IMG/VR virus record: IMGVR_UViG_3300025875_000021
Span: 1 to 63,293 of that record
Length of the DNA: 63,293 nt
Direction: 5' to 3' (one strand)
Source: a virus
Taxonomy: Duplodnaviria > Caudoviricetes
The notes beneath the pieces are model-generated. The model was not told the DNA's origin. It did not search any database and was given only the letters and a program-made list of their open reading frames with translations. Positions within the stretch are counted from its first letter, which is position 1. The number at the start of each line of letters is the position of its first letter. This document shows positions 1-63,293 of this stretch, piece by piece. A program made the position numbers and the translations under genes.

Positions 1-127
1 ACCGAGCAGGAGTTCGCATCGGCATCGCCGGCGTACAAGCAGGTCGCGTTCAGCTGGAAGATGCAGGGTAAGTAGTTCTCGCGAGATATTCATGCCCTAT
101 AACGAGAACCCACCACTCTGATCGAAA
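1..127. repeat. Terminal overlap, identical to 63167-63293 (circular assembly)
   Basis: accgagcagg...gatcgaaa occurs at both ends; 127 bp equals a common assembler k-mer; it cuts through gene 62627-63241. Confidence 0.95.
79..111 (+). promoter_or_regulatory. Conserved phage promoter-like motif
   Basis: TCGCGAgatattcatgcccTATAACgagaaccc; same motif as 10 other intergenic copies. Confidence 0.85.
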
Positions 128-136
128 GGCATAACC

Positions 137-439
137 ATGACCGAGATCCAGACTGAGAACGCCAACCTCGACCCGAAGACGGTCGTCAAGGGCGTCGCCA
201 CCTTCGTCGCCACCACATCTGTCGGATGGACCATCGGCAACGTGATCGGGAACACCACCAACGCCACAAAGGGTCATCAGAAGATGATGATCCGAGTGAC
301 CGCGATGGTCGCCACCGGTCTCGCCAACGACCCCGTCAAGCAGTTCGTGAGCGTGAAGGTCGACACCCTTTTCGACCACATCGAGAAGATCCGCGTCTTC
401 CACAAGGAGAACGTCAGCAACACCGCCGACTCCGAGTAG
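137..439 (+). CDS. Hypothetical cassette protein
   Basis: ORF with RBS gaaagg, directly after the promoter motif. Confidence 0.85.
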   Translation: MTEIQTENANLDPKTVVKGVATFVATTSVGWTIGNVIGNTTNATKGHQKMMIRVTAMVATGLANDPVKQFVSVKVDTLFDHIEKIRVFHKENVSNTADSE

Positions 440-450
440 TACTTCCACGG

Positions 451-480
451 GACCAGACACCAGCACATGGTGTCTTGGTC
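451..480 (+). terminator. Cassette-end hairpin (AGACACCA type)
   Basis: agacacca-gcaca-tggtgtct stem extended by gacc/ggtc, followed by tctcattttt. Confidence 0.65.
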
Positions 481-505
481 TCTCATTTTTCCGGAAAGAG
501 GACAT

Positions 506-1210
506 ATGACTGAGCAGTTCCCACCCAACCCCGTAGGGGCTCGAGGCGCCGTCTCTCGTCCTGAGGACAAGCAGCCGAAGCGTCACCCCATGCACGCAAG
601 GGAGGAGGCGGCGGCCACCGCGTCACCCTCGGACAAGAACGTCGAGCAGGTCGTGCACAGCAAGGTCGTCCGTCGCAAGAAGCCCTGGGGCCAGAAGGTC
701 GCCGACATGGTCGACGCAGGTGGAGTCGTGGGCTACATGCTCGGCGACGTGCTCATCCCTACGCTGCGAGCTTCGATCGTTGAGGCGTTCGCTGGTGGTC
801 TCGAGCGAGCGATCTACGGTGGTGACGTTCGTCCTGGCAATCGACTGCCTCTCCGTCCCGGTGGCGGCGTCGGACCGGTGCCCTACCACAACCGGTACCA
901 CTCCAGTGCGCCTGTGCGAGGCAACGCTCCGATCCACGAGCCGCGGCGCCTTGTGCGCAGGCACGAGGAGTGGGAGCAGATCATCGTCGCAACGCAGGCT
1001 GAAGCTCGTGAAGTCGTCGACCGTCTGTGGGATCTCGCCAACCGCTACCCCGCCGCAACCGTCGCCGACTACTACGAGATGCTCGGACAAACGCCGTCGT
1101 TCACCGACGAGCGCCGTGGGTGGACAGTGGACACCCTCCAGTACGCGGACATCAAGCGTGTCCGTGAAGGCTGGCTGATCGTCCTGCCCGATCCTGAGTC
1201 CGTCGTCTAA
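506..1210 (+). CDS. Hypothetical phage protein
   Basis: ATG 506 after gagga; C-terminal TVADYYEMLG..RRGW resembles the C-termini of 1410 and 61784. Confidence 0.8.
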   Translation: MTEQFPPNPVGARGAVSRPEDKQPKRHPMHAREEAAATASPSDKNVEQVVHSKVVRRKKPWGQKVADMVDAGGVVGYMLGDVLIPTLRASIVEAFAGGLERAIYGGDVRPGNRLPLRPGGGVGPVPYHNRYHSSAPVRGNAPIHEPRRLVRRHEEWEQIIVATQAEAREVVDRLWDLANRYPAATVADYYEMLGQTPSFTDERRGWTVDTLQYADIKRVREGWLIVLPDPESVV

Positions 1211-1413
1211 TGAGCGACATATTCGTGCATCCCACGTACGGGGGTCCACGAATGGACAGGCAGCCGGTGAACGTATGCCCGTGCTGCACGGGTAGACCGA
1301 TCAAGAGTCATCGCAGGGAGTTATGCAAGGACTGCTGGGACGCCTGCGTCCGCATGGTCTCCTGCAACCACACAACATCCAACACACCAAGCTCTGAAGG
1401 AGCATCCTCATGA
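1210..1413 (+). CDS. Small Cys-rich hypothetical protein
   Basis: CPCC/CKDC motifs; start and stop overlap the neighbouring genes. Confidence 0.55.
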   Translation: MSDIFVHPTYGGPRMDRQPVNVCPCCTGRPIKSHRRELCKDCWDACVRMVSCNHTTSNTPSSEGASS

Positions 1414-2306
1414 ACGTCGGCAACATTCTCAACTCGGCCAAGACGGCCGTCACCAGCAAGGCAGGACGTTCACTCCTGCACGTCCAGAAGCACTCCCCCA
1501 TCCTCCTCTTCGCCGCCGGCGGCGTCGGTGCGGTCACCAGCACCGTCCTGGCCTGCAAGGCTACGCTGCGTCTCGAGGAGACCACGTCCGACCACAACGA
1601 CAAGCTCGCCGACATCGAGTCCGCAGTCGAGAAGGGTGAGACCCCCTCGGGTCGGCCCTACTCGTCCGCTGACGGTCGACGTGATGCTGCCGTCGTCCGC
1701 GTCCGCAAGACGGTCGACGTCTGCAAGCTCTACGGTCCGGCCATCCTCGTGGGTGGTCTGTCCGTCGCGGCCCTGACCGGCTCGCACGTCATCCTGAGCA
1801 AGCGCAACACCGGCCTCATGGCAGCTTACGCGGCGCTCGACGCAGGCTTCCGGGACTACCGGGGCCGTGTCGCCAACCGCGTCGGTGTCGAGGAGGAGCG
1901 TGACCTCTACCTCAACGCCGAGGACCGTGAGGGCGTCGACGACGACGGCACCGCGGTCATCAAGAAGGTGGCCGAGGTGGCTCCCGGTACGTTCTACGCT
2001 CGGGTCTTCGACAAGAGCGTTGCACCCCACCAGGACCGCAACGAGCACAATGAGTTCTTCCTCCGTGGGGTCCAGTCGTACGCGAACGACATGCTGAACT
2101 CCCGAGGTCACCTGTTCCTGAACGAGCTGTACCGCGACCTCGGCCTCAGCCACACCAAGGCCGGCGCGATGGTCGGCTGGGTCAAGGGCAACCGTGAGGG
2201 TCAGGGCTTCATCGACATCGGCATCAACAACGGTCTGGTCTTCAACGGCGACGGTGGAATCGTCCTCGACTTCAACGTCGACGGCGTCATCCTCGACCTG
2301 ATCTGA
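1410..2306 (+). CDS. Conserved phage protein (DUF6353-like), paralog of 61784
   Basis: HSPILLFAAGGVGAVTSTVLACKAT, two hydrophobic segments, LFLNELYRDLG..VGW, LDFNVDG. Confidence 0.8.
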   Translation: MNVGNILNSAKTAVTSKAGRSLLHVQKHSPILLFAAGGVGAVTSTVLACKATLRLEETTSDHNDKLADIESAVEKGETPSGRPYSSADGRRDAAVVRVRKTVDVCKLYGPAILVGGLSVAALTGSHVILSKRNTGLMAAYAALDAGFRDYRGRVANRVGVEEERDLYLNAEDREGVDDDGTAVIKKVAEVAPGTFYARVFDKSVAPHQDRNEHNEFFLRGVQSYANDMLNSRGHLFLNELYRDLGLSHTKAGAMVGWVKGNREGQGFIDIGINNGLVFNGDGGIVLDFNVDGVILDLI

Positions 2307-2347
2307 TCTGTCCTACCCGTAAACACATATCTGAGAGGCAGGACAGC

Positions 2348-3310
2348 ATGGCTAAGAAGGAGATCATCAAGAACGCCGCGCTCACCGTTCGTGTGAACGA
2401 GGAGCCGATCGTCGACGCCCTGGAGTCCGTCAAGGACGCCGTCGTCGAGACGACGGGTGCGACTTACGACGTCGCTGAGGACGCGGTCGAGGCCGTCGTC
2501 TCGGCGTACCGCACCAACCCGTACATCATCGTCGGTGTCGCCGTCGTGGCGGCAAGCACCGGCGCATATCTTGGCTACCGGTACGGTGTCAAGAAGGCCG
2601 GTCTCCGGTTCGACGAGCGACTCGAGGGTGAGCTGGTCGCGATGGAGGACCACTACAAGCGGCTCGCCAAGGTCCCGCCGTACGACACCATCGAGTCAGC
2701 GGCCAAGGAGGTGCTGCCTCCCGAGACGCAGGCTGTCCTGGAGACCTACCAGGGCGGTGACGGCACGGAGATGGTTGTCGAGCTGCAGGGTCCTCTGCAG
2801 ATCTCGGAGCAGCGCCGGCAGGAGCGGGCAGCCGAGGCAGCAGAGCGTCTGCGTAAGGGCGCTCGTCCCGAAGTCGCCGAGGAGGTGCGTACGAACGTGT
2901 TTGCCAACAACAGCAATCTCCCTACGTGGGATGCGGCCTACGAGCTGACTCTTCGTGCGGAGCTCCCTGATGGGTACCCGTACGTCATCACTGCGGAGGA
3001 GTACAACTCCAACGAGAGTGACTACAACCAGGAGCAGCTGACGTACTTCGCCGGCGACGACACCCTCGTCGACTCGAAGGACATCCCTGTTGACAACGCC
3101 GAGCAGCTCGTCGGCGATGACAACCTCGAGCGCTTCGGACACGGGTCGGGCGATAGCAACATCGTCTATATCCGCAACGACAACCTGTCGATCGACATGG
3201 AGGTCGTACGAAGCGACTTCTCCTTCTCGAAGGCCGTGCACGGTTTCGACCCGGAGGTTGGTCGCTCCCTCAGCCGCGCCCCGCGGAGGATGAGGAGCGC
3301 GGATGAGTGA
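2348..3310 (+). CDS. Hypothetical protein with one TM segment
   Basis: 320-aa ORF with RBS; LTYFAGDDTL..VYIRND C-terminal domain. Confidence 0.85.
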   Translation: MAKKEIIKNAALTVRVNEEPIVDALESVKDAVVETTGATYDVAEDAVEAVVSAYRTNPYIIVGVAVVAASTGAYLGYRYGVKKAGLRFDERLEGELVAMEDHYKRLAKVPPYDTIESAAKEVLPPETQAVLETYQGGDGTEMVVELQGPLQISEQRRQERAAEAAERLRKGARPEVAEEVRTNVFANNSNLPTWDAAYELTLRAELPDGYPYVITAEEYNSNESDYNQEQLTYFAGDDTLVDSKDIPVDNAEQLVGDDNLERFGHGSGDSNIVYIRNDNLSIDMEVVRSDFSFSKAVHGFDPEVGRSLSRAPRRMRSADE

Positions 3311-3837
3311 GCGCACATCTCGACGAGCTGTATCTCACCTGGCTGTACGGTCATATCGCTAATCCAGAGATTGCGAATCCATCGCAGTCTTTCTGGAAGC
3401 TGGCGAAGCAGCTGTTCACAACCGAGTTCCTGAGCTTCGTCCCGAACGACGACAACCGCGTCGAAGACGGACGAGCTCTGAGGTACGAGTTCATCGATGA
3501 CCTAGGTCTCGAGGATGTGGACCCACACTGGATGGCAGTGGGTTGCTCATTTCTGGAGATGCTGATTGGGCTTTCCAGGCGGCTGTCCTTCCAAGACGAG
3601 GGGCAGCCGCTTGAGTGGTTCTGGCATCTCCTCGCAAATCTAGGGCTTCGATACAACGACCGTGTCCGAGAAACAACCATGGGTTATGAGATCAAGGAGG
3701 TCACCGATCGAGTCGTATACCGGACGTACGATTCAAGTGGCCGTGGCGGGCTCTTCCCGTTGATCCATCCCGACGCAGACCAGAGACGTGTAGAGCTATG
3801 GTACCAGCTCAACGCATATCTCCAGGAGCGTAACTAG
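3307..3837 (+). CDS. Conserved hypothetical protein upstream of the replicase
   Basis: NDDNRVEDGRALR, CSFLEMLIGL, GGLFPL, ELWYQLNAYL. Confidence 0.85.
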   Translation: MSAHLDELYLTWLYGHIANPEIANPSQSFWKLAKQLFTTEFLSFVPNDDNRVEDGRALRYEFIDDLGLEDVDPHWMAVGCSFLEMLIGLSRRLSFQDEGQPLEWFWHLLANLGLRYNDRVRETTMGYEIKEVTDRVVYRTYDSSGRGGLFPLIHPDADQRRVELWYQLNAYLQERN

Positions 3838-3853
3838 ATCGAGAGGAGGGTGG

Positions 3854-6800
3854 ATGGACTTCTACCGAATCGGCATCAAGGAGACCAAGGAAGGTGTCCT
3901 GGAGATCTACCCAGACTTCCTCGTAGGACGCTCTGAGGACCTGATGGTCCGCGCTCGAGGGTTCTATGCGATCTGGGATGAGAAGACCGCTCTGTGGTCC
4001 ACTGACGAGTATGACGTACAGCGTCTCGTTGACGAGGAGTTGTGGGCGTACGCAGATCAGAAGAAGGCTGAAGGGGTACCGTGCAACGTCAAGAGCATGC
4101 GGTCCTTCGACAGCAACAGCTGGAATCGGTTCCGAAGCTTCGTAGGCCAGGTCAGTGACAACAGCACCCAGTTGGATCAGTCACTGACCTTTGCTTCACA
4201 GAAGGCGGAGCGGAAGCACCACGTGAGTAAGCGTCTCTCGTACGACATCGAACCTGGCGACTGCAGCGCCTGGGACGAGATGATCGGGACGCTATATTCG
4301 GTCGAGGAGCGCACCAAGATCGAGTGGGCCATCGGCTCAGTCCTTACTGGTGACTCAAAGTCCATCGAGAAGTTCCTCGTGTTCTACGGCTCCGCAGGTA
4401 CGGGTAAGTCTACCGTACTTAAGATCATCGAGAAGCTGTTCAGGGGCTACGTGTCGAGCTTCGAGGCGAAGGCTCTGGGGTCCAACAGCAATCAGTTCGC
4501 CACGGAAGCCTTCAAGAGCAATCCTCTTGTCGCAATCCAGCATGACGGCGACTTAAGTCGGATCGAGGACAATACGGTCCTCAACAGCATCATTTCTCAC
4601 GAGCCGATGCGCATCAACGAGAAGTACAAGCCGGGCTATGACGCACAGATCAACGCGTTCCTCTTCATGGGGACAAACCAGCCCGTCAAGATTACCGACT
4701 CCAAGTCGGGCATTATTCGTCGGCTCATCGACGTCCACCCCACGGGCGTACGGATTCCGGCGAACCATTACACAACCCTGGTGTCTCGGATCGACTTCGA
4801 GCTTGGTGCAATCGCGCACCACTGCCGAGAGGTATATTTGAGCCTGGGTAAGAACCACTACAACGGCTACAAGCCGCTCGAGATGATGTTCCAGACGGAC
4901 GTGTTCTTCAACTTCGTTGAGAGCACATACGACATATTCAAGGCGCAGGACGGTACGACCCTCAAGCAGGCGTACCAGCTGTACAAGGAATTCTGCGCCG
5001 ACAGCGGGATCGAAAGACCGCTGCCCATGTACAAGATGCGAAGCGAGCTTCAGAACTACTTCGACGAGTTCAAGGATAGGGCCGAGGTCGACGGTCACAT
5101 GGTGCGGAACTACTACTCAGGTTTCAACGCTCGACCGTTCAAGGCGCCAGCGGAGGAGGCCAACACCTACTCGCTGGTTCTCGACGAGACAGAGTCCCTG
5201 CTCGACGAGATGTTGGGGTCGATGCCGGCCCAGGGTGCAACGACCGCGGGAACCCCTCTGCAACGGTGGGCTTCTGTGGCAACCACCCTGGCCGACATCG
5301 ACACCTCACAGCAGCACTTCGTGAAGGTTCCGGCCAACCATATTGTGATCGACTTCGATCTGAAGGGTGAAGATGGAGAAAAGTCACTCGAGCGAAACCT
5401 CGAAGCCGCAAGCGTCTGGCCTGTCACCTACGCCGAAATCTCGAAAGGCGGGGCAGGCATCCATCTACATTATCTCTGGACCGGTGGAGACGTGGCCGAA
5501 CTCTCGCCTACGTACTCTGATGGAATTGAGATCAAGGTGTACACAGGGGACAGCTCCCTGCGTCGCCGGTTGTCCAAGTGTAACGCGCTGCCTGTTTCAG
5601 AGCTGAGCACAGGTTTGCCTAAGAAGGAGAAGAAGATGCAGAATCCCCAAACGATGCAAAGCGAGCGGGGTCTGCGGAACCTGATCGAGCGGAACCTCCG
5701 CAAGGAGATCCACCCAGGAACCAAGCCTTCGGTCGACTTCATCAAGACGATCCTGGACGAAGCATATTCGACGGGAATGGTCTACGACGTCACAGACATG
5801 AGGTCCCGCATCATGACGTTCGCGACCAACAGCAGCAACAAGGCGATGGAGTGCCTGAAGCTGGTGCAGATCATGAAGTTCCACTCAGAGCGTGCAGAGG
5901 TGCCGGCGCAGGCCGAGCCACCCACGGATGCTCCGATTGTGTTCTTCGACGTGGAGGTATATCCCAACCTCTTCGTCGTCTGCTGGAAGTACCAGGGTGT
6001 GGACGAGGTCGCGCGGATGATCAATCCGAGCGCCCAGGAGATCGAGAAGCTTCTCAGTTTGAAGCTTGTCGGCTTCAACTGTCGGCACTACGACAACCAC
6101 ATCATCTACGCCGCATATCTGGGCTACAGCGTCGAGCAGCTGTATCAGCTTTCCCAGAAGATCATCGTGCAGAAGGATCGCAACGCATCCTTCGGCGAAG
6201 CGTACAGCATCTCCTACTCCGACATCTTCGAGTTCTCTTCGAAGAAGGAGTCGCTCAAGTGGTTCGAGATCCACCTGGGTCTCACACACATGGAGATGGA
6301 CCTGCCCTGGGATCAGCCTGTCCCGGACGAGCTTATTCCGAAGGTCGTCGAGTACTGCGTCAACGACGTCCGTGCTACGGAGGCGGTGTTCGAGGATCGC
6401 AAGGGTGACTTCACAGCTCGGCAGATTCTTGCTGAGCTGAGTGGTCTCACGATCAACGACACAACGCCGAAGCACACCGCTCGGATCATATTCGGGAACG
6501 TGAAGAACCCGCAGCAGCACTTCACCTACACTAACCTGGGTAACGAGTTCCCGGGTTACAAGTACAGCTTCGGTAAGTCGGAGTATGCTGGCGAGGATCC
6601 GGGTGAGGGCGGCTACGTGTATGCCGAGCCGGGGATCTACGAGAACGTCGCTCTGCTGGATGTAGCGTCGATGCACCCGACTTCGCTTGTCCAGCTCGGC
6701 TACTTCGGCGAGTACACCGAGAACTTCCACGATCTGTTGAAGGCTCGTCTGGCCATCAAGGCTGGCGACTACGACTCGGCTCGAGAGATGCTGGACGGTC

Positions 6801-7573
6801 GTCTCGCGCCATATCTGACGGACAAGGAGGGAGCTAAGGAGCTCGCTTATGCCCTGAAGATTGTCATCAACATCGTGTATGGCCTCACGTCAGCCAAGTT
6901 CGACAACCCGTTCAGGGACCCGCGCAACAAGGACAACATTGTTGCGAAGCGCGGCGCCCTGTTCATGATCGACCTCAAGCACGCGGTCCAGGCGGAGGGC
7001 TACACCGTCGTTCACATCAAGACGGACTCCATCAAGATTGCGAATGCTGACGAGTTCATCATCGACTTCGTTTCGAAGTTCGGGGAGAAGTACGGCTACG
7101 ACTTCGAGCACGAGGCCACGTACGAGCGGTTCTGCCTCGTGAACGATGCCGTCTATATTGCTCGGGAGGCCAACTGCCTTGGTGACTGCTGGAAGGCAGT
7201 GGGTGCGCAGTTCCAGCACCCGTTCGTCTACAAGACGCTGTTCACCGGCGAAGAGGTCACGTTCAACGACATGTGCGAGACCAAGCAGGTACAGAAGGGG
7301 TCCATGCACTTGGCGTACGAGGATGGTAAGCGCATATTCGTCGGTAAGAGCGGGCGCTTTGTGCCTGTGACATCCGGCGGAGGAACGCTGCTTCGTGTGA
7401 ATGAGGACAAGGATCACGCGGTATCTGGCACTAAGGGGTTCCTGTGGATGGACGCCGAAATGGCGAAGAAGCAGGATGACCTTGAGATCGATGTTCGATA
7501 CTTCGACGCACTTGCGGAGAAGGCCGTTGCAGCCATCAACAAGTATGGCGACTATGAGGAGTTCATCAGATGA
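3854..7573 (+). CDS. Fused SF3 (D5-like) helicase / primase / family-B-like DNA polymerase
   Basis: Walker A GSAGTGKST and MGTN; primase-like IDFD and SKGGAGIHLHY; 3'-5' exonuclease FDVE, GFNCRHYD, YCVND; polymerase motifs DVASMHPT, KIVINIVYG, IKTDS. Confidence 0.9.
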   Translation: MDFYRIGIKETKEGVLEIYPDFLVGRSEDLMVRARGFYAIWDEKTALWSTDEYDVQRLVDEELWAYADQKKAEGVPCNVKSMRSFDSNSWNRFRSFVGQVSDNSTQLDQSLTFASQKAERKHHVSKRLSYDIEPGDCSAWDEMIGTLYSVEERTKIEWAIGSVLTGDSKSIEKFLVFYGSAGTGKSTVLKIIEKLFRGYVSSFEAKALGSNSNQFATEAFKSNPLVAIQHDGDLSRIEDNTVLNSIISHEPMRINEKYKPGYDAQINAFLFMGTNQPVKITDSKSGIIRRLIDVHPTGVRIPANHYTTLVSRIDFELGAIAHHCREVYLSLGKNHYNGYKPLEMMFQTDVFFNFVESTYDIFKAQDGTTLKQAYQLYKEFCADSGIERPLPMYKMRSELQNYFDEFKDRAEVDGHMVRNYYSGFNARPFKAPAEEANTYSLVLDETESLLDEMLGSMPAQGATTAGTPLQRWASVATTLADIDTSQQHFVKVPANHIVIDFDLKGEDGEKSLERNLEAASVWPVTYAEISKGGAGIHLHYLWTGGDVAELSPTYSDGIEIKVYTGDSSLRRRLSKCNALPVSELSTGLPKKEKKMQNPQTMQSERGLRNLIERNLRKEIHPGTKPSVDFIKTILDEAYSTGMVYDVTDMRSRIMTFATNSSNKAMECLKLVQIMKFHSERAEVPAQAEPPTDAPIVFFDVEVYPNLFVVCWKYQGVDEVARMINPSAQEIEKLLSLKLVGFNCRHYDNHIIYAAYLGYSVEQLYQLSQKIIVQKDRNASFGEAYSISYSDIFEFSSKKESLKWFEIHLGLTHMEMDLPWDQPVPDELIPKVVEYCVNDVRATEAVFEDRKGDFTARQILAELSGLTINDTTPKHTARIIFGNVKNPQQHFTYTNLGNEFPGYKYSFGKSEYAGEDPGEGGYVYAEPGIYENVALLDVASMHPTSLVQLGYFGEYTENFHDLLKARLAIKAGDYDSAREMLDGRLAPYLTDKEGAKELAYALKIVINIVYGLTSAKFDNPFRDPRNKDNIVAKRGALFMIDLKHAVQAEGYTVVHIKTDSIKIANADEFIIDFVSKFGEKYGYDFEHEATYERFCLVNDAVYIAREANCLGDCWKAVGAQFQHPFVYKTLFTGEEVTFNDMCETKQVQKGSMHLAYEDGKRIFVGKSGRFVPVTSGGGTLLRVNEDKDHAVSGTKGFLWMDAEMAKKQDDLEIDVRYFDALAEKAVAAINKYGDYEEFIR

Positions 7574-8367
7574 AGAAGCCGTGGAGAGCAGGACCCCTCG
7601 GGAAGGCCCTCAACCTGCACTCGCCCAGCGCCCACACGTGGGGGCAGTGCTGGTGCCAGGGGCCAAGCCCGCTGATGCTCCGATCCGACTTCGACGTGGA
7701 GCTGGTGCAGCACCTGGGCTCGGACGAGATGATCTGCAAGGCTGCTCGGGTTTCGACCCTGGGCGCTGCGTCGATCGACTCGTCCGAGTCCGCGGGGCTC
7801 ATCAACTACCTCGCTCGGAACCGGCACGGAGTGCCCTTCGAACACGGACTGCTGACCTTCCGTGTCTTCCAGCCGATCGCCATGTGGCGAGAGACTCAGA
7901 CACACCGGGCCGGCGTCAGCATCAGCAACGAGTCCGCTCGTTACCGGGAGCTCCAGCCCGTCATGTACGTGCCGCCCTTCGCCCGGAAGCTCGTCCAGGT
8001 CGGCAAGAACAGCACCTACTCGTTCGATCACGGAACGCCGGAGCTGTACGACATCATGATGGACACGATGGTCGGTTCCTACGACCTGGCGTGGCACAAC
8101 TACCAGCACATGCTCAAGCACGGTGTGGCGAAGGAGATCGCGCGATTCTGCTTGCCGTTCGGGATCTACTCCTCGGGCTACATCACGTACAACCCTCGCA
8201 GTCTCATGCACTTCCTATCGCTGCGCGTCAAGGCTGAGGAGTCGACCTTCCCGTCGAACCCGCAGTGGGAGATCAACCAGGTGGCAGACCAGATGGAGGC
8301 CATCTTCGCACAGCACTTCCCGCTCACGCACACCGCGTTCGTCAACAACGGCCGCGTCTCTCCATAG
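7570..8367 (+). CDS. thyX: Flavin-dependent thymidylate synthase
   Basis: AARVS, HGVPFEH, THR..SISNESARY, KEIARFCLP, NPRSLMHFLSLR, QWEI. Confidence 0.92.
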   Translation: MKKPWRAGPLGKALNLHSPSAHTWGQCWCQGPSPLMLRSDFDVELVQHLGSDEMICKAARVSTLGAASIDSSESAGLINYLARNRHGVPFEHGLLTFRVFQPIAMWRETQTHRAGVSISNESARYRELQPVMYVPPFARKLVQVGKNSTYSFDHGTPELYDIMMDTMVGSYDLAWHNYQHMLKHGVAKEIARFCLPFGIYSSGYITYNPRSLMHFLSLRVKAEESTFPSNPQWEINQVADQMEAIFAQHFPLTHTAFVNNGRVSP

Positions 8368-8393
8368 CACAACATATCTGAAGGAGAACTCTG

Positions 8394-8600
8394 ATGGAGC
8401 TGCTCAAGAACGTGTTCAGCCAGATGGCGCTGTACGGCGAGAAGCTGCACACCAGCGTCAAGCCCACGGCCGAGGTCTCGGGCCGGAAGGTGTCGAAGCA
8501 CGCCGGTGCCACCAAGCGACCGATGCACCTGAAGCGCCGCGAGCGTCGAGCCGCCAACAAGATCGCCAAGGCCAGTCGCAAGCGCAACCGTCGTGGGTAG
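8394..8600 (+). CDS. Small basic hypothetical protein
   Basis: RBS aaggag; Arg/Lys-rich C-terminus. Confidence 0.75.
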   Translation: MELLKNVFSQMALYGEKLHTSVKPTAEVSGRKVSKHAGATKRPMHLKRRERRAANKIAKASRKRNRRG

Positions 8601-8850
8601 CCCGGCGCCGCTCGTGATCTATGTGGCCGCCCAGCGTGTCGTCGTAGGGAAGACCTGGTTCGACCCCGCGGCGGGCGAGATCAAGGCCCTCCTCGACCAG
8701 GACATGCCGGCTGCTGCACGAGCGATCATCTACAACCCCCTGTTCCGACGTGAGTACTCCATCGTGCCGGCACCAGCTGTGCTGAGCACGTTCGAGCGGC
8801 TCATGACCACTCAGACGACACACGTCGTCACCGACATCGAGGAGGGCTAA
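8593..8850 (+). CDS. Hypothetical protein
   Basis: Fills the gap between genes; stop overlaps the next start. Confidence 0.6.
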   Translation: MGSPAPLVIYVAAQRVVVGKTWFDPAAGEIKALLDQDMPAAARAIIYNPLFRREYSIVPAPAVLSTFERLMTTQTTHVVTDIEEG

Positions 8851-9437
8851 TGCCCGAGAAGAAGAGGCTAGACAACCTCACGCTCTACGGGGTGCGGCTG
8901 CTCTACCGCAACTTCGCCGGTCGTGCGCAGCAGTTCAACGAGGAGGGCAACCGCAACTTCAACATCATCCTCGACCCCGAGCTGGCCGACAAGCTGGCGC
9001 AGGACGGCTGGAACGTCAAGACGCAGCGCGTCCGTGAGGAGGGCGATATCCCGGATCGTCTCCTCGCCGTCAAGGTCAACTTCAAGAGTGAGCGACCGCC
9101 GAAGGTCGTCATGATCGCCGGCAAGAACCGCGTCGCTCTCGGCCCCGACGAGGTAGCGGTGCTCGACTTCGCTGACCTCGGCAACGTCGACGTCACGCTG
9201 AACCCATATCCGTGGGAGATGTCGGGTAAGACCGGCATCACAGCGTACCTCAAGACGTGCTACGCCACGCTCAACCAGGACGAGCTGGAGATGAAGTACG
9301 GCGACGACCAGCAGTCGGCTCTGCCGTTTGGACTCGAGGCCACCGATGGCGTCAACGACAACATCGACGAGGCTGATGGCGAGGACGAGGACGACGAACA
9401 CGCTGGGCTGCTGAGCCAGAACGAGGAGGTCGACTGA
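8850..9437 (+). CDS. Putative single-stranded DNA-binding protein
   Basis: YRNFAG..GNRNF, GWNVK, GITAYLK with an acidic C-terminal tail, in the replication module. Confidence 0.65.
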   Translation: MPEKKRLDNLTLYGVRLLYRNFAGRAQQFNEEGNRNFNIILDPELADKLAQDGWNVKTQRVREEGDIPDRLLAVKVNFKSERPPKVVMIAGKNRVALGPDEVAVLDFADLGNVDVTLNPYPWEMSGKTGITAYLKTCYATLNQDELEMKYGDDQQSALPFGLEATDGVNDNIDEADGEDEDDEHAGLLSQNEEVD

Positions 9438-9598
9438 TGGCCAGAGACGTCGATAGAGTAATGGATTACGTCCACCATATGCTGGACGTTCCGCCCGTAC
9501 ATCGTCAAGTCATGCTCAATCGCCTCGATCCTCCGCCAACTCAGGAGGAGCTCGATCGAGCTAGAGAGCAAGTCTATCCCACAAAGGCGGTCGACTGA
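9437..9598 (+). CDS. Small hypothetical protein (53 aa, not in ORF track)
   Basis: TGATG overlaps at both ends; MARDVDRVMDY... Confidence 0.65.
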   Translation: MARDVDRVMDYVHHMLDVPPVHRQVMLNRLDPPPTQEELDRAREQVYPTKAVD

Positions 9599-10173
9599 TG
9601 TCCAAGCTTTCGGTCATTTTCGACATCGACGACGTCCTCATCCCGATCCTCTCGAAGGTCCACGAGGCGATCGGCGCTGCCGGTCTCAACCCGGACAACC
9701 GGAACATGACCCGGTGGGAGATGCATCTCGACTACGGCTGCACCAAGGAGCAGTGGGTCGAGGTCTTCAGTAGTCTGGCCGTTCCCGACGGGATCTACCA
9801 CGCGGCGCCATATCCTGGCGTCAAGCAAGCGATGGACAACCTGCAGGACGCCGGACACGACATCCACCTCGTGACTGCTCGTGGGTTCCATAACCACGCC
9901 GAGCAGATCCGTAAGTGGACACACGAGTGGAAGGAGCTCTGGGATATTCCAGGCACTCTCACTTTCGCCCATCGAAAGGGCGAAGAGGTCAGCCGACTGG
10001 AGGCAGACTACGCGGTGGATGACGGGATCCACAACGTTCGAGACATGACAGCTGCCGGAGCAACGGCATATCTCATGAACCGAGACCACAACCTGAGCGA
10101 CTACTGGCACCCGGACTACCGAGTCAACAGCGTCTCGGAGTTCGTGCTGAAGGTGTTGAACACTGATGGCTGA
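9598..10173 (+). CDS. HAD-family 5'(3')-deoxyribonucleotidase-like phosphatase
   Basis: FDIDDVL, PYPGV, LVTAR, K, AVDD HAD motifs. Confidence 0.85.
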   Translation: MSKLSVIFDIDDVLIPILSKVHEAIGAAGLNPDNRNMTRWEMHLDYGCTKEQWVEVFSSLAVPDGIYHAAPYPGVKQAMDNLQDAGHDIHLVTARGFHNHAEQIRKWTHEWKELWDIPGTLTFAHRKGEEVSRLEADYAVDDGIHNVRDMTAAGATAYLMNRDHNLSDYWHPDYRVNSVSEFVLKVLNTDG

Positions 10174-10612
10174 ACAGAACATTTGCCCATCATGCGAATG
10201 GAATGAATCTTCGGGGACGCTTCATCCTTCTCGATGTCCGGATTCTCCTTTTCACTATCAGGCTTTAGCCGAAGTCCGCTCGGTTAGCAGCACCGGCGGA
10301 GAGAAGGGGGTCAAGGCCCAGCGCCTATCGCTTCTCCCCTCCGCTGCGCTGAACCGCATCAGCGAGGTCTACCACTTCGGTGCCAGCAAGTACTCCGCGC
10401 ACAACTGGCGGAAGGGCTACGAGTGGTCGAAGTCGTACGACGCGCTTCAGCGACACCTCAACGCTTGGTGGGAGCGTGAGGAGACCGATCCCGAGTCCGG
10501 CCTGAGCCACTTGGCACACGCCGGCTTCCACCTGTTCGCCCTGATCACCTGGGACCGTGACCCGCGGTACCAGATCTTCGACGATCGCTACACCCCCGAA
10601 GAGGCGTCATGA
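10166..10612 (+). CDS. dATP/dGTP diphosphohydrolase domain protein (DUF5664-like)
   Basis: RLSLLP, FGASKYSAHNWRKG, ALQRHL, DPESGLSHLAHA. Confidence 0.85.
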   Translation: MAEQNICPSCEWNESSGTLHPSRCPDSPFHYQALAEVRSVSSTGGEKGVKAQRLSLLPSAALNRISEVYHFGASKYSAHNWRKGYEWSKSYDALQRHLNAWWEREETDPESGLSHLAHAGFHLFALITWDRDPRYQIFDDRYTPEEAS

Positions 10613-10944
10613 AGGGCCTACAGCAACTGAAGCAGTTCGGTCTCAACTTGCTGATCGTTCTGATGTTCATGGTTGGTCTGAGTCTCATCACAGACCAAGG
10701 TCCTGGCGATTGGGGTTGGCACGACGGACTGGGTCTTGTCGTTATTCTTCTTGCCATCGACATCATGCTCGATCGTAAGGAGCGAAAGAACCGAGTGGTT
10801 GTCGTCACTCGGTACGCCAACGAGACGGATGTCGAGGTCGAGAAGATGCTTCTCGACTATGACTGGCCTGAGGCAACGGTGGATCTCCTGATGAAGGAGC
10901 TCCGCAGAAGTGGCTACGGCTTCTGGAGAAGGAGGAAGAAATAA
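10609..10944 (+). CDS. Membrane protein, 2 TM
   Basis: Two hydrophobic stretches; overlapping start. Confidence 0.7.
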   Translation: MKGLQQLKQFGLNLLIVLMFMVGLSLITDQGPGDWGWHDGLGLVVILLAIDIMLDRKERKNRVVVVTRYANETDVEVEKMLLDYDWPEATVDLLMKELRRSGYGFWRRRKK

Positions 10945-11219
10945 TGGGCCAGTACCTGCCAAAGCGCAGCAACGTCGAGGCACACCAGCTCAAGCACGAC
11001 AACGCCGATGACCTGGCACGTCTCTGCGGAGGCGTCGTGGTCGAGGAGCGTGATCCTGAAACCAACAAGCGATTCCCCGGAATCAACGTGCCCACCCTCA
11101 AGGGGATGAAGCGCCTTGGCTTCGAGGACTACCTCGTGCAGGATGCCAACAGCGGTGCCTGGAGCGTCGTGCGGAAGCACGGGTTCGAAGCTGCATATTC
11201 GGAGGCCGAGGATGGCTAA
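10944..11219 (+). CDS. Hypothetical protein, similar to the N-terminal domain of 11602
   Basis: VEAHQL..LARLCGG..INVP..DYLV pattern. Confidence 0.75.
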   Translation: MGQYLPKRSNVEAHQLKHDNADDLARLCGGVVVEERDPETNKRFPGINVPTLKGMKRLGFEDYLVQDANSGAWSVVRKHGFEAAYSEAEDG

Positions 11220-11487
11220 CACACCGAAGGCCATCACCGTCAAGGTGGACGTCAAGCCGACCACACCGCTGCAGAGGAAGTTCACGTACGCGTGGGGTGC
11301 CTGGGCTCTCATGTTCTTCGCCTTCGAGGGTTGGGCGATCTTCAACAAAACGTCCGGCGATACCCTCAGCGAGCACACGCGTCACTACTTCCGAGTGAAG
11401 GGTCCCGTCGGTACTGCCGTGTTCCTCGGTATGTTCGGCACCTTCGCTGCGTGGTTCTCCGCACACATCATCCAACGGAAGGTCTGA
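11212..11487 (+). CDS. Membrane protein
   Basis: ATG 11212 after ggagg; two TM segments; GDTLSEH. Confidence 0.75.
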   Translation: MANTPKAITVKVDVKPTTPLQRKFTYAWGAWALMFFAFEGWAIFNKTSGDTLSEHTRHYFRVKGPVGTAVFLGMFGTFAAWFSAHIIQRKV

Positions 11488-11561
11488 TGATCGTAGACCT
11501 TCTTCTCATCATTGCGATCTGTTTGATGGTCGCATATCTAGTCGACACCTGGCTCCCGTAA
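11487..11561 (+). CDS. 24-aa hydrophobic peptide
   Basis: TGATG coupling; MIVDLLLIIAICLMVAYLVDTWLP. Confidence 0.45.
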   Translation: MIVDLLLIIAICLMVAYLVDTWLP

Positions 11562-11601
11562 CACCTCCCGCATCACAACATCTCTCAGAACGGACAATGA
11601 A

Positions 11602-12255
11602 ATGCTCGAGACTCTGAACTACACCCGCAACCCGTCCGACATCGAGGCTGTCCGAGTCACCAGGGCCAACATGGAGGACGTCGCTTCCTGGTGTGGGGCC
11701 GAGGTCCTGACGGCCGGCAAGGCGAAGTTCATCGACGTGCCCGTCTACAAGCCGCAGAACGACCGGCTCAAGAAGGCGTTCATCGGTGACTTCGTCGTGT
11801 TCGACGGTCGAGGCTTCAAGGTCTACATGCCGAAGTCGTTCAACGCCAGCTTCCGCAAGAAGTCGAACACAGTCAACCTGCGACCAACGGCCGGTGACCA
11901 CCCGGACGTGGCCCTCGAGGTCGTTCAGGTTGTAGATCCTTCACGGGCCGATGCTCTGCTGAGGGAGGTCGTGGAGACCTCTCCGACGGTCGTCAAGAAG
12001 CGAACCATTCCCACGGCCAAGGGCGGAGTCAAGCACTCCTACCTTCAGCCGTCGGAGCCCCAGGACGGACCCCAGGAGCTCAGTCCCGAGCAGTTCAGGC
12101 AGATGTACCAGCCGCCGATTGTCCCGGACGTCACGCCGGGCTCCGTCGGGGTCACTGCCCACCCGGGCGACATGCCGGGGGTGTCGGAGGAGGTCCAGAT
12201 CGACGGTGAGACCGGAGTGGCGTACTCAGCTCCGTCTCCGGACCTGGTCGACTAA
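11602..12255 (+). CDS. Hypothetical protein
   Basis: IEAVRVT..VASWCGA..AFIGDFVV domain plus a Pro-rich tail. Confidence 0.8.
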   Translation: MLETLNYTRNPSDIEAVRVTRANMEDVASWCGAEVLTAGKAKFIDVPVYKPQNDRLKKAFIGDFVVFDGRGFKVYMPKSFNASFRKKSNTVNLRPTAGDHPDVALEVVQVVDPSRADALLREVVETSPTVVKKRTIPTAKGGVKHSYLQPSEPQDGPQELSPEQFRQMYQPPIVPDVTPGSVGVTAHPGDMPGVSEEVQIDGETGVAYSAPSPDLVD

Positions 12256-12260
12256 CGGCC

Positions 12261-12467
12261 ATGGCGTACGCCGTGTACAAGACGGAGCTAGCTTTCCTTC
12301 CTGATTCTGTAGTTGAGCTCATTGCACAACTGGAGTGTGCTCTTCGAGAGACAGACTACAAGCAGGTGCAGCTAAGCTACGGACTCGAGCCGAAGCGGCT
12401 CCCAACCGTACACGTGATCGTGGAGGTACCGGACGAGTGCCTTCCAGAGAATCGAAAGGGGGCGTAG
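12261..12467 (+). CDS. Hypothetical protein
   Basis: Short ORF in operon orientation. Confidence 0.5.
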   Translation: MAYAVYKTELAFLPDSVVELIAQLECALRETDYKQVQLSYGLEPKRLPTVHVIVEVPDECLPENRKGA

Positions 12468-12633
12468 AATGGGCAACTCTTGGCGCGGTTCGCGCTGGAG
12501 CTAGTTCCGTCCATAATGGTCCAAAACGAAGAGAAAGGGGCGCATCATGCGTGGCGTCGCCTGGAAGTAGTAAGTAGCTGGTGGCACTGGCCGGGAGGCG
12601 CACTGCACCACACCATATCCGAAAGGAGTACTT

Positions 12634-12816
12634 ATGCCTGACGGATCATGGGGTAAGAAGCCCAAGTACGACGTTCGTAAGGGTTCAGACGGTATGTGGC
12701 GAGCATATTACATGGGCTATCCAATGCACGAAGACGGCGTGTCGAAGGGCGTTGCTCGACTGCGAGCTAAACACTTTGAACAGGGCATCATATCCCAAGA
12801 CAGGAGCCTTAAATGA
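12634..12816 (+). CDS. Hypothetical protein
   Basis: Strong RBS aaaggag. Confidence 0.7.
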   Translation: MPDGSWGKKPKYDVRKGSDGMWRAYYMGYPMHEDGVSKGVARLRAKHFEQGIISQDRSLK

Positions 12817-12977
12817 TCACTCAGAAAGATCTCAAAACTCCGCCTCGCTCTGCCGAAGACATCAACAAGGACCTCGAACGAGCATGGGTTCGTCACAGGC
12901 TCGGTAGCAACCGGGGTGAGAAGCGAAACTTTCGTCAGTTCGACGAGTTGCTCGACGAACGTCTTAGCGTCGGCTGA
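12813..12977 (+). CDS. Small hypothetical protein (54 aa, not in ORF track)
   Basis: Overlaps the preceding gene and has TGATG coupling to the next; MITQKDLK... Confidence 0.55.
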   Translation: MITQKDLKTPPRSAEDINKDLERAWVRHRLGSNRGEKRNFRQFDELLDERLSVG

Positions 12978-13609
12978 TGGCTAAGGACCGCGCGCGATTC
13001 GGTCCTGAAGATGACCTGACCCTCGACCTCCCTATCAAATTCCGCCGTCCTGAAAGGACTTCATCTAAAATGATCACAAATGCCTGTCTAGCTCGAGGCT
13101 GCAAGGTTGTCTTGGACATGGGTTATACCCTCGAAGATCATATCGCCAGTTGCTCGCAGAACCCGCAGCCCAGTGATGGTTTCTGCGCCTACTGTGGAGC
13201 TTGGAAGCCAAACGCCCTCGGTATGTGCGGTTCATGCGGGCGTTACCCCAACAACCCCGTAAGCATGTGGCCTGGTGATGAGGTGCCCCGTGCGACGCCC
13301 AAGGTTGATCACCCTGAGGGTGTTTCCAACGGCTGCGTCGTCTGGCCGGGAACGAACAAGTCGAGGGACTACCACGCATATCCGTGCCCGGAAGCTTCGA
13401 AGTCTCAGACTCAGGTCGTCACGTGGAACGACTTCTCCAACGACGAGGAGCGTACCGCTTACCAGCCTATCGATTTCAACGAAATGTTATACTGGCTTAA
13501 GGACCGCCTGTTTAATGCGATTCAGGAAGATATCAACATGGCACTTTCACACGGAGAAGATTGGCGTGAGAAGTACGACGGCGACACCATCGTTCGCGGA
13601 TACAACTGA
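12977..13609 (+). CDS. Cys-rich (Zn-ribbon) hypothetical protein
   Basis: CAYC..CGSC; coupled stops and starts. Confidence 0.65.
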   Translation: MAKDRARFGPEDDLTLDLPIKFRRPERTSSKMITNACLARGCKVVLDMGYTLEDHIASCSQNPQPSDGFCAYCGAWKPNALGMCGSCGRYPNNPVSMWPGDEVPRATPKVDHPEGVSNGCVVWPGTNKSRDYHAYPCPEASKSQTQVVTWNDFSNDEERTAYQPIDFNEMLYWLKDRLFNAIQEDINMALSHGEDWREKYDGDTIVRGYN

Positions 13610-13794
13610 TGAGGTTCATCTCCAACGCTAACTTCTTCGAAATCAAGGTCGACATGCGACCGTTCCGAGAAGCCATGCTTCAGGTTTTAGAAGGCGCTAC
13701 TCAGATGTCTAAGACCCTGCAGCGAAATGCAGAAGCACGTCGCGCCATCACAACTTCGTCCGCTCCATTCATTCTCGAAGGGATCGACATCTAA
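13609..13794 (+). CDS. Hypothetical protein
   Basis: Translationally coupled at both ends. Confidence 0.6.
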   Translation: MRFISNANFFEIKVDMRPFREAMLQVLEGATQMSKTLQRNAEARRAITTSSAPFILEGIDI

Positions 13795-14048
13795 TGAGCA
13801 CTGGAACGATCGCAGCACCGATCACGCCCACCCAGGACCTCCCGTCCGAGGAGCTGGAGATCAGTCCTCCCGACGGGATGTCCCATTACGCCCGACGCGA
13901 CAAGCTGGTCGAGCCCGGTGGTATCCTCACTGCCCTCTGTGGCAAGAAGTGGATTCCGCAGGAGCGCTTCCTCAGCGACAGCGACAAGCCGATCTGCCCG
14001 AAGTGTAAGGAGCTCATGGAGTTCCTCGAAGCGATGGATGGAGTTTGA
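13794..14048 (+). CDS. DUF3039-like Zn-binding protein
   Basis: SHY..ALCGKKWIP..PICPKCKE, typical of this actinobacterial family. Confidence 0.7.
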   Translation: MSTGTIAAPITPTQDLPSEELEISPPDGMSHYARRDKLVEPGGILTALCGKKWIPQERFLSDSDKPICPKCKELMEFLEAMDGV

Positions 14049-14049
14049 C

Positions 14050-14757
14050 ATGACCACGTACCGCGAAGATCTGCAGCTGGCTCTCGAGGCCATCGAAAAC
14101 GCGATCGAAGAGCGTAAGAGGTGGCAATTCAATAACAACGACGCATTCAACCGAACCAGCAATAACGAATGGCCCATGGCTGACATGCTCCTCAAGAAGG
14201 GCGAGCTCCTCTGCGCCATCGAGGAGCTGGACGAGAAGAAGCCATCGGAGCCAGAGCCTTGGCCGGCTTATTGCCTGTGGTGCGCTTACGAGCGTCCACT
14301 GAACGCCAGTGTGATCTGCCCATCGTGTGCGAAGATGGAGTGGACGATCTGGAAGAGCAATGCTGGAATCAAGCGTAAGGCAGCAAATTGGACTCCCGAC
14401 AACGTCATCGTCGACGAGATCCAGGCTTGGAGTGCGGCGAACCCATCGCTGGGTACAGTGGTGCGGTCATGCATCGAAGAACAGCACCGTATTTGCGAAC
14501 TGCGCCACTGCAAGTTCTGCGAAAAATGGCGTAACTTCATCGAGTACCGTTGTGCTGGGTGTGGTCGGCACAAGGACGATGAGCCCATGACGCTCCTCCC
14601 TCGACTCAACTGGCTCTGGGACCGGCTCGAGCAGGTCAACGCGTTCATCAACGAGAATGTCAAGGAGGACAAGCCGATTGCGTTGAGAATACAGCGCGAG
14701 CGCAACCGTCTCCTCGACGAGATCGAGATCTGCAAGCGGGAAGGACAGACGCTCTGA
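14050..14757 (+). CDS. Cys-rich hypothetical protein
   Basis: ATG 14050 after ggag; several CxxC motifs. Confidence 0.65.
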   Translation: MTTYREDLQLALEAIENAIEERKRWQFNNNDAFNRTSNNEWPMADMLLKKGELLCAIEELDEKKPSEPEPWPAYCLWCAYERPLNASVICPSCAKMEWTIWKSNAGIKRKAANWTPDNVIVDEIQAWSAANPSLGTVVRSCIEEQHRICELRHCKFCEKWRNFIEYRCAGCGRHKDDEPMTLLPRLNWLWDRLEQVNAFINENVKEDKPIALRIQRERNRLLDEIEICKREGQTL

Positions 14758-14918
14758 TGGATACGTCAAAGGTCTACCTGCCGTTCGATGTCCCCAAGCC
14801 TGCTACTACTGGTCGGGTATCGTTGGTCAGTATGGCTTGGACTGATGCTGACGGACAACCTCGAACGGCTCATTACTCGATCGATCCGGTTACCGGTGAG
14901 TATAAGAGGTTGCCGTAG
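14757..14918 (+). CDS. Small hypothetical protein (53 aa, not in ORF track)
   Basis: Stop/start overlaps on both sides. Confidence 0.5.
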   Translation: MDTSKVYLPFDVPKPATTGRVSLVSMAWTDADGQPRTAHYSIDPVTGEYKRLP

Positions 14919-15184
14919 TGGACGACTATATCACTAAGTCGACAGCAATTCTGACGATGGCTCTGACTTTCGTGCTGGTTGCCGAGAAGGCTTTTCAGCA
15001 CGAGAGGTCGGTTAGCTCTCTGTGGCAGGACTTCAAGTCACGCAAGGCTCAATACGAAGCACGAGTGATGGCTGACGCAATCGTTCTCTGCTACGGACCA
15101 CAGTTGGACGACGCGGCCATTGCTAGATCTCTCGATGCGTTTCGTCGTGAGATCAGTGAGGCTGAGCACAGGAACTACTCATGA
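14918..15184 (+). CDS. Hypothetical protein
   Basis: Coupled GTG start; N-terminal hydrophobic segment. Confidence 0.55.
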   Translation: MDDYITKSTAILTMALTFVLVAEKAFQHERSVSSLWQDFKSRKAQYEARVMADAIVLCYGPQLDDAAIARSLDAFRREISEAEHRNYS

Positions 15185-15255
15185 ACGCTTTCGTCTTCGC
15201 GGTCGGTACCGGTCTCGGTATCATCGCCTTATTCAAGAAGTTGGAGATCATCTGA
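15181..15255 (+). CDS. 24-aa hydrophobic peptide
   Basis: ATGA and TGATG overlaps; MNAFVFAVGTGLGIIALFKKLEII. Confidence 0.45.
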   Translation: MNAFVFAVGTGLGIIALFKKLEII

Positions 15256-16232
15256 TGTCTCTCAGTTATATTGGAACGCGCACATCCACAAACAAGGGCG
15301 TGCCCTTCAAGCGCATGAGGGAGGACGTCGAGTCCTTCAGCATGACCGACTTCTCGGCTTCTCACTACGGTGACGGGTTGCTCAGCATCGGTTCGGTGAA
15401 CGTCAAGAACCTCGAGCTGAAGGATGCTGTACTCGACGACTTCTATCGAGTGCTCTACATGCCTTACGCCAACGGTGTGCTGTCTTCGTTCACCGTCAGC
15501 CACATCACAGCAACAAACCTTGAGCGAGGCTTCTCGCACCTCAAGGAGGCTCATGATGGCTACTTCCTCGATGTCGAGGCCGTTGCTCGACTCGGTACAA
15601 CGACCGATATTCCGTGTGGGTTCGCTACCGGCGATTACCCGACCAGCGACATCGTCTACGAGCGCTGCTATGCCGGTGGCTTCCAGCAGCACCGCAAGGA
15701 GGGGTCGTACTGGAACGGTGACGGCTTCTCCGACGAGCGCCAGGCAACAGGCATGGCTTATCTCAACTGCGCTGCCATGGACAACGCTGATGCGGGTCTC
15801 GACACCAAGAGCGTAGGCGTTGTGGTTCGGGGGTTTAGCTCATACGGCAACGGGCGAAACCTGCGTCTCTGGGGTTCCGGAACCATCGAGGACTTCGCGT
15901 CCAAGGACCCGCGCAATGCTCATATCTGGGTGGGCGGAGAGGACCGTCTCGGTACCTACACCATCACTCGTCCGGTCTTCTCGGGTGGTAGCGACAAGCC
16001 GCACATCCAGATCGAAAGCGGGTGGGACGGCGCGAAGATCATCGTCATCGATCCGGTAGTTCCTGCGGGTGAGGAGCTGCGGATCGTTCAAAGTGGAACA
16101 GGCCTCCGCGTCCCGGTGGAGATCAGCTACACCAAGCCGGCTCGAGTTCCGCGAGTCCTGCCTACGACGGTTGTCGTCGACGGCGCAACATATTCCGGTG
16201 AGCTCACTGAGGTCCTTGAGGAGAAGTCATAA
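15255..16232 (+). CDS. Right-handed beta-helix (pectate-lyase-like) protein
   Basis: YWNGDGFSDE..DNADAGLDTK..GNGRNLRLW matches the beta-helix of 48079. Confidence 0.65.
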   Translation: MSLSYIGTRTSTNKGVPFKRMREDVESFSMTDFSASHYGDGLLSIGSVNVKNLELKDAVLDDFYRVLYMPYANGVLSSFTVSHITATNLERGFSHLKEAHDGYFLDVEAVARLGTTTDIPCGFATGDYPTSDIVYERCYAGGFQQHRKEGSYWNGDGFSDERQATGMAYLNCAAMDNADAGLDTKSVGVVVRGFSSYGNGRNLRLWGSGTIEDFASKDPRNAHIWVGGEDRLGTYTITRPVFSGGSDKPHIQIESGWDGAKIIVIDPVVPAGEELRIVQSGTGLRVPVEISYTKPARVPRVLPTTVVVDGATYSGELTEVLEEKS

Positions 16233-16456
16233 TGGAGCGCAACATCATCGCACTACTGCTCGGCTTTATTGGCGGTGTGCTCGCTGTCCTGGGGTACGGA
16301 ACGAAGCTCCAGAGGGAGCGAGACTTCCGGGAGGCCTGTATGCGTGAGGAGCTCCGACGGAAGAACACTGAGGCGTTCGAGCTCTGGGAGTATGGTTCTC
16401 GACCCGTGCCGCTTGTCGAGTACCGTTCCCCGTTCAAGAACCGTGGGTGGCACTGA
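16232..16456 (+). CDS. Small membrane-anchored protein
   Basis: N-terminal TM segment; coupled start. Confidence 0.65.
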   Translation: MERNIIALLLGFIGGVLAVLGYGTKLQRERDFREACMREELRRKNTEAFELWEYGSRPVPLVEYRSPFKNRGWH

Positions 16457-16662
16457 TGGACAAGCCACCGTTTAATCAGAGACATGACCGGGTCTGCCGG
16501 AAGCTGGGGGAAGGAAAGGCATCGGAGCCTGCCGAAACTCTCGAGGAGGCCATCGCATACGGGCACTTCCGTGCGAAGCTTCTCGGGATCCGGCAGATCG
16601 TCCGACCTGCAAGGAGCTTCCCTCCGCAGCGAGTGTGGTACTCCCAAAGTGTGGGGCGCTGA
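16456..16662 (+). CDS. Hypothetical protein
   Basis: TGATG coupling. Confidence 0.5.
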   Translation: MDKPPFNQRHDRVCRKLGEGKASEPAETLEEAIAYGHFRAKLLGIRQIVRPARSFPPQRVWYSQSVGR

Positions 16663-16811
16663 TGGAGCCATATCTCAACCTCATCCAGCGACTCAGTAAG
16701 TGGTGGAGCCGCAAGCAGGGCGAGGCCGAGCTGCGTATGGAGATGGGTGCGCAGCTCCGACAGCAGAGGGAGCTTAAGAAGCACCCGAACTGGGAGGACC
16801 ATCAGGGGTAG
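16662..16811 (+). CDS. Small hypothetical protein (49 aa, not in ORF track)
   Basis: TGATG coupling; MEPYLNLIQR... Confidence 0.5.
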   Translation: MEPYLNLIQRLSKWWSRKQGEAELRMEMGAQLRQQRELKKHPNWEDHQG

Positions 16812-16828
16812 TCGGTGAGGTGGGGTTC

Positions 16829-16862
16829 TCGCGAGAATTACAAGGGCTATAATGAGAACCCC
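16829..16862 (+). promoter_or_regulatory. Conserved phage promoter-like motif
   Basis: TCGCGAgaattacaagggcTATAATgagaacccc. Confidence 0.85.
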
Positions 16863-16881
16863 ACCCCATTTGGAGAATCCC

Positions 16882-17046
16882 ATGAACAAGACCATCAAGA
16901 CCGCCAGCCAGACTGCTGTCGTCTTCGTCGCCACCTCACTCGCCCTCACGGCCTACAACACCGTGAAGAACGAGATGGCCAGCCGCGAAGATGCCCGTAA
17001 GTTCTACGCTGCGCTCCCCGCCACGTCTCGCCGGATCACCAACTAG
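16882..17046 (+). CDS. Small cassette protein with a hydrophobic segment
   Basis: RBS ggag then ATG 16882. Confidence 0.75.
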   Translation: MNKTIKTASQTAVVFVATSLALTAYNTVKNEMASREDARKFYAALPATSRRITN

Positions 17047-17059
17047 CACTCAGTTCCCC

Positions 17060-17091
17060 AGACTCAGAGACCCCACAAGGTCTCTCAGTCT
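17060..17091 (+). terminator. Cassette-end hairpin (CCACAA loop)
   Basis: agactcagagaccccacaaggtctctcagtct, identical to 60591-60622. Confidence 0.75.
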
Positions 17092-17099
17092 CAGCGTCC

Positions 17100-17134
17100 T
17101 CGCGAAATTTTCATGGCCTCTAATGAGAACCCCC
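17100..17134 (+). promoter_or_regulatory. Conserved phage promoter-like motif
   Basis: TCGCGAaattttcatggccTCTAATgagaacccc. Confidence 0.85.
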
Positions 17135-17151
17135 ACTTTGAGGAGTACGCC

Positions 17152-17292
17152 ATGACCACCATCGTCACCGTCCTGCCCCGCACCCGCTTCGCCGTCAACG
17201 CTGCTGGAGTCGCCACCGACCTCCACAACACGACGCACGTCGCCCGCTTCGCAGTCACCACGACCGGTACCACCACCGACCTCCGCAAGTAG
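17152..17292 (+). CDS. 46-aa cassette peptide with an internal repeat (not in ORF track)
   Basis: RBS gaggag; MTTIVTVLPRTRFAVNAAGVATDLHNTTHVARFAVTTTGTTTDLRK. Confidence 0.75.
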   Translation: MTTIVTVLPRTRFAVNAAGVATDLHNTTHVARFAVTTTGTTTDLRK

Positions 17293-17305
17293 TTCCCAAG
17301 ACCTC

Positions 17306-17330
17306 TAGACACCACTAACCCTGGTGTCTA
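17306..17330 (+). terminator. Hairpin (AGACACCA type)
   Basis: tagacacca-ctaaccc-tggtgtcta. Confidence 0.6.
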
Positions 17331-17355
17331 AGTCTCAGCCTCCGAAGGAGTTCTC

Positions 17356-17781
17356 ATGCTCAGCAAGTCCACAGTCGCTCGACTGACCATCGCTGCAGGT
17401 GTCGGAATCCTGGCACACGCTGTCGGATTCATCCACTCGGCGCTCAAGACCGACCTGGCACCCCCGCCTGTAGACCCCGTCGAGACCTTCGCCGGCATCG
17501 TGCTCCTGCCCGAGAACTTCGACGCGATCCTCGGACACACGGCGATGGTCACGCTCGACGAGCTCACGAACATGTACGTCGACATGTACGACAACCTCGC
17601 CGGCGAGTACGGCATCTTCGTGCCCTCCCTGCCCAACGACGAAGGTGAGCTGACCGCCGCATACGGCTGCATGCCGGTGTCGACGTTCAACGACTACTAC
17701 CGCGTCCGCAATATCGACCAGTTCCGCATCGCTCGGGAGTTCGTCGAGATCCAGCAGATCCCCATCACCGACCCGCTCTAA
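17356..17781 (+). CDS. Hypothetical protein, N-terminal TM or signal
   Basis: RBS aaggag. Confidence 0.8.
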   Translation: MLSKSTVARLTIAAGVGILAHAVGFIHSALKTDLAPPPVDPVETFAGIVLLPENFDAILGHTAMVTLDELTNMYVDMYDNLAGEYGIFVPSLPNDEGELTAAYGCMPVSTFNDYYRVRNIDQFRIAREFVEIQQIPITDPL

Positions 17782-17810
17782 CCCATCTCTCTGTCCTGAA
17801 GGGACATACC

Positions 17811-18149
17811 ATGATCGAGATCAACGGAAACCGCTTCGTCAGCAAGTTCTTCCAGATGGACCCGAAGACGGAGGACCTCCTGTCCAACGGGTCCATGCTG
17901 AAGGAGGGGATGGTCGTCATGATCGAGGACGACTTCGGCCGTGTGGACGTCGAGAGGGACACGAAGGTCGAACGGTACGACCTCGCTCGTGCTCTCGAGA
18001 ACAACCGGTGGTGCACCGTCAGCGAGATCGAGACGCACAGCCAGAACTACGACATCATCTCGTTCGTCGCCACCTACGAGGACGGCACCAAGAAGAAGCG
18101 GACCTTCAACAAGAGCTACGCCTGGTACGTCAAGCTCGACAGCATCTGA
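17811..18149 (+). CDS. Hypothetical protein
   Basis: RBS aaggg; GC3-rich codons. Confidence 0.8.
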   Translation: MIEINGNRFVSKFFQMDPKTEDLLSNGSMLKEGMVVMIEDDFGRVDVERDTKVERYDLARALENNRWCTVSEIETHSQNYDIISFVATYEDGTKKKRTFNKSYAWYVKLDSI

Positions 18150-18190
18150 TCCAGCAGATCCCCACCCCCTTCTAGCACCAGGAGACCGTC

Positions 18191-18544
18191 ATGCTCACCA
18201 CTGCCAAGAACAAGGTCAACGAGACCATCGAGCACGTCCGCAACCACAAGAAGGTCTACGTCGTCGCAGGTGTCGCCGGCGTCTACTTGGTCGGCAACTT
18301 GCGCGGCTTCAAGAAGTGCTACGAGGTCACCATGCCGCTCGCCGTCGAGGCAGCCAAGACCACGGCGGTCGACGAGTACCTCATCGGCGTAGCCAAGCAG
18401 GGACTCATCCCGCTCGAGGCCACCGAGACGGAGTTCCACGTCATGATGGGCGCTCTGGTCAACGCCGGCCTCAAGACCCCCGAGGTCGCCAAGGAGGCCA
18501 CGGAGATGGTCAACGAGATGTTCAAGCTGTACCTGGAGAAGTGA
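18191..18544 (+). CDS. Hypothetical protein with a TM segment
   Basis: RBS aggag. Confidence 0.8.
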   Translation: MLTTAKNKVNETIEHVRNHKKVYVVAGVAGVYLVGNLRGFKKCYEVTMPLAVEAAKTTAVDEYLIGVAKQGLIPLEATETEFHVMMGALVNAGLKTPEVAKEATEMVNEMFKLYLEK

Positions 18545-18747
18545 TGATCGAGATCCTGCTCGTCCTCATCCTCCTGGTGTTGATCTGGATCGGAGTCATC
18601 CTGCTCAACCACAGCAAGAACTTCGTGGCGGTTGCGGAAGGCCACTTCAAGGACATGACCGAACTGCGCCACTGCAAGTTCTGCGGGATCAAGTCGATCC
18701 TGGACCAGACACGCGAGATCCACTACCGCAACAGCGTCAAGTCGTAG
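18544..18747 (+). CDS. Small membrane protein
   Basis: TGATG coupling; MIEILLVLILLVLIWIGVILL. Confidence 0.7.
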   Translation: MIEILLVLILLVLIWIGVILLNHSKNFVAVAEGHFKDMTELRHCKFCGIKSILDQTREIHYRNSVKS

Positions 18748-18806
18748 TACCAAGCTCAACAACTTCATATCTCAACCCAACCCATCTAGTCTCTGAAGGA
18801 GACATC

Positions 18807-19094
18807 ATGTCCATCGCGACCATGCTCGAGACCGCCACCAAGATCTCCCCGCTGAACGTCCCCGCCCGTCCGGTCGTCGACGAGTCCTACACCATCCAGG
18901 GTGTCCGCGTCGTCGACATCCAGCCCAACCAGATCCAGCAGGGCGACGTCATCGTCGAGCGCGGCACCCGCAAGGCCAGCCTGACCGAGGTCAAGTCCGT
19001 CGACCTGGCCGGCTGCTCCGCACCGAACAGCACGCACGTGAACGGCAACAACTGCTACGACGGCACGGCGCCGGTCGCGATCGCGATCGGCTAG
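18807..19094 (+). CDS. Hypothetical protein
   Basis: RBS aaggag. Confidence 0.8.
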   Translation: MSIATMLETATKISPLNVPARPVVDESYTIQGVRVVDIQPNQIQQGDVIVERGTRKASLTEVKSVDLAGCSAPNSTHVNGNNCYDGTAPVAIAIG

Positions 19095-19099
19095 CCCCC

Positions 19100-19530
19100 A
19101 AGCACCGACGAGATCCCCGTGGTCGGAAGGGGACAAACAACTCGTCGCGGGTATGACGACCCATATCCGTAGGAGAGTCCCGAGCCTGGCTAAACAGGGA
19201 CCTACACGTGGATGCTAGTACGAGGTCAATTGATGACCGGCGTGTAGTAGGGCCTATAAGTCTCAATCGGCAGAGCGGGCGGACCCGAAAGGTGCGCTGA
19301 GGTCCGGGTTCGAATCCCGGTAGGCCCACGTTATCGTGAAAGCGAAGCTGTGTTACGGATGACCTTGAGGAGAAGCGTATCGCTAAGGCGAGCGTGGATT
19401 AAGGGACTATCAACCGTAGCTAAAACCCAGTCCCACCACCTGCCTTCGGCACCAGAACTCTCGATAGACTGAGAGGGGTGATTAGGGACCGCAAGGGTCA
19501 TGACCCGGATTTGCTGCGGGTCACGCAATA
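19100..19530 (+). ncRNA. Candidate large structured non-coding RNA
   Basis: ~470-nt gap without a credible ORF in a densely packed genome; consecutive helices with GNRA/UUCG loops; embedded tRNA-like fold. Confidence 0.6.
19250..19328 (+). tRNA. tRNA-like element with non-canonical anticodon arm (no assignable isotype)
   Basis: Acceptor GGGCCTA/TAGGCCC+A; T-arm CCGGG-TTCGAAT-CCCGG; D-like CTC-AATCGGCA-GAG; 21-nt anticodon arm; no encoded CCA. Confidence 0.65.
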
Positions 19531-19567
19531 CCCATCATGCACCAACAACCTCTGAAGGAGTCCTATC

Positions 19568-19750
19568 ATGTCCGAGACCACCGTCACCACCACTGTCCCC
19601 GCGCTCAACCAGAACGCCGCCGGTCTGGCCGCCATTCGTGACTTCTTCGGCATGGGCGGAGCGGAGTTCCGCGCGGACTACACCAAGCTGTCCGACACCG
19701 ACAAGATCCAGCTGCGCAACGGGATCGGTGACGGCACGCTGAACTACTAG
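19568..19750 (+). CDS. Small hypothetical protein
   Basis: RBS aaggag; IRDFFG..F..Y.KLS..DK.QL..GI.DGTL.Y. Confidence 0.8.
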   Translation: MSETTVTTTVPALNQNAAGLAAIRDFFGMGGAEFRADYTKLSDTDKIQLRNGIGDGTLNY

Positions 19751-19826
19751 CAGTAGCGTCAGAGCTCCGCGGTGGGTGAAAGATATGTGGCTACACTGCC
19801 TCACATACACTTTCGCCCACCGCGGT

Positions 19827-19850
19827 CTGATACAAGCCCTATCAGTTTTT
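19827..19850 (+). terminator. Intrinsic terminator
   Basis: ctgata-caagccc-tatcag followed by ttttt. Confidence 0.65.
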
Positions 19851-19878
19851 GCCACCCAATACCAGGAAATGGAGCATT

Positions 19879-20070
19879 ATGAACATCGACAAGGGCATTG
19901 AGGACAGCAAGGCCTGGAAGACTCAGCAGGCCAAGGACACTGACACTCCAGCCGTCAGCGTGTGCCGGGCTTGTGGACAGAAGATCTACTACTGGCACTG
20001 CACAGAGGCTGGTTGCCCGTGGTGTAGGCCGTGCGGCCTTATTCTCAAGGAGAAGATGAAGGGGTCCTAA
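19879..20070 (+). CDS. Small Zn-finger-like protein
   Basis: CRAC..HC....CPWCRPC; RBS ggag. Confidence 0.65.
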   Translation: MNIDKGIEDSKAWKTQQAKDTDTPAVSVCRACGQKIYYWHCTEAGCPWCRPCGLILKEKMKGS

Positions 20071-20249
20071 TGGACGAGTATGAGATGCAGGCCTTCGAGC
20101 TTGAGAAACTCTGGCGAGAGAAGAGACGGGCTCGAGGTCGTAAGGAGTTGAAGCGCCCTTTGGGTGTTGGTAGGCTTCGCCGACTCAGTAGAACATATCG
20201 TCCGCCAATTCACAAACTCGACCCTGATGCTTACTACACCCTACCTTAA
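20070..20249 (+). CDS. Small basic hypothetical protein
   Basis: TAATG coupling. Confidence 0.55.
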   Translation: MDEYEMQAFELEKLWREKRRARGRKELKRPLGVGRLRRLSRTYRPPIHKLDPDAYYTLP

Positions 20250-20261
20250 GGAGGTGAGAAA

Positions 20262-21491
20262 GTGGATGCTTCGGACCCGAGGTACCTCAATGAGCAGCAG
20301 CGGAAAGCCGTATCCGAGCTGGACAACGGAAAGATCCTTTTTGGAGATGTTGGGTCTGGGAAGACCCGTACCGCGGTCGCTTATTACCTACAACAGGAGG
20401 CGCCTAGAGACGTCTACGTCATCACCACAGCCAAGAAAAGAGACAGCCTAGACTGGGAGCACGACTTCGTAGTCAACGGCGTTTACAAGTCAACTGAGAC
20501 CACTGCACAGGGTATCCTGACGGTCGACAGTTGGAACAATGTAGACAAGTACCGCAACGTGCACGGAGCATTCTTCATATTCGACGAGCAGAGATTGGTT
20601 GGATCAGGTGCCTGGACAAAAGCCTTCCTCAAGATTGCAAAGCGCAACCACTGGATTCTCCTTACTGCCACTCCCGGGGACACTTGGCTTGAGTACATCC
20701 CGGTATTCGTTGCAAACGGCTTCTATGCGAACCGAACTCAGTTCAAGCGAGAGCACGTCATCTACTCTCCTTACTCCAAGTTCCCCAAAGTCGACCGTTA
20801 CGTGGGTACTGGCAAACTGGTCCGACAACGCAATGCACTTCTCGTTGAAATGCCTGTTGCTCGCCATACGACGCGGATGGCTCACCGAGTCCGAGTGGAG
20901 TATGATGCGGATCTGATGAAGCGGGTGGTGAACGACCTCTGGCATATCTATGAGGACCGCCCCCTGAATGACAGAGCAGAGCTGTACTCGGTGTCCCGCA
21001 GGATTGCCTACTCCGATCCGAGCCGTCTTGCGGAGGTTCGGGCTGTGTTGCGGGAGCGGCCGAGGCTTATTGTGTTCTACAACTTCGACTACGAACTGGA
21101 GATTCTCCGTGGACTCAGTGACGATTCAACACTGGAAGTGGCAGAATGGAACGGTCACAAACACCAAGCACTTCCTACCTCAGGTCGATGGGTGTACCTC
21201 GTGCAGTACACCGCGGGTGCAGAGGGATGGAATTGTACGACGACTGATGCGACTCTTTTCTACTCACTGAACTACTCGTACAAGATCACCCACCAGGCAC
21301 ACGGGCGAATTGACCGACTCAACACGCCGTTTACGGACCTGCACTACTACACCCTGAGGAGTGATGCGTGGATCGACAAGGCCGTTTGGCGAGCCTTGAC
21401 TGGTAAGAAGAGCTTCAACGAGGGTGCTTTTGCCCGAAAAGTGCCTCGAATTGCCTCTCTACCTGTCAAGTCTGCCAAAAACGAGGCCTAA
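20262..21491 (+). CDS. SF2 (SNF2-like) DNA helicase
   Basis: [36 protein letters not shown]. Confidence 0.9.
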
Positions 21492-21597
21492 AACCTTTCC
21501 CAGAATGGTCTATAAAATACCATTAATGGAAACATGGTATTTTGTAGAGCCTCTAGAGAGTTTTTTCCGTCATAAATCTTGGCAAGATCGGAGTCTC

Positions 21598-22098
21598 ATG
21601 AACTGGAGCAAAATCGAGGAGTTCGCCGACTACAGTGTGAGTGATGAGGGACTGATACGAAGCGACCGCTACGAGCGGTTTCGCAACATATCTCGCACAG
21701 CACAGGGTGCTGCTAAGGTCACCCTCTTCAAGGAAGACCAGGCGTTCACCAGGTCGGTCGCACTACTGGTCGCTACTGCCTTCGTCTGGAACGATTACGA
21801 TCCAGCTATATTCAACACCCCAATCCATCTGAACAACGACCTCATGGACAACCGTGCATGCAACCTAGCCTGGCGTCCTCGATGGTTCGCACTCAAGTAC
21901 CAGAAGCAGTACTACTCAGAGCACTACCGTTTCGCTACCACTCGAGTGGTGGACATTGAGACGGGAATCTGCTATCGCAACCTAGTAGAGCCCTGCCAGG
22001 AGTTCGGGGTTCTGTACGTGGACGTACTCAGGGCCTGCACATCAGGAGGGTATGTGTTCCCTACATGGAAGGAATTCGTATACGGTCCAAAAGACTAA
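21598..22098 (+). CDS. NUMOD4/HNH homing-endonuclease-like protein
   Basis: WSKIEEF..YSVSDEG, VALLVATAFV, IHLNNDLMDNRACNLAW. Confidence 0.8.
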   Translation: MNWSKIEEFADYSVSDEGLIRSDRYERFRNISRTAQGAAKVTLFKEDQAFTRSVALLVATAFVWNDYDPAIFNTPIHLNNDLMDNRACNLAWRPRWFALKYQKQYYSEHYRFATTRVVDIETGICYRNLVEPCQEFGVLYVDVLRACTSGGYVFPTWKEFVYGPKD

Positions 22099-22110
22099 AG
22101 TGGTAAGAGT

Positions 22111-22140
22111 ACGTGCTCAATACATGGCCTATAATAGAAG
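22111..22140 (+). promoter_or_regulatory. Divergent copy of the promoter motif, upstream of the nuclease-RNAP operon
   Basis: ACGTGCtcaatacatggccTATAATagaag; same 13-nt spacing and catggcc core. Confidence 0.65.
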
Positions 22141-22182
22141 GGGGAAGATCAAGCCTTCTCATTTTCAGCCTTTGGAGGGGCC

Positions 22183-22485
22183 GTGTCACTCGAAAGTGAT
22201 TACCAACTGGATTTGAAGAAGAGGATCGAGACCGTTATTTTGCCAGGCTCGGTTGTACTAAAGAACGATGCCAACTGGCGACAGGGTATTCCAGATCTGA
22301 CTGTGCTATGGCGCAGGCACTGGGGTATCCTTGAGGTCAAGATCAACGCAAGGGCTCCGTATCGACCAAACCAGGAATGGTATCTGGAGAAGTTCGACGG
22401 TATGTCCTTCTCGGCTACAATCTACCCCGAGAATGAAGAGGAGGTTCTCCGTGCGCTTGAACAGGCATTCCGAGCTCGCAGGTAG
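22183..22485 (+). CDS. VRR-NUC / PD-(D/E)XK nuclease
   Basis: ESDYQ, QGIPDL, LEVK, RPNQEWYL. Confidence 0.8.
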   Translation: MSLESDYQLDLKKRIETVILPGSVVLKNDANWRQGIPDLTVLWRRHWGILEVKINARAPYRPNQEWYLEKFDGMSFSATIYPENEEEVLRALEQAFRARR

Positions 22486-23014
22486 ACACGCCTTCATGAG
22501 CGCTAGTAGTGGCGCTTGGCTGAACTACGATGACGAAAAGCTCGAGCGAGTCTATATTGCTAAGATGGCGGCCCAACGGGGAACCGACCTGCATGCCTGG
22601 GCTGCTGAGACGATTCGTCTTGGCGTGCGTCAGGCTGAGAACGGTACCACCCTGAATCTTTACGTCAACGACTGTATCGGATTCAAGATGAATCCCGAGC
22701 AGCCAGTAGCATATTCACGTAACGCGTTCGGTACTGCAGATGCTCTGGGTTTTAGGCAGAACATCCTTCGGATCTTTGATCTCAAGACTGGGGTCATCGC
22801 AGTTACCAAGCCGCGTCAACTCGAGATCTACGCCGCATATTTCTGCCTCGAATACGAGGTGAGTCCGTTTGATCTCGATGAGATCGATCTCCGGATCTAC
22901 CAGAGCGATGAGTGTAAGTCATGGGCCGCTAACCCCATGGATATTCATCTGATCATGCAGCAGGTAGTACACAAGGACAAGATCATCGAGAAGCAGCGGG
23001 AGGAGTTGGAGTGA
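22451..23014 (+). CDS. RecB/Cas4-like PD-(D/E)XK exonuclease
   Basis: GTG 22451 after gaggagg; GTDLHAWA, FGTADA, IFDLKTG, QLEIYA. Confidence 0.8.
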   Translation: MRLNRHSELAGRHAFMSASSGAWLNYDDEKLERVYIAKMAAQRGTDLHAWAAETIRLGVRQAENGTTLNLYVNDCIGFKMNPEQPVAYSRNAFGTADALGFRQNILRIFDLKTGVIAVTKPRQLEIYAAYFCLEYEVSPFDLDEIDLRIYQSDECKSWAANPMDIHLIMQQVVHKDKIIEKQREELE

Positions 23015-25764
23015 TCCTTACTGAGGACCAGCTCGCGCACTACGGCATTCTTCGGAAGTCAGGACGATATCCTTGGGGATCTGGTGGTCCTGAGGAGGCT
23101 AGCAACGCAGGCTTCTTGGGGCTGATCGACAAGCTCAAGAAGGAAGGTCTCACGGAGCCTGAGATCGCCAAGTACCTGTCCACTGACGAGCACCCAGTTA
23201 CGACCACTTCTCTTCGTGCAGCAAAGTCAATTGCAACCAACGAAGAGCGTGCTTCCCGTATCGCTCAGGTTCAGCGGATGCACGACAAGGGTATGTCTAA
23301 TGGCGCCATCGCAGAGCGACTCGGTATTGCGAACGAGTCCTCAGTTAGGTCCCTCCTGCAGGCAGGAGCCCAGGACAAGGCTGACCAGCTCCAGTCTGTT
23401 GCTTCCATGCTCGAGCGCCAAGTGGCAGACAAGCAGTTTGTCGATATTGGTACTGGTGTAGCCCAGCAGCTCGGTCTTTCAGAGTCTCGTCTCGCTACTG
23501 CGGTTGAGATTCTTAAGCAGAAGGACTACACTGTCCAAAACGTTCAGGTAGATCAGGTTGGCATGGGCCCTGGGAACAAGACCACGGTCAAGGTGCTAGC
23601 CCCTCCTGGTACGACCTATCGCGATATTGTGACTCAGAAGGACAAGATCTCACAGATCAACGAGTTCTCTGATGACGGTGGTCGCACCATGAAGCTTATG
23701 CAGCCTCCTATGAGTATCGACTCAAAGCGGGTTGCAGTCAAGTACGGCGAGGACGGCGGAGACAAGGCTGACGGTGTCATCTACGTTCGCCCAGGCGTTG
23801 ATGATATTTCAATCGGCGCTAACCGCTATGCTCAGGTACGCATTGCGGTTGATGGTACTCACTTCCTGAAGGGTATGGCCGTCTACAAGGACGACCTTCC
23901 TGACGGTGTGGACCTGATGTTCAACACCAACAAGAGCAACAAGGGCGACAAGCTTGCAGCCATGAAGCCTATGAAGGCGGAAGAAGACAATCCGTTCGGT
24001 GCCATGGTTAGACAGCGTCTCGGCCCGGACGGTAAGCCAAACTCCGTGATGAACATCGTCGGCATCAAGGAAGGCTCAGGTGAGGAAGGCGCTTGGGAGA
24101 TGTGGTCTAAGAACCTGTCTACCCAGATGCTTTCTAAGCAGAGCCCCCAGCTGATCAGGGAACAGCTGGATATCACGTATGAGCGAAAGAAGCGAGAGCT
24201 TGATGAAATTCGAGCTCTAACGAACCCGACTGTTCGTACAAAGCTTCTCGATTCCTTCGCTGATGGCGCTGACTCTGCAGCTGTGCACCTCAAGGCTGCA
24301 GCTCTGCCACGTCAGTCGACTCGCGTTATTCTTCCCGGAGCCTCGGTCAAGGACAACGAGATCTACGCTCCTGGTTTCAAGAACGGTGAGCGTGTCGTTC
24401 TGATCCGATATCCTCACGCGGGTGTGTTCGAGGTTCCCGAGCTAACGGTAAATAACCGTAATCGTGAAGGCCTCAACACGATTGGCAAGGATGCCAAGGA
24501 CGCGGTCTTGATTAACCACAAGACGGCTCAGAAGATGTCTGGTGCCGACTTCGATGGCGATACGGTCATTGTTATTCCAAACAACAATGGCAAGATTCGT
24601 ACAGCACCCGCACTCCAGGGACTCAAGGGCTTCGATCCTCAGCGCGCATATCCTGCGTACGATGGAATGAAGACGATGGGTGGCGGAAAGTGGGACGCAG
24701 CCAAGGGACGTGAGGTATATCCTGAAGGCAAGGGTCCCTCTGGTAGGACCAAGGGCATGCAGATGGGCATGGTATCCAACCTTATCACGGATATGACGAT
24801 CCGTGGTGCTAGCATGGAGGAAATGGCACGAGCTGTTCGTCACTCCATGGTGGTCATCGATGCTGAGAAGCACTCGCTGAACTGGAAGGAATCGGCCAAG
24901 GCAAACGGTATATCTGCCCTGACCGCAAAATATCAGCCCCGTGATGACGGTCGTACCACAGGTGGTGCATCAACCCTTATATCTAGGGCTGGTTCTGAGA
25001 CGAGGATTGATAAGCGTCGGCTTCGTCCTGCCCAAGATGGCGGTCCTGTTGACTCAATGACAGGCAAGAAGGTGTACGTCAACACCGGTGAGTCATATCA
25101 GGATAAGCAGGGACGCACGGTCATGCGTAAGGAGTCCATCGAGAAGCTGGCCCTAACGGATGACGCACGCACCTTATCTTCGGGTACTGTGCAGGAGACT
25201 GCTTACGCTACCCACAGCAACCGACTCAAGGCCCTGGCTAACGAGGCACGTAAGGAGACCCTGGGGGTGCCGCGTGTTCCTTACTCCCCCTCTGCTAAGA
25301 AGACGTATGCTGCTGAGGTCGAGGCTCTGAATGCCAAGCTGAATACGGCTATCCGGAACCGCCCCCTCGAACGACAGGCCCAGGTCCTGGCAAGCACCCA
25401 GGTGCAGCTGAAGCGGCAGTCTAATCCAGACATGGATAGGGCTACAGTGAAGAAGGTCGAGACCATGGCCCTCACTGAGGCCCGTCTTCGTACCGGTGCA
25501 CAGCGTCAGCTCATCGACATCACAGAGAACGAATGGAAGGCCATTCAGGCTGGTGCTATTACCAATGCCAAGCTAGAGGCCATCCTACAGAAGGCAGACC
25601 TAGACCAGGTCAAGCAGTATGCCATGCCACGTGAGGCACCTGTGATGTCTAGTTCTATGGCTACTAGGGCACGCAGTATGTCTAAGTCTGGGTATGATCA
25701 GGCTGAGATTGCTGAGGCTCTTGGTGTGTCACTCACTACTCTGAAGACCAGTCTCGCTGACTGA
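23011..25764 (+). CDS. Putative single-chain two-barrel (DPBB) RNA polymerase with HTH domains
   Basis: FLKGM, LIRYPH (RYP at 24406), MSGADFDGD (DFDGD at 24547-24561), GMVSNLITD..HSMVVIDAEK; HTH-like segments at both termini. Confidence 0.75.
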   Translation: MILTEDQLAHYGILRKSGRYPWGSGGPEEASNAGFLGLIDKLKKEGLTEPEIAKYLSTDEHPVTTTSLRAAKSIATNEERASRIAQVQRMHDKGMSNGAIAERLGIANESSVRSLLQAGAQDKADQLQSVASMLERQVADKQFVDIGTGVAQQLGLSESRLATAVEILKQKDYTVQNVQVDQVGMGPGNKTTVKVLAPPGTTYRDIVTQKDKISQINEFSDDGGRTMKLMQPPMSIDSKRVAVKYGEDGGDKADGVIYVRPGVDDISIGANRYAQVRIAVDGTHFLKGMAVYKDDLPDGVDLMFNTNKSNKGDKLAAMKPMKAEEDNPFGAMVRQRLGPDGKPNSVMNIVGIKEGSGEEGAWEMWSKNLSTQMLSKQSPQLIREQLDITYERKKRELDEIRALTNPTVRTKLLDSFADGADSAAVHLKAAALPRQSTRVILPGASVKDNEIYAPGFKNGERVVLIRYPHAGVFEVPELTVNNRNREGLNTIGKDAKDAVLINHKTAQKMSGADFDGDTVIVIPNNNGKIRTAPALQGLKGFDPQRAYPAYDGMKTMGGGKWDAAKGREVYPEGKGPSGRTKGMQMGMVSNLITDMTIRGASMEEMARAVRHSMVVIDAEKHSLNWKESAKANGISALTAKYQPRDDGRTTGGASTLISRAGSETRIDKRRLRPAQDGGPVDSMTGKKVYVNTGESYQDKQGRTVMRKESIEKLALTDDARTLSSGTVQETAYATHSNRLKALANEARKETLGVPRVPYSPSAKKTYAAEVEALNAKLNTAIRNRPLERQAQVLASTQVQLKRQSNPDMDRATVKKVETMALTEARLRTGAQRQLIDITENEWKAIQAGAITNAKLEAILQKADLDQVKQYAMPREAPVMSSSMATRARSMSKSGYDQAEIAEALGVSLTTLKTSLAD

Positions 25765-25783
25765 TAGGAAAGGAAGGAACGTC

Positions 25784-26050
25784 ATGCAAGAACACATGCT
25801 CAGCACTATCGACAATCCTTACAATCCATTCACTCAGTTCGATGAGTGGTTTGCTTTCGATACACGAAGTGGTTACAACACTTGTGGATTGTTAGCACGG
25901 ATTGCCGTCACCTCGGACGATCTGTCTGATGGTGATCAATCCTTGGCCTACGAGCAGGCTGTCAACGAGATTATGGAGTTCAACGTCACTGGCATGTTCA
26001 TCAGGGTGACACCGGACTACGTGCCTCGTGTGAGACTTGCTGCAGTGTGA
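25784..26050 (+). CDS. Conserved hypothetical protein following the RNAP-like gene
   Basis: MLSTIDNPYNPFTQFDEW..GYNTCGLLARIA; strong RBS. Confidence 0.8.
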   Translation: MQEHMLSTIDNPYNPFTQFDEWFAFDTRSGYNTCGLLARIAVTSDDLSDGDQSLAYEQAVNEIMEFNVTGMFIRVTPDYVPRVRLAAV

Positions 26051-26086
26051 GTTCTAGGTAATCCGCTGCAGTCGTAGGTTACAAAC

Positions 26087-26130
26087 ACAGACCAACCGAA
26101 CCCAACTTCCCTGGGGTTCGGTTGGTCTGT
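26087..26130. terminator. Perfect 17-bp inverted repeat ending the early/middle operon
   Basis: acagaccaaccgaaccc / gggttcggttggtctgt. Confidence 0.7.
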
Positions 26131-26200
26131 CATAACAACTAAACATGGACTCTTAATTTTTGCGCGGAAACTTTCAGAGTCTCGAAGTTCAAAGAGGGGG

Positions 26201-26275
26201 GAGGGGGGTCCCCGCGAAACCGGACCCCCCTCTGCATCGCCGCCCCGATCCATATTTCCCCGGGGGTCATATTTG
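26201..26275. other. Candidate cos / packaging-start region
   Basis: Non-coding gap before small terminase and HNH; 11-bp IR 26201-26232; CGCCGCCCC at 26238-26246; CATATTT twice. Confidence 0.55.
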
Positions 26276-26340
26276 AGCAAAAGTTTCATGATCATCGGGC
26301 CGGGAAGGTAGGGGGAAGTCCCTGGAAAGGAGTTAGAACT

Positions 26341-26700
26341 GTGCCAGCCAGGCGAGTAAACGATCAGAACGATGTCGCAACACTTCGGCCTGCGGCCACT
26401 ACTCCTCAGCGTAGAGAGAATCAGCTCACTGAACTAGCCTGGGAGCTAGCAGAGAAGCAGATTCGCGATGGAACGGCCTCCGCACAGGTGATTTCTCACT
26501 TCCTCAAGATGGGCTCGAGTCGAGAGCAGCTTGAGCAGCAGAGATTGCGCCACGAGAACGAGCTAACCCAAGCCAAGATCGCTGGTATGGCCGCTGTCGA
26601 GCGCATCGAGCAGAAGTACGACGCCGCACTGAAGGCTATGCGCCGTTATTCAGGTCAGGACGAACCAGAGGCGGAGCCAGTCACTGAGGAGTACCAGTGA
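26341..26700 (+). CDS. Putative terminase small subunit
   Basis: First gene of the late arm; RENQL..LA..LAEKQIRDGTASAQVI; call is positional. Confidence 0.55.
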   Translation: MPARRVNDQNDVATLRPAATTPQRRENQLTELAWELAEKQIRDGTASAQVISHFLKMGSSREQLEQQRLRHENELTQAKIAGMAAVERIEQKYDAALKAMRRYSGQDEPEAEPVTEEYQ

Positions 26701-27104
26701 TTCGAGTTTACAGAGAGCTACGACGCCGGGAGACCTTTGAGGACCGGTTTGAGTACTTGAAACTAAGCGGCGACGTCGGTAGATCCACATTCGGATTCGA
26801 TCGACACATCAATCAGCGGTTCTATCGGTCAAGGCAGTGGAAGCAGGTCCGACAGTACGTCATTGCAAGAGATCTAGGTCTTGACCTTGGCGTTGACGGC
26901 TATGAGATCCACACTGAGATCTTGATTCACCACATGAATCCGATTTCTGCTCAAGACATCATGCAAGGTGACGAGTCGATCCTCGATCCCGAGTTCCTCA
27001 TCACCACAACGCACAAAACCCACAATGCTATTCACTACGGCGACGCCAGCCTCCTTCCGGGGCTTGTTGTCGAACGCCGACCGGGAGATACCCGGCTCTG
27101 GTGA
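26697..27104 (+). CDS. HNH endonuclease (packaging-associated)
   Basis: FYRSRQWKQVR..RD, IHHMNP, THKTHNAIH. Confidence 0.85.
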   Translation: MIRVYRELRRRETFEDRFEYLKLSGDVGRSTFGFDRHINQRFYRSRQWKQVRQYVIARDLGLDLGVDGYEIHTEILIHHMNPISAQDIMQGDESILDPEFLITTTHKTHNAIHYGDASLLPGLVVERRPGDTRLW

Positions 27105-27118
27105 TCCAAGGAGGAACG

Positions 27119-27316
27119 ATGTACGGAGCATACCGCGCCACCGAGGAGCGACTCCTCACCACGCCCGATCTCGACGACATTCCTGAGGATGAGTCCGCTG
27201 AGCCTCTCGATGCTGACGTTCAGCACCTCGCAACCAACGAGGAGGTCGACGAGCTGCTCGAGCTGGAGGAGGCCACGGCCCCCGATCCAACCACTGACAA
27301 GGAGGATGACGCATGA
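27119..27316 (+). CDS. Small acidic protein
   Basis: RBS ggagg; coupled to the lysin gene. Confidence 0.6.
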   Translation: MYGAYRATEERLLTTPDLDDIPEDESAEPLDADVQHLATNEEVDELLELEEATAPDPTTDKEDDA

Positions 27317-28251
27317 CCGCGCAGATCAAGGGCTTCGTAACCCGAGCCGACGCAGGACTTCGTAGTCCTCGCTCCATCAGTCGAAAGATTACGCCCGGCA
27401 ACGGAGGCTGTGCACCCCACTACGGTGGTCCGCCGCAGCCCGCTGCCAAGTTCGGCTCTTCGCACCAGGTGTGTATCAACACTTGGAAGGCGTGGCAGAA
27501 CTACCACATGGACACGCATGGCTGGTCCGACATCGCCTACACGGCCGGCTTCTGTAACCACGGGTTTGTGTTCGCTGGTCGCGGTCATGGTATCCGTACT
27601 GCTGCCAACGGAACGAACTACGGCAACCAGAACTTCTACGCCTTCGTCTGGATCGGTGGAGAGGGTCAGCAGCCCAGCCAGTTGGCCTACGACGCTTGCG
27701 ACTGGCTCATTGAGGATGCTCGAACCAAGGGCGCCGGCCGTGCAGTCAAGCCGCACCGTTTCTTCAAGTCCACCGGGTGTCCTGGTGACCCGTTCGCCAA
27801 CTACGCTCGTCTCCGTGATGGTCTGAACATCGCCACGGCCTCGCATGTCAGTCCGCCGGCTCCTGCCTCGCCTCGTCCGACCTCGATCGCCGCAACCATC
27901 TCGCACAACCGGGTTGACCGAGAGCGGACCAAGCGATTCCAGGCTCACCTCCGCATCACTGCGGATGGTCTGTGGGGAGACACCACTGATCTGCGAGCTC
28001 GCCGGGCTCGAACTGGAGCTCTCGCTCGTGCGGGCTTCCCGCCCACCAAGGAGATCCACGACGTTCGCGCCCTGCAGGAGCTTGTCGGCACCAAGGTCGA
28101 CGGTGTCTGGGGTCCCGACTCTCAGGCCAAGCTCCACGCTTGGATCGAGGGTGTTCAGACACTCCTCACTGTCACTCGAGACGGAGTGTGGGGTTCGCAC
28201 ACCGACTCGGCATTCCTGCAGTTCCGTCTCGCCAACCTGAACAAGTTCTAA
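27313..28251 (+). CDS. Endolysin: N-acetylmuramoyl-L-alanine amidase plus PG-binding repeats
   Basis: HMDTHGWSDIAY, FAGRG, PHRFFKSTGCPG; three DGxWG repeats. Confidence 0.9.
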   Translation: MTAQIKGFVTRADAGLRSPRSISRKITPGNGGCAPHYGGPPQPAAKFGSSHQVCINTWKAWQNYHMDTHGWSDIAYTAGFCNHGFVFAGRGHGIRTAANGTNYGNQNFYAFVWIGGEGQQPSQLAYDACDWLIEDARTKGAGRAVKPHRFFKSTGCPGDPFANYARLRDGLNIATASHVSPPAPASPRPTSIAATISHNRVDRERTKRFQAHLRITADGLWGDTTDLRARRARTGALARAGFPPTKEIHDVRALQELVGTKVDGVWGPDSQAKLHAWIEGVQTLLTVTRDGVWGSHTDSAFLQFRLANLNKF

Positions 28252-28272
28252 CCACCTGAAGGAGGTGTCTAC

Positions 28273-28656
28273 GTGAGCAGCAGCATCCTTACCACTACAA
28301 AGAAGGCTCTCGGCTTGCCCGAGGACTATACGGCCTTCGATCCTGAGCTGGTGATGCACATCAACAGCGCGCTGGCAACGCTGAACCAGATCGGAGTGGG
28401 TCCACAACAGGGATTCATGATCGAGGATGCTGCTGCCACGTGGGAAGAGTTCATCGGTGTCGACCCAAGGCGCAACAACGTCAAGCAGCTCGTCTACCTC
28501 AAGGTTCGTCTCGTCTTCGATCCCCCGGGAACCTCGTTTCTGCTGACAGCTTTCCAGGAGCAGATTCAACAGCTCGAATGGCGAGTGCTTGTCACTGAAG
28601 AGTCGGGTCCGATCGCAGCTCCGACAGAGATCGTCCTCGACGGTGGACAAAGCTAA
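28273..28656 (+). CDS. Head-to-tail connector-like protein
   Basis: SILTTTKKALG..FD.ELVMHINSA..L.Q.G, VYLKVRLVFDPP, LEWR; ends in VLDGG. Confidence 0.65.
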   Translation: MSSSILTTTKKALGLPEDYTAFDPELVMHINSALATLNQIGVGPQQGFMIEDAAATWEEFIGVDPRRNNVKQLVYLKVRLVFDPPGTSFLLTAFQEQIQQLEWRVLVTEESGPIAAPTEIVLDGGQS

Positions 28657-28667
28657 GGAGGCGGACC

Positions 28668-28946
28668 GTGGAGACGAACTACCGCTTCAAGTTTCGTCGA
28701 GTTATGCCCGGCACCGACCCGGTACTTCTTGAACGAGAGCCCGGTTTCGATCTTGATGCCGGAGTGTTCAAAATCGGAGATGGTTACAGTCGTTGGTCCC
28801 AGTTGAAAACATACATGCCCCAACGGTCTGGCTCACAGGAAGACATTCCTGCAGCGCTAGTAGACCACATCGAGTCGGAACTGCCTCACCCCGTCTATGA
28901 TGACGGACCATCCCTGTCCTTGATCTATCAAAACGCAAAGGTATAG
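28668..28946 (+). CDS. Small protein with an Mtd/hyaluronidase-type N-terminal domain
   Basis: PVLLEREPG.D...FKIGDG...WSQL. Confidence 0.65.
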   Translation: METNYRFKFRRVMPGTDPVLLEREPGFDLDAGVFKIGDGYSRWSQLKTYMPQRSGSQEDIPAALVDHIESELPHPVYDDGPSLSLIYQNAKV

Positions 28947-28949
28947 CCC

Positions 28950-29513
28950 ATGTCACTTCAGACCCGCATTGCCGATCTCGTCACAGCGATCGGTACTGAC
29001 ATCAAGCAGCTCCGCGTCTGGACCACGGGCTCTGCCAGTGGTTCTCTGACCGGTCTGACTACGACCACCAAGACCGACATCGTCTCGGCCATTAACGAGG
29101 TCAACGCCAAGCCCGTCGGTAACACTCCGGGTACAGCGACCGAGACTCAGCAGGGTATCGTCGAGCTTGCAACACTCGCCGAGGTCGCCACAGGTACTGA
29201 CGCTACTCGAGCGGTAACGGCAGCGGGTGTTAGGCAGGAGCGCCTGGCCCTTAAGACGGAGATTCTAGGCGTCAACGTCCCGGCGGCTCTCGACACTCTC
29301 GACGAGCTTGCTCAGTCAATTGGGGACAACGCCGACTTTGCTGGGGCAACGACTGCGGCCCTTGGGAATCGGCTTCGGATCGACGTCAGCAACCAGGCAC
29401 TGACCACAGCACAGCAGGTGAACGGTCAGACCAACCTCAACGTCTACAGCAAGACGGAGATCGGCAATCCTGAGACCGATCTCGTCGCTGTCTACGCCAC
29501 TGCGAAGGCGTGA
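28950..29513 (+). CDS. Virion fibre/adaptor protein
   Basis: LTTTTKTDIVSAINEV, ATETQQGIVELAT, PAALDTLDELA fibre motifs. Confidence 0.7.
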   Translation: MSLQTRIADLVTAIGTDIKQLRVWTTGSASGSLTGLTTTTKTDIVSAINEVNAKPVGNTPGTATETQQGIVELATLAEVATGTDATRAVTAAGVRQERLALKTEILGVNVPAALDTLDELAQSIGDNADFAGATTAALGNRLRIDVSNQALTTAQQVNGQTNLNVYSKTEIGNPETDLVAVYATAKA

Positions 29514-31171
29514 GTCTGGAATCTCGCCTCATAGCTCTGGTTCAGGCTATCGGGGCGGACGTCAAGAGCTTGCGTTCGTCGACGGGTACGGCACCAACTG
29601 TCGCTTGGGTAAATTCAGTTCAAGAGGCTGATGCTCTTCCTCCGGGAACACTCGCCATTATTCTTGGATCTGTTGGTAAGTACCTCCAGACGTGGGCTGA
29701 TGTCACAGCGAAGGCCGCAACCGAGCCAATCTATATCGCACACCGAGGTGGTGGTACTTCACTCGCCAAGGACGGAGCAATCTCCTCTGTTGAGTGGGTC
29801 AAGTCAACCGGGCTTGCTCTCAACAACATGATTGTTGATGGTGGAGATGGCCGAGTGAGTTCGAACGGCATTCTTGTCGTGTCGCATGACGACCTTACGG
29901 GAACACTATTCGATCAGAACCTCTCAGTCACTGCATCAACGGCAGCCGCCTTGACGAATCTTAATTTCCGGGACTTCCCACTCTATCGAGGAACGATCTC
30001 GACAGAGAAGATGCCGACCATGCTTCAGTACTTGACGGCGTGTAAGGCTGCAGGAATTTTCGCTGTTCCGGAGATCAAGACGGATGCCGGGGCCACGCTT
30101 ATTCGAGACATCGTGGTGGAGCTGGGCATGCAGACGCAGACTCAGGTTCAGGCATTCGCGTCCACAGCTGCGCAGGCCAACCTTCGTCTCGGTCCTAGTC
30201 GTGCCGCCGGAATTTCTGTTGGGTTGCTGCAGAACACGGGCACCAACAACATCGGATTCCCGGCAATCAAGACGTGCGTCAACGGCGGAGCGCCGGACGT
30301 TGTGCTCTACGATCCGGCAGCCGATCCGGGTAATGCTTGGATCTCGGCAGCGATTGCTGCCGGCATCAAGCTTCAGGTGGGAACAATTGAACGGCACGTT
30401 ATTCGAGATGCTCAGCGAGCTCGAGTAGAAGGTCTGGGAGGCAAGGTCTCCTTCTTCGTGTCTGATGATCCGTTCTACACGGCCGGGAAGACTCTTAGGA
30501 AAACTGCTAGCAATTTCTCGTCACACGTGCAGCACGGCCTTATTGAGTCGGATACGTCGGCGCCTCTGACAGTCAACACAGTGCTTCAGAGGCTACAGTT
30601 CCATGATGCAGACATCCAGTTCTCTCTGTGGGGCGAGCTTTCCGCTACAACGATCGAGGATCACTGGCGGACGCTTGAGTACGATCTGACGTTCGACGCT
30701 CTTGATACTGAGGGTCAGGGCGACTCAGGCCAACGGTGGTTTGCTGTTTTCTTCGGTGTTCCGGATGACGCATCCTTGCATGACGGTGTTCAAAACCCGT
30801 CTGGAGCGATTTCGTTTCACTTCCGGCAGTCCGGCTACATGGACATGTACAACCGAACTAGTTCCACGGTCTCAACTCGTGTTGCAAGTACAAGCCCCAC
30901 GGCATCGCCCGAGACTATGGGTGCTCGACGGGACACGAACAACGCTCCAGTAGTCACCGGACAAACGGTTCGGATACGAATCGAGAATCTTGTTGATTCC
31001 GCGGGCGTGCTCCTTAACCAGGTGCGAGTCACTCGGCTTGACACGGGTCAGTGGATTCAGTGTCCGGTAGGTAGCGCACCTCTTCGCGGTGGTTATGTGC
31101 ACTTTGGTCGAAACGGAACTTTCGGACTAAAGAATTCCATTTCCAACGTCACCGCTACCTATAGAAGCTAG
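29510..31171 (+). CDS. Virion-associated glycerophosphodiester phosphodiesterase (GDPD)-domain protein 1
   Basis: IAHRG, D.R.SS.G.LVVSHD, MPTM, EIK, FVSDDP. Confidence 0.75.
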   Translation: MSLESRLIALVQAIGADVKSLRSSTGTAPTVAWVNSVQEADALPPGTLAIILGSVGKYLQTWADVTAKAATEPIYIAHRGGGTSLAKDGAISSVEWVKSTGLALNNMIVDGGDGRVSSNGILVVSHDDLTGTLFDQNLSVTASTAAALTNLNFRDFPLYRGTISTEKMPTMLQYLTACKAAGIFAVPEIKTDAGATLIRDIVVELGMQTQTQVQAFASTAAQANLRLGPSRAAGISVGLLQNTGTNNIGFPAIKTCVNGGAPDVVLYDPAADPGNAWISAAIAAGIKLQVGTIERHVIRDAQRARVEGLGGKVSFFVSDDPFYTAGKTLRKTASNFSSHVQHGLIESDTSAPLTVNTVLQRLQFHDADIQFSLWGELSATTIEDHWRTLEYDLTFDALDTEGQGDSGQRWFAVFFGVPDDASLHDGVQNPSGAISFHFRQSGYMDMYNRTSSTVSTRVASTSPTASPETMGARRDTNNAPVVTGQTVRIRIENLVDSAGVLLNQVRVTRLDTGQWIQCPVGSAPLRGGYVHFGRNGTFGLKNSISNVTATYRS

Positions 31172-31180
31172 GAGGGAAGC

Positions 31181-31684
31181 ATGTCAGTCACACATAAGGA
31201 CGTCGTCGGTCTAGACAAGACCGATGAAACAGGCGTTGTTGACGGTCTTGACTGGGCTGCTGATCACAACGCTCCAGCTTCAGAGGTCACGCTTTTTCGT
31301 GAGGGCGCAACGGCCATTGTCATCACGAACCTTCCTGCAGCCCTCGCCGAGCTTTCGACGAACATTGGTAGAACTCGCACCTACTACGACATGTCGTACG
31401 TAACGTCTTGTCGTGTTGTCGTCGGTCAGTCTATCGCGGCTTCGGTAAGCACCGAAATTCGAGTTCAGTACAGCCTAGACAACGGAACTACGTGGGCATA
31501 TCTCGACGGGGTAGCAGGTCCGAGTTCGGGAGCGCTAGGAACAACCGCAAACCAGAACGTTCGAGGCCCTTGGGTTCCGTTGGTCGCAGCTGCTCGAGCC
31601 GACGTGCTCCTGCGTGTCGTTACGATAAACGGAAACGGCACGGCTGACCCCGCCTTTTGGTTTGTAACCCTTCAGGTGCAGTAA
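31181..31684 (+). CDS. Putative minor virion protein
   Basis: Beta-rich; QYSLDNGTTW. Confidence 0.7.
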   Translation: MSVTHKDVVGLDKTDETGVVDGLDWAADHNAPASEVTLFREGATAIVITNLPAALAELSTNIGRTRTYYDMSYVTSCRVVVGQSIAASVSTEIRVQYSLDNGTTWAYLDGVAGPSSGALGTTANQNVRGPWVPLVAAARADVLLRVVTINGNGTADPAFWFVTLQVQ

Positions 31685-31875
31685 TGGGTAGCTTTAGTAG
31701 AAAAGCTTTCTCGTCAAAGGCTTTCGGAACTCTAAAGGTTGTCGAGCAACCGTCTGAAAGCGGACTTGTGGTTCGCGTCAATGGAGTTGATCGAGTGATT
31801 GTTGGTTATCGTCTAAACGGCGTTGATCAGACAGCGGTCAGTGTGCGTTTAAACGGAGTCTTCGTTACCAACTAA
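31684..31875 (+). CDS. Small hypothetical protein
   Basis: TAATG coupling; R[VL]NGV three times. Confidence 0.6.
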   Translation: MGSFSRKAFSSKAFGTLKVVEQPSESGLVVRVNGVDRVIVGYRLNGVDQTAVSVRLNGVFVTN

Positions 31876-31899
31876 CTACAAACACAATAGGGGTGTCGC

Positions 31900-33810
31900 A
31901 TGGTCGTCGAGTATCGTAGGTTCGCGCTTCGACGCGGATCAGCAACCGCTTGGCTTTCTGAAAACGAAATTCTCGCCGACGGCGAGGAGGGTTATGAGAA
32001 GGACACTCGCCGTCGTAAGGTTGGTGACGGAGTTACTGCGTGGCGAGATCTTCCCTATGACGGTCCTGCTTCGGGATCCTCCATCGACGACAACAAGGTA
32101 ACTCCTGCTTCCGTTTGGTCTTCCACCAAGACATCCAACGAGATCGACTCAGGCCTTTCGGACCTCAAGAACGAGTTCGAAGCAATCGTTGCTCCGAGTG
32201 TTCCGACTATTGCATGGGTAAACACAGAGGAGGAGGCTGACGCGCTTCCTCCGGGAACGCTCGCCATCATTCTCACTCCGCTGGGCTCTGTGGGCACATA
32301 CCTCACAACGTGGTCGTCTCTCAAGACCGCGATTGCCAAGGGTGAGCCGGTCATCATTGCGCACCGAGGAGCGGGTACCAACATCGCCAAGGATGGTGCA
32401 CTTTCAACGCTGGACTATGGTGCCGCAATGCCTAACGGGTATAGCGGACTGATCATTCCTGATGGTGGGGATGGCCGCTTGACGTCCGACGGCGTTCTAG
32501 TCGTCTCACACGATGACGCGACAGGGAATCTCTTCAACGCAAACATCACTGTCTCGACAAGCACCCTCGCGCAGTTCAAGGCTCTCCGGTTCAAGGACTT
32601 CCCGCTCTACCGGGGGACGATCAGCACTGAGGCTCCGCCCACCATGGAGGAGTACTTGCAAAAGTGCAAGGAGATGGGTCTCTTCACGGTTCCCGAGATC
32701 AAGCAGGACGAGTCCGCTCAGAAGATCGTAGACATCGTTCTGGCAACGGGCATGAAGGACCAGTGCATGATCCAGGCGTTCGCTTCAACTCCTGCACAGG
32801 CAACGTTGCGGCTCGGAAAGGCTAAGGCTGCAGGCATCGCCGTTGGCCTGCTACAGAGCGGTAGTGCAAACAACATCGGGTTCCCAGCCATTACCACATG
32901 TATCAACGGAGGCCCGCCGGATCTCGTGCTCTATGATCCGGCATCTCCCACCTTCACGGATGCTTGGTTGTCTGCGGCGATTGCTGCGGGAATCACGCTT
33001 CAGGCTGGGACGTTCGAGCGTCGTCACATCGCCGATGAGCAGAAGGCCCGCGTAGAGGGTCTTGGTGGAAAGCTGGGTCTCGTCGTTTCAGACGATCCCT
33101 TCTACACGGGTCGACGACTTCTTCCGATCGACGCTGATCGATGGGACACCGTCTACGCTGAGCACGGCATTCTCCCTTCCCTCGAGACCCCCGCTGCAGC
33201 TTTGCCTCGGGTCATCCAAAATGGGACCAGCGGAAAGCTCTTCTTCCCGGCTTCTACCGCGGCGGGTCGCTACGTTCTCATGGGTGCGTTCTCTGACGAG
33301 GTGAACTTCGAGTCGCTCGAGTTCACGGCAACGCTCGATTCGGCGAACACTAACACTCAGCAGTGGATCGGTGTTTTCTGGGGCATGTCGCACGACAAGA
33401 ACTATCACGATGGTGTGACAACGGTTCCTGGAAGCCTTGCCATGAACGTTCGAATGACTGGCGAGCTGAACATGTACCACCGAGACATGGCCAACGTGTC
33501 TAACCGTGTGGGTACGTCACTAGCTACGGTAACCACAGGTATCGGTCCTCGAAGTGGAGCAGGCAATGAGCCTGACTGGGTAGTCGCCGGGGATCACCGT
33601 ATTCGACTTCAGCGACTTCGAGATGCAGCTACGGGACAGTTCAATGACGCATGGCGTCTTACGGACCTGACCAGCGGTATCTGGATCGAAAGTGTTGCTG
33701 GAGTTATGCCCAGCTATGGTGGATACTTCCACATCGGAACAAACGCAGTCCTTGGGGGCTCGTATAGCATCAAGGACGTCGTCATCACTCGGGTTCCAGT
33801 GGAGGAGTAA
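31900..33810 (+). CDS. Mtd-type N-domain plus GDPD-domain protein 2
   Basis: RRGSATAW..N.IL.DGE.G.E.DT...KVGDG...W..LPY; IAHRG, VVSHD, EIK, VSDDP. Confidence 0.75.
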   Translation: MVVEYRRFALRRGSATAWLSENEILADGEEGYEKDTRRRKVGDGVTAWRDLPYDGPASGSSIDDNKVTPASVWSSTKTSNEIDSGLSDLKNEFEAIVAPSVPTIAWVNTEEEADALPPGTLAIILTPLGSVGTYLTTWSSLKTAIAKGEPVIIAHRGAGTNIAKDGALSTLDYGAAMPNGYSGLIIPDGGDGRLTSDGVLVVSHDDATGNLFNANITVSTSTLAQFKALRFKDFPLYRGTISTEAPPTMEEYLQKCKEMGLFTVPEIKQDESAQKIVDIVLATGMKDQCMIQAFASTPAQATLRLGKAKAAGIAVGLLQSGSANNIGFPAITTCINGGPPDLVLYDPASPTFTDAWLSAAIAAGITLQAGTFERRHIADEQKARVEGLGGKLGLVVSDDPFYTGRRLLPIDADRWDTVYAEHGILPSLETPAAALPRVIQNGTSGKLFFPASTAAGRYVLMGAFSDEVNFESLEFTATLDSANTNTQQWIGVFWGMSHDKNYHDGVTTVPGSLAMNVRMTGELNMYHRDMANVSNRVGTSLATVTTGIGPRSGAGNEPDWVVAGDHRIRLQRLRDAATGQFNDAWRLTDLTSGIWIESVAGVMPSYGGYFHIGTNAVLGGSYSIKDVVITRVPVEE

Positions 33811-33812
33811 TC

Positions 33813-35651
33813 ATGGCAACACCGTCGGATTGGCAGGTGCGGCTCGACAAGGTCAACAGGACGATTCAGTCGTTTCGATTGAATGGTCAAAACTATGGGG
33901 TTGATGCACTTCGTTTGGATCAGGTTAATCGAGCTGTGGGAACACCGCTAACTCCGGTTACGCCTATCCCACCCAAGCCCAAGCCTCCGATCGAGCCGGA
34001 GAACTCTATCTGGACAATTCGAGCGGATCTTCCTTTCGATGTTCCGAAGCCGGAGATTCTGCGAGCGGTGTCAAAGAAGTATTTCGCACACTACTTCTTC
34101 ACCTTCCCTGTTGCACTTACGGCCAACCAGGATTCGCCTACGGCACCTGACGTCGACACGCGGATCGCTGCTGACGACACGCCCAACTCTACGGTTAACC
34201 AGTGGCACCGATGGAACCCGCCGTCCTATGGTTCCTATGTTGCTTATGGCGGCGAGGTTCGAGATCGTCCTGGATACATGCGCAACATTCGACCTACGGT
34301 TGAGTCGCCGACGCTTCCGGGGAAGATGCTCGACTTCCGAGTCCAGGACAAGATCACCGAGATCCGGCAGGCAATGTCGGCCGGGATCGATGGTTTCACG
34401 CCTGACTGGCTTGACGTCCCGGTTAACGACGCTGAGTACAACATGTCAGTGGCCGCTACAAAGGGCGGTGCACCGCTTTTCTGGCGAAGGATTGTCGAGC
34501 TGTACGAGGCGTGCGCTGAGGTCAACAGGCAGGATGGCGCCGGAAGCTTCTACTTGGTTCCGATGCCGGATAGCACCACAAACGCAACGCTTACCGCTGC
34601 AAATCTGGCAAAGGCCATTCTCTACTTGCAGAAGACGTATCCCGGAGTGCATTACTTCCGAAACAACCGTCTCATGCTCGCGCCCTACTACCCTGAGTCC
34701 GCACCGGACAAGACGGGTACTGGGAACGTGCCTCTCGACTTCTGGAAGAACGTTATTGCCACCATCAAGGTCGGCGGCTATGACACATATTTCCTGCCTT
34801 GCTATCAGAGGACTTGGAACACTGCTGGACAGCAGCCCTTGTTCCAGGGAATCACGCATGGTATTTCTCGGTGGGGCGATCGCTCTCCGGCTCAGTGCCG
34901 CGGTGAGACCTCCCAGAACCGTCAGATGCACAAGGCGATCAAGGCCGGTTTCCCCGGCAACGAATTCATGTGCCCAGTCACGGCGCAGGACTTCCGCCCG
35001 AACCAGGGCAACTACTACGAGTGTGATCACTTCGGGACTCTACACGAGTCTTGGCTAACCGCCATTGGCGCGCCAAACGATCCGGATCATATTCCGGCCG
35101 ACCTGGTTCAGGTTCCTACATGGAACGACTATGCCGAGGGAGCGTACATTGCTCCGACGCTTAATCATGGTTGGATCTTCCTCGACATGTCGCTCTTCTA
35201 TGCGATCAAGTGGAAGATGGGCGCCTTTCCCAAGATCAACAAGGACGCTCTATATCTGACGCACCGAGTTCAGCCTACGGATAACGCCGCGGCAATGACG
35301 TACACCGGTGGTCAGACTAGTTTCATGACAAAGCGAGCTGATGGAATGACCGACCAGAACACGGTCGGTGTGGTCTGCTTCTTCAAGGAAGCAAACAACA
35401 CCGTCATATTCAACGTCGGTGGACGTACGGAGACTCGTACCAACGTTGGTTCAGGCCAGCAGTTCGTTAAGGTTCCTCTTCTTCCGTTGGGGACCGGTCT
35501 CATTAGCGTTTCGGCAACTCGAGGCGGCTCGGAGATCGCACGAGTGAACTCTACTGAGCGTCGTAGGGTTAAGACGACGAAGGTTGCACAGGACCGCGCA
35601 TACTACGGGGCAAAGTCGCTGCCGGACGTTGTCTATAAGACCAGTGTCTAA
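33813..35651 (+). CDS. Glycoside hydrolase (GH71/GH99-like)
   Basis: KKYFAHY, EIRQAMSAGIDGF, VQVPTWNDYAEG, ALYLTHR. Confidence 0.7.
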   Translation: MATPSDWQVRLDKVNRTIQSFRLNGQNYGVDALRLDQVNRAVGTPLTPVTPIPPKPKPPIEPENSIWTIRADLPFDVPKPEILRAVSKKYFAHYFFTFPVALTANQDSPTAPDVDTRIAADDTPNSTVNQWHRWNPPSYGSYVAYGGEVRDRPGYMRNIRPTVESPTLPGKMLDFRVQDKITEIRQAMSAGIDGFTPDWLDVPVNDAEYNMSVAATKGGAPLFWRRIVELYEACAEVNRQDGAGSFYLVPMPDSTTNATLTAANLAKAILYLQKTYPGVHYFRNNRLMLAPYYPESAPDKTGTGNVPLDFWKNVIATIKVGGYDTYFLPCYQRTWNTAGQQPLFQGITHGISRWGDRSPAQCRGETSQNRQMHKAIKAGFPGNEFMCPVTAQDFRPNQGNYYECDHFGTLHESWLTAIGAPNDPDHIPADLVQVPTWNDYAEGAYIAPTLNHGWIFLDMSLFYAIKWKMGAFPKINKDALYLTHRVQPTDNAAAMTYTGGQTSFMTKRADGMTDQNTVGVVCFFKEANNTVIFNVGGRTETRTNVGSGQQFVKVPLLPLGTGLISVSATRGGSEIARVNSTERRRVKTTKVAQDRAYYGAKSLPDVVYKTSV

Positions 35652-35682
35652 CACATACAACTAACAGAAGGGAGGTGACTTC

Positions 35683-36219
35683 ATGGACGATAATCTGAAG
35701 GACACCATGGACGCCGGCGAGGACTTCCTCGAGCACTTCGGCGTCAAGGGCATGAAGTGGGGTGTTCGTCGGGACCTGGATCGAATTCGATCTGTTGCCA
35801 CGAAGAGCCACGAGATGGGTTTGGTTGGTAAGCGTCAAAAGGTCAAGGCTGAAGGCGTGCCCTCCAAGCGTCAGCAGAAGAAGATCGACAAGGCAGAGTA
35901 CAAGGACTGGCGAAAGGACGCCATGGGCACTGAGAAGGCCAACAAGGCTTTCCAGGACGCCGCCAAGTCCTTTGACAAGCCGCTCAAGGCGATTAACAAT
36001 GACCCGGCGTTCAAGGGGAAGGATCTCGATGCTCCCGAAAACCGTCGGCTCAGAAAGACGTATGACGAGGTTGTTTCTGAGGTGTTCAATGAGCACCTCG
36101 CTCAGGCTTCGATCAATCTGACGTACAACCCCAAGACCGAGCGGGCGGTCATCTATCGGTTCGACAGTAATGTCGGCATGATGAAGGCAACGGAGGTGAA
36201 GGCACAGTGGGAGGACTAG
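35683..36219 (+). CDS. Basic protein with HFGxKGMKWGVRR motif (1)
   Basis: TMDAGEDFLEHFGVKGMKWGVRR; RBS ggaggtg. Confidence 0.8.
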   Translation: MDDNLKDTMDAGEDFLEHFGVKGMKWGVRRDLDRIRSVATKSHEMGLVGKRQKVKAEGVPSKRQQKKIDKAEYKDWRKDAMGTEKANKAFQDAAKSFDKPLKAINNDPAFKGKDLDAPENRRLRKTYDEVVSEVFNEHLAQASINLTYNPKTERAVIYRFDSNVGMMKATEVKAQWED

Positions 36220-36776
36220 GGATCGCAACGCAGTACCCCGACTTCAAGGTCAGTACGAACAACCTCGGCCATGTCATCTCTATCACGCCCGAGAAGCTGA
36301 AGGAGGACACCACTCTTCAGCAGACGATGGACAGCGGTGAGGACTTCCTCGAACACTTCGGTACCAAGGGGATGAAGTGGGGTGTTCGTCGAAGTCGAGC
36401 AGAGCGTCGTGCTTCCAGAGAGGCTCCGTCGGAGGTCAAGGTCAAGACCAAGGCCTCTCTTCGAGGTGCCGAGGCCATCAGCGTCAAGAACAAGGCCGGA
36501 CAGGGCGTCACTAAGACCGCGGGTGGTCGCCGCAATGTAGCGACCACTGATGCCGTCAAGACAAAGGCGGCCCGGCAGAAGGCGAAGGCTAGCACTACCG
36601 ACGCTCTTACCAATGCCGAACTCAAGGCCGCTGTTGAGCGGATGAATCTTGAGCAGCAGTACGCGAAGCTTGAGAAGGCTCAGCCTCGTCGAAAGCGCGG
36701 CGCCGAGTTCATCAAGGGACTCATGGATGAGTACGGCGAGCAGGCCCTTCTCGGGGTTCTAGCTAAGAAGAAGTAA
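36207..36776 (+). CDS. Basic protein with HFGxKGMKWGVRR motif (2)
   Basis: TMDSGEDFLEHFGTKGMKWGVRR; LTNAELKAAVERMNLEQQY; start uncertain. Confidence 0.75.
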   Translation: MGGLGIATQYPDFKVSTNNLGHVISITPEKLKEDTTLQQTMDSGEDFLEHFGTKGMKWGVRRSRAERRASREAPSEVKVKTKASLRGAEAISVKNKAGQGVTKTAGGRRNVATTDAVKTKAARQKAKASTTDALTNAELKAAVERMNLEQQYAKLEKAQPRRKRGAEFIKGLMDEYGEQALLGVLAKKK

Positions 36777-36786
36777 GGAGGAGCTC

Positions 36787-38535
36787 ATGGGACTGTCCAA
36801 CAAAGCTGTACCTATCTACTACGGCCAGTTCCGTGACGCTGTAATCCGAGGCGATGTCCCCGTGAACCGGGAGATCGCTATGGAGATGAACCGAATCGAT
36901 GCACTCATCGACGATCCTCGGTACTTCTACGACGACAAGGCGGTGGAAGGGTTCATTCTCTACTGCGAGAATGAGCTAACTCTGACTGACGGAGGTGATC
37001 TGAATCTGCTCCCCTCATTCAAGCTGTGGGCGGAGCAAATCTTCGGGTGGTACTACTTCGTAGAGCGCAGTGTCTATGAGCCCAATCCCGATGGGCGCGG
37101 TGGGCAGTTCGTTACAAAGGTCATCAAGAAGCGACTGACAGTCAAGCAGTACTTGATCGTCGCTCGAGGTGCAGCGAAGTCGATGTATGCTTCCTGCATT
37201 CAAAACTACTTCCTCAATGTCGATACGGCAACCACGCATCAGATCGCGTGTGCGCCGACGATGAAGCAGGCCGAGGAAGTCATGTCGCCGATCCGCACAT
37301 CAATCACGCGAGCCCGTGGTCCTCTGTTTCAGTTCCTCACCGAGGGATCGATGCAGAACACCACGGGCTCACGTGCTATGCGGGTCAAATTGGCAGCAAC
37401 GAAGAAGGGCGTCGAGAACTTTCTGACAGGGTCTCTTCTCGAGATTCGGCCCATGACCATTAACAAGCTCCAGGGACTTCGAACAAAGGTTTCTACTGTT
37501 GATGAGTGGCTCTCCGGTGATCTCCGTGAGGACGTTATCGGCGCGATCGAGCAGGGAGCATCCAAACTGGATGACTACCTGATTGTTGCTATCAGTTCGG
37601 AGGGAACCGTTCGTAACGGTTCTGGCGACACGATCAAGATGGAGCTAGCAGACATCCTTAAGGGCGAGTACATCGCTCCGCATATCTCTATCTGGCACTA
37701 CAAGCTTGATGACATCGAAGAGGTCAATGATCCTTCAACTTGGGTAAAGGCTAACCCAAACCTGGGCAAGACGGTCACCTATGACGTCTACCAGCTCGAC
37801 GTTGAGCGAGCCGAAAAGCAGCCGGCAACGAGGAATGACATCCTAGCCAAGCGCTTCGGCATTCCGAGGGAAGGCTACAGCTACTTCTTCACCTATGAGG
37901 AGACGCTTCCTCAGCTTCGTAAGCGAAACTATTGGAACATGGGTTGCGCTATGGGCGCAGACCTCTCTCAGGGTGACGACTTCTGTGCCTTCACATTCCT
38001 CTTCCCGTTACCTAACGGCATGTACGGAATCAAGGTGCGAAGCTACATCACAACCTTGACGTTGCACAAGCTGCCTGCAGCAATGCGCTTTAAGTATCAG
38101 GAATTCATTGACGAGCGGAGCCTTCAAGTTCTTGAAGGCACGGTTCTCGACATGATGCAAGTCTACGATGACCTTGAGAAGTACATTGAGAAGGAACATT
38201 ACGATGTTCGAGCTTTTGGGTTCGACCCATACAACGCCAAGGAGTTTGTGACTCGCTGGGAAGCGGAGAACGGACCCTTTGGTCTTGAGAAGGTCATCCA
38301 GGGAGCTAGAACTGAGTCTGTTCCGCTTGGTGAGCTCAAGATTCTGAGTAGTCAGCGGTATTTGCTCTTCGATGAGAATCTGATGCAATTCGCTATGGGT
38401 AATGCGATTACTCTCGAAGACACCAACGGGAACCGCAAGCTCATGAAGAAGCGTCAGGATGAAAAGATCGACAACGTAGCGGCCCTCATGGACGCCTACG
38501 TCGCCTACAAGGCAAACAAGGAGGCGTTCGAGTGA
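36787..38535 (+). CDS. terL: Terminase large subunit
   Basis: VARGAAKS, VDEW, ISSEG, WVKANPNLG, GADLSQGDDF, FDPYNA, KIDNVAALMDA. Confidence 0.92.
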   Translation: MGLSNKAVPIYYGQFRDAVIRGDVPVNREIAMEMNRIDALIDDPRYFYDDKAVEGFILYCENELTLTDGGDLNLLPSFKLWAEQIFGWYYFVERSVYEPNPDGRGGQFVTKVIKKRLTVKQYLIVARGAAKSMYASCIQNYFLNVDTATTHQIACAPTMKQAEEVMSPIRTSITRARGPLFQFLTEGSMQNTTGSRAMRVKLAATKKGVENFLTGSLLEIRPMTINKLQGLRTKVSTVDEWLSGDLREDVIGAIEQGASKLDDYLIVAISSEGTVRNGSGDTIKMELADILKGEYIAPHISIWHYKLDDIEEVNDPSTWVKANPNLGKTVTYDVYQLDVERAEKQPATRNDILAKRFGIPREGYSYFFTYEETLPQLRKRNYWNMGCAMGADLSQGDDFCAFTFLFPLPNGMYGIKVRSYITTLTLHKLPAAMRFKYQEFIDERSLQVLEGTVLDMMQVYDDLEKYIEKEHYDVRAFGFDPYNAKEFVTRWEAENGPFGLEKVIQGARTESVPLGELKILSSQRYLLFDENLMQFAMGNAITLEDTNGNRKLMKKRQDEKIDNVAALMDAYVAYKANKEAFE

Positions 38536-39698
38536 GTTCTACGTCAGAGAGCATTCCCAAGGGTTGGGAGCCTTTCGCTGAGCAGGTCGGAAACATCGGT
38601 TCGGCCATCACAAGGCTTCCAACCCCGGGCGCAACGGAGCGAGACTTACTTATTTCTTCGGGTTTCGATCCGAAGGAGTGGCAGATCGTCGGCGACATTC
38701 AAACACGTCGTTGGATGCGTTATGATCAGGAATGGCTCTACTACTACAAGTTCAACGTCAAGGCTGGAGAGGCCCCCGAGGTTGTCCAGGAGCACATTCA
38801 CGAGCTCGTCAAGCGCATTCGCGCAAGGAAGAGGCGAACTGTTCGTCCTTCTATGAGCGCCAGCGATGCTTTCGTGTTTGCTGCATCGGATTGGCAGATC
38901 GGTAAGCGTGAAGGCGCCGACGGTACTCCTCAAACGGTCCAGAGAGTGCTTGACTCCTTCGAGCAGGCTTCAGATCAGATTAAGGCGCTGCGTCGTCGAG
39001 GAAGAATGATGCCCGAGCTGCTTTTTTCCGGCACCGGAGATCTCGGCGAGGGAACGTGCGGCTTCTATCCAGGACAGCAGTTCCTCATTGATCGTAACCG
39101 TCGTGAACAGGGTCGGATCAACCGTGAGCTGATCACGACGGGGCTCGATATTCTCACGCCCCTCTTCGACAAGACCATCGTGGCCGCCGTTGGAGGTAAC
39201 CACGGAGAGAATCGCAGTCCGGAAGGAAAGCGAATCACCAGCGACGGTGACAACGACGATTGCGCATATTTCGAGGCGGTTAGGGAGGCCTTCGATCGCG
39301 CCGGTCAGACAAACATCGAGTGGAACATCATGGATGACGAGCTCAGTATGGCTGTACTGGCCGGCGGTGTTTCGATCGGGTTGACCCACGGGCACCTCTT
39401 TGAGCGTAGTTCAGGTAGCACGCCTCAGGCCAAGGCGCTTAGCTGGTGGAAGGGCCAGGACTTCGGCTTTAATGCTGTACGCGGCACGAGAATTCTCTTG
39501 AGTTCTCACTTCCACCATTTTTCAGCGACTGTGTCTGGGTCTAGAACTCACTTGCAGACGCCAGCAATGGATCCCGGATCCAAGTGGTACCGAGAGACCC
39601 GAGGCGAAGACTCTCCGCCCGGAACCCTGACTTTCCGCCTGGACGCCGACACGGCTCTTGGGTGGGACGATCTGTCCATCCTTCACCCATCTGTCTGA
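38532..39698 (+). CDS. Calcineurin-like metallophosphoesterase
   Basis: SDWQIG, GDLGEG, GNHGE, THGH, SHFHH. Confidence 0.85.
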   Translation: MSSTSESIPKGWEPFAEQVGNIGSAITRLPTPGATERDLLISSGFDPKEWQIVGDIQTRRWMRYDQEWLYYYKFNVKAGEAPEVVQEHIHELVKRIRARKRRTVRPSMSASDAFVFAASDWQIGKREGADGTPQTVQRVLDSFEQASDQIKALRRRGRMMPELLFSGTGDLGEGTCGFYPGQQFLIDRNRREQGRINRELITTGLDILTPLFDKTIVAAVGGNHGENRSPEGKRITSDGDNDDCAYFEAVREAFDRAGQTNIEWNIMDDELSMAVLAGGVSIGLTHGHLFERSSGSTPQAKALSWWKGQDFGFNAVRGTRILLSSHFHHFSATVSGSRTHLQTPAMDPGSKWYRETRGEDSPPGTLTFRLDADTALGWDDLSILHPSV

Positions 39699-39711
39699 AA
39701 GGAGGTGAGTA

Positions 39712-40956
39712 ATGGCAGTACGTGACAGGCTATCACATGCCTGGAACGCCTTCTTGGACGGCCGAGTTGAGTCTCGTCCTATGCACTCCTGGGAAGGCTA
39801 CGGCGCCACATATTCGGGACGTCCGGATCAGCGCCGGCTCAACATGTCAAACGAGCGATCAATCATCGCCTCCATCTATACCAGAATCGCGATCGACGTC
39901 GCTTCTACGCAGATTCGACACGTAGTTCTGGACGACAATGACCGCTACCTCTCGGACAAGCCGAGTGGATTGAACGAGTGCCTTAAGGTTGAGGCAAACC
40001 TCGATCAGGGTCCTCGAGCCTTTGTCCAGGACATCGTTATGACTTTGTTCGACAAGGGCCATGCTTGCATTGTACCTGTTGAGACATCGCTCGATCCCGC
40101 AGTGTCTTCCGGATACGATATTCGAGACATTCGTGTCGGTGAGATTGTTCAGTGGATGCCGCGTCACGTACGAGTCAGTTTGTACAACGACGAGCGTGGT
40201 CGGTACGAGGAAGTCGTGCTTGAAAAGCGATTCTGCGCTATCATCTATAATCCGCTGCATGCGGTGATGAACGAGCCGAACTCGACACTGCAGCGACTGA
40301 TTCGTAAGATCAACCTTCTCGACATGACTGATGAGAAGAACAGTTCTGGAAAGCTAGACCTCCTTATTCAGCTTCCGTACACAATCAAGACTGAAACCAG
40401 GCGCCAGCAAGCAGAACTCCGGCGCAAGGACATCGAGATGCAGCTGACGGGAAGCAAGTACGGTATCGCCTACACGGATGGTACCGAGAAGGTTACGCAG
40501 CTTAATCGTCCGGTTGAAAACAACCTCTTCGCACAGGTCAAGGAGCTCAAGGAGCAGCTATATTCCGAGTTGGGAATCACCGCTTCGGTCATGGATGGTA
40601 CCGCTGATGAAGCGGCCATGCTGAACTACTACAACCGAACTGTCGAGCCCATCCTTGGTTCCATTGTTGAGGCTATGCGCCGAGCGTTCCTCACTAAGAC
40701 TGCTCGTTCACAGAAGCAGTCAATCGTTTATTTCCGAGATCCATTTAAGCTCGTTCCACTGATGAACATTGCCGAGATCGCGGACAAGTTCACTCGAAAC
40801 GAGATCATGAGTTCAAATGAGTTGCGATCCGTCATCAGCCTTAAGCCGTCGTCGGATCCCAAGGCGGACGAACTCCGTAATAGCAACATGCCTGCTCCGT
40901 CGGAGCCTGAGGCACCCCCCGAGAACAACAAGAACACGGAAGGAGACAGTCCATGA
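39712..40956 (+). CDS. Portal protein
   Basis: 414 aa between terminase and capsid; IYTRIAIDVA, YYNRTVEP, SNELR. Confidence 0.85.
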   Translation: MAVRDRLSHAWNAFLDGRVESRPMHSWEGYGATYSGRPDQRRLNMSNERSIIASIYTRIAIDVASTQIRHVVLDDNDRYLSDKPSGLNECLKVEANLDQGPRAFVQDIVMTLFDKGHACIVPVETSLDPAVSSGYDIRDIRVGEIVQWMPRHVRVSLYNDERGRYEEVVLEKRFCAIIYNPLHAVMNEPNSTLQRLIRKINLLDMTDEKNSSGKLDLLIQLPYTIKTETRRQQAELRRKDIEMQLTGSKYGIAYTDGTEKVTQLNRPVENNLFAQVKELKEQLYSELGITASVMDGTADEAAMLNYYNRTVEPILGSIVEAMRRAFLTKTARSQKQSIVYFRDPFKLVPLMNIAEIADKFTRNEIMSSNELRSVISLKPSSDPKADELRNSNMPAPSEPEAPPENNKNTEGDSP

Positions 40957-43052
40957 CCGAAGCTGATTTCAGTGGCTACGTCACCAAGGCTGGCCTCAGG
41001 TGCTCCGATGGTCGGACCATCACCCCCGAGGCCTTCAAGCACCAGGACAAGATCCGTGTCCCGCTGGTTTACCAGCACGGACACAACAGCATCGATAACG
41101 TCCTGGGGCACGTCGATCTGGAGGCCCGTGAGGACGGCGTCTACGGGTACGGCTACTTCAACGACACCAAGCAGGGTGAGACTGCGAAGGAGCTCGTTAA
41201 GCACGAGGACATCACCATGATGTCCATCTTTGCGAACCAGCTGGTGGAGCGCAGCAAGCAGGTGCTCCACGGGTTTATTCGTGAGGTGAGCCTCGTCCTC
41301 TCGGGTGCCAATCCCGGCGCCAAGATCGATTACGTTCGTGTCGCACACAGTGACGGTTCGTTCGATGACGCAGAGGATGTGGCGGTCATCTACACCGGGC
41401 TCGCACTCGAGCACGGCACGAAGACCTACCAGACCAAGACGACCACCACGACGACGAACCTCGTCGATGGGGTTGTCAAGGGCACTCGTAGTGAGACCAA
41501 CGAGTCGACTCGTACTCACGAGGAGGACGAGACCGCCCCCGGTCTCGCCTATAGCGATCTCGAGCACGCAGAGGGAGAGTCCCTCGACGCCATCTTCAAG
41601 TCGATGACGCCGAAGCAGCAGGACTACGTCAAGTTCGTGGTGGGCGCCGCCCTCGAGGACAACGACGACGCTGATGGTGCGGGCTCTAAGGGCGGATCCG
41701 CCGCCCAGTCCGGTATCGACAGCAGCATCACCACCAACGAGGGCAACCTCACTCACCAGGAAGGATCCACCATCGTGTCCCGAGTCTTCGACCAGAGCGC
41801 CATTGGCGCGACCAGCAAGTCCCTGTCGCACAGCGACTGCATGGACCTGCTCTCCAAGGCGAAGGAGACTGGCTCCTTCAAGGAGGCCTTCGCTTCCTTC
41901 GCTTCCGAGAAGGAGCTCAGCCACAGTGAGCTCGCTCACTCCATCACTAACCTTGAGATCCTCTTCCCCGAGGCCAAGAACCCTGATGGCGAGACCCCTC
42001 AGTGGGTTTCCCGCCGGATGGAGTGGGTTGCTGGTGTTCTAAACGGTACCCGCAAGGCGCCGTTCGCTAACATCAAGACGGTGCTCGCGGACATCACGGC
42101 TGACGAGGCTCGCGCGCGCGGCTATGTCAAGGGTAACCAGAAGGTCGACGAGGTGCTGACGCTTCTGCGCCGATCCACCAAGCCGACTACCATCTATAAG
42201 AAGCAGTCGCTGGACCGGGACGACCTGGTTGACATCACCGACTTCAACGTCGTGCTGTGGCTCAAGGCCGAGATGCGGATGATGATCGAGGAGGAGCTCG
42301 CTCGATGCATCCTCGTCGGTGACGGCCGCTCTGCGGTCAGCCCGGACAAGGTCAAGGACCCGATGGGTTCGATCGACGGTACCGGTATTCGCTCGGTCCT
42401 GCACGACAGCGACCTGTACTCGATTAAGGTCGACATGGACGCCAACGTGTCCATCAAGGACACCGTCAAGGGGCTCGTGCGTGCGCGCTCGAAGTTCCGC
42501 GGTTCCGGCAAGCCGACGCTGTTCATCAGCGACGCGCTGCTGACCGAGATCATGCTCGACGAGGACAAGTTCGGTCGCTCGCTCTACGAGACGGAGCAGG
42601 TCCTCCGGGACAAGCTTCGTGTCAGCAACATCGTGACGGTCGAGATCATGGACGACCACCAGGACCTGTTCGCCATCATGGTGAGCCTGTCCGACTACAC
42701 GATCGGTGCTACTCGGGGTGGTGAGCTGACCTCGTTCGAGGACTTCGACATCGACTTCAACAAGCACAAGTACCTGCAGGAGACCCGCCTGTCCGGTGCG
42801 CTCACGAAGCCGTTCTCTGCCGTCGTCGTCCGTCGTCTGCTCGGTCTGCTGGCTGAGGCCCAGGCTCCGAGCTACAACGGTGCCACTGACACGGTGACCG
42901 TCCCCAACAAGGCGGGCGTGTTCTACACGGTCAACGACGAGGTCGTCACTGGTGACGTCGTTGTCACCGGCCCGACGGAGTTCACGGCTCACGCGGCCGA
43001 GGGCCACTACCTGGAGTTCAACACGACTCGTACCTGGACGTACGCGCCGTAA
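40953..43052 (+). CDS. Prohead protease-major capsid fusion
   Basis: FSGY..CSDGRTI, VPLVYQH, MSI, EVSLVLSGANPGA (HK97-type protease); C-terminal capsid-like domain EEELARCILVGDG..FDIDFN. Confidence 0.88.
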   Translation: MTEADFSGYVTKAGLRCSDGRTITPEAFKHQDKIRVPLVYQHGHNSIDNVLGHVDLEAREDGVYGYGYFNDTKQGETAKELVKHEDITMMSIFANQLVERSKQVLHGFIREVSLVLSGANPGAKIDYVRVAHSDGSFDDAEDVAVIYTGLALEHGTKTYQTKTTTTTTNLVDGVVKGTRSETNESTRTHEEDETAPGLAYSDLEHAEGESLDAIFKSMTPKQQDYVKFVVGAALEDNDDADGAGSKGGSAAQSGIDSSITTNEGNLTHQEGSTIVSRVFDQSAIGATSKSLSHSDCMDLLSKAKETGSFKEAFASFASEKELSHSELAHSITNLEILFPEAKNPDGETPQWVSRRMEWVAGVLNGTRKAPFANIKTVLADITADEARARGYVKGNQKVDEVLTLLRRSTKPTTIYKKQSLDRDDLVDITDFNVVLWLKAEMRMMIEEELARCILVGDGRSAVSPDKVKDPMGSIDGTGIRSVLHDSDLYSIKVDMDANVSIKDTVKGLVRARSKFRGSGKPTLFISDALLTEIMLDEDKFGRSLYETEQVLRDKLRVSNIVTVEIMDDHQDLFAIMVSLSDYTIGATRGGELTSFEDFDIDFNKHKYLQETRLSGALTKPFSAVVVRRLLGLLAEAQAPSYNGATDTVTVPNKAGVFYTVNDEVVTGDVVVTGPTEFTAHAAEGHYLEFNTTRTWTYAP

Positions 43053-43066
43053 CCTACGGAGGCAGC

Positions 43067-43393
43067 ATGGCAAGGTTCTATGGCGAGGTAGGATACGCGT
43101 TGGGCACGGTCGAAATCGAACCGGGCATTTGGGACGATTTAATCACAGAGCGCATGCACTACGGCGATGTGGTAAAGGATTCCCGAAGGTTCGTCAATGG
43201 TGAGAGTGTCAACGACAATCTTACTGTTGGTAACTCGATTGAGATCATGGCCGATGACTTTGTCGGTGAACACATGTCTGCCATCAAGTACGTGAAGCTG
43301 GCGGGGGTGCGTTGGGAAGTGACTGAGATCACGGACAAGCGCCCCCGCCTGCTTCTTCGTCTAGGAGGTGTCTACAATGGCCCGACGGGTTGA
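43067..43393 (+). CDS. Head-tail joining protein
   Basis: Position after capsid; RFYGEVGY..PGIW, RPRLLL.LGGVYNG. Confidence 0.65.
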   Translation: MARFYGEVGYALGTVEIEPGIWDDLITERMHYGDVVKDSRRFVNGESVNDNLTVGNSIEIMADDFVGEHMSAIKYVKLAGVRWEVTEITDKRPRLLLRLGGVYNGPTG

Positions 43394-43682
43394 GCTTCAG
43401 GCCCTTCTTGAGGTGCTGCTGGAAGATGACAGTGTCTACTTCCAGCCCCCTGGAAGTCAATCAATGACTTATCCAGCGATCACATACAAACTCGACGACA
43501 TCATTCCCGAGTTTGCCGACAACGTCCCCTATCTTCACGCAAAGCGTTACCAAGTGACGCTTATCACGAGAACACCCAACGAGAACTTCGTTGATGCGCT
43601 CGCAGCTCTACCGATGTGTGTCTTCCAGAGACATTACGTCATGAACAACCTCAACCACTACGTGTACAATCTCTACTTCTGA
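43377..43682 (+). CDS. Tail terminator-like protein
   Basis: VYFQPP..MTYPAI.Y, ADN.PY. Confidence 0.65.
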   Translation: MARRVELQALLEVLLEDDSVYFQPPGSQSMTYPAITYKLDDIIPEFADNVPYLHAKRYQVTLITRTPNENFVDALAALPMCVFQRHYVMNNLNHYVYNLYF

Positions 43683-43696
43683 AGGGAAGTAACAAC

Positions 43697-44404
43697 ATGC
43701 GTCAGATTAAGTGGGACCAGGTCGGTGAGCGCCGGTTCGAGACCGGTGTCGACCACGGTGTCCTCTACCTGCCCAACACCGAGGGCGTCTATGCCTCCGG
43801 TTTCGCCTGGAACGGCCTCACCGCAGTCACCGAGTCGCCGTCTGGTGCGGAGTCCAACCCGCAGTACGCGGACAACATCAAGTACCTGAACCTCACGTCG
43901 GCGGAGGAGTTCGGCGCCACTGTCGAGGCCTTCACGTACCCCGACGAGTTTGCCGAGTGCGACGGCACCGCGGTGCCCGAGGCTGGCGTCTACATCGGTC
44001 AGCAGCGTCGTCGGCAGTTCGGTATCTCGTACCGAACGCAGCTCGGCAACGATCTCGAGGGCACGGGGTTCGGCTACAAGCTGCACCTCGTCTACGGTGC
44101 TCTTGCGGCTCCGTCGGAGAAGGGCTACACGACCGTCAACGACTCGCCCGAGGCGCTGACGTTCAGCTGGGAGCTCACCACGACTCCGGTCGAGGTCGGC
44201 GTCGTCGATGACAAGGAGTACGGCCCCACGGCTTCGCTCGTTGTCGACAGCACCAAGGTCTCGCCGGCCGCTCTGGCGGACCTGGAGGAGATTCTCTACG
44301 GTGTCGAGGCATCGACTGACCCGGTTGTGGCTGCTGTCGCTCCGCGTCTTCCGCTGCCGCTGGAGGTCATTGCCCTCTTCGCTGCCGCTCCGGTGGCTCC
44401 GTAG
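43697..44404 (+). CDS. Major tail protein
   Basis: WDQVGERRFETGVDHGVLY, AWNGLTAV, YADNIKY, GYKLHLVY, FSWE; GC3-rich codons. Confidence 0.85.
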   Translation: MRQIKWDQVGERRFETGVDHGVLYLPNTEGVYASGFAWNGLTAVTESPSGAESNPQYADNIKYLNLTSAEEFGATVEAFTYPDEFAECDGTAVPEAGVYIGQQRRRQFGISYRTQLGNDLEGTGFGYKLHLVYGALAAPSEKGYTTVNDSPEALTFSWELTTTPVEVGVVDDKEYGPTASLVVDSTKVSPAALADLEEILYGVEASTDPVVAAVAPRLPLPLEVIALFAAAPVAP

Positions 44405-44433
44405 TACCAGTCCTGACATGAGGAGGCCAGAGA

Positions 44434-44973
44434 GTGCTCAAGATTAACGTGATTTTGTCCGAGGATTACAACGAGGCGACGAACGAGTTTGTCGTCAAGG
44501 CGTTCCCCTTGGAGCTTGAGCACTCTCTGGTTTCCCTGTCAAAATGGGAGTCTCACTGGGAGAAGCCCTTTCTAGCAACGGCGGAAAAGTCAGCGGAAGA
44601 GCTGCTTTGGTACATCAAGGCAATGGTATTGACTCCGGACGTTCCTGCTGAGGTCTTTGATCTACTGTCGCAGGAGAACATCAAGGGCATTAACGACTAC
44701 ATCAACTCAAAGCAAACCGCGACCTGGTTTGCTGAAGAGAAGAACCGCCCAACAAGTCGAGAGATCATCACAGCAGAGGTAATCTACTACTGGATGGTCG
44801 CTCTTCAGATTAACTGGGAAGCTCAGTATTGGCACCTAGGTAAGCTGTTGACGTTGGTGCAGGTCATCAACGAGAAGCAGAAGCCTGAAAAGAAGATGAG
44901 CCCTCGAGAACTTGCTCAGAAGCGTCGAGACATCAATGCTCAGCGAAAGCAGCAACACAAGACTACAGGATAG
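44434..44973 (+). CDS. Tail assembly chaperone
   Basis: Follows the major tail gene; LEHSLVSLSKWES, ITAEVIYYWM, WHL.KLLTL. Confidence 0.65.
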   Translation: MLKINVILSEDYNEATNEFVVKAFPLELEHSLVSLSKWESHWEKPFLATAEKSAEELLWYIKAMVLTPDVPAEVFDLLSQENIKGINDYINSKQTATWFAEEKNRPTSREIITAEVIYYWMVALQINWEAQYWHLGKLLTLVQVINEKQKPEKKMSPRELAQKRRDINAQRKQQHKTTG

Positions 44974-44984
44974 GGAGGCCCCGC

Positions 44985-45767
44985 ATGTCCAGACTCGTTT
45001 GGAACAACACGCCGAACAAGCGATACGAGGACGGCTGCGATCGAGGCGTTCTGTATCCGAAGGACCGGTCAGGCGTTGCATGGAACGGGCTTGTGGCCGT
45101 TGAGGAAAGCTACGTGGGTGGCGAGGTCACTGCGCATCACTACGATGGTGTGAAGTACGTTGATTTGGCCACGCCTCGAAATTTTCAGGCGAAGCTTACT
45201 GCTTTTTCTGCTCCGCGGGAATTTTCGGCATGTGTTGGTGAAAAGCCGGTCGTTCCGGGATTCATTCTGACACGCCAGTCTCGTGTTTTGTTCGACTTCT
45301 CATACAGAACTCGCATCGGTGACGGCCTCGGATACAAGATCCATTTGGTCTATAACGCTTTGGCAAGTAACGATAGTCGAAGTTACGGAACTCTCAGCAA
45401 CGATGCGTCGCCATCAGTTATGAGTTGGAAGATTGATGCGACGCCCCCCCAAAGCGAGCTCTATCGTCCTTCGGCTCACTACATGCTCGATTCAACCAAG
45501 CTAAACCGAGACCTGCTTAGTGGACTCGAGGATATTCTGTATGGGACAAACGAAGTAAACCCAAGAATTCCCTCTGTTGAGGAACTCGTGGGGCTGGTCA
45601 CTTTCTGGGGACCCGTCGTCATCACACCTAACACAGCAACGGGTCTTTCTGCTCTGGTATCCGGGGTAGGAGACCTGTTCACGTCAGGAGTGCCAGGCAT
45701 ATTCCGCGGTCTTCCAAAGTCGCGTCTAACCAAGTCCGCCACCAACGGTTTCTACAGATTGGAGTGA
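44985..45767 (+). CDS. Major-tail-protein paralog 2
   Basis: YEDGCDRGVLY, AWNGLVAV, GYKIHLVYN. Confidence 0.8.
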   Translation: MSRLVWNNTPNKRYEDGCDRGVLYPKDRSGVAWNGLVAVEESYVGGEVTAHHYDGVKYVDLATPRNFQAKLTAFSAPREFSACVGEKPVVPGFILTRQSRVLFDFSYRTRIGDGLGYKIHLVYNALASNDSRSYGTLSNDASPSVMSWKIDATPPQSELYRPSAHYMLDSTKLNRDLLSGLEDILYGTNEVNPRIPSVEELVGLVTFWGPVVITPNTATGLSALVSGVGDLFTSGVPGIFRGLPKSRLTKSATNGFYRLE

Positions 45768-45770
45768 TCC

Positions 45771-46685
45771 GTGCCTACATACGATCTTTACCCAGCAGTT
45801 GATGAGAACTACCGGTTCGCACCGGAGGTTCGCGCTGCTCTTGCTACTTCACCCGAACTTCGCAACACGGTAGTTCCTATGACCACAACCGAGAGGAACA
45901 ACCTTCTCGGGGAGCGTCTGTGGAACGGACGCCTGATCTATAACACCACGACCCGCCGGATCGACAAGTACGATCTCGTTCGAGGCGGATGGGTGGCTCT
46001 GGCTGATCAGGGTGACACGATTGTTCCGATGTCGAATGCAGCACGGGATAATCTCTCCGGGGGAGAACTCTGGCACAACAGGATGATCTTGAACCTCGAT
46101 CAGGAGAGGATCAACCGATACGACGAAGACACAAAGTCCTGGAAGATCGTCGTTGAGAGAGACGATCTGACGCTGCTTCTTGCTACGTCAGGAACGCCCG
46201 CTAGCGTTGGTGGCATTCAGGGAAGTCGAGGAACGTCGGCTTCTGCGGCGCGCGCTGACCACGTCCACGCGAGCCCGCTTTCTGGTGGATACATTCGTGG
46301 AAACGCGTATATTCCCCCGGAGTCACTGGGGAAGCTTCAGGTTTCAACGATCCTTAGGGCTGTCAGTGTTGCTGGGTGGGCGCAAGCCAAGCGCGTTAAG
46401 TTCTATCAGCAGTACTATGTTAACTTCGATTGGTATACGCCAAATACTGCTGAGTCTGAAATCCTAATGACGGAAAATGCTGGGAGTTTTGGCTCCACCT
46501 ACAGGCAGTTATTTCCTCGTCCGGATAATCGAGTTTCGCTTCCTGTAAACTCGAACAACACGAGTCTTGAGCAGTTCTACTACGATTCGTCTTCGCAGAC
46601 ACTATACTTCTACCTCAAGGGCTCACAGGTTGAGGGAACCACAACTGTTGGTGGATTTACCATTCGCTGGATTGCTGAGATCTGA
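45771..46685 (+). CDS. Minor tail/fibre protein with an internal duplication
   Basis: TVVPM..ERNNL.G..LW and TIVPM..ARDNL.G..LW; ARADHVH. Confidence 0.7.
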   Translation: MPTYDLYPAVDENYRFAPEVRAALATSPELRNTVVPMTTTERNNLLGERLWNGRLIYNTTTRRIDKYDLVRGGWVALADQGDTIVPMSNAARDNLSGGELWHNRMILNLDQERINRYDEDTKSWKIVVERDDLTLLLATSGTPASVGGIQGSRGTSASAARADHVHASPLSGGYIRGNAYIPPESLGKLQVSTILRAVSVAGWAQAKRVKFYQQYYVNFDWYTPNTAESEILMTENAGSFGSTYRQLFPRPDNRVSLPVNSNNTSLEQFYYDSSSQTLYFYLKGSQVEGTTTVGGFTIRWIAEI

Positions 46686-46687
46686 TC

Positions 46688-47026
46688 GTGCGGATCATTC
46701 ACAAGAACGACGTTGTGCTTGCAACTATCGACGGTGAAAACGTTAAGGCAGTCCTGGATGCACTTGGTATGACTTCAAATCAAGTCAGCACCATCTCGCT
46801 GGACGCAAATCAGTCTCGAAGTTTGGAGGGTCGAGCTTGGTCAGTGCAAAACGGCAAGTTGGTAATTGGCGACGTTCTAAACTTTGCACAACCGGTCCCC
46901 GTACTGGAAGAGCCTTCAACTCCGAGTGGTGACTTTCAGATCGAGACCCGCCGCCTAATTACACAGCTTCAGGCAGCACTCGAAGCTGTTCAAACGGAGC
47001 TGGCAGCACTCAAGTCACAAGCTTAA
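46688..47026 (+). CDS. Hypothetical tail-region protein
   Basis: C-terminal coiled coil. Confidence 0.65.
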   Translation: MRIIHKNDVVLATIDGENVKAVLDALGMTSNQVSTISLDANQSRSLEGRAWSVQNGKLVIGDVLNFAQPVPVLEEPSTPSGDFQIETRRLITQLQAALEAVQTELAALKSQA

Positions 47027-47035
47027 GGAGGTGAC

Positions 47036-48082
47036 ATGACCACTCTCCAATGGGACGAGGTTAGTAAGCGTTACTACGAAGCGGGAATCGATCGCGGCGT
47101 GCTATATCTGGGGAGTGGTCGTGGAGTACCCTGGAATGGGCTGACCGGTGTTGAAGAATCATTCGATGGAGATGCTTCAGAGTCTAGCTATTTCGATGGC
47201 GTCAAGAATCGGGATAGCGCATCTTTCGGCGACTACGCTGGAACTTTGAGGGCGTTTACCTATCCTGATGAGTTCTTAGAGTTCGAAGGAGTTGTAGATC
47301 TGGGTGGGGGTCTATACGTTGATGATCAGGCGCCTAAGCCGTTCAATCTAACGTACAGAACCCGCGTTGGTAATGACGTTGACGGGCCAACGCACGGATA
47401 CAAGATCCATATCTTGTACAACCTGACCGTTGTTCCGGATCCGAAGAACTACGAGACGCATAGTGATTCCAGAGCCCCCCTCGAGTTTTCCTGGAGTCTA
47501 ACCAGCGTCCCTCAAGACGTCACTCAGAACCGACCGACCGCTCACGTTATTCTAGACTCGAGACTATTGAATACCTCTATGCTCAGGGGTCTAGAGTCGG
47601 TTTTGTATGGAACGAATACTACAGAGGCAAGACTTCCCGACATTAATGAGCTAATAGACTTCATTACTGCTTGGGACCCAAAGGTCATAGATCCAAGATC
47701 AAACGGCATAGCGATCTTGACGAATGCCATCGGAGATTTGACAGCCAGTGTCATTTCCGGTCTATACTATGCTCTACCTACAACGCGTTTGGTTGAGACT
47801 GAGGTAAAGGGCCTTTTCCGATGGACTGGTCAACTGACGCCCGATCCTGAGCCTGTTGATTTCATTGATGGTGGATCTCCTGGATCTCCCATGGATGTGC
47901 TTTATGACGGCGGATCACCGAACACGGAGCATGAGAATCTGTTCGACGGTGGTAACTACGAGGATCTCGAGGCTCTAACCGGGGTCGTCGCTGGTGGACC
48001 GTCAAAGATCAACAAGGACGTGTACAAGGCTGGCTCACCGAGTCAGTCGAACACAACAACCATTACCGGAGGTGCACCTTGA
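47036..48082 (+). CDS. Major-tail-protein paralog 3 with C-terminal DGG repeats
   Basis: YEAGIDRGVLY, PWNGLTGV, AFTYPDEF, GYKIHILYN; IDGGSP, YDGGSP, FDGG, ITGGAP. Confidence 0.8.
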   Translation: MTTLQWDEVSKRYYEAGIDRGVLYLGSGRGVPWNGLTGVEESFDGDASESSYFDGVKNRDSASFGDYAGTLRAFTYPDEFLEFEGVVDLGGGLYVDDQAPKPFNLTYRTRVGNDVDGPTHGYKIHILYNLTVVPDPKNYETHSDSRAPLEFSWSLTSVPQDVTQNRPTAHVILDSRLLNTSMLRGLESVLYGTNTTEARLPDINELIDFITAWDPKVIDPRSNGIAILTNAIGDLTASVISGLYYALPTTRLVETEVKGLFRWTGQLTPDPEPVDFIDGGSPGSPMDVLYDGGSPNTEHENLFDGGNYEDLEALTGVVAGGPSKINKDVYKAGSPSQSNTTTITGGAP

Positions 48083-50310
48083 TTGTAGATGCGCATATGC
48101 AGCAAAAGTTCGGAACGGCAGCGGAGTGGGCAAGTGAGAACCCCGTCTTGCTTGAGGGCGAGCTGGGTATTGAGACTGACACGGGCATTATCAAGTCTGG
48201 TGACGGAAAGAGTCCGTGGAATAGTCTTTCTCATCCCTTCGACGGTACATACGTCGACATTGATCAGTTTACGGACCTAGTTAATCGCGTTATTGCGTTG
48301 GAGAACAAGGTAAGTAGCACTCCAACTACTCCGGTTGAGTCGACCAGCTACAAGGTAGCTTATGTCGCCCCGACCGCTCGTGGCACGGGCGATGGCTCTA
48401 CGACGGCGAATGCTTCCGGAGGTCTGACTTCTATCGTCCCGCTTCTTGATGCAGGATTCAACGACATTCGTTTGCTCTCGAACTCAGGCGCGTTTGCCGA
48501 AGCGGCAGTCGACATCAAGAGAAAGGGATCAGCAACTTTCCCGATCCTTATTCGTGGTGTTGGAGCCGACGGTGTAACACTTGCTCGAGCTCTGATCTCG
48601 GGCGCTCGAGTGAGTCCTTATGATTCGGCAGAGGCCACCAGTGGTGGTCCGGTGTTCCGATTTTATGAGGGCTGGGGGCAGATTAAGTTTTCCCACGTCG
48701 ATTTCGAGAAGGTGGAGGAGTGCTTCACATTCCGAGCACCGGGATCGGCATTCACTCTTGAGAAGAGTGACGCGACCAACGTTCGCTGGGGCGTTTCTCA
48801 GCCAAGCGGACTAGTTCCTGCCGCAACGGTAAGCGGTATGACACTTCGCGATGTGAAGGTCAATGGTTATTCGCGAAGCGCCTTCCGCATGCGCTACGAC
48901 ACCAATAACATTCTGTGTGAGCGAGTCTATGCAGACAGCCAGCGCAATGATGGCGACAGCTTCACTATGGCCTTCGTTTGTGACGACACGGTTCATGATG
49001 CAAAGTTCATTGACTGTGATGCCCACAACAACATCCAGACTCGTAAGGGTACCGTGCTGCTTACGGGCGCTGATTACTGGAATGGCGACGGTTTCGTTTC
49101 AGAGGCCGGAGCATACAACCTGGAGTACACGCGCTGTAAGTCTTCCGGAAGCACCGATGGTGGTTTCGACCTCAAGCACAACAACGTTCTTGGAACTCTT
49201 GTTCTGACGGATTGCGAGTCCTGGAACAACAAGCGAAACTACCGCATCTGGCGTTCGGATGCGAAGCTTGTTCGTTGCGTTGCCCGAAACCCCATCAAGG
49301 AGGGTGGTTCGGGTACGGGCCTTAACATTTGGATTGGCGAGGGTTCTATGAACGTTCTTGCTACCAACTGTATTCTCGAGGAGCAGCTGAACAACTACGC
49401 CATGTTCGGAATCAATGCGAACAGCTCTCTCACAATCGACGGCGGAAGCATGACACTGTTCCCGAATGGTGTTATCACCGACAGTGAGGGCACTCCGCAC
49501 ACCATCACGATCAACCCGAATGTCGCTGTTGTTCGAAAGACACCGGGCACGACTACCCCGACCACACCGACAGCGCCTGTTTCTAAGTCGCTTCACGATG
49601 AGGTTCTTGCCGACGGGCCTGTCGCTTTCTGGGAGATGAACGAGACGACAGGCACTTCGCTTGCTGACAGCGGACCGAATGATTTCGATGCGACACTGGT
49701 TGGTGCAACCTTGGGCGTCGCAGGTCCAGTCGGAAAGGCTATTTCCTATGACGGCGTTGACGATCGTTCACTTCACACAACTCTGGGTACTCTCGGTTCG
49801 ACCATCGGCACCAAGGGTCTGACCATCGAGTTCTGGATTAAGACGTCAACCACGGCGACAAACAAGCCGGTTATTCTGGGCAGTACGAATCTGGACTTCA
49901 ACACCATGGTTCAGATTGTGGCAAACACCAATGCTGACAACGTCGCCATGGCGGGCCGCACGATGTTCCATATTCGCCAGAACGGAGCCGCTCAGTCTCA
50001 GATTTCCATTGATGCACCGATCTACGATGATCAGTGGCACCACGTCGTACTTGTCCGTCCCGCGGGCAATGCTCCTGTGCACTCCATCTATGTAGATGGA
50101 GTAAAGGTTCCCTCACCGTATGTGTACCGAAACGAGACGGGTACCTCGTTCAGCAACTTCGCATACCCAATGGCTGTGGGTGCTGTAAACAGCCGTGGTA
50201 CGATTGGATCCTTCTTTAAGGGTTCAATTGATGGAGTTGCATTCTATGACAAGCCTCTCACCGATGCTCAAGTTGCGGCGCACTACAACGCCAAGGCTTT
50301 CGTCGGGTAA
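48079..50310 (+). CDS. Tailspike-like protein: Mtd-type N-domain, beta-helix, LamG/ConA lectin
   Basis: NPVLLEGELGIETDT..KSGDG; YVAP..GTGDGST; YWNGDGF..STDGGFDLK; TIEFWIK, WHHVV, FKGSIDGVAFY. Confidence 0.8.
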   Translation: MIVDAHMQQKFGTAAEWASENPVLLEGELGIETDTGIIKSGDGKSPWNSLSHPFDGTYVDIDQFTDLVNRVIALENKVSSTPTTPVESTSYKVAYVAPTARGTGDGSTTANASGGLTSIVPLLDAGFNDIRLLSNSGAFAEAAVDIKRKGSATFPILIRGVGADGVTLARALISGARVSPYDSAEATSGGPVFRFYEGWGQIKFSHVDFEKVEECFTFRAPGSAFTLEKSDATNVRWGVSQPSGLVPAATVSGMTLRDVKVNGYSRSAFRMRYDTNNILCERVYADSQRNDGDSFTMAFVCDDTVHDAKFIDCDAHNNIQTRKGTVLLTGADYWNGDGFVSEAGAYNLEYTRCKSSGSTDGGFDLKHNNVLGTLVLTDCESWNNKRNYRIWRSDAKLVRCVARNPIKEGGSGTGLNIWIGEGSMNVLATNCILEEQLNNYAMFGINANSSLTIDGGSMTLFPNGVITDSEGTPHTITINPNVAVVRKTPGTTTPTTPTAPVSKSLHDEVLADGPVAFWEMNETTGTSLADSGPNDFDATLVGATLGVAGPVGKAISYDGVDDRSLHTTLGTLGSTIGTKGLTIEFWIKTSTTATNKPVILGSTNLDFNTMVQIVANTNADNVAMAGRTMFHIRQNGAAQSQISIDAPIYDDQWHHVVLVRPAGNAPVHSIYVDGVKVPSPYVYRNETGTSFSNFAYPMAVGAVNSRGTIGSFFKGSIDGVAFYDKPLTDAQVAAHYNAKAFVG

Positions 50311-50332
50311 CCACTTCCCGGAAGGATCCGTA

Positions 50333-50713
50333 ATGTCATTTACGCTAACCGACAGCGGCTCCTGGCCAGGACTGGAGCAGATGCTCAAGAAGATGGATCC
50401 TTCGGCGGTTCGTGCAGAGCTGGAGTCGGCCGGGGCAGAAGGAGTTGCCGCACTGGCAGCCGCTACCCCGGCCGACTCCGGTCTGACCGCTAGCTCATGG
50501 TCATATCGAATCAAGAGTACACGTGGAACGTCTACTATTGAGTGGTACAACACCAATGTCAATGGCGGATTCGAAGTCGCTCTCGCACTTCAGTACGGGC
50601 ACGGCACAGGAACTGGTGGATGGGTTCCGGGTCGTGATTATATCAATCCGGCCATGAGGCCCGTATTTGACAGGATCGCAGACAGGGTGTGGAAGGCGGT
50701 GACCGGTAAATGA
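50333..50713 (+). CDS. HK97 gp10-like neck/tail protein
   Basis: GVAALAAATPADSGLTASSW, LQYGHGT, DYINPA. Confidence 0.7.
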   Translation: MSFTLTDSGSWPGLEQMLKKMDPSAVRAELESAGAEGVAALAAATPADSGLTASSWSYRIKSTRGTSTIEWYNTNVNGGFEVALALQYGHGTGTGGWVPGRDYINPAMRPVFDRIADRVWKAVTGK

Positions 50714-53700
50714 GCGTCGACAGCAGGGTCGTAGATCTCAAGTTCAACTACAGCTCGTTTGCAGACGGTGTTTCTGCCGTCCTGAGGGGCGTTTCTCAGC
50801 TAGCCAAGGGCTTGCAGCTTACGGGCGCGACCAAGGGCATCGCTGATGTTCAGGCTTCCGTCGGCAAGACGAACTTCAACCCCATGCTCTCCGGCCTGAG
50901 TCAGGTCACAAACGGCTTCAGCGTTATGCAGGTTGCGGGTGTTACTGCTCTGGCGACCATCGTCAATAAGGCGGTCAGTGCCGGCGCGGAGATGGTTAAG
51001 TCACTCAGTGTGACACCCATCATGGACGGTTTCCGCGAGTACGAGCTGAAGATGGGTTCTATCCAGACTATTCTGGCGAACACATCTCGACACGGTACAA
51101 CGCTCGAGACCGTCAACAGCGAGCTTGACCAGCTCAACAAGTACGCCGACAAGACCATCTACAACTTCGCCGAGATGACGAAGAACGCTTCGCTCTTCAC
51201 CAACTCGGGTATGAAGATCGAGGACGCAACGCAGGTCATCAAGGGGTTCTCGAACGCGGCAGCTGCTTCGGGTACTGACGCCAATGGTGCAGCTCGTGCG
51301 GCCTACCAGCTGTCGCAGGCCTTCAACACCGGCACGATCCGCCTGATGGACTGGCGGTCACTCACCAATGCCGGCATGGGCAGCAAGAACATGCAGGACA
51401 GCCTGATCAAGATCGCTGACGGCATGGGCATGTTCAACGGAGAGACGACCACCGCTACAGCCGCCACAAAGGACTTCAACGGTTCGCTTGAGAAGAACTG
51501 GCTCAGCGCGGACGTCATGTCCAGCTACCTTCGCATCATGGCCGGCGACATGACGGACGCTGAGATGGCGTCTCTCGGTCTCGACAAGGCGGCTCAGACC
51601 GCACTTAAGGCCGAGGCCAAGATGGCTGAAGAGGCGGCCACAAAGGTCCGAACTCTGAGTCAGCTGATGGGCACGATCAAGGAGGCCGTGGCTTCCGGAT
51701 GGACCGACACCTTCGAGCTTCTCTTCGGTGACTTCACCGAGGCCACGGACATGTTCACCAAGGTGAACGACGTCGTCTCCAAGTTCGTCGGAGGAATGAC
51801 CGATGCCCGTAACAAGGTGCTCGGTGACTGGAAGGCTCTCGGTGGTCGAACGGTTCTGATTGAGGGCATCAAGAACGCCTTCCAGGCACTGGTGGGCATT
51901 CTTAAGCCCGTCAAGGATGCGTTCCGACAGATCTTCCCCGCCAAGACTGGCGCTGATCTGTTCGCAATGACGCAGAAGTTCACAGAGTTCACCGAGAAAC
52001 TCAAAATGGGAGCAGAGACGACCGAGAAGGTCAAGCGGATCTTCGCAGGTCTGTTCGCTGCCTTCTCGATTGTTGGCCAAATCCTCGGTGGAGCGATTGG
52101 TCTGATCGGTCGGTTCTTCAACGCCCTTTCGGGGGGTAGTGGTGGCCTGCTGAATCTTGGTGCGGGCATCGGCATGTTCCTGGTCAACCTCGATCTCATG
52201 ATGAAGAAGACGGGGATCGTCAAGACCGTCTTCTCGAAGATCGGTGATGTGCTGGCCATCCCGCTCAAGGCGCTTGGTGCTTTGGGTAAGGCCTTCGCTA
52301 GCCTGTTCGACAACTTCGATCTCGGTGGGGTAAGCAAGATCGGTGCAGCATTCGGTGCTGTTGGTGATCGATTGAGTCCCCTTCAGGCAATCGGAGAAAG
52401 GCTCCGGGGGATGTTTTCCGCACTTGGCGGCATTGTCAAGAGCGCTATGGGCAAGATCGGTGAGGCTCTTTCAGGTATTGGCGATGTAATTGCTAACGCC
52501 TTCCAGAGTGCGGACTACGGCAAGGTCCTTGACACGCTCAACGTCGGACTGTTTGCTGCAATTGTCTTTGCCCTTAAGAAGTTCATGGCCGGCGGAATCA
52601 ATGTCAACGTTGGCGAGGGTCTGTTCGGGGGCATCACAGAAACCCTCGGAGGCGTGACTAAGGCCCTTGGCACCATGCAGGCCACTCTCAAGTCCGACAT
52701 GCTGCTCAAGATCGCAGGCGCAATTGCGCTTCTTGCCGGATCGCTCGTCGTACTTTCCATGGTCGACAGCGGGGACCTGACTAAGGCTCTCGTTGCTATG
52801 TCTGCCGGGTTTGTTACGATGGCTGCAGCGTTGGCATATTTGTCGACAAACACCACGCTTCTCGGTGCAATAAAGATGGGACCCATCGCTGCTTCACTGG
52901 TGGTCCTGTCGGCGGCGCTTATGGGAATCGCCCTTGCGATGAAGATCATGGCGACGATGAGCTGGGAGGACATCACTCAGGCGCTCGTCGGAATCGGTGG
53001 TTCACTGACTGTTATCGCTCTGGCGATGCGGTTGATGCCGAAGAACATGATGGCTCAGTCGGTGTCTATCGGACTCCTGGCTGTCTCACTTATGGCTCTT
53101 GCCGGTGCAGTGAAGATATTCGCAGCCATTGAGACCAGTGCGGTTGCTTCCGGTCTTGTAAAGATTGGCGCAGCACTTGTTGTTCTTGCGGCGGGAATGC
53201 GATTGATGCCGAAGAACATGCTTGTTCAGGCTGTAAGTCTGACTGTGCTCGGAGGAGCACTTCTTGTCATTGCAGCAGCCGTCAAGGTGTTCGCAACAAT
53301 GAGTCTTGGCGATATTGGGCAGGGCCTTCTTGCTATTGGTGGAGCTTTGGTGATCATCGCAGCTGCGATGTCGATCATGCCGCCGACGATGATTCTTCTT
53401 GGTCCGGCGCTTCTTGTAGTAGCGGCAGCTCTTGTCGTTATTTCGGGAGCACTGGCTATCATGGGCGGTCAAAGTATTGGTGAGATGGCTATTGGCCTGA
53501 CGACGCTTGCCGGGGCGCTCACAATTCTGGCAGTGGGCCTGACAGCTATGTCTTTGGCTCTTCCTGGAGCTGCTGCTCTCGTCGTCGCAGCAGGAGCTCT
53601 CATGCTCCTTACACCCGTCCTCATCACATTGGGGACGCTTGACATAATGACCATTGTCACCGGTCTTGGTGCTCTTGCTGCTATATTCGCGGTGTTCGGC

Positions 53701-55908
53701 ATTGCTGGAATGCTTCTGGCACCTGTGGTGCCTGTGATCCTTGCCCTTGCGGCAGCGATTGTCCTCGTGGGCGCAGGTATGGCTCTCGCAGGTGTGGGTG
53801 TGCTAGCCTTCGCCAGTGCGTTCTCCATCGCAGTCGCTCTAGGTGCTGCAGGCGTTAAGGTTCTCGGCGATATTCTGGGAACGTTCATCTCCGCCATTCC
53901 GGCCGCTCTGGCTGCGTTCGGTAAGGGGATCGTAGCATTCGCAAAGGTGATCGCAAGCGCCGGAAAGGCGTTCTTCGATGCCTTCACGACGATTCTGTCG
54001 TCGATCATCAAGGCCATCATGGCCAACCTTCCGAAGATCGGCGCTCTGTTCCAGCAGCTCGTGTCTACGGCGCTTCGTATCCTCACCACGTCCATCCCAC
54101 AGATGGTCAGTGCGGGTATGCGAATCATCCTGGGGGTTCTCCAGGGGATCAACCAGAACATCGACAAGATCATTCCGGTTGCCGTAAGCATTACCGTCAA
54201 GTTCATCAATGGTGTAGCTAAGGGACTCCCGGCAATCATTGATGCGGGCGTTAAGCTGGTTATTGCCTTTGTCAACGGAGTGTCTCGAGCAATCGAGGCT
54301 AACTCCGCAGCTATGGGTGCTGCCGGCGGACGACTCGGTGTCGCCATCGTACAGGGTATGGCTCGGGGTATCGCTGGTGGTCTTAGCGTTGTGACACAGG
54401 CTGCCGGACAGCTTGCGTTGTCGGCCCTGAACAAGGCAAAGAGCGTCCTTGGAATCAAGTCTCCGTCCAAGGAGTTCGAGAAGATTGGTAAGTTCTCGGG
54501 CGAGGGCTTCGTCAAGGGGTTGACTGGAAGTCAGGACGACGTTAAGAAGTCGTTCAACACAATGAACGATCTTCTGAAGGAAGCCATGAAGGCGGCCGAG
54601 AAGGACGTTGGCGAGCATACCAAGAAGCTCAAGGATCTCAACGAGCAGAAGATGAAGATCCAGCGTGACTACAGCGCTAGGGTCCGTGCGATCACGTCGA
54701 AGGACAAGCGCGATGCTCAGGATGCCCGGAAGCTCAAGGATATTCAGGAAGAGCTGACGGTTGTCCGGAACAAGAACCGTGAGGCAATTCGGCTTGAGAC
54801 TCTGGCGTTGATTCAGTCAACGAAGGAGCGGCACCTCGCAGGGGTGGCTCACCGTGAGCTCACCACTAAGATGAACGATGAAGAGAAGCAGCTTGAATCG
54901 CTTGCTATTCGTTACGATCGATACACGGATCAAATCAAGGAGGCCGACAAGGCCCTCGAGGATTCGATCAAGACTCGTGACGACTACAATGCCAGCGTTA
55001 CCAAGCAGTACAGTGACATGCCTGATGTCTCTAAGGAGACAAAGCTCGTCGACTATATTGACGGCCTTGAGGCTAAGATTGCGGACACGCAGGCGTTCGC
55101 GACTGCTATCCAGCAGCTTCGAACTCTGGGTCTTGGTGATGAGCTCTACAAGGAGCTCCTGGCCAAGGGTCTTGACGCGCTTCCGTTCGTCACTGAGCTT
55201 CTTGCAGGCGGAAAGTCTGCCGTTGATGAGGTGAGCACTCTCAGTGCAACTCTCGGTAAGGCTGCGCAGGGTCTCGGTACTGAGGCGTCTAAGCAGCTGT
55301 ACCAGGCTGGTGTTGATGCTGCTCAGGGTCTGGTCAACGGACTCAAGAGTCAGCAGGCGGCCATCGACAAGCAGATGCAGACCATTGCAAACGCTATGGT
55401 TGTCACGCTCAAGAAGAAGCTCCAGATCAAGTCACCCTCACGCGAGTTCGCCAAGATCGGCGTATTCTCGGTGAAGGGTCTTGCTAAGGGTCTTGCTGAC
55501 ACTCGGATCATCGACCGAGCTTCAGCTGATCTGGGTAATGCTGCACTGAGTGGCCTGGGCAAGTCTCTGGCTCAGCTTGGTGCTGCTTTGGACGGGGAGA
55601 TCGACATGAACCCGACCATTACGCCAGTTCTGGATCTCTCTACGCTTCAGAGAGATGCTTCCCGCATGAACACGCTATTCGCCGCACAAGCAATTGCGGC
55701 TGACGTGTCCTTCGGTCAGGCGTCGTCCATATCTGCTGCTCAGGCAGCTGCTCAGAGTGCTACTCCGGCCCCAGCTCCGGCTCCGGTCGTGCACAAGGAG
55801 ATCAAGCTCGAGCAGAACAACTACTCGCCGGTGGCCCTGTCCCCGGTGAAGATCTATCGTCAGACGAAGAACCTGACCGCACTGGCAAAGGAGGCGTTGA
55901 ACGCATGA
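50710..55908 (+). CDS. Tape measure protein
   Basis: 1732 aa, Ala/Gly-rich helical; YADKTIYNF, IKSPS twice; hydrophobic central repeats. Confidence 0.92.
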   Translation: MSVDSRVVDLKFNYSSFADGVSAVLRGVSQLAKGLQLTGATKGIADVQASVGKTNFNPMLSGLSQVTNGFSVMQVAGVTALATIVNKAVSAGAEMVKSLSVTPIMDGFREYELKMGSIQTILANTSRHGTTLETVNSELDQLNKYADKTIYNFAEMTKNASLFTNSGMKIEDATQVIKGFSNAAAASGTDANGAARAAYQLSQAFNTGTIRLMDWRSLTNAGMGSKNMQDSLIKIADGMGMFNGETTTATAATKDFNGSLEKNWLSADVMSSYLRIMAGDMTDAEMASLGLDKAAQTALKAEAKMAEEAATKVRTLSQLMGTIKEAVASGWTDTFELLFGDFTEATDMFTKVNDVVSKFVGGMTDARNKVLGDWKALGGRTVLIEGIKNAFQALVGILKPVKDAFRQIFPAKTGADLFAMTQKFTEFTEKLKMGAETTEKVKRIFAGLFAAFSIVGQILGGAIGLIGRFFNALSGGSGGLLNLGAGIGMFLVNLDLMMKKTGIVKTVFSKIGDVLAIPLKALGALGKAFASLFDNFDLGGVSKIGAAFGAVGDRLSPLQAIGERLRGMFSALGGIVKSAMGKIGEALSGIGDVIANAFQSADYGKVLDTLNVGLFAAIVFALKKFMAGGINVNVGEGLFGGITETLGGVTKALGTMQATLKSDMLLKIAGAIALLAGSLVVLSMVDSGDLTKALVAMSAGFVTMAAALAYLSTNTTLLGAIKMGPIAASLVVLSAALMGIALAMKIMATMSWEDITQALVGIGGSLTVIALAMRLMPKNMMAQSVSIGLLAVSLMALAGAVKIFAAIETSAVASGLVKIGAALVVLAAGMRLMPKNMLVQAVSLTVLGGALLVIAAAVKVFATMSLGDIGQGLLAIGGALVIIAAAMSIMPPTMILLGPALLVVAAALVVISGALAIMGGQSIGEMAIGLTTLAGALTILAVGLTAMSLALPGAAALVVAAGALMLLTPVLITLGTLDIMTIVTGLGALAAIFAVFGIAGMLLAPVVPVILALAAAIVLVGAGMALAGVGVLAFASAFSIAVALGAAGVKVLGDILGTFISAIPAALAAFGKGIVAFAKVIASAGKAFFDAFTTILSSIIKAIMANLPKIGALFQQLVSTALRILTTSIPQMVSAGMRIILGVLQGINQNIDKIIPVAVSITVKFINGVAKGLPAIIDAGVKLVIAFVNGVSRAIEANSAAMGAAGGRLGVAIVQGMARGIAGGLSVVTQAAGQLALSALNKAKSVLGIKSPSKEFEKIGKFSGEGFVKGLTGSQDDVKKSFNTMNDLLKEAMKAAEKDVGEHTKKLKDLNEQKMKIQRDYSARVRAITSKDKRDAQDARKLKDIQEELTVVRNKNREAIRLETLALIQSTKERHLAGVAHRELTTKMNDEEKQLESLAIRYDRYTDQIKEADKALEDSIKTRDDYNASVTKQYSDMPDVSKETKLVDYIDGLEAKIADTQAFATAIQQLRTLGLGDELYKELLAKGLDALPFVTELLAGGKSAVDEVSTLSATLGKAAQGLGTEASKQLYQAGVDAAQGLVNGLKSQQAAIDKQMQTIANAMVVTLKKKLQIKSPSREFAKIGVFSVKGLAKGLADTRIIDRASADLGNAALSGLGKSLAQLGAALDGEIDMNPTITPVLDLSTLQRDASRMNTLFAAQAIAADVSFGQASSISAAQAAAQSATPAPAPAPVVHKEIKLEQNNYSPVALSPVKIYRQTKNLTALAKEALNA

Positions 55909-56717
55909 TCAAGATGACAAAGGTACGCCTCCACGGGCTCTCGACCATCGATCTTCCGGTGGTCGGGGCCCGTCCGTCGGACAGGTATATTCTGAAGACG
56001 GCCGAAGGTCTCGGTCCGCCTGAGGTCGACGTCTCGCAGTCACGCACCCTTCACGCTGGGGATGTGTATCAGAGACGTCGACCTCAGTCCCGAGAAGTCG
56101 TTCTAACAGTTCGTCTGAATCCGGACCACCAAATGAGTGAGACGGCCGCCGACCTGCGCGCGGAGCTCTACGGGCTTTTGACACCCGGCTACCTCGACGA
56201 GGTTAAGATTGATATCCTCGATGGTGACGACCTTCAGGCTTCAACGGCTGGAAACGTCAGCAAGCTGGAGATCAACCCGTTCAGCGCAGAGCCGGAAGTG
56301 CAGATCACGATTCCGTGTCTTCAGGCATATCTTCACGCGCCCAACATCCTGTATGTCTTCCCGGGTAGCGCTGCTGATCCAAGCATCATGAATGTCGGAA
56401 CTGCACCCACGGGGTTTCGTGCTGAGATCTTATTCACCGCCCCTACAAACTGGTGGGGCCTGTTTAACGGTCGCGGACAAAGTATGACATTCTATCACGC
56501 CTTTCACGCAGGCGACAAGCTGACGTTCGACACGAACCCGGGGAGTCGAGGCATCTGGCTGACTCGAGACGGTGCGACATATTCGATCCTTCAGTCGCTT
56601 GCTTCCGATTCCGTCTGGCACATGCTGTATGGCGGTAACAATACCTTTGAGGCCACTTCCAACACGGGCTACACCTGGGGTAACGTGTACTACACGCCAC
56701 AGTACTGGGGGATCTGA
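55905..56717 (+). CDS. Distal tail protein-like
   Basis: Follows the tape measure gene; GLGPP, INPFS, N.G.APTG. Confidence 0.7.
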   Translation: MIKMTKVRLHGLSTIDLPVVGARPSDRYILKTAEGLGPPEVDVSQSRTLHAGDVYQRRRPQSREVVLTVRLNPDHQMSETAADLRAELYGLLTPGYLDEVKIDILDGDDLQASTAGNVSKLEINPFSAEPEVQITIPCLQAYLHAPNILYVFPGSAADPSIMNVGTAPTGFRAEILFTAPTNWWGLFNGRGQSMTFYHAFHAGDKLTFDTNPGSRGIWLTRDGATYSILQSLASDSVWHMLYGGNNTFEATSNTGYTWGNVYYTPQYWGI

Positions 56718-57937
56718 TGGACGTACTTCGATTGAATGACACGTCATATCTTCCCGATGAGCTTGTTGAGGGGTACAGCTCCATGATTTGGACTGAGCGG
56801 CATACGGGTCATGGTGAGTTTCAGCTTCACACCCCTCTCATTCAAAAGACCAAGGAACTCATTCCTGAGGGCTCTCTCCTAACGCTTCTGGACAGTCCTG
56901 AAATCATGGAGGTCGAGACACACTCGATCTCGGTCAATGATGATGGCGAGCAGGAGCTGAAGATCACCGGCAGGACGTTCGACAAGCTATTTCTGGATCG
57001 AATCATTCTTGGTGGGAACCACACCCAAGAGTGGCCGACGTCGCAGATGTATCGGTCGAACGAGCTCGTATCGGCTCTTATTTGGAATGCCGTCTCTAAC
57101 CCAACGGGTAAGAATCCGCTGAGTAAGGGCATGGGCGCAGAGCTTCTAGATCGGATCGCAAACATCGTGATTACCGATAGCTCGGCACTTTCCGAAGATC
57201 CCACTATGTGGTGGGTTAAGCCCGGTCCTCTTCAGGAGTTCCTGGATGACGTTCTTGCCATCAGCGGTCTCGGCATCCGAACTATTCGCCCAACCAATGT
57301 CGGAGGCGCCGTTGTCTCATTCGATGTTTCAGACACGACGAACTATGGCAAGTACTCCAAGACGTCTCACAGTCCGGTAACCGAGGTTCAGTTCAACGTG
57401 TATCAGGGAGCAGATCGAACGCGCTACAGCTCTACGAATGAGCCAGTCGTGTTCCACTACGCTTCGGGTCATATTGACTCACCGGAGTACCTGTTCTCGA
57501 GCAAGGACATCAAGAACATCGCCTACGTAACTTCTTCGATTGGTGGCGTGTTTGTTCACAAGATGGATGGCGATTTCTGGTGGACTCCAGGAACACAGGC
57601 TCCTCCGGTTAATCCGTCAGGCCGAGCTCGCAAGATGCTGTGGGTTGATGGGGGATCGATCGGATCCGATGAGGACTTTGCGACCTTCATCAACGCCCTA
57701 GCACAGAAGGGCATGGCTGAGCTAGCTAAGCACAACCGTCAGATTCTCTTTGACGGAGCCATATCCCCGCTTTCCCCCCACAAGTACGGGGTGCACTACT
57801 TCCTCGGAGACACTGTCACTCTCTCAGCAGAGTATGGCTTCGAGCAGGACATGATGGTGGCCGAGTACGTACGCACTGACGACGAGACAGGCGATCAGGG
57901 ATTCCCGACGCTTATTCTCGCAAACCCGGAGGTCTAA
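56717..57937 (+). CDS. Minor tail protein (ReqiPepy6 Gp37-like hub)
   Basis: YSSMIWTER..GEFQL; YGVHYFLGD.V. Confidence 0.75.
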   Translation: MDVLRLNDTSYLPDELVEGYSSMIWTERHTGHGEFQLHTPLIQKTKELIPEGSLLTLLDSPEIMEVETHSISVNDDGEQELKITGRTFDKLFLDRIILGGNHTQEWPTSQMYRSNELVSALIWNAVSNPTGKNPLSKGMGAELLDRIANIVITDSSALSEDPTMWWVKPGPLQEFLDDVLAISGLGIRTIRPTNVGGAVVSFDVSDTTNYGKYSKTSHSPVTEVQFNVYQGADRTRYSSTNEPVVFHYASGHIDSPEYLFSSKDIKNIAYVTSSIGGVFVHKMDGDFWWTPGTQAPPVNPSGRARKMLWVDGGSIGSDEDFATFINALAQKGMAELAKHNRQILFDGAISPLSPHKYGVHYFLGDTVTLSAEYGFEQDMMVAEYVRTDDETGDQGFPTLILANPEV

Positions 57938-58416
57938 TGACACAAGTAGAGCAAGGAGATGTCAACACAAAGAATCGACGATGGTTTGGGCTGAGGCCTT
58001 GGGGTCGTCACAGTCTTGTCCTGCTGGTCGCGGGACTAGCCTATGTGTTCATCGGACTAACATATCTGATCACACCGAACAATCTTGCCCGGGCCGAAAG
58101 TCTGGTCATCGCAGAAAGGTGGTGGGAGCTCGAGTACTGGTACGCCGTCTTTGTGCTTGTTGGGGTTCTCACAGTCATTTCCTCGAGATGGCCGCCTACC
58201 GCCGATAAGTGGGGCTACATGACCCTTACCGGATTCACTGCCGGGTGGGGTGCGTTCTACATGACGGGGGTGATATTTAAGGACACAGGTATCGCCAACC
58301 TTGGAGGAGCGCTCATCTGGTGGTTGGTCGCATTCATGTGGTGGGCTATCAGTGGGCTGAACAATCCGCCCAAGGTGATTGTGAAGGTCGTGGAGGTGAT
58401 TCGCAATGCTAGATAG
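57937..58416 (+). CDS. 4-TM membrane protein (lysis region)
   Basis: Four hydrophobic segments. Confidence 0.75.
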   Translation: MTQVEQGDVNTKNRRWFGLRPWGRHSLVLLVAGLAYVFIGLTYLITPNNLARAESLVIAERWWELEYWYAVFVLVGVLTVISSRWPPTADKWGYMTLTGFTAGWGAFYMTGVIFKDTGIANLGGALIWWLVAFMWWAISGLNNPPKVIVKVVEVIRNAR

Positions 58417-58804
58417 CGGCGATATTGCCAGCATGATCGTTGCGCTCATTGCGGCGTATGGTGCATACGCAGCACACAGAGCTTCGGGTAAGGCTACGGC
58501 TGCACAAGCCAGCACAACGGCGGATGCCAACACGGCTATAGCCCGAACAAATGCGGAGGAGCAGGCTTACGTGCGTGCTCGTAAGTTCGACAGCGACACC
58601 ATTGAGCGACAGGATCGAGAACTGGACGAGCTTAGAGAGTCAAACCGCCTCAAGGAGGAGGAGCTTAAGTTGCTTCGGCCTCTGGTCGAGGAAGTTCGAA
58701 TCCTTCGTGCACGAGTTCAAAGACTTGAGCGAAACCTCACATCTCACGAAAAGGAGCCCAATGACGACCAACACGACCGCCACGTCCCCCTTCCTTCCGA
58801 GTAG
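58406..58804 (+). CDS. TM plus coiled-coil protein (lysis region)
   Basis: N-terminal TM, heptad-rich C-terminus. Confidence 0.7.
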   Translation: MLDSGDIASMIVALIAAYGAYAAHRASGKATAAQASTTADANTAIARTNAEEQAYVRARKFDSDTIERQDRELDELRESNRLKEEELKLLRPLVEEVRILRARVQRLERNLTSHEKEPNDDQHDRHVPLPSE

Positions 58805-59138
58805 GGTGTACGATGCACTGGTGTGGATTGCGCAGATCTTCCTGCCCGCTGTAGGCGCGCTGTACTACGGTCTCGCCGACCTCTGGAATCTGCCTCTGGC
58901 TATTCAGGTCGTCGGAACCATCACCCTGGTAGACCTCTTCTTGGGCACTCTGCTGAAGGTTAGCAAGAGCAACTACAACAAGGCAGAGGCTTGGGCGGAC
59001 GGGAAGATGATCGTCCATCATGAGGACGGCGTTCCCGTCGGCATCAATGCGGATCTGGAGAACATCCGGAGCCCTCTCGGTATTTCTGATCAGGATCGAG
59101 TGACATTCAAGGTTGTGCACAACGATCTTGAGGTGTAA
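58761..59138 (+). CDS. Holin (Dp-1-like)
   Basis: RBS aaggag; VYDAL.WIAQI.LPA.GALY..LA..W.LP..VVGTI..VD.FLG.LL..S..Y. Confidence 0.8.
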   Translation: MTTNTTATSPFLPSRVYDALVWIAQIFLPAVGALYYGLADLWNLPLAIQVVGTITLVDLFLGTLLKVSKSNYNKAEAWADGKMIVHHEDGVPVGINADLENIRSPLGISDQDRVTFKVVHNDLEV

Positions 59139-59142
59139 CACC

Positions 59143-59175
59143 TCGCGAAGGATACACGGGCTATAATGAGACCCC
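59143..59175 (+). promoter_or_regulatory. Conserved phage promoter-like motif
   Basis: TCGCGAaggatacacgggcTATAATgagacccc. Confidence 0.85.
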
Positions 59176-59195
59176 TAACCCTTGAGGAGAACGCC

Positions 59196-59489
59196 ATGTT
59201 CAAGCACAAGACCCACACCGAGACCCCTCGTGTCGAGACGGTCATCGACCTCCTGCTCTACAAGATGGAGACCCACACAGACCCCAGCTCCGCTGAGTAC
59301 GCCAAGATGGTGGACCAGTACGTCAAGCTCCAGGGCGCGAAGGTGCACACCGCACACAAGCCCCTGGACCGCAACGCACTGCTCGCCATCGCCGGCAACC
59401 TCATCGGCATCGGGATCATCGTGGGTCACGAACGAGCACACGTCGTGACCTCCAAGGCACTCGGTTTCATCGGTAAGGTCACCACCTGA
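59196..59489 (+). CDS. Cassette protein
   Basis: RBS gaggag; GNLIGIGIIVGHERAHVVTSKALGF. Confidence 0.8.
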   Translation: MFKHKTHTETPRVETVIDLLLYKMETHTDPSSAEYAKMVDQYVKLQGAKVHTAHKPLDRNALLAIAGNLIGIGIIVGHERAHVVTSKALGFIGKVTT

Positions 59490-59519
59490 TCCGCACAACC
59501 TCCAGCTAGGACCACCAAG

Positions 59520-59568
59520 CGCAGAGGGCGTGTACGAGAGATATTCCAACTCGTACACGCCCTCTGCG
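59520..59568. terminator. Perfect 19-bp inverted repeat
   Basis: cgcagagggcgtgtacgag / ctcgtacacgccctctgcg followed by ttt. Confidence 0.75.
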
Positions 59569-59598
59569 TTTGTCCTACATGGGCTATCAATTTTTGCC

Positions 59599-59632
59599 TC
59601 GCGAGAAGTACAAGGCCTCTAATGAGAACCCC
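59599..59632 (+). promoter_or_regulatory. Conserved phage promoter-like motif
   Basis: TCGCGAgaagtacaaggccTCTAATgagaacccc. Confidence 0.85.
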
Positions 59633-59654
59633 ACCCTCTATTGAAGGAGTCCCC

Positions 59655-59921
59655 ATGAAGAAGATCATCGCAGCCGCAGCGGTCACTGGCTTCGTCATCT
59701 GGGCCGTCCCAGCCGCCGTTGCTGGCTTCGTGGACGGACTCTCAGAGCAGCTTGCTCCCCGCTTCCCGGACGTCGACCTCGACACCATCCGGATCGTGTA
59801 CCGCAAGTTCCTCTGGAAGTCCTTCACGGGCCAGCTGCCCGACCTGGACGACCTGGACGACGACGCCATGGACACGCTGTTCCGCGTCGAACTCTTCAAC
59901 TACCTCGCCAACAAGAAGTAA
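59655..59921 (+). CDS. Cassette protein, N-terminal hydrophobic
   Basis: RBS aaggag. Confidence 0.8.
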   Translation: MKKIIAAAAVTGFVIWAVPAAVAGFVDGLSEQLAPRFPDVDLDTIRIVYRKFLWKSFTGQLPDLDDLDDDAMDTLFRVELFNYLANKK

Positions 59922-59928
59922 GTTCCAG

Positions 59929-59957
59929 CACTCAGAGCCCCACAAGGGCTCTAAGTG
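59929..59957 (+). terminator. Cassette-end hairpin (CCACAA-type loop)
   Basis: cactcagagccc-cacaa-gggctctaagtg. Confidence 0.7.
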
Positions 59958-59963
59958 TCACTC

Positions 59964-59996
59964 TCGCGTGATATTCATGGCCTCTAATGAGAACCC
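59964..59996 (+). promoter_or_regulatory. Conserved phage promoter-like motif
   Basis: TCGCGTgatattcatggccTCTAATgagaaccc. Confidence 0.85.
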
Positions 59997-60013
59997 AACA
60001 TCGAGGAGTAGCT

Positions 60014-60247
60014 ATGAAGCTGTTTCAGAACAAGGCACTCTCGCTGACTGTCACCAACAACCCCCAGCCCCCCACCGACTCTTCTGAGCCGGCAACGTCC
60101 AAACGCGTGGATGCAGACGCGATCGCCCAGATCGCCATGTACCACGCGAACCACGCTGCCGCGCTCATATCTGCGGTGTACGTGGGCCGGAAGGTCGTCA
60201 ACACTGCCTGCGAGATCGCCATCATCGCCGCCAACAAGCGCCTCTAG
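60014..60247 (+). CDS. Cassette protein
   Basis: RBS gaggag. Confidence 0.8.
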   Translation: MKLFQNKALSLTVTNNPQPPTDSSEPATSKRVDADAIAQIAMYHANHAAALISAVYVGRKVVNTACEIAIIAANKRL

Positions 60248-60256
60248 TAGTTCCAC

Positions 60257-60285
60257 GACCGAGAGCCCCACAAGGGCTCTTAGTC
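60257..60285 (+). terminator. Cassette-end hairpin (CCACAA-type loop)
   Basis: gaccgagagccc-cacaa-gggctcttagtc. Confidence 0.7.
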
Positions 60286-60286
60286 T

Positions 60287-60320
60287 TCGCGATATATTCA
60301 TGGCCTATAATGAGAACCCC
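60287..60320 (+). promoter_or_regulatory. Conserved phage promoter-like motif
   Basis: TCGCGAtatattcatggccTATAATgagaacccc. Confidence 0.85.
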
Positions 60321-60343
60321 ACCCAGAATTCAAGGAGATCCCC

Positions 60344-60580
60344 ATGAACAGCAGCCTCAAGACTGAGATCGTTGCCATGGCCATCCGCCAGCTTTCGCCC
60401 ACCTCCAAGACCCACAACTCCAGCGCCTCGTTCGACTCGTTCTTCTCCGTCCTCGTGACGGGCAAGACCGTCGAGCAGGCGCAGGCCGAGCAGATCGTCG
60501 AGGTGATCGAGAACGGCGTGAAGGCCGTGAAGACCCTCATCACTCGCCGCCACTTCAACAAGATCGTCAAGAACATCTGA
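60344..60580 (+). CDS. Cassette protein
   Basis: RBS aaggag. Confidence 0.8.
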   Translation: MNSSLKTEIVAMAIRQLSPTSKTHNSSASFDSFFSVLVTGKTVEQAQAEQIVEVIENGVKAVKTLITRRHFNKIVKNI

Positions 60581-60590
60581 CCCATCTCAC

Positions 60591-60622
60591 AGACTCAGAG
60601 ACCCCACAAGGTCTCTCAGTCT
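60591..60622 (+). terminator. Cassette-end hairpin (CCACAA loop)
   Basis: Identical to 17060-17091. Confidence 0.75.
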
Positions 60623-60628
60623 AAGCGT

Positions 60629-60660
60629 TCGCGAAAAATTCATGGTCTCTAATGAGAACC
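60629..60660 (+). promoter_or_regulatory. Conserved phage promoter-like motif
   Basis: TCGCGAaaaattcatggtcTCTAATgagaacc. Confidence 0.85.
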
Positions 60661-60685
60661 ATCAACCCTCTATGAAGGAGACCCC

Positions 60686-60880
60686 ATGAACACTGCCGTC
60701 GTCAAGACCGCTGCTGTCACCGTCAAGAACTTCGCCACCGCACACCCCACCGCCACCGCAGCAGCCGCCAACGCCGCTTCCGCTGTCGCCGGGTACACCG
60801 CGGCCGGCATCGTCCTGAAGGTCCAGCGCCGTCGCGCCGTCAAGAACGTCATGAAGTCCGCCACCTCGCAGAAGATCTAG
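60686..60880 (+). CDS. Ala-rich cassette protein
   Basis: RBS aaggag. Confidence 0.8.
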   Translation: MNTAVVKTAAVTVKNFATAHPTATAAAANAASAVAGYTAAGIVLKVQRRRAVKNVMKSATSQKI

Positions 60881-60885
60881 TTCCG

Positions 60886-60924
60886 AGCTGAGAGCCCCCG
60901 TCACCAAGACATGGGCTTTCAGTT
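60886..60924 (+). terminator. Cassette-end hairpin
   Basis: agctgagagccc...gggctttcagtt. Confidence 0.6.
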
Positions 60925-60930
60925 TGTCTC

Positions 60931-60964
60931 TCGCGACATATTCATGGCCTCTAATGAGAACCCC
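60931..60964 (+). promoter_or_regulatory. Conserved phage promoter-like motif
   Basis: TCGCGAcatattcatggccTCTAATgagaacccc. Confidence 0.85.
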
Positions 60965-60981
60965 AACCTGAGGAGTACCCC

Positions 60982-61161
60982 ATGAACAACCGCCCCGTCA
61001 CCATCGAGGACGTCAAGGCCATGGACGCCCAGGACCTCACCGCGCTCCAGCGTCAGGCGGCTCGCAACCTCGTCAACTTCGTGTTGATCAAGGTCGCGAT
61101 CGCCGTGACGTGCAGGTACGCGGTCAAGGCCCTAGTCCGACACCTGGACAGCCTCGACTAG
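60982..61161 (+). CDS. 59-aa cassette protein (not in ORF track)
   Basis: RBS gaggag; MNNRPVTIEDVKAMDAQDL...HLDSLD. Confidence 0.75.
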   Translation: MNNRPVTIEDVKAMDAQDLTALQRQAARNLVNFVLIKVAIAVTCRYAVKALVRHLDSLD

Positions 61162-61199
61162 TTCGAGCCGTTCGCTCATATCCCAGCTACCGTTCCAAG

Positions 61200-61223
61200 C
61201 TAAACACCGAACTTGGTGTTTAG
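61200..61223 (+). terminator. Cassette-end hairpin
   Basis: ctaaacacc-gaactt-ggtgtttag. Confidence 0.65.
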
Positions 61224-61231
61224 TCTTTGCC

Positions 61232-61261
61232 TCGCGAATTTTTCATGGCCTGTAATGAGAA
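61232..61261 (+). promoter_or_regulatory. Conserved phage promoter-like motif with no gene directly downstream
   Basis: TCGCGAatttttcatggccTGTAATgagaa. Confidence 0.8.
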
Positions 61262-61387
61262 GAGATCCGCAATGGATTCCGAGACACGACTGAGCAGGTG
61301 AAAACCCTGCCCGGAGTGCCAGTCACAAAAGATAAGACTGGTTAACGAATTGTTATCATTGGACAATTACCTCTTCTCTTGTTTTTT
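61257..61387 (+). ncRNA. Candidate small multibranched RNA
   Basis: 5' gagaagag pairs with 3' ctcttctc; four internal hairpins; T-tract; no RBS or ORF. Confidence 0.6.
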
Positions 61388-61441
61388 CTGAGACACCTAC
61401 CTGGTGTCTAAGCTTTGCCCATATCCCGAGAGGAAGTCGCC

Positions 61442-61621
61442 ATGTACGTCTTCAGAACGCGCAACAAGCCGACCCACATCATCGTCGCAGGAGAGCGCTT
61501 CATGGTCAAGCCGCGCTACAAGCTCACCACGTTCATCCTCGACCTCATCCTCGCCTGTGTCACGGGTGGTCTGTGGTTGCTGTGGCCGCTGTTCAAGTTC
61601 CTCCGGAACGGGCGCCGCTGA
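61442..61621 (+). CDS. Small membrane protein
   Basis: RBS gagg; FILDLILACVTGGLWLLW. Confidence 0.75.
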   Translation: MYVFRTRNKPTHIIVAGERFMVKPRYKLTTFILDLILACVTGGLWLLWPLFKFLRNGRR

Positions 61622-61622
61622 C

Positions 61623-61787
61623 ATGCTCGAGTTCCTGATGGGTGTCGCCGGTACAGGCCTTGCAATCCTGATCGTCGTTTCCCTGGCCGCTTTCCTGTGG
61701 GGGATGGGTAGCTTGATCAGCTACCTGATCCGCCAGTCCAACGCCAACCCGGCCTTCGCGGCCCAGCTGAAGAGGAGCAACCTGTGA
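61623..61787 (+). CDS. Small membrane protein
   Basis: MLEFLMGVAG.. hydrophobic. Confidence 0.6.
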   Translation: MLEFLMGVAGTGLAILIVVSLAAFLWGMGSLISYLIRQSNANPAFAAQLKRSNL

Positions 61788-62569
61788 GAAGTCTCACCGA
61801 GATCGTCAAGGTCACCGAGAAGCTGGCGATCGACAACTCGCCGGCGCTCCTGACGGCAGTCGGAGTCGTGGGTACCATTTCCACGGCGGTCTTTGCTGCA
61901 CGAGGAGCATTGCGATACGACGAGGCGGTGAACATCGAAATCGAGTACCGTCGGCAAAACGACCCCTCGTTTGTGAGCGTCCTCGATCCGCGCACTCGAG
62001 TCATGCTCATGGGTCATCACTTCGGCCCCGCGATCATCGTCGGCAGCCTCACCGTCACCGCGATCATCGGAGCCAACCGGATCGGTACTCGTCGGGCAGC
62101 TGCTATGGCTGCGGCGTACACCATCGCGCAGGAGGGCTTCGACGAGTACAAGTACAAGGTGCGTGAGAAGATCGGCGAGAACAAGGAGCGTGCGCTGCGT
62201 GACGACATCGCACAGGATCGCGTGAATCGTAACCCGGCCGGTGAGAGCAACGTCATCATTGTCGGCTCAGGAGATGTTCTCTGCTACGAGATGATGAATG
62301 ATCGCTACTTCCAGAGCTCCGTCGAGGAGATCAAGAAGGCGATGAACGACACGAACTACCAGGTCAACAACGACTCGTACGCATCGCTGTCGGACTTCTA
62401 CGACCGCGTTGGGCTTCCCCACACGTCCGTCTCCGACTCGATCGGGTGGCGGAGCGACGAGAAGCTTCTCGAGATCGAGTTCAGCACGGTGCTGGCTCCG
62501 GATGGTCGACCTTGTGTCGCCTTCGACTTTCGGGTCGATCCCGTTCGCAACTACCACAAGCTCCACTAG
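61784..62569 (+). CDS. Conserved phage protein (DUF6353-like), paralog of 1410
   Basis: NSPALLTAVGVVGTISTAV, AAAMAAAY, YASLSDFYDRVG..IGW. Confidence 0.8.
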   Translation: MRSLTEIVKVTEKLAIDNSPALLTAVGVVGTISTAVFAARGALRYDEAVNIEIEYRRQNDPSFVSVLDPRTRVMLMGHHFGPAIIVGSLTVTAIIGANRIGTRRAAAMAAAYTIAQEGFDEYKYKVREKIGENKERALRDDIAQDRVNRNPAGESNVIIVGSGDVLCYEMMNDRYFQSSVEEIKKAMNDTNYQVNNDSYASLSDFYDRVGLPHTSVSDSIGWRSDEKLLEIEFSTVLAPDGRPCVAFDFRVDPVRNYHKLH

Positions 62570-62626
62570 GGACTACTGCTCGTAGTACCCGTACATCCCA
62601 CATCCGTCATATCCGAAAGGCACAAC

Positions 62627-63241
62627 ATGATCAAGATGCCCGTCACCTTCCCCGACCTCGACAACAACACGCGCACGGTGGACTTCTGGTTCCACATGAG
62701 CAAGACCGACATCGCCGACTGGGTCGTCAGTCACAAGATGTCGCTCGAGGACCAGATCCGCGACATCGTCAAGCGCGAGGACAACGAGGCCCTGTTCGCC
62801 CTGTTCCGTGAGCTCATCGAGGTCTCGTACGGTGAGCGCCACGCGAACGGCATCACCTTCAACAAGTCGAAGGAGCTGTCTCGGAACTTCGTGCAGTCCA
62901 ACGCGTACTCCGAGCTGTTCGTCCTGCTCATGAAGGACGAGGCAGTGGCTTCGAAGTTCGTGCGAGGCATCATGCCCAGCGACATCGCTTCGCAGATGCC
63001 GGAGGACCTCCCGTCCCTCGAGGAGATCGCCGACGGCATCAAGACCGAGGGTGTCAAGAGCCTCATCGGAGACGGTGCGTTCGACGGCGACGTCATCATC
63101 ACCGACACGCCGGCGCCCGAGTACCCGGACGACGCGCCGCAGTGGTTCAAGGAGGAGCGACCGCCGACCGAGCAGGAGTTCGCATCGGCATCGCCGGCGT
63201 ACAAGCAGGTCGCGTTCAGCTGGAAGATGCAGGGTAAGTAG
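62627..63241 (+). CDS. Conserved hypothetical protein
   Basis: TF.DLD..DFWFHMSK, SYGER..G..F.K, F.QS.AY..LF..L. Confidence 0.8.
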   Translation: MIKMPVTFPDLDNNTRTVDFWFHMSKTDIADWVVSHKMSLEDQIRDIVKREDNEALFALFRELIEVSYGERHANGITFNKSKELSRNFVQSNAYSELFVLLMKDEAVASKFVRGIMPSDIASQMPEDLPSLEEIADGIKTEGVKSLIGDGAFDGDVIITDTPAPEYPDDAPQWFKEERPPTEQEFASASPAYKQVAFSWKMQGK

Positions 63242-63293
63242 TTCTCGCGAGATATTCATGCCCTATAACGAGAACCCACCACTCTGATCGAAA
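63167..63293. repeat. Terminal overlap copy of 1-127
   Basis: Exact duplicate; includes the promoter motif starting at 63245. Confidence 0.95.

Follow-up and report, generated by a model that had tools for sequence, protein, structure and literature searches.

A selected, strand-polarised CATATY signal in an actinophage genome and its relatives, tentatively assigned to the phage RNA polymerase

The stretch of DNA analysed here (63,293 nt, hereafter the window) is the complete genome of a metagenomic actinophage and is circularly permuted; its first 127 bases are duplicated as its last 127 bases, and the unique genome is therefore 63,166 bp. The phage is placed in the ReqiPoco6 / Gordonia DJ / Lactococcus 1706 supercluster. 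Gene calling yielded 82 ORFs on the + strand and one doubtful 47-aa ORF on the - strand. One of the genes (Table 1) encodes a helicase-polymerase fusion, in which the SF3-helicase part of primase-helicases covers residues ~120-440 and the family-B polymerase residues ~665-1060. Another encodes a single-chain RNA polymerase (RNAP), which matches PHROG 4291 ('RNA-dependent RNA polymerase') over residues 4-916 (E=0), contains the Pfam domains HTH_7 and Sigma70_r4_2, and carries an ADFDGD motif that is invariant in 8/8 aligned homologues; its assignment as YonO/RdRP-like also draws on a preprint (10.1101/842583).

Table 1. CATATY matches (exact search and our own gene calls) and genes discussed in the text
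Feature	Position	Strand	Context
CATATT	1218..1223	+	intergenic
CATATC	2326..2331	+	intergenic, start codon 22 nt on, SD just 3'
CATATC	2565..2570	+	frame NCA-TAT-Y
CATATC	3352..3357	+	frame CAT-ATC
CATATC	3815..3820	+	frame NCA-TAT-Y
CATATT	4933..4938	+	helicase-PolB gene, frame NNC-ATA-TT
CATATT	5339..5344	+	helicase-PolB gene, frame CAT-ATT
CATATT	5763..5768	+	helicase-PolB gene, frame NCA-TAT-T
CATATC	6114..6119	+	helicase-PolB gene, frame NCA-TAT-C
CATATT	6487..6492	+	helicase-PolB gene, frame NNC-ATA-TT
CATATC	6810..6815	+	helicase-PolB gene, frame NCA-TAT-C
CATATT	7333..7338	+	helicase-PolB gene, frame NNC-ATA-TT
CATATC	8373..8378	+	intergenic, start codon 21 nt on, 5' of SD
CATATC	9205..9210	+	frame NCA-TAT-C
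CATATC	9809..9814	+	frame NCA-TAT-C
CATATC	10067..10072	+	frame NCA-TAT-C
CATATT	11194..11199	+	frame NCA-TAT-T
CATATC	11533..11538	+	intergenic
CATATC	12614..12619	+	intergenic (own gene calls), then AAAGGAG
CATATT	12704..12709	+	intergenic (own gene calls)
CATATC	12789..12794	+	intergenic, start codon 24 nt on
CATATC	13139..13144	+	frame CAT-ATC
CATATC	13377..13382	+	frame NCA-TAT-C
CATATC	15921..15926	+	frame CAT-ATC
CATATT	16189..16194	+	frame NCA-TAT-T
CATATC	16669..16674	+	frame NCA-TAT-C
CATATC	18766..18771	+	intergenic, start codon 41 nt on
CATATC	19162..19167	+	intergenic (own gene calls), then GTAGGAG
CATATC	20194..20199	+	intergenic, helicase gene 68 nt on
CATATT	20576..20581	+	frame NNC-ATA-TT
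CATATC	20943..20948	+	frame CAT-ATC
CATATC	21687..21692	+	frame NNC-ATA-TC
CATATT	22710..22715	+	frame NCA-TAT-T
CATATT	22836..22841	+	frame NCA-TAT-T
CATATC	24647..24652	+	RNAP gene, frame NCA-TAT-C
CATATC	25094..25099	+	RNAP gene, frame NCA-TAT-C
CATATT	26251..26256	+	intergenic, first of pair either side of CCCCGGGGG
CATATT	26268..26273	+	intergenic, second of pair either side of CCCCGGGGG
CATATC	31497..31502	+	frame NCA-TAT-C
CATATT	34786..34791	+	frame NCA-TAT-T
CATATT	35088..35093	+	frame CAT-ATT
CATATT	35405..35410	+	frame NNC-ATA-TT
CATATC	37681..37686	+	terminase gene, frame CAT-ATC
CATATT	39265..39270	+	frame NCA-TAT-T
CATATT	39809..39814	+	frame NCA-TAT-T
CATATT	45698..45703	+	frame NNC-ATA-TT
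CATATC	47408..47413	+	frame CAT-ATC
CATATT	49969..49974	+	frame CAT-ATT
CATATC	50502..50507	+	frame NCA-TAT-C
CATATT	52835..52840	+	tape measure gene, frame NCA-TAT-T
CATATC	55728..55733	+	tape measure gene, frame NNC-ATA-TC
CATATC	56326..56331	+	frame NCA-TAT-C
CATATT	56578..56583	+	frame NCA-TAT-T
CATATC	56745..56750	+	intergenic (own gene calls), start codon 38 nt on
CATATT	57470..57475	+	frame CAT-ATT
CATATC	57760..57765	+	frame NNC-ATA-TC
CATATC	58061..58066	+	frame NCA-TAT-C
CATATC	60166..60171	+	frame NNC-ATA-TC
CATATT	60937..60942	+	intergenic, within one copy of 38-nt promoter-like repeat
CATATC	61177..61182	+	intergenic
CATATC	61420..61425	+	intergenic, start codon 22 nt on, 5' of SD
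CATATC	62608..62613	+	intergenic, start codon 19 nt on
CATATC	19782..19787	-	one of only two reverse copies
CATATY	24790..24795	-	second reverse copy, within RNAP gene
1239-aa SF3-helicase/family-B DNA polymerase fusion	3854..7573	+	domain/profile matches; 'fused primase' of the earlier note
HNH endonuclease gene	21598-22098		in the window
917-aa YonO/RdRP-like single-chain RNA polymerase	23011..25764	+	HTH motifs at both ends; candidate motif reader

By exact search, CATATY occurs 64 times in the window, 62 times on the + strand and twice on the - strand, and is absent from the duplicated ends. These counts bear out an earlier note on this sequence, which had claimed about 60 copies on the + strand and two reverse copies near 19782 and 24790: both reverse copies are correct, there are no others, and 31/31 of its example coordinates are among the 62 exact + matches. 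Dinucleotide shuffles of the window (n=100, both strands counted together) gave 24.49 ± 4.55 copies with a maximum of 38, and 0/100 reached 64; this amounts to ~12 on each strand, not far from the rough figure of ~15 given previously. The +:- counts were 37:2 for CATATC and 25:0 for CATATT, CATATG was found 3 times and CATATA 0 times, and the seventh base (C 27, T 27, G 6, A 2) extends the word to CATATYY at 54/62 sites. On the + strand, where the density is ~1 per 1 kb, 17/62 sites are intergenic and 45/62 lie inside genes in all three frames (NCA-TAT-YNN 25, CAT-ATY 10, NNC-ATA-TYN 10), in agreement with the earlier description of sites in various frames and between genes. Ten of the 26 ATA codons in the genome fall within CATATY, and Tyr is encoded by TAT in 25/29 NCA-Tyr-Y contexts, 0/9 NCA-Tyr-R contexts and 136/598 other contexts (22-23%). 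The helicase-PolB fusion gene contains 11 BATATY words vs 2.4 expected. Apart from CATATY, a single repeated element with a defined orientation was found, which is 38 nt long, contains a TAnAAT box and is present at 10 sites in the window.

Words in the window are often strand-skewed for coding reasons (such as AAGGAG, 76:11) because all genes lie on the + strand, and the polarity of CATATY might have arisen in the same way, or through compositional or mutational bias. We compared it with three null models over 19,097 codons (400 shuffles each, the 17 intergenic sites held fixed), in which synonymous codons were shuffled genome-wide, synonymous codons were shuffled per gene, or only third bases were shuffled so as to preserve the 3-1 junction dinucleotide. 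On the + strand, the totals were 24.1, 26.9 and 27.2 (sd 2.5-2.9, maxima 35-36); within coding sequence 45 copies were observed vs about 7-10 expected, and RATATG on the + strand was observed twice vs 15.7, 14.2 and 9.8 expected. Enrichment and asymmetry persist (62 vs 24-27) under a codon- and dipeptide-preserving null, the comparison on which the earlier note had let its claim depend. CATAT/ATATT words rank as the most enriched k-mers genome-wide, and the excess is strongest in non-coding DNA (sense 17 vs 1.7 expected; antisense 1 vs 1.5). Motif density peaks where four-fold-site GC is highest, and the natural bias is opposite, with CATATY at 34:110 in 1706 and antisense exceeding sense in Gaea and RER2. 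Motif positions are conserved beyond the synonymous background: in Gordonia DJ, motif codons were kept in 36/43 cases vs 623/1010 for other synonymous codons. A coding, compositional or mutational origin is already refuted by these results together with those from relatives, and we regard its probability as negligible; the same data support CATATY as a selected, oriented signal. Because the strand bias far exceeds a protein-coding explanation, CATATY is probably a direction-sensitive signal for a phage enzyme.

Several related phages, to which the earlier note had pointed as a test, show the same polarity in the form of BATATT (sense:antisense 131:1 in Gravy, 179:8 in Poco6 and 61:3 in DizzyRudy). 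ATATT is the top pentamer in Gravy (z 13.9), Poco6 (20.6), Rosa (8.4) and DizzyRudy (12.0), and the maximum k-mer z by the same method is ~4.4 in 1706, 4.3 in Correa and 6.9 in T7. No such strand polarity was detected in Arthrobacter phage Correa and 1706, or in unrelated phages infecting the same hosts (Gaea on Gordonia terrae, RER2 on Rhodococcus), with ATATT coding:antisense counts of 2:4, 0:3 and 1:3. The polarity is a trait specific to this phage lineage. In non-coding DNA, observed/expected sense counts were 35/5.2 (Gravy), 29/4.0 (Poco6), 20/1.7 (DizzyRudy) and 35/7.2 (Count), and the corresponding antisense counts were 1/5.4, 1/4.7, 0/2.1 and 2/8.2. Sense enrichment is 2-5-fold in genes and 5-12-fold in spacers, and density in the Gordonia/Rhodococcus relatives is ~1 per 0.24 kb (0.22-0.28 kb, Gravy and Poco6).

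Site placement was also constrained. Gaps of <60 bp numbered 1 vs 31-41 expected in Gravy and Poco6, where a hard minimum of 56-57 bp was found, and 1 vs 9.6 in DizzyRudy; a minimum spacing was also seen in Count and was not significant in the window. When five phages were pooled, the interval from -45 to -16 upstream of start codons held 62 sites vs 27, a 2.3-fold rise in density, and density was lowered at -15 to 0. At least seven window sites precede an SD-like run by 4-9 nt. The head-gene block, about a third of the genome, lacks enrichment (observed/expected 6/8.8 in Gravy, 3/7.2 in Poco6) and the RNAP gene itself has 0 sites vs 0.5-0.8 expected in both phages; outside these regions there are 125 vs 52.8 (Gravy) and 160 vs 49.9 (Poco6), with tape-measure and minor-tail genes being motif-rich. 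The window left arm is also enriched (11 vs 3.6), and in RosaAsantewaa tail genes are enriched (19 vs 4.7) and replication genes are not (4 vs 3.4). Antisense depletion is genome-wide and includes regions without sense enrichment: in the left arm and the middle of the Gravy genome, antisense AATAT was seen 1 and 0 times (10.0 and 15.3 expected), and RATATG in the window was seen 0 and 1 times (5.4 expected in each case).

The best explanation, which we put forward tentatively and at somewhat less than an even chance, is that the motif is a minimal sense-strand initiation/loading signal for the phage YonO-like RNA polymerase. Enrichment, polarity, coding independence, conservation across relatives and, in Gravy, Poco6, DizzyRudy and Count, a minimum spacing are demonstrated by the counts above; from them we infer two things, namely that the motif may be read by the RNA polymerase and that what it triggers may be initiation. 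CATATY(Y), or BATATT(Y) in relatives, would be a signal whose effect depends on its direction, carried by the sense (non-template) strand of a genome transcribed one way, and the AT-rich motif would provide a minimal start or loading site for this polymerase. Sense copies would be retained densely, by preference just 5' of ribosome-binding sites, and antisense copies would be purged everywhere because they would launch antisense RNA and head-on collisions. Genome-wide antisense depletion is what antisense promoters would suffer, the regional enrichment resembles gene classes served by different polymerases, and the RNAP is the only group-wide conserved protein in which sequence-specific DNA-binding motifs were found. 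However, most window sites lie inside genes, the preference for intergenic DNA may be due only to its weaker constraint, and no promoter set known to us comes near the density of 1 site per 240 bp in Gravy. The RNAPs of Correa and 1706 are 52% and 38% identical to that of the window (55% and 41% in a multiple alignment) and keep the HTH segments, yet their genomes lack polarity. The polymerase can do without an array of motifs of this kind. Regional patterns also differ among phages (RosaAsantewaa, window left arm), and the motif-rich tape-measure and minor-tail genes of Gravy and Poco6 misfit a simple early/late split. YonO itself transcribes a single long operon from one start (PMC5467207), which likewise counts against this reading.

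The earlier note had suggested an oriented signal, such as a site recognised by the fused primase in unidirectional replication, or a packaging/ejection cue. The oriented signal stands, as the null was survived, the non-coding excess is 10-fold and relatives share it; the fused primase is not supported in the form proposed, as no primase catalytic domain was detected in the 1239-aa fusion or in the 28/82 proteins scanned with Pfam. A replicase of helicase-PolB type without a recognisable primase implies that something unconventional must prime, and it is possible, though we consider it unlikely and weaker than the RNA polymerase reading, that the + strand is the lagging-strand template of rightward forks, on which primers are started across from the 3' pyrimidines of CATATYY, either by a primase or by the phage RNA polymerase in that role. 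Known primase sites template a purine start, as these degenerate pyrimidines would, and a short strand-specific site with a minimum spacing (Gravy, Poco6, DizzyRudy) and a density on the scale of Okazaki fragment lengths would fit. However, a lagging-strand primase site does not predict genome-wide depletion of the reverse orientation. The genuine primase pentamers of T7, by the same method, show neither polarity nor complement depletion (+ 187 vs 161 expected, 1.16-fold; - 215 vs 222), whereas the window motif has both. Replication must also cover the unenriched third of the Gravy and Poco6 genomes, and the four-fold-site skews, which do not shift along the genomes, carry no replication signature.

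An excess of one orientation with purging of the other is the hallmark of KOPS-type words, and by analogy with KOPS for FtsK the motif might tell a DNA translocating machine which way to move during genome entry, packaging or the processing of concatemers, misoriented copies stalling or reversing the motor. Density climbs toward the right end in Poco6 and Gravy, and single sites turn over at depth with overall density maintained, both in line with such a cue. We nevertheless hold it improbable: the final ~3 kb at the right end are motif-free in three phages, the along-genome pattern varies between phages, density is far above guidance needs, and no sequence-specific candidate motor was identified.

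One-strand exclusivity together with the hard minimum spacing in Gravy and Poco6 might instead point to a strand-specific nicking enzyme producing T5-like single-strand interruptions, in which case opposite-strand copies would be avoided because double-strand breaks would result, and close pairs because short oligonucleotides would fall off. These genomes contain one or more HNH endonuclease genes; however, neither HNH nor any other gene tracked the trait in a gene-content comparison of eight genomes, no known benefit would drive a 2-5-fold enrichment, and >100 nicks per genome would probably have shown up as read-start pile-ups at the time the ends were determined, of which the accessible parts of the DJ papers make no mention. 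This possibility appears slightly more improbable still.

Depletion of the reverse orientation everywhere could also mean that the phages evade a host defence sensitive to site orientation, for instance a Type III restriction enzyme needing two inverse sites. The CAGCAG sites of T7, 0 on the + strand and 36 on the - strand, offer a precedent, but in T7 the orientation that is kept occurs about as often as codon usage predicts (36 vs 35.2), and CATATY is enriched instead. Defence escape, which we rate as very improbable, leaves the spacing, the pre-start-codon preference and the positional conservation unexplained, and phages from four or more host genera share the same core word.

By exact counting, the hexamer CATATY occurs 62 times on the + strand of the window, which carries the genes (sense), and twice on the - strand, and every one of the positions tallied by eye in the earlier note proved right. 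Dinucleotide shuffles predict 24.5 copies on both strands, and the observed 64 was reached in 0 of 100 shuffles. The form CATATYY is found at 54 of the 62 sites, other flanking positions carrying no information. Seventeen sites are intergenic, compared with 8.8% of the genome being non-coding, and the 45 within genes are spread over the three frames (10, 25, and 10). Three nulls that keep proteins and codon usage (400 shuffles each; genome-wide, per gene, or with the codon-junction dinucleotide kept) gave totals of 24.1, 26.9, and 27.2, including the 17 fixed intergenic copies, with maxima of 35-36; for the in-gene part, 45 copies were observed and about 7-10 expected. The reverse orientation, which reads RATATG on the + strand, was found twice versus 9.8-15.7 expected under the same nulls. 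Enrichment and asymmetry, which according to the earlier note should disappear under codon-preserving shuffles if they were by-products of coding, persist. An unbiased scan of 5-, 6-, and 7-mers against the nulls returned CATAT, ATATT, ATATTC, CATATT, ATATCT, CATATC, CATATCT, and CATATTC as the top enriched words. Tyrosine is encoded by TAT in 25 of 29 cases when this completes NCA-TAT-Y, in 0 of 9 when it makes CATATR, and in 136 of 598 otherwise, and 10 of 26 ATA codons lie within the motif. In non-coding DNA of the window, region-wise shuffles predict 1.7 sense copies (maximum 6 in 300 shuffles) where 17 are present. Coding as the cause of the excess is ruled out by the three nulls, the k-mer scan, the choice of tyrosine codons, and the non-coding DNA. 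CATATY is a polar over-represented oligomer and a real, strongly selected, lineage-wide oriented signal.

The window represents the whole genome. Its bases 63167-63293 exactly copy bases 1-127 (a 127-base terminal duplication), implying that the assembly is circular, with 63,166 unique bases, and the three public runs that contain it are all groundwater metagenome contigs, one possibly the source, with no RNA run listed among them. Self-trained ORF scoring placed 82 genes on the + strand and one doubtful 47-aa ORF on the - strand; they include a helicase-PolB gene and a gene for a putative RNA polymerase. This RdRP/YonO-like protein has been proposed as the signature of a supercluster comprising actinophages and Lactococcus phage 1706 (10.1101/842583), and the ADFDGD catalytic loop of the polymerase is invariant in 8 of 8 homologues. 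Because, in all seven annotated relatives, no large gene follows that of the polymerase before the right (cos) end, the window appears to be permuted, and synteny would place its counterpart of that end near 26.0-26.3 kb.

Features of the window and their positions
Feature	Position	Strand	Description
Helicase-PolB	3854-7573	+	1239 aa; 62% identity to 'DNA primase/polymerase' of Rhodococcus ReqiPoco6/ReqiPepy6 and Gordonia cluster DJ
RNA polymerase (putative)	23011-25764	+	917 aa; RdRP/YonO-like, helix-turn-helix ends; PHROG 4291, E=0
Nucleotide-pool gene cluster	7570-8367, 9598-10173, 10166-10612, 11602-12255		ThyX (Pfam Thy1, 5.4e-40); NT5C-like deoxynucleotidase; dATP/dGTP diphosphohydrolase N-terminal domain (PF18909, 6.7e-31); weak match to pyrophosphohydrolase PHROG
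DUF6353 paralogous pair	1410-2306, 61784-62569		Flanks early and replication region
38-nt repeat, 10 distinct copies	78, 16828, 17099, 59142, 59598, 59963, 60286, 60628, 60930, 61231		CTCGCGA-N7-ATGGCCT-NTAAT-GAGAACCCC; copy at 63244 duplicates 78
Palindrome CCCCGGGGG with flanks	26240-26285		Bracketed by two CATATTT copies 17 nt apart
Stem-loop	about 59520-59575		Perfect stem of ~15 bp, GATATTC in loop, T-rich run after
Repeated blocks D8, D13, D14, D17	29594-30482 vs 32203-33109		Four blocks, 61-117 nt; copies 2.6 kb apart, with 71-80% identity

The trait is shared by relatives, in which the core has shifted to BATATT(Y). The comparison with related phages called for in the earlier note showed polarity in Gravy, ReqiPoco6 (Poco6), DizzyRudy, and RosaAsantewaa, and ATATT is the strongest pentamer in all four against local synonymous shuffles (z of 13.9, 20.6, 12.0, and 8.4, respectively). 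Polarity is absent from two other members of the supercluster, Arthrobacter phage Correa (75:92) and Lactococcus phage 1706 (CATATY 34:110); in these no word stood out by the same shuffle method (maximum z 4.3-4.4), and they double as its negative controls. Unrelated phages of the same hosts showed no ATATT polarity either, with counts of 2:4 in Gordonia terrae phage Gaea and of 0:3 and 1:3 in the two gene-oriented arms of Rhodococcus phage RER2.

Strand counts (+:-) of the word in related phages
Phage	GC	ATATT	CATATY
Gordonia Gravy	51%	131:1	74:0
Rhodococcus ReqiPoco6	53%	179:8	66:2
Microbacterium DizzyRudy (50 of 55.8 kb)	56.5%	61:3	31:0
Streptomyces RosaAsantewaa	59%	29:2	19:2

For a wider survey, the upstream sequence of the RNA polymerase gene (10 kb, minimum 6 kb) was examined in 8 reference genomes and 34 uncultivated relatives, the latter drawn from 80 loci of an alignment-based viral-contig scan (46 were too short; a single-protein scan gave 2). 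With polar defined as a minimum of 8 copies and a ratio of 4:1 or more, 14 were polar, 7 weak, and 21 not polar, some calls in the last class being based on very low copy counts. Mapped onto a quick tree of the polymerase, polarity requires 7 changes compared with 12 for shuffled labels (1 in 500 as low), and therefore the trait is inherited, yet has been gained or lost several times. No gene family tracks it by presence or absence across 8 genomes; ThyX, the sole family common to the four strongest carriers, is annotated in Correa too.

Antisense copies are depleted throughout, within genes as well as between them; in Gravy, AATAT occurs once versus 10.0 and not at all versus 15.3 expected copies. 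Removal of one orientation, as also observed for RATATG in the window, is what escape from Type III restriction would leave behind. The EcoP15I sites of T7 (CAGCAG), whose strand bias is tied to such restriction, are likewise asymmetric hexamers kept on one strand (0 on + and 36 on -) in a phage whose genes all share a strand. However, the retained orientation of CAGCAG stays at codon expectation (36 vs 35.2), whereas that of CATATY exceeds the coding level in both genes and spacers, and its copies are spaced and positionally conserved; restriction escape would account for the purge only.

Sense copies have a regional profile. In Gravy and Poco6 their number stays at the neutral level across the lysis/terminase/portal/capsid block and the RNA polymerase gene, and it is raised 2.4-3.2-fold from the tape-measure gene through the nucleases; in RosaAsantewaa enrichment is found in the tail region only, and in the window throughout (11 vs 3.6; 2 vs 0.1; 45 vs 21.0; 2 vs 0.4), density being highest from 55.7 kb round to 26.3 kb. 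Our first idea, avoidance of the sense word in head genes, was dropped since a within-gene shuffle gives a neutral, not a depleted, level; the local shuffle with the junction dinucleotide kept hides any depletion there. GC at four-fold sites is higher in motif-rich parts, the opposite of a composition effect. Where the word is dense, neighboring copies also exclude one another. The closest copies in Gravy and Poco6 are 56-57 bp apart, and gaps below 60 bp number 1 versus 31-41 expected in these two, 1 versus 9.6 in DizzyRudy, and 21 versus 52.7 in Count; the coefficient of variation of spacing is 0.68-0.72 versus 0.99. In the window, whose density is too low for the test, spacing is not significant (0.83 vs 0.97, P 0.13). 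Pooled over five phages, motif density before start codons rises 2.3-fold at -45 to -16 and is lowered at -15 to 0, and several window copies lie 4-9 nt 5' of a Shine-Dalgarno (SD)-like run.

Conservation of individual sites could be followed in the orthologous helicase-PolB gene, which contains 9-20 sites in six carriers versus 2.4-6.8 expected and no excess in RosaAsantewaa (2 vs 2.7) or Correa (7 vs 7.1). Site columns in the alignment coincide beyond shuffles (15 vs 1.7-3.1 for Gravy and OhMyWard; 5 vs 0.5-1.0 for the window and OhMyWard). Within the Gordonia DJ phages, codons of same-residue pairs are identical in 36 of 43 cases inside the word versus 623 of 1010 elsewhere, and this excess is gone between Gravy and Poco6 (17/32 vs 452/887). 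Single sites thus persist for some time before being replaced, with density maintained.

The helicase-PolB protein also bears on an interpretation given as an example in the earlier note, in which CATATY would be the lagging-strand recognition site of a fused primase. That proposal captures the excess of one orientation, the frame independence, and the length scale; it leaves the purge and the regional gaps aside, and its premise fails: an SF3 helicase and a family-B polymerase are all that could be recognized in the protein. A primase domain was not detected: the protein matches PHROG DNA-primase families at their positions 329-827 and PDB 7ola at residues 495-786, that is, the helicase part of primase-helicases, besides PolB (3k57), and its sole Pfam match is DUF5906. 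Nor was a primase domain present among the 28 of 82 window proteins scanned with Pfam. T7, in which likewise all genes lie on one strand, served as calibration. Its primase pentamers, written here as [GT][GT]GTC, number 187 on + and 215 on -, with 187 versus 161.1 expected on + and 215 versus 222.3 for the complement. Sites of T7 gp4, whose recognition centers on a 5'-GTC core (PMC2910064), resemble CATATY in being a short template word read in one orientation and present in many copies per genome. They differ in being non-polar and barely enriched, whereas CATATY/BATATT reaches 31:1 to 131:1 (in the window 62:2, with 62 vs 24-27 and 2 vs 10-16 expected).

Any explanation must say why one orientation is in excess, why the other is purged everywhere, and why the sites are independent of frame; it must further cover the length scale of 0.2-1 kb with mutual exclusion and a regional profile differing among relatives. 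Ranked first, and tentatively, is the possibility that the motif serves the phage's own RNA polymerase as a signal for initiation or loading on the sense strand. Antisense starts would be harmful and antisense copies would be purged; the sense-only orientation, the preference for spacers and for positions before SD sequences, the AT-rich core in GC-rich DNA, and the gene-class profile would be covered as well. Against initiation by the phage polymerase stand the extreme in-gene density of sites and the presence of the polymerase in Correa and 1706, which lack the trait. Short initiator-type promoters are used by non-canonical phage RNA polymerases such as the phiKZ and AR9 non-virion polymerases and N4 RNAPII. 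Like these systems, the window encodes its own two-barrel RNA polymerase and has an AT-rich, sense-only signal with some copies just before ribosome-binding sites; unlike them, CATATY is present in tens to hundreds of copies, mostly in genes, and its core lacks a longer consensus. Promoter motifs have been described for P23-45 (10.1101/2022.12.01.518664), a study of crAss-like phage phi14:2 is reported to have found no common motif upstream of virion-polymerase transcripts (10.1101/2020.03.07.982082), and the promoter specificity of YonO is described as unknown (PMC5467207).

Rather more doubtful is the broader proposal of an actinophage branch with "pervasive sense-strand initiation," in which a YonO-like single-chain RNA polymerase would use an AT-rich initiator of 5-7 bases in place of a few long promoters, the word recurring every 0.2-1 kb on the coding strand, at least ~55 bp apart, and being purged from the opposite one. 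If the same starts also primed the displaced strand for the primase-less helicase-PolB, a single signal would be shared by transcription and lagging-strand synthesis. Two further candidates were rejected: a host sigma-A -10 box (TANNNT), whose last-position T is present at only 8 of 62 sites and not conserved, and RNase E-type cleavage (RN|CNU), which fits CATATY, not BATATT, and leaves the purge of the DNA complement unexplained.

A competing explanation is a polarity cue for a translocase. Chi (RecBCD/AddAB) and KOPS (FtsK) are polar chromosome words, G-rich, 5-8 bases long, with weaker skew along bacterial replichores; as with them, one orientation of CATATY is over-represented and the other counter-selected, and density matters more than single sites, whereas CATATY is AT-rich, specific to a phage lineage, and not found in unrelated phages of the same hosts. 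Since every gene lies on one strand in all seven annotated relatives, the directions of transcription and replication are inseparable, and skews at four-fold sites do not change at the borders of the motif-rich region. Other rivals are T5-like strand-specific nicking and something not yet thought of. Stoperators, bound by the immunity repressor of temperate phages, are 13-14 bp long and number a few dozen. Described in cluster A mycobacteriophages (PMC9283540), they are similar in being asymmetric sites scattered through an actinophage genome, both within genes and outside them, with one orientation with respect to transcription. In contrast, CATATY/BATATT holds its information within 6-7 bases, is present in up to about 200 copies, and belongs to genomes of lytic type; a non-exhaustive scan of window proteins showed no integrase.

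No description of the word was found in the literature covered, which leaves out supplementary files possibly with motif tables, and the available text of 10.1101/842583, PMC12859696, PMC9671010, and 10.1101/2022.11.23.517428 does not describe it. The word is the strongest k-mer outlier in five genomes and gives a concrete sequence for two questions, the promoter specificity of YonO/RdRP-like RNA polymerases and the priming of helicase-PolB. It occurs in isolates growing on Gordonia terrae and Microbacterium foliorum, which are harmless laboratory hosts, can serve as a strand and orientation marker for metagenomic contigs from this group, and calls for caution when such phages are recoded or codon-optimized.

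Several other elements were observed. The 38-nt repeat lies upstream of small genes and is followed by an SD sequence and a start codon. By analogy, it is probably an early promoter class and probably corresponds to the 50-bp intergenic motif with a TATAAT box of DJ phage Vardy (PMC9671010). Overlap with the word occurs in some copies only (BATATT in 4 and CATATT in 1 of the 10 distinct copies), and the repeat is therefore a separate element. The palindrome is located within the long spacer past the RNA polymerase gene, where relatives have their genome end, and the stem-loop looks like a terminator. The nucleotide-pool genes might reflect a dNTP pool that is skewed or modified; the window proteins scanned included none resembling PurZ. 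DUF6353 is conserved across the supercluster. The four repeated blocks indicate a partial duplication between genes of 553 and 636 aa, the latter resembling a tail-fibre gene and carrying Mtd_N and GDPD domains. Among palindromes tested with synonymous shuffles in Gravy, Poco6, RosaAsantewaa, and Gaea, CCATGG is absent from Poco6 (0 vs 17.0) and CTCGAG from RosaAsantewaa (0 vs 24.6) and Gaea (0 vs 22.5), whereas over-representation is seen for GGATCC in Gravy (64 vs 21.2) and for GCCGGC in three phages.

What the first reader, a model, noticed from the sequence alone, without database searches (positions are those of the whole stretch)
23011..25764. Cryptic single-chain two-barrel RNA polymerase disguised as an HTH protein
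Seen: the 917-aa ORF has, in order, RIAVDGTHFLKGM, VVLIRYPH, MSGADFDGDTV and GMVSNLITD...HSMVVIDAEKH, with HTH-like segments at both ends (GMSNGAIAERLG, GYDQAEIAEALGVS). Known: RxP followed by DxDGD is the Mg-binding double-psi-beta-barrel signature of multisubunit RNAPs, QDE-1-type RdRPs and phage single-chain RNAPs such as SPbeta YonO. The N..D and D..K helices resemble the QDE-1/YonO post-catalytic motif. Inference: a phage-encoded DNA-dependent RNAP whose fused HTHs may replace a sigma factor. The HTHs make a plain DNA-binding annotation likely, so the enzyme may be overlooked.
Basis: partly seen in the sequence, partly recalled or inferred. Interest (0 to 1): 0.92.

Follow-up and report, generated by a model that had tools for sequence, protein, structure and literature searches.

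The report
Phage two-barrel RNA polymerase with HTH ends
This phage gene very probably encodes a compact single-chain RNA polymerase built like the core of cellular RNA polymerases and flanked by DNA-binding modules; the family was already predicted in print but never tested, and it travels with a conserved promoter-like DNA signal.

Summary
ORF 23011-25764 (+) encodes 917 aa with every quoted motif. RYP and DFDGD are invariant in 147 of 147 diverse relatives. Pfam sees only HTH_7 and Sigma70_r4_2 at the two ends.

AlphaFold models are confident: whole protein pLDDT 86.7, core pLDDT 92.1. Their significant PDB matches are single-chain two-barrel polymerases: QDE-1, Thermus phage gp64/gp62 and plant RDR2.

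The reading is not new. PHROG 4291 matches full length. Ruprich-Robert & Thuriaux 2010 and Koert et al. 2021 predicted this family, HTH ends and DxDGD included. My searches found no biochemical test. This scan reached the same reading before on other DNA.

A 36-nt tripartite motif has 10 strong copies and one divergent copy, all on the + strand. Relatives from two phyla keep its spacing. A strict form of it, scanned over IMG/VR, led to polymerase-encoding records in 26 of 26 records at least 90% complete. No copy fits sigma-70 spacing. The motif is probably this enzyme's promoter, but that is inferred. Virion delivery is only hinted.

Verdict: new member of a known, untested kind.

The parts
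23011..25764 (+). Gene for the 917-aa HTH-flanked single-chain two-barrel RNA polymerase (P0001)
   Evidence: ORF and translation. PHROG 4291 full-length match, 1247 bits, profile positions 8-906 of 909. AF2 model pLDDT 86.7, pTM 0.76. Foldseek: QDE-1 E 4e-9, P74 gp62 E 7.5e-7, RDR2.
23011..23109 (+). Conserved but disordered N-terminal peptide (residues 1-33, family consensus LxHYGxxRxSGRYPWGSG)
   Evidence: pLDDT below 50 for residues 1-33. S17, G18 and R19 are invariant; H10, G12, Y20, G23, S24 and G25 are at least 90% conserved. It weakly resembles the DUF7211 motif of two head-region proteins. Its function is unknown.
23113..23433 (+). N-terminal helical DNA-binding region with HTH (residues 35-141)
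   Evidence: Pfam HTH_7 at 79-107 above its cut-off; HTH_23 reaches its cut-off of 24.6 bits, and HTH_38 and GerE fall below theirs. Helices 35-44, 49-56, 65-92, 97-104, 109-116 and 118-141.
23731..24060 (+). First beta-barrel (residues about 241-350), the beta/Rpb2-like DPBB, with invariant Q275, R277, K287, G288
   Evidence: Strands 241-244, 256-259, 273-280, 284-292, 302-305, 333-337 and 343-350. Invariant residues. Core model pLDDT 92.1. The assignment to DPBB-B rests on order and the Foldseek matches; no residue-level superposition was made.
24316..24579 (+). Second beta-barrel (residues about 436-523), the beta-prime/Rpb1-like DPBB, with R466-Y-P468 and the D513-F-D-G-D517 metal loop
   Evidence: Strands 436-442, 450-452, 461-465, 477-480, 498-501 and 518-523. 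All five key residues are invariant in 147 of 147. PF05183 (RdRP) hits nt 24520-24588 only, 12.9 bits, below its cut-off. Local Foldseek matches to beta-prime and NRPD1 barrels, rmsd 2.5-3.4 A over 114-145 columns.
24745..24873 (+). Two long conserved helices after the catalytic barrel (residues 579-621) with invariant N590, D594, D617, K620
   Evidence: Helices 579-597 and 602-621. Invariance. Equivalence to the bridge-helix and trigger-loop region of QDE-1 and gp64 is inferred from position (paper passages).
25651..25758 (+). C-terminal HTH (residues 881-916), sigma-70 region-4-like
   Evidence: Pfam Sigma70_r4_2 at 894-915, 28.8 bits against a cut-off of 25.7; HTH_24. Helices 881-892, 897-904 and 908-916.
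22331..23014 (+). Upstream Cas4/RecB-like exonuclease gene, overlapping the polymerase start; a conserved neighbour
   Evidence: PHROG 3953, E 1.8e-65. An exonuclease or Cas4-family nuclease gene lies directly before the polymerase gene in RosaAsantewaa, Gordon and FP_oengus.
25784..26050 (+). Small conserved downstream gene (PHROG 4303), followed by a 290-nt gap that probably holds the genome ends
   Evidence: PHROG 4303, E 7.7e-36. A small gene follows the polymerase gene as the last gene before the record's end in RosaAsantewaa, Gordon and 1706; its homology to PHROG 4303 was not checked there.
59142..61266 (+). Array of 7 copies of the 36-nt promoter-like motif, starting at 59142, 59598, 59963, 60286, 60628, 60930 and 61231
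   Evidence: Six of the seven are followed within about 10-25 nt by a ribosome site and ATG; 61231 is not. Four of the seven follow a hairpin. No sigma-70-type site was found in 58500-63293.
16828..17134 (+). Two more motif copies (16828, 17099), heading the block that runs through the helicase and exonuclease genes to the polymerase gene
78..113 (+). Motif copy (the same bases as 63244-63279 in the 127-bp terminal repeat)
22110..22141 (+). Divergent motif copy about 900 nt upstream of the polymerase gene. It keeps TACA-N5-TATAAT-AGAA; the upstream element reads ACGTGC where the consensus has TCGCGA.
Evidence: 10.8 bits with a matrix built only from other genomes. Sequence read.

Best explanation
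The gene encodes a single-chain RNA polymerase of the two-barrel (double-psi beta-barrel) superfamily. A beta-like barrel (about residues 241-350) and a beta-prime-like barrel (about 436-523) form one active site. D513, D515 and D517 hold the catalytic Mg2+ there, and R466/P468 and K287/R277 line the site.

The catalytic core is flanked by helix-turn-helix modules: at least one at the N-terminus and a sigma-region-4-like one at the C-terminus.

[quoted passage not shown] It would start at a conserved about 30-bp tripartite promoter: TCGCGA, 4 nt, TWCA, 5 nt, TATAAT-like, then GAGA. The window holds 10 strong copies and one divergent copy of this promoter. The HTH modules would read the two upstream elements in place of a sigma factor.

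Shown:
- the motifs and their invariance;
- the predicted fold;
- family membership;
- the motif, its polarity and its co-inheritance with the gene.

Inferred:
- RNA synthesis and the DNA template;
- that this protein, and not host RNA polymerase with a phage factor, reads the motif;
- that the HTHs do the reading;
- whether the enzyme arrives in the virion.

My odds:
- two-barrel polymerase fold with a live active site, about 0.93;
- DNA-dependent transcription of phage genes, about 0.8;
- reads the motif, about 0.55;
- virion-delivered, about 0.35.
For: Fold:
- Whole-protein model, pLDDT 86.7, pTM 0.76. The 10 PDB matches with E <= 0.001, and row 11, are QDE-1, P74 gp62 and RDR2.
- Core model (residues 235-660), pLDDT 92.1, pTM 0.87. 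All 25 PDB matches with E <= 0.001 are QDE-1 (E 1.8e-10, TM 0.48-0.53), phage gp64 and gp62 (TM 0.44-0.47) and RDR2. Local matches to beta-prime, Rpb1 and NRPD1 barrels follow.
- BFVD matches include P23-45 gp64 and viral proteins named RdRP.

Active site: RxP and DxDGD are invariant in 147 of 147. PF05183 touches only this loop.

Family: PHROG 4291 full length. 249 of 250 matching phage records cover at least 80% of the protein. 868 clusters match at E <= 1e-30.

Precedent: YonO is a processive DNA-dependent RNA polymerase (passages). P23-45 gp64 and gp96 are two-barrel phage polymerases with their own conserved promoters, and the presence of the AT-rich (gp96) motif tracks the TMP-fused polymerase among relatives (passages).

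Promoter-like motif:
- 10 distinct copies score 45-60 bits and nothing lies between 12 and 45 bits. All are on the + strand and shuffles give 0.
- The same architecture and spacing occur in 5 of 5 genomes examined, from Streptomyces, Arthrobacter, Lactococcus and Faecalibacterium phages and the window.
- Independent set: 20 of 24 polymerase-encoding IMG/VR contigs of at least 41 kb have a match. There are 69 matches, all on the polymerase-coding strand, against 1 for the backwards-read control.
- One of the four misses has 8 matrix hits of a variant form.
- Reverse test: 45 of 50 motif-bearing records of at least 34 kb encode the polymerase, and 26 of 26 among records at least 90% complete.
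- In 63 matches outside the strict pattern, unspecified positions are still conserved (T2 in 53 of 63, T21 in 60, T23 in 60, A24 in 54).
- None of the 8 copies listed in 58500-63293 (63244 repeats 78) fits sigma-70 hexamers at 16-18 nt spacing: 0 found, 1.3 expected.

Virion hint: the 1706 homolog orf75 is annotated 'structural protein'.
Against: - My searches found no enzymology for any member of this family.
- Sequence similarity to characterised polymerases is confined to the catalytic loop. PF05183 scores 12.9 bits against a cut-off of 23.8. PDB sequence and profile searches give nothing significant outside the HTHs. hhalign against YonO gives probability 0.6%.
- Foldseek TM-scores are modest (0.3 for the whole protein, about 0.5 for the core), and I had no residue-level superposition. 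The mapping of K287, R277 and D254 onto the beta-subunit invariants is therefore not shown.
- The motif-polymerase association is lineage-wide co-inheritance. It does not say which protein reads the motif.
- The motif's third element is a near-perfect TATAAT in most relatives. That is also what the host primary sigma factor reads.
- No motif copy precedes the late (structural) genes.
- G005, a complete polymerase-encoding genome, has only one weak hit.
- Rare long relatives lack both HTH ends, so the HTHs are not indispensable to the core.
- The 'structural protein' label of 1706 orf75 could not be traced to its data, because that paper is not held.
Confidence: 0.6

Rival explanations
1. The protein is a real two-barrel RNA polymerase but works like YonO. 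It is made as a middle gene and transcribes late genes from a promoter not yet identified. The multi-copy motif is instead read by host RNA polymerase: its primary sigma factor recognises the TATAAT-like element, and a phage factor bound at the upstream TCGCRA/TWCA elements replaces -35 recognition, as at T4 MotA-dependent middle promoters (the T4 comparison is recalled, not from a call).
For: - The third element is TATAAT-like in most genomes.
- The polymerase gene lies at the end of the replication block, downstream of motif copies at 16828, 17099 and 22110. Its own expression therefore seems to depend on the motif.
- YonO transcribes late genes (passages).
- No motif copy precedes the late genes, so they need some other signal anyway.
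Against: - The position matching the -11 A of a sigma-70 -10 element is not conserved in the window (C or G in 7 of 10 copies) or in RosaAsantewaa.
- No copy has a -35-like hexamer at 16-18 nt.
- The upstream elements keep identical spacing in phages of Lactococcus, Faecalibacterium and Actinobacteria. That calls for a conserved phage-encoded reader, and the calls here annotated no other DNA-binding protein shared across the group; Koert et al. call the polymerase a possible signature gene of this group.
- I found no separate conserved activator, but I did not search for one systematically.
Confidence: 0.25
2. It is an RNA-dependent RNA polymerase, as PHROG 4291 and some RefSeq records name it, and it copies phage or host RNA.
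For: The PHROG and RefSeq names. The best structural matches are QDE-1 and plant RDR2, which are RdRPs.
Against: - The name derives from the Pfam RdRP family, which it matches only at the shared catalytic loop and below the cut-off (Koert passages).
- QDE-1 also has DNA-dependent activity (abstract of PMC9508822 in the listing).
- The bacterial and phage relatives that have been tested (YonO, gp64, gp96) copy DNA.
- It sits in a dsDNA phage, carries DNA-binding HTHs and travels with a co-inherited DNA motif.
Confidence: 0.04
3. It makes RNA for replication rather than for gene expression, for example primers or origin-opening transcripts.
For: The gene lies in the replication module next to helicase and Cas4-like exonuclease genes.
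Against: The phage already encodes a 1239-aa primase-polymerase: PHROG 4210 full length, with primase families matching residues about 120-430. The many oriented motif copies, each before a ribosome site and ORF, look like promoters and not origins.
Confidence: 0.06
4. It is only an HTH DNA-binding regulator whose polymerase-like core is inactive.
For: The annotation of most records. The HTH matches are the only ones above Pfam cut-offs.
Against: Every metal-binding and flanking residue is invariant across 147 representatives of clusters at 50% identity. A dead active site would not keep that.
Confidence: 0.02

Closest known systems
HTH-flanked 'putative RNA polymerase' of the actinophage supercluster and of Lactococcus phage 1706 / Faecalibacterium phage FP_oengus (PHROG 4291; Koert et al. 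2021; the '1706' family of YonO-like proteins in Ruprich-Robert & Thuriaux 2010)
   Same: Full-length homology: 56% identity to Streptomyces phage RosaAsantewaa gp54, 50% to Arthrobacter phage Gordon gp88, 42% to FP_oengus, 38% to 1706 orf75. It shares HTHs at both ends, DxDGD, the position after a Cas4-like exonuclease gene near the right genome end, and the same promoter-like motif.
   Different: Nothing of kind. This is a groundwater-metagenome member, at most 64% identical to any protein found. Its motif variant has TCGCGA and mostly TTCA and TCTAAT, where most relatives have TCGCAA, TACA and TATAAT.
Neurospora crassa QDE-1 (PDB 2J7N, 7Y7x) and plant RDR2
   Same: Best structural matches (E 1.8e-10, TM about 0.5 on the core). 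Single chain, with the beta-like barrel before the beta-prime-like barrel, and a DxDGD loop.
   Different: They are eukaryotic silencing enzymes, 13% identical, without HTH modules. They act on RNA or single-stranded DNA without promoters.
Thermus phage P23-45 gp64 / P74-26 gp62 non-virion RNA polymerase (PDB 8F72, 8F5M)
   Same: A phage single-chain two-barrel DNA-dependent RNA polymerase with its own conserved promoter motif (passages). Structural match E 6e-9 to 8e-9, TM 0.44-0.47.
   Different: About 600 aa, and no HTH ends are mentioned ('helix-turn-helix' occurs 0 times in that preprint). 14-15% identity. A GC-rich promoter. The partner virion polymerase there is fused to the tape measure protein.
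Bacillus prophage SPbeta YonO
   Same: A roughly 100-kDa single-chain two-barrel polymerase of a Gram-positive siphophage, shown to be DNA-dependent and processive. Like this protein, it is touched by PF05183 only below the cut-off (control line).
   Different: No detectable similarity by profile against the single YonO sequence. No fused HTHs are reported. It transcribes late genes as a single operon from the one start site mapped.
crAss-like phage phi14:2 gp66 virion RNA polymerase (PDB 6VR4)
   Same: Two-barrel fold with a DFDxD loop. It is virion-packaged and transcribes early genes (abstract in the listing). That is the model for the virion-delivery reading.
   Different: 2166 residues in the solved chain. 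Only a weak Foldseek match (E 0.075).

Membership tests
Two-barrel (double-psi beta-barrel) RNA polymerase superfamily | Two DPBB domains forming one catalytic core | tested here: met
   AF2 models show two blocks of 6-7 strands. Every PDB match with E <= 0.001 is a single-chain two-barrel polymerase (10 for the whole protein, 25 for the core). These are predicted structures, not solved ones.
Two-barrel (double-psi beta-barrel) RNA polymerase superfamily | Invariant DxDxD metal loop preceded by R-x-P in the beta-prime-like barrel (5 of the 8 universal residues of Ruprich-Robert & Thuriaux) | tested here: met
   R466, P468, D513, D515 and D517 are invariant in 147 of 147. The list of eight residues was read in passages of PMC2919709.
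Two-barrel (double-psi beta-barrel) RNA polymerase superfamily | Two lysines and one aspartate of the beta-like barrel (Rpb2 K979, K987, D837) | tested here: inconclusive
   The first barrel has invariant K287, G288, Q275, R277 and G255 and nearly invariant D254. No residue-level structural alignment was available, because the VIA libraries were not on the machine.
Two-barrel (double-psi beta-barrel) RNA polymerase superfamily | Template-dependent RNA synthesis | not testable with these tools
   Needs purified protein.
PHROG 4291 / HTH-flanked polymerase of the actinophage-1706-oengus group | Full-length homology | tested here: met
   E = 0, 1247 bits, residues 4-916 on profile positions 8-906 of 909. 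249 of 250 phage records cover at least 80%.
PHROG 4291 / HTH-flanked polymerase of the actinophage-1706-oengus group | HTH domains at both termini (Koert et al.) | tested here: met
   Pfam HTH_7 at 79-107 and Sigma70_r4_2 at 894-915, both above their cut-offs.
PHROG 4291 / HTH-flanked polymerase of the actinophage-1706-oengus group | [quoted passage not shown] | tested here: met
Pfam RdRP (PF05183) | Score above the gathering cut-off | tested here: not met
   12.9 bits against 23.8, and only 23 profile positions around DFDGD. Not listed by hmmscan at E <= 1. Koert et al. report HHpred probability 95.7% with an alignment; I could not rerun that.
YonO-like proteins in the narrow sense (SPbeta YonO) | Detectable sequence homology to YonO | tested here: not met
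   hhalign of the 75-row profile against the single YonO sequence gives probability 0.6%. A YonO family profile was not built, so distant homology is not excluded. [quoted passage not shown]
Virion-packaged RNA polymerases (N4, crAss gp66, P23-45 gp96) | The protein is present in virions and ejected | not testable with these tools
   Hints only. The 1706 orf75 label 'structural protein'. One predicted ORF joins a portal domain to the polymerase core.

The most novel reading that the evidence does not exclude
The enzyme is a self-sufficient, sigma-independent two-barrel RNA polymerase. It is packaged in the virion and ejected with the DNA. It reads a 30-bp tripartite promoter through its own fused HTH modules and drives the phage's earliest genes. 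That would make it the smallest known promoter-specific polymerase of the cellular type, spread over hundreds of actinophage and Firmicutes phage lineages.
Probability: 0.3. Interest if true: 0.8.

Novelty: new member of a known kind. Interest (0 to 1): 0.5.

Why it matters
Single-chain relatives of the cellular RNA polymerase core bear on how multisubunit polymerases arose. They are also candidates for small orthogonal transcription systems.

This family is large: 868 clusters at 50% identity match at E <= 1e-30. It is present in at least 250 sequenced phages, many of them isolates that grow on harmless laboratory hosts such as Arthrobacter, Gordonia, Streptomyces and Lactococcus. Most records mislabel it as an HTH protein.

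It also comes with a defined candidate promoter. Whether a two-barrel core with fused HTHs can find promoters without a sigma factor can therefore be tested directly with existing isolates. The idea itself is already in print, so the gain here is confirmation, scale and a sharper experiment, not discovery.

Tried and rejected
- PDB sequence searches with the protein and with the family profile found only HTH look-alikes, plus non-significant hits (E about 2) to a phage beta-prime at the DFDGD loop.
- hhalign against YonO found nothing.
- NCBIfam has no model.
- RNA evidence: the look-up of sequencing runs listed 3 DNA(?) groundwater runs and no RNA holder. Read laying was not used. This says nothing about expression.
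- Literature. Klyczek 2017 and Pope 2017 hold 0 occurrences of 'promoter' or 'RNA polymerase'. Koert et al. holds 0 of 'promoter'. Garneau 2008 on phage 1706 is not held, so its virion proteomics is recalled, not seen. Searches were poorly aimed and gave nothing useful. One search added nothing. Koert's Figure S1 and Ruprich-Robert's Supplementary Data S2 may hold alignments that bear on the beta-barrel residues.
- Fused forms were examined as a possible sign of virion location. P0273 (half a polymerase plus part of a tape measure protein) and P0274 (truncated DNA polymerase plus truncated polymerase) look like assembly or deletion chimeras, and I rejected them. P0175, P0199 and P0272 share a roughly 1050-aa N-terminal extension. 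P0175 and P0199 are each a singleton on one contig; P0272 is likewise listed with one member on one contig. I treat them as a hint only.
- The resemblance of the polymerase N-terminus to DUF7211 is weak: pairwise E 0.044, probability 1.2%, and no Pfam hit.
- Covariation between HTH residues and motif variants (position 6 G or A, position 13 T or A) was considered. I did not run it, because the few variant lineages would be confounded by kinship.

Full report
**What is there.** The window is a complete 63,293-bp phage record from IMG/VR with a terminal repeat. The repeat is 127 bp and identical at both ends (family D5). The longest ORFs, including every gene annotated here, lie on the + strand. 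The DNA is held by groundwater metagenome runs.

ORF 23011-25764 starts with GTG behind a GGAGG-type ribosome site. It overlaps the stop of the upstream gene. RYP is nt 24406-24414 and DFDGD is nt 24547-24561.

**What the databases say.**
- Pfam recognises only the ends: HTH_7 at residues 79-107 and Sigma70_r4_2 at 894-915, both above their curated cut-offs.
- NCBIfam has nothing.
- The Pfam RdRP model PF05183, run against the whole record, touches only nt 24520-24588, the DFDGD loop. It scores 12.9 bits against a cut-off of 23.8. The same model also rings below its cut-off in the Bacillus subtilis control genome.
- PHROG 4291, labelled 'RNA-dependent RNA polymerase', matches from end to end (E = 0, 1247 bits).
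- tblastn finds the protein in 250 sequenced phages, 249 of them over at least 80% of its length: Arthrobacter 95, Gordonia 55, Streptomyces 54, Lactococcus 13 and others.
- Of the 60 rows listed there, 32 are named helix-turn-helix and 3 'DNA binding protein'. Three are named 'RNA-dependent RNA polymerase', one 'putative RNA polymerase' (FP_oengus) and one 'structural protein' (phage 1706 orf75).
The names sources gave to the 120 listed were regulators, a transposase or 'hypothetical'.
- The exhaustive search of 50%-identity representatives gave 2046 clusters at E <= 0.001, 1418 at 1e-10 and 868 at 1e-30. Some of the weakest are probably HTH-only matches.

**Conservation.** I aligned 147 sequences: the window protein plus 146 of the 150 best representatives. 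I left out P0175, P0188, P0199 and P0249 for aberrant length. Invariant residues include R466, P468, D513, D515, G516, D517, Q275, R277, K287, G288, N590, D594, D617 and K620. A 75-row subset gave the same result.

**Structure.**
- The first alignment was too large for the fold server. The 75-row alignment gave a model with mean pLDDT 86.7 and pTM 0.76. Only residues 1-33 and 226-232 are unreliable.
- The secondary structure shows two blocks of beta-strands, at 241-350 and 436-523. The second block carries RYP on a strand and DFDGD in the loop before its last strand. Two long helices follow at 579-621 and hold the N..D and D..K motifs. Helical HTH regions sit at both ends.
- Foldseek against the PDB gave 10 matches with E <= 0.001. 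The first 11 rows are QDE-1 (E 4e-9), P74 gp62, and maize and Arabidopsis RDR2. crAss gp66 (E 0.075) and the large subunits of multisubunit polymerases come next.
- Whole-chain TM-scores were low (0.3). I therefore folded the core alone, residues 235-660: pLDDT 92.1, pTM 0.87.
- All 25 PDB matches of the core with E <= 0.001 are QDE-1 (E 1.8e-10, TM 0.48-0.53), phage gp64 (8F72) and gp62 (8F5M) (TM 0.44-0.47) and RDR2. Below them, Pol IV NRPD1 and bacterial beta-prime align locally at rmsd 2.5-3.4 A over 114-145 columns.
- BFVD gave P23-45 gp64 and viral proteins named RdRP.
- So the criterion 'no two-DPBB fold in the model' is not met either.
- I could not obtain residue-level superpositions, because the VIA libraries were unavailable. 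The equivalence of K287, R277 and D254 with the beta-subunit lysines and aspartate stays inferred.

**What is in print.**
- Passages of Ruprich-Robert & Thuriaux (NAR 2010, PMC2919709) list eight invariant residues of two-barrel polymerases. [quoted passage not shown]
- Passages of Koert et al. (bioRxiv 10.1101/842583) describe exactly this protein family in the actinophage supercluster and the Lactococcus/Faecalibacterium group. They report HTH domains at both ends, an HHpred hit to PF05183 (95.68%) and the DxDGD loop. They conclude it 'could potentially have RNA polymerase activity'.
- Forrest et al. (PMC5467207) showed that YonO is a processive DNA-dependent polymerase for late genes.
- The P23-45 preprint shows two two-barrel phage polymerases, each with its own promoter motif. 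It reports that relatives lacking the TMP-fused virion polymerase also lack the AT-rich motif.
- Six searches found no experimental work on the HTH-flanked family. That is a statement about the held library only.
- Earlier notes of this scan show the same family found on other genomes. Three follow-up reports reached the same reading.

**Context.**
- The gene follows a helicase gene (20262-21491), an HNH gene and a Cas4/RecB-like exonuclease gene (22331-23014).
- After it come small conserved genes, an HNH gene, an endolysin gene, a connector gene and tail-fibre-like genes.
- Further on lie the large terminase gene (36787), the portal gene, the protease-capsid fusion gene, the tail genes and the tape measure gene.
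- In RosaAsantewaa, Gordon and 1706 the polymerase gene is the last but one gene before the right end of the linear genome. In the window, the 290-nt gap at 26050-26341 is therefore probably where the ends lie (inference).

**The promoter-like motif.** I had met it independently.
- The window has 10 distinct copies of about 36 nt: CTCGCGA, 4 nt, TTCA or TACA, TGGCC, TCTAAT or TATAAT, GAGAACCCC.
- They start at 78 (the same bases as 63244), 16828, 17099, 59142, 59598, 59963, 60286, 60628, 60930 and 61231. All are on the + strand.
- Nine are followed within about 10-25 nt by a ribosome site and ATG. Several are preceded by a hairpin.
- A matrix built from them scores 45-60 bits at these sites. 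Nothing else scores above 12 bits on either strand, and 10 shuffles gave none.
- A matrix built only from other genomes also finds a divergent copy at 22110, about 900 nt upstream of the polymerase gene.
- None of the copies in 58500-63293 qualifies as a sigma-70-type promoter: 0 found against 1.3 expected. The distance from the TWCA element to the TATAAT-like element is 5 nt, and from TCGCGA to it 13 nt. A sigma-70 promoter needs 16-18 nt.

**The same architecture in relatives.** All four complete relatives that I examined have multi-copy motifs in the same register: TCGCRA at positions 2-7, TWCA at 12-15, a TnTAnT-like element at 21-26 and purines at 27-30.
- Streptomyces phage RosaAsantewaa has 6 copies.
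- Arthrobacter phage Gordon has at least 9.
- Lactococcus phage 1706 has at least 10, and Faecalibacterium phage FP_oengus at least 12.
- A 28-nt pattern written after seeing these (CRC, N6, TWCA, N9, RT, RRRA) hits 9, 5, 4, 4 and 4 times on the coding strand of the five genomes. It never hits the other strand, and shuffles give 0.02-0.08 per strand.

**Independent tests.** The pattern was post hoc, so I tested it on genomes not used to write it.
- One search returned 80 polymerase-encoding IMG/VR loci. I took the 24 that lie on contigs of at least 41 kb.
- 20 of the 24 have a match. There are 69 matches in all, every one on the strand that encodes the polymerase. The backwards-read control gives 1.
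- At least 2 of the 69 lack the TATAAT-like element and may be chance.
- Of the four genomes without a match, G007 has 8 matrix hits of a variant ending GACA. G005 has only one weak hit. G002 and G018 were not examined further.

**The reverse test.**
- I scanned IMG/VR with a stricter pattern: CGCR, N5, TWCA, N5, TATAATGAGA.
- Of the 50 contigs of at least 34 kb, 45 encode the polymerase at E <= 1e-10. All 26 records at least 90% complete do. The 5 without it are 58-69% complete.
- Four of the 50 were already in the previous set. Some records are probably the isolates already seen; one has Gordon's exact length.
- In the 80 loci the general pattern matches 209 times, always on the strand of the strict matches. 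The backwards control matches 0 times.
- In the 63 matches that are not strict matches, unspecified positions are still conserved: T2 in 53 of 63, T21 in 60, A22 in 42, T23 in 60 and A24 in 54.
- The base rate of the polymerase in IMG/VR is small.

**What this does and does not show.** It shows a strand-specific, intergenic, promoter-like signal with non-sigma-70 spacing. In viral contigs it is essentially restricted to the lineage that carries this polymerase, across hosts from two phyla.

It does not show which protein reads the signal. Kin share both traits, and the third element is a good TATAAT in most relatives, which host primary sigma factors could use. I therefore keep a substantial rival: host polymerase plus a phage activator at the upstream elements, with this enzyme serving late genes as YonO does.

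Two points count against the rival:
- The position that would be the -11 A is not conserved in the window (7 of 10 copies have C or G) or in RosaAsantewaa.
- The upstream elements are conserved from Lactococcus to Streptomyces phages. That calls for a conserved phage reader, and the polymerase with its HTHs is the only such protein seen here, where a separate conserved activator was not searched for systematically.

One point counts for the rival. The polymerase gene itself lies downstream of motif copies. Its synthesis would then need pre-existing enzyme unless the enzyme comes in with the virion.

**Virion delivery.** The only hints are these:
- The label 'structural protein' on 1706 orf75. 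The underlying paper is not held.
- The conserved, disordered N-terminal peptide.
- A few long predicted proteins. P0175 joins a Pfam portal domain (102.7 bits) through about 660 residues to a polymerase core that lacks both HTH ends. P0199 and P0272 share a roughly 1050-aa N-terminal extension that carries a PHROG 8314 domain, and P0175 and P0199 share other linker segments.
- Each of these sits on a single contig.
- Two other long forms look like chimeras.

I give virion delivery about 0.35.

**Comparison and verdict.** The protein is a member of the already described HTH-flanked polymerase family (PHROG 4291; Koert et al.; the 1706 family of Ruprich-Robert & Thuriaux). It works, most likely, like P23-45 gp64 or YonO: a single-chain two-barrel DNA-dependent polymerase with its own promoter.

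Structurally it is nearest to QDE-1. It is not a member of Pfam RdRP by score. It shows no detectable sequence kinship to YonO in the one comparison I ran.

The novelty is that of a new member of a known, still untested kind. What makes it worth a bench test is the family's size, its availability in cultured phages, and the defined candidate promoter.

Noticed in passing
window 35683-36219 and 36207-36776 (+), and 23011-23109: Two adjacent paralogous small genes just upstream of the large terminase gene carry the 25-residue Pfam motif DUF7211 (E 2.9e-13 and 1.2e-11). The same short motif links them to about a dozen otherwise unrelated PHROG families, one labelled virion structural protein. The conserved disordered N-terminus of the polymerase resembles this motif with a 4-residue insertion, but only weakly (hhalign E 0.044; no Pfam hit).
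   Followed up: partly
proteins P0175, P0199, P0272 (database proteins, contigs not seen): Rare ORFs of about 1800 aa in which the polymerase core, lacking both HTH ends, follows an N-terminal extension of about 1050 aa. In P0175 the extension begins with a full Pfam portal domain. P0199 and P0272 carry a PHROG 8314 domain. Each is on one contig only. If real, this would be a portal-linked polymerase.
   Followed up: partly
proteins P0273, P0274: Two long 'fusions' look like assembly or deletion chimeras, since both partners are truncated: half a polymerase plus the C-terminal part of a tape measure protein, and a truncated primase-polymerase plus a truncated polymerase.
   Followed up: yes
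window 61231-61400: The motif copy at 61231 is the only one not followed by a ribosome site and ATG. I did not test this.
   Followed up: no
window 29510-31171 and 31900-33810: Two neighbouring large genes share several 60-117-nt stretches at 71-80% identity, at a constant offset of about 2.6 kb (repeat families D8, D13, D14, D17). That fits a duplicated tail-fibre-like gene. The second has tail-fibre N-terminal PHROG matches and the first has none.
   Followed up: no
window 17060-17098, 59925-59960, 60250-60285, 60590-60627: Hairpins of the type AGAGnCCCCACAAGGnCTCT lie directly upstream of several motif copies. They look like terminators of the preceding cassette, but they lack a T-run and the simple terminator scan does not pick them up. 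Gordon, 1706 and FP_oengus have hairpin-plus-T-run elements at the same place.
   Followed up: partly
window 1-127 and 63167-63293: An exact 127-bp terminal repeat. It is most simply the overlap of a circular assembly, not a physical terminal repeat. Synteny with relatives places the real ends near 26050-26341.
   Followed up: partly
G005 (IMG/VR record behind L022): A complete 61-kb polymerase-encoding genome has only one weak motif hit (20.3 bits). Either its promoter has diverged beyond my matrix, or the link between polymerase and motif is not universal.
   Followed up: partly
window 21424-22098 and 26697-27104: Two HNH endonuclease genes lie on either side of the exonuclease-polymerase pair. 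The second (PHROG 4321) lies near the presumed genome ends, like the HNH gene next to the terminase genes in relatives.
   Followed up: no

Follow-up and report, generated by a model that had tools for sequence, protein, structure and literature searches.

A family-wide motif of about 32 bp as the probable promoter of a phage-encoded two-barrel RNA polymerase

The comparison of a 63,293-nucleotide stretch of phage DNA (the window) with its relatives points to an intergenic motif with a conserved span of about 32 bp, which is probably the promoter of the phage's own two-barrel RNA polymerase, encoded by gene 23011-25764, and not of the host housekeeping holoenzyme. With the first base past the hexamer numbered +1, this promoter would span approximately -25 to +7, with TCGC at -25..-22, CA at -13/-12 and T-N-T-A-R-T at -6..-1, followed by G-A-G-A and C-rich bases. 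In the model proposed here, the region after the tail genes would consist of short self-contained units, each made of a promoter, a 25-33 nt leader, an RBS, a small ORF and a hairpin, with the same promoter also standing ahead of the replication module and of a single small structured RNA, and with a weaker variant lacking TCGC driving the operon of the polymerase itself. One HTH domain of the polymerase would recognize the upstream TCGC element, and the virion may carry the enzyme into the cell.

Motif copies and their setting in the window

A scan of the window with the pattern TCGCGA-N6-CA-N5-TNTAAT-GAGA, allowing at most one mismatch, found 11 matches, every one of them on the + strand, where 100 dinucleotide-preserving shuffles gave a chance expectation of 0.00. 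The window ends overlap, the first 127 bases recurring at 63167-63293, and the motif at 79 is for that reason the same copy as the one at 63245, which leaves ten distinct copies. The first-pass annotation of this DNA had reported eleven, and all of its coordinates were recovered in the rescan; the eleventh site, at 22111, is a core-only variant, and the looser consensus under which the sites had been grouped, while it describes real sites, is not significant by itself (11 matches versus 6.1 expected). TCGCGA and the hexamer, said to stand at a fixed spacing, lie exactly 13 nt apart in all ten copies, and the hexamer reads TATAAT in three of them, TATAAC in one, TCTAAT in five and TGTAAT in one. 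An RBS and ATG follow 25-33 nt past the hexamer in nine copies, the exception being the copy at 61232, which had rightly been singled out as having no ORF. The copies and the features next to them are as follows.

79..111 (= 63245-63277), + strand: motif copy with TATAAC, before ORF 137-439 and the replication module
After copy 79: replication module with ThyX, ssDNA-binding protein and primase-polymerase (3854-7573)
16829..16861, + strand: motif copy with TATAAT, before ORF 16882-17046 (54 aa)
17060-17091: hairpin near the 17100 copy
17100..17132, + strand: motif copy with TCTAAT, before ORF 17152-17292 (46 aa) and further small genes
22111..22159, + strand: core-only variant, CA-N5-TATAAT-AGAAGG without TCGC, then hairpin AGAAGG/CCTTCT and CATTTT
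23011..25764, + strand: putative single-polypeptide two-barrel RNA polymerase (P0001), 917 aa, phrog_4291 match
25784-26050: 88-aa protein (phrog_4303), just downstream of the polymerase
59143..59175, + strand: motif copy, TCGCGA-N13-TATAAT-GAGACCCC, before ORF 59196-59489 (97 aa, phrog_5818, function unknown)
59524-59564: hairpin near the 59599 copy, dG -28.3
59599..59631, + strand: motif copy with TCTAAT, before ORF 59655-59921 (88 aa, hydrophobic N-terminus)
59928-59958: hairpin 5 nt upstream of the 59964 copy
59964..59996, + strand: motif copy with TCGCGT and TCTAAT, before ORF 60014-60247 (77 aa)
60257-60285: hairpin 1 nt upstream of the 60287 copy
60287..60319, + strand: motif copy with TATAAT, before ORF 60344-60580 (78 aa)
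60591-60622: hairpin at the 60629 copy, identical to the hairpin at 17060-17091
60629..60661, + strand: motif copy with TCTAAT, before ORF 60686-60880 (64 aa)
60884-60926: hairpin near the 60931 copy, dG -25.1
60931..60963, + strand: motif copy with TCTAAT, before ORF 60982-61161 (59 aa, phrog_15974)
61232..61264, + strand: motif copy with TGTAAT, then GAGAAGAG; ORF-less, heading a candidate non-coding RNA
61257..61387, + strand: candidate non-coding RNA, MFE -40.2 kcal/mol, z -3.49

The sites cluster at 59143-61264, 79, 16829-17132 and 22111, always at a set distance before a start codon or the start of an RNA, and the structural module (26341-59138) holds no copy. A near-identity DNA search of 58000-62500 against phage records returned no match, and a search for RNA sequencing runs covering 58400-63166 listed none. 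In the variant at 22111, ACGTGC takes the place of TCGCGA and AGAAGG that of GAGAAC, and it lies upstream of an operon of VRR-Nuc (22183-22485), a Cas4-like exonuclease (22331-23014) and the polymerase. A core-only variant precedes the same operon in relatives as well, which supports the earlier proposal that it drives the expression of the polymerase. Should the operon of the polymerase itself need the polymerase, the cycle would have to be started by something else, either a packaged enzyme or the host RNAP.

The copies without an ORF suggest where transcription may begin. In the RNA headed by copy 61232, GAGAAGAG and CUCUUCUC pair as the closing helix, which opens with the base directly past the hexamer; UUGUUUUUU comes after it, and the RNA ends in a T-tract. 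Ten ORF-less copies, from nine phages, are followed by structured RNAs ending in T-tracts, and in 6-7 of these 10 loci the helix that closes the RNA just before the T-tract begins between offsets -2 and +1 relative to the hexamer end, as compared with 0-1 of 10 at offsets up to -3 or from +5 onwards. From this arrangement we infer that transcription starts no more than about 2 nt away from the 3' hexamer end. No Rfam family reached its gathering score anywhere in the window, and RNAalifold, applied to a MAFFT alignment of eight of the RNAs downstream of ORF-less copies, gave no shared structure; the RNAs are therefore not called one RNA family, their recurring feature being only the arrangement of closing helix and T-tract.

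Conservation in the phage family and co-occurrence with the polymerase gene

In the phage family, the pattern TCGC-N15-TNTART-GAGA was matched 118 times in 20 of 24 records, on one strand per record, with no matches to the reversed-pattern control. In a set of 132 sites from 18 genomes, chosen only by CA-N5-TNTART and a purine-rich start, the bases T/C/G/C at -25..-22 occur at genome-averaged frequencies of 0.92/0.98/0.96/0.94, and almost all of the sites lie on the coding strand. The family keeps TCGC only, with G or A as the fifth base and a varying sixth, which does not uphold the palindrome TCGCGA as a conserved feature; of the spacer words ttcatggcc and acaaggcc noted in the first-pass annotation, the CA and one G are conserved and the remaining letters are not. 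The motif-bearing genomes range in GC content from 34 to 61%, their hosts belong to two phyla and include Streptomyces, Arthrobacter, Gordonia, Curtobacterium and Lactococcus, and across the 18 genomes the motif shows position-specific conservation while the downstream ORFs differ. No earlier description of the motif strings was found in the literature searched, the scope of which was work other than the founding papers (Summer et al. 2011; Garneau et al. 2008), and the word "promoter" does not occur in the accessible portions of two papers on the phage family (10.1101/842583 and PMC5513430).

Among approximately 2.9 million IMG/VR contigs, a strict pattern of the motif matches 15. A homologue of P0001 is encoded by eight of these, which are all eight that are at least 61% complete, so that the association of motif and polymerase gene across related phages, proposed earlier as a check, was indeed found. 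Of the seven shorter, RNAP-less fragments, five carry the protease-capsid fusion gene of the family; that none carries the primase-polymerase of the window is uninformative, since they hold the structural half. Conversely, the motif or its core variant was found in seven of eight isolates picked solely for having the polymerase, the remaining one, FP_oengus, having no convincing motif set and two weak candidate sites only. Representative genomes from 185,579 species hold no match to the strict pattern, and a degenerate pattern gave 10 stretches, versus about 9 calculated by chance. One MAG contig carries two motif copies, and its genome encodes the polymerase (59% identity); the polymerase was absent from all four single-match genomes tested.

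The motif is long, present in many copies and in a single orientation upstream of genes, as expected for the promoters of a phage RNAP, and it co-occurs with the polymerase gene and stays at chance level in bacterial genomes. As the distant relatives that have the motif all carry the RNAP gene, the motif is most likely the promoter of that polymerase. It has to be noted that this co-occurrence is fitted equally well by any family-wide phage gene, for example the one for the 88-aa phrog_4303 protein. This comparative evidence supports the earlier view that the promoter is not of the housekeeping type and that either the phage RNAP or the host RNAP with a phage factor recognizes it.

The polymerase gene and alternative readings of the motif

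Gene 23011-25764 is a plausible polymerase, judging from its predicted product. P0001 matches phrog_4291 with E = 0, and its ADFDGD at residues 512-517, invariant in seven of seven aligned homologues, agrees with the catalytic DxDGD loop expected of a two-barrel (YonO/QDE-1-like) RNAP. The top Foldseek matches of its AlphaFold model are all two-barrel RNAPs, namely QDE-1 (E 3e-5), Pol IV and phage RNAPs of the P23-45 group, among them P74 gp62, P32 gp64 and P23-45 gp96, with the model itself, built from a seven-sequence input, being poor (mean pLDDT 64.6, pTM 0.35) and the TM-scores being about 0.2. A sequence search of P0001 against PDB chains gave no matches. The same view of the polymerase, reached with HHpred, appears in the accessible text of Koert et al. 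(10.1101/842583). P0001 carries two HTH domains, one N-terminal at about residues 79-107 and a C-terminal one at 894-915 that resembles sigma-70 region 4. In Lactococcus phage 1706 its homologue, orf75, is annotated as "structural protein", which hints at delivery of the RNAP with the virion. Counted against transcription by the phage RNAP is that the motif stands before early-looking small genes and replication genes, as opposed to the single late operon of YonO, the only relative of the enzyme to have been characterised.

It can be argued that the copies are strong early promoters for the host SigA holoenzyme, recognized through their TATAAT-like hexamer, with TCGC and GAGAACC as extras of the lineage (for instance a UP-like element or a conserved mRNA leader). 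TATAAT is indeed the hexamer of three window copies out of ten and of most sites in the family, where the genome-averaged frequency of A at the second base is 0.72 (132 sites, 18 genomes), and the genes served look early, being small, of unknown function and each with its own terminator. Moreover, actinobacterial SigA promoters are often without a -35 element and many work with the -10 alone, which, given the A at the second base in 4 of the 10 copies, means that the host RNAP might use some of them. The A at -11 is essential for -10 recognition by the sigma-70 family, and the base that would correspond to it is C in five and G in one of the ten window copies and again differs from A in the relatives G007 (TCTAAT, 5/5), G008 (TGTAAT, 6/9) and Yotsuba (TTTAAT, 5/8). 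Because this base can be A, C, G or T and there is no -35 element, the hexamer is not regarded as a sigma-70 -10 box. Neither a TTGACA-like sequence 16-18 nt upstream nor a TG extension was found at the motif copies, in agreement with the mismatch to the housekeeping sigma claimed earlier; the TTTACA word of phage 1706 lies 5 nt from the hexamer and not 17; and sigma-70-like consensus sites number zero in 58400-63293 and six in 16000-30000 (5.2 expected), none of them at a motif copy. The motif resembles SigA promoters in having a hexamer similar to TATAAT with a second hexamer at a set distance upstream, and differs from them in its variable second base, its 13-nt spacer, its predicted start adjoining the hexamer and its chance-level occurrence in bacterial genomes. 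A start 6-8 nt downstream, as SigA would give, would also cost the helices of the ORF-less RNAs their 5' arm. Altogether, recognition by SigA appears unlikely.

A different possibility is that a phage specificity factor redirects the host core RNAP, the 917-aa protein itself not transcribing. The factor could be the 917-aa protein, acting in a sigma-like manner through its N-terminal HTH and its region-4-like C-terminal HTH, or another family-wide protein such as the 88-aa product of 25784-26050, the gene for which is syntenic in all seven annotated relatives that have it, and the co-occurrence described above suits such a factor as well as it suits a polymerase. What makes this improbable is the invariant ADFDGD together with the two-barrel fold matches, which argue for polymerase activity of the 917-aa protein itself; sigma region 2 is missing from it, and a Pfam scan of 29 other ORFs showed neither this region nor any other sigma or HTH domain, and conservation through the predicted start is typical of single-polypeptide phage polymerases. 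That the repeats are not promoters, being instead oriented regulator sites or hitchhikers of small-gene cassette duplication, is very improbable, since, for all their multi-copy, single-orientation, intergenic occurrence, which recalls the stoperators of Cluster A mycobacteriophages as described in the available part of PMC13313380, and for all that the identical hairpins at 17060-17091 and 60591-60622 imply some cassette duplication, they show position-specific conservation over 18 genomes from two host phyla with differing downstream ORFs, keep a fixed distance to the RBS and start codon, precede structured RNAs ending in T-tracts at the ORF-less copies, conserve TCGC alone without a palindrome, which makes a dimeric operator unlikely, and at about 32 bp do not fit stoperators of temperate actinophages, which are short repressor sites of 13-14 bp located genome-wide, gene ends included.

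For the preferred reading, transcription by the phage polymerase, a more far-reaching version may be put forward tentatively, in which the 917-aa protein is self-sufficient, its HTHs reading TCGC and CA and its core reading TNTART-GAGA, starts at the edge of the hexamer, and is delivered with the virion, making the whole non-structural programme of this cross-phylum phage family independent of host RNAP. If that were true, no promoter would have been defined before it for an enzyme of the YonO type, and protein and promoter together would make a portable two-part expression system that could be used in Actinobacteria and Firmicutes.

Significance and comparison with known systems

Single-polypeptide two-barrel RNAPs, such as YonO, crAss gp66 and the P23-45 enzymes, are studied as minimal kin of cellular RNA polymerase. 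The motif offers a clear-cut consensus about 32 bp long, which phages of hosts as different as Lactococcus and Streptomyces share and which goes with a single polymerase clade having DNA-binding domains of its own, so that promoter recognition could be tested directly in the isolated phages Rima, Scap1, Circum, Duffington and 1706. The motif would also account for the small independent genes that have been seen to form arrays in phages of the family, and the polymerase/promoter pair, if confirmed, would be a possible orthogonal expression system for high-GC Gram-positive bacteria.

The promoters of the T7 group resemble the motif in their many near-identical copies on one strand, with terminators between units, and in a continuous conservation of more than 20 bp that runs into the first transcribed bases (the start here being the predicted one). 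The Rima/Scap1-type core TATAGTGAGA even matches 9 of 10 bases of the T7 core, TATAGGGAGA, a likeness that may be coincidental. In contrast to the T7 group, the polymerase here is of the two-barrel type (multisubunit-RNAP/QDE-1-like), unrelated to the Pol-I-like fold of T7 RNAP, and the motif has the additional upstream TCGC at -25..-22.

The system of the Thermus phage P23-45 is similar in that a single-polypeptide two-barrel phage RNAP goes together with a motif confined to carriers of the enzyme. According to the available text of 10.1101/2022.12.01.518664, its RNAPs (gp96 in the virion, gp64 non-virion) have their own promoters with AT-rich or GC-rich motifs, which ONT-cappable-seq and ChIP-seq served to define, and relatives show the motif only where they carry the enzyme. 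The motif described here, by comparison, is known from sequence comparison alone, and the enzyme has HTH domains at both ends. YonO of the Bacillus prophage SPbeta is, like P0001, a siphophage single-polypeptide RNAP with a DxDGD-type catalytic loop; in the accessible portion of PMC5467207 it transcribes a single late operon and its promoter sequence is undefined, as opposed to the many putative promoters found here before small genes, replication genes and the RNAP operon. The virion RNAP gp66 of the crAss-like phage phi14:2 is likewise a divergent two-barrel RNAP, and the homologue in phage 1706 hints at gp66-like delivery with the virion; the early gp66 transcripts have no common upstream motif in the part of 10.1101/2020.03.07.982082 that was available, whereas the motif in the present family is strong.

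Copies of the motif and their place in the genome

The first-pass annotation had described eleven copies of a TCGCGA-N13-T[A/C]TAAT motif, and a promoter-like repeat of about 32 bp is found at each of the positions that it named, namely 79 (equal to 63245), 16829, 17100, 59143, 59599, 59964, 60287, 60629, 60931 and 61232, with a reduced copy at 22111. Searched as TCGCGA-N6-CA-N5-TNTAAT-GAGA with at most one mismatch, the motif gives 11 matches, exclusively on the + strand, versus 0.00 in 100 shuffles. The matches at 79 and 63245 are one copy, so that the distinct copies number 10, and in each of these TCGCGA and the TNTAAT hexamer stand exactly 13 nt apart, as had been claimed. The looser pattern first proposed is not significant by itself (11 matches versus 6.1 expected); the signal comes from GAGA downstream and from the CA inside the motif. 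The observation of the repeat is confirmed and extended.

Bases 1-127 recur exactly at 63167-63293, which shows the contig to be a phage genome assembled as a circle, with 63,166 unique bases; the overlap resembles one left by the assembly of a circular or concatemeric molecule, and not a biological terminal repeat, the IMG/VR class being direct terminal repeats. The GC content is 56.6%, and the + strand holds nearly all genes, a candidate ORF of 476 aa at 27220-28650 (-) being the sole long one on the minus strand. The modules follow each other in this order:

Replication module, first in gene order: primase-polymerase (3854-7573), ThyX, ssDNA-binding protein, helicase
22183-26050: operon of VRR-Nuc, Cas4-like exonuclease and the 917-aa putative RNA polymerase (23011-25764, +), after the replication module
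About 26341-59138: structural module, after the polymerase operon

The structural module contains no motif copies, and the interval 59143-61261 lies immediately 3' of the tail genes. Between the polymerase operon and the late genes, at about 26091-26130, lies a hairpin that resembles a terminator. The packaged genome probably has an end near 26240, to judge by its sequence, and the polymerase operon would thus lie at the right end, where it is also found in the 6 complete isolates other than Faecalibacterium phage FP_oengus. The region at 26190-26275 (GGGGGGAGGGGGGTCCCCGCGAAACCGGACCCCCCTCTGCATCGCCGCCCC, then ATCCATATTTCCCCGGGGG) is cos-like and agrees with the right and left physical ends conserved in the Streptomyces phages Rima and Scap1, in Arthrobacter phage Circum (laboratory host Arthrobacter sp. 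ATCC 21022), in Gordonia phage Duffington (G. terrae 3612) and even in Lactococcus phage 1706. The genome also encodes a tRNA-Phe (GAA) at 19250-19329, two DUF6353 paralogues (61784-62569 and 1410-2306) and, at 62627-63241, outside the structural module, a protein with a tail-assembly-chaperone domain (Phage_TAC_17).

Nine of the copies are followed, 25-33 nt downstream, by an ATG with a GGAG-type RBS before it, and the genes behind them encode uncharacterized proteins of 46-100 aa, several of which contain a hydrophobic stretch. Seven copies have a strong post-stop hairpin 1-34 nt upstream (dG -13 to -28 kcal/mol). By this layout, the block 59143-61261 is a row of self-contained units, each made up of promoter, leader, RBS, small ORF and hairpin. 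The hairpins at 17060-17091 and 60591-60622 are identical over 32 nt (AGACTCAGAGACCCCACAAGGTCTCTCAGTCT) and lie upstream of two different promoter copies, and related hairpins with a CACAA loop occur at 59928-59958 and 60257-60285; hairpins of this kind may serve as terminators peculiar to this transcription system.

Conservation among phages and lack of enrichment in prokaryote genomes

The exact pattern TCGCGA-N13-TMTAAT-GAGAACC occurs in 15 IMG/VR contigs (17 stretches; GC of the fetched loci 40-60%). The polymerase is encoded in 8 of the 15, which are every contig at least 61% complete (8/8); the 7 contigs lacking it are all at most 45% complete, and 5 of these carry the protease-capsid fusion gene of the phage family. 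In 24 records (the window itself, the 15 contigs and 8 isolates), TCGC-N15-TNTART-GAGA gives 118 matches in 20 records, on one strand per record, versus 0 for the reversed pattern over the same set.

When sites were selected by CA-N5-TNTART and a purine-rich start only, 132 sites in 18 genomes were obtained. Counting the first base after the hexamer as +1, the unselected columns -25 to -22 read T/C/G/C at 0.92/0.98/0.96/0.94, with A (0.83) at -14 and G (0.78) at -10; columns +1 to +4, selected mostly for purine only, read G/A/G/A at 0.86/0.85/0.77/0.92, and +6 and +7 are mostly C. Only TCGC is thus kept across the family, the palindromic TCGCGA being a local feature, and this speaks against a dimeric operator. 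Even at 34% GC, and with a polymerase of no more than 38% identity, Lactococcus phage 1706 holds 12 copies of TTTACA-N5-TATAGT-AGAAAGAAGG. The exception among the polymerase-bearing isolates is FP_oengus, with two weak candidate sites only; its record (L044-L046) contains an unrelated repeat, TGATATTT, 36 times on the + and twice on the - strand, often near start codons.

In prokaryotes, at one genome for each of 185,579 species, the strict pattern has 0 matches, and a degenerate pattern (about 37 bits) has 10 stretches versus about 9 calculated by chance. One metagenome-assembled contig holds two copies, and its genome encodes the polymerase (59% identity), which is absent from all 4 single-hit genomes tested.

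A housekeeping promoter is disfavored by the would-be -11 base. Sigma-70-family factors require A there, whereas 6 of the 10 window copies have C or G, and whole promoter sets in other genomes read TCTAAT (G007, 5/5), TGTAAT (G008, 6/9) and TTTAAT (phage Yotsuba, 5/8). The motif also lacks a -35 element and a TG extension, and the first-pass claim of a non-housekeeping promoter is supported by these comparisons. A hexamer register moved by two, TAATGA, lacks T at -7.

Probable start site and ORF-less RNAs

Copy 61232 precedes no ORF. Behind its hexamer, a stretch of 131 nt (61257-61387) forms a closing helix, GAGAAGAG/CUCUUCUC, from the first post-hexamer base and ends at UUGUUUUUU (MFE -40.2 kcal/mol, z -3.49), and the same helix arrangement is seen behind purine-rich copies in 8 other phages. 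Across 10 ORF-less loci, helices with 6 bp or more whose anchor lies at offset -2, -1, 0 or +1 from the hexamer end were counted in 7, 6, 7 and 6 loci, respectively, versus 0-1 at offsets of -3 or less and +5 or more. The RNA 5' end, and with it the start of transcription, would thus probably lie within about 2 nt of the hexamer 3' end.

The ORF-less copies in 9 phages (61257-61387 in the window; loci L063, L042, L057, L058, L056, L048, L054 and L059) are followed by structured RNAs of 60-130 nt, each closed by pairing of its 5' end with its 3' end directly ahead of a T-tract. Clear similarity within an internal stretch links those of Circum and of the genome G015; the window RNA has no Rfam match, and RNAalifold on a MAFFT alignment of 8 of these RNAs gave no common structure.

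The putative polymerase, its operon and known systems

Along its whole length, gene 23011-25764 matches phrog_4291 (E = 0), and its product contains SGADFDGDTV, with ADFDGD invariant in 7/7 aligned homologues, an HTH at the N-terminus and a sigma-70 region-4-like HTH at the C-terminus. No sigma-like domain was detected by Pfam in the other 29 of the 30 ORFs scanned (about 77 candidates in all). No sequence relatives were found among PDB chains, and the AlphaFold model from the 7-sequence alignment is poor (pLDDT 64.6, pTM 0.35); its best Foldseek matches are all two-barrel RNA polymerases, at TM-scores of only about 0.2: QDE-1 (E 3e-5), plant Pol IV, RDR2, and phage P74 gp62, P32 gp64 and P23-45 gp96. 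Koert et al. (10.1101/842583) had earlier proposed that this protein is an RNA polymerase bearing an HTH domain at each end, and describe it as common to an actinophage supercluster, phage 1706 and FP_oengus; the word "promoter" is absent from the accessible text of that paper. By tblastn the gene occurs in 250 phage records (37-56% identity), in 8 of which the motif was examined; its product is gp86 in Rima and gp98 in Circum. Directly 3' of the window gene, 25784-26050 encodes an 88-aa protein (phrog_4303, E 7.7e-36), which may be a partner of the polymerase or a specificity factor; a small gene lies at the same place in 7 annotated relatives.

The polymerase operon has a putative promoter of a second class. 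Copy 22111 retains only CA-N5-TATAAT, with AGAAGG after the hexamer, and such core-only variants without TCGC, followed by AGAAGG or GAGGGA, lie upstream of the VRR-Nuc/Cas4/polymerase operon in the window, Rima (52005) and Circum (54406). Similar sites were seen by eye with CA kept in Duffington and FP_oengus, and changed to CG in Scap1 and CT in Yotsuba. The window variant continues at once into a hairpin, AGAAGG/CCTTCT, and CATTTT. This hairpin and T-run (22136-22165), right behind the promoter, may be an attenuator; leader hairpins with T-tracts of similar kind occur in Duffington, FP_oengus and Circum.

The comparative evidence supports reading the motif as a promoter of the phage polymerase, a known kind of element, which is one of the readings that the first-pass annotation had put forward. 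No prior description of this promoter was found in the searchable literature, the two founding papers and all supplements lying outside that scope. The first polymerase would be either made by host RNA polymerase or carried in by the virion; in the GenBank record of 1706, the homologue (orf75) is annotated as a "structural protein".

A start at the hexamer edge would put the hexamer at -6 to -1, a placement known from T7-type promoters. In Rima and Scap1 the core, TATAGTGAGA, shares 9 of 10 bases with the T7 core, a likeness that, the enzymes being unrelated, is at most convergence. YonO is described as transcribing one late operon (PMC5467207), whereas the motif here precedes genes that look early and the operon of the polymerase itself.
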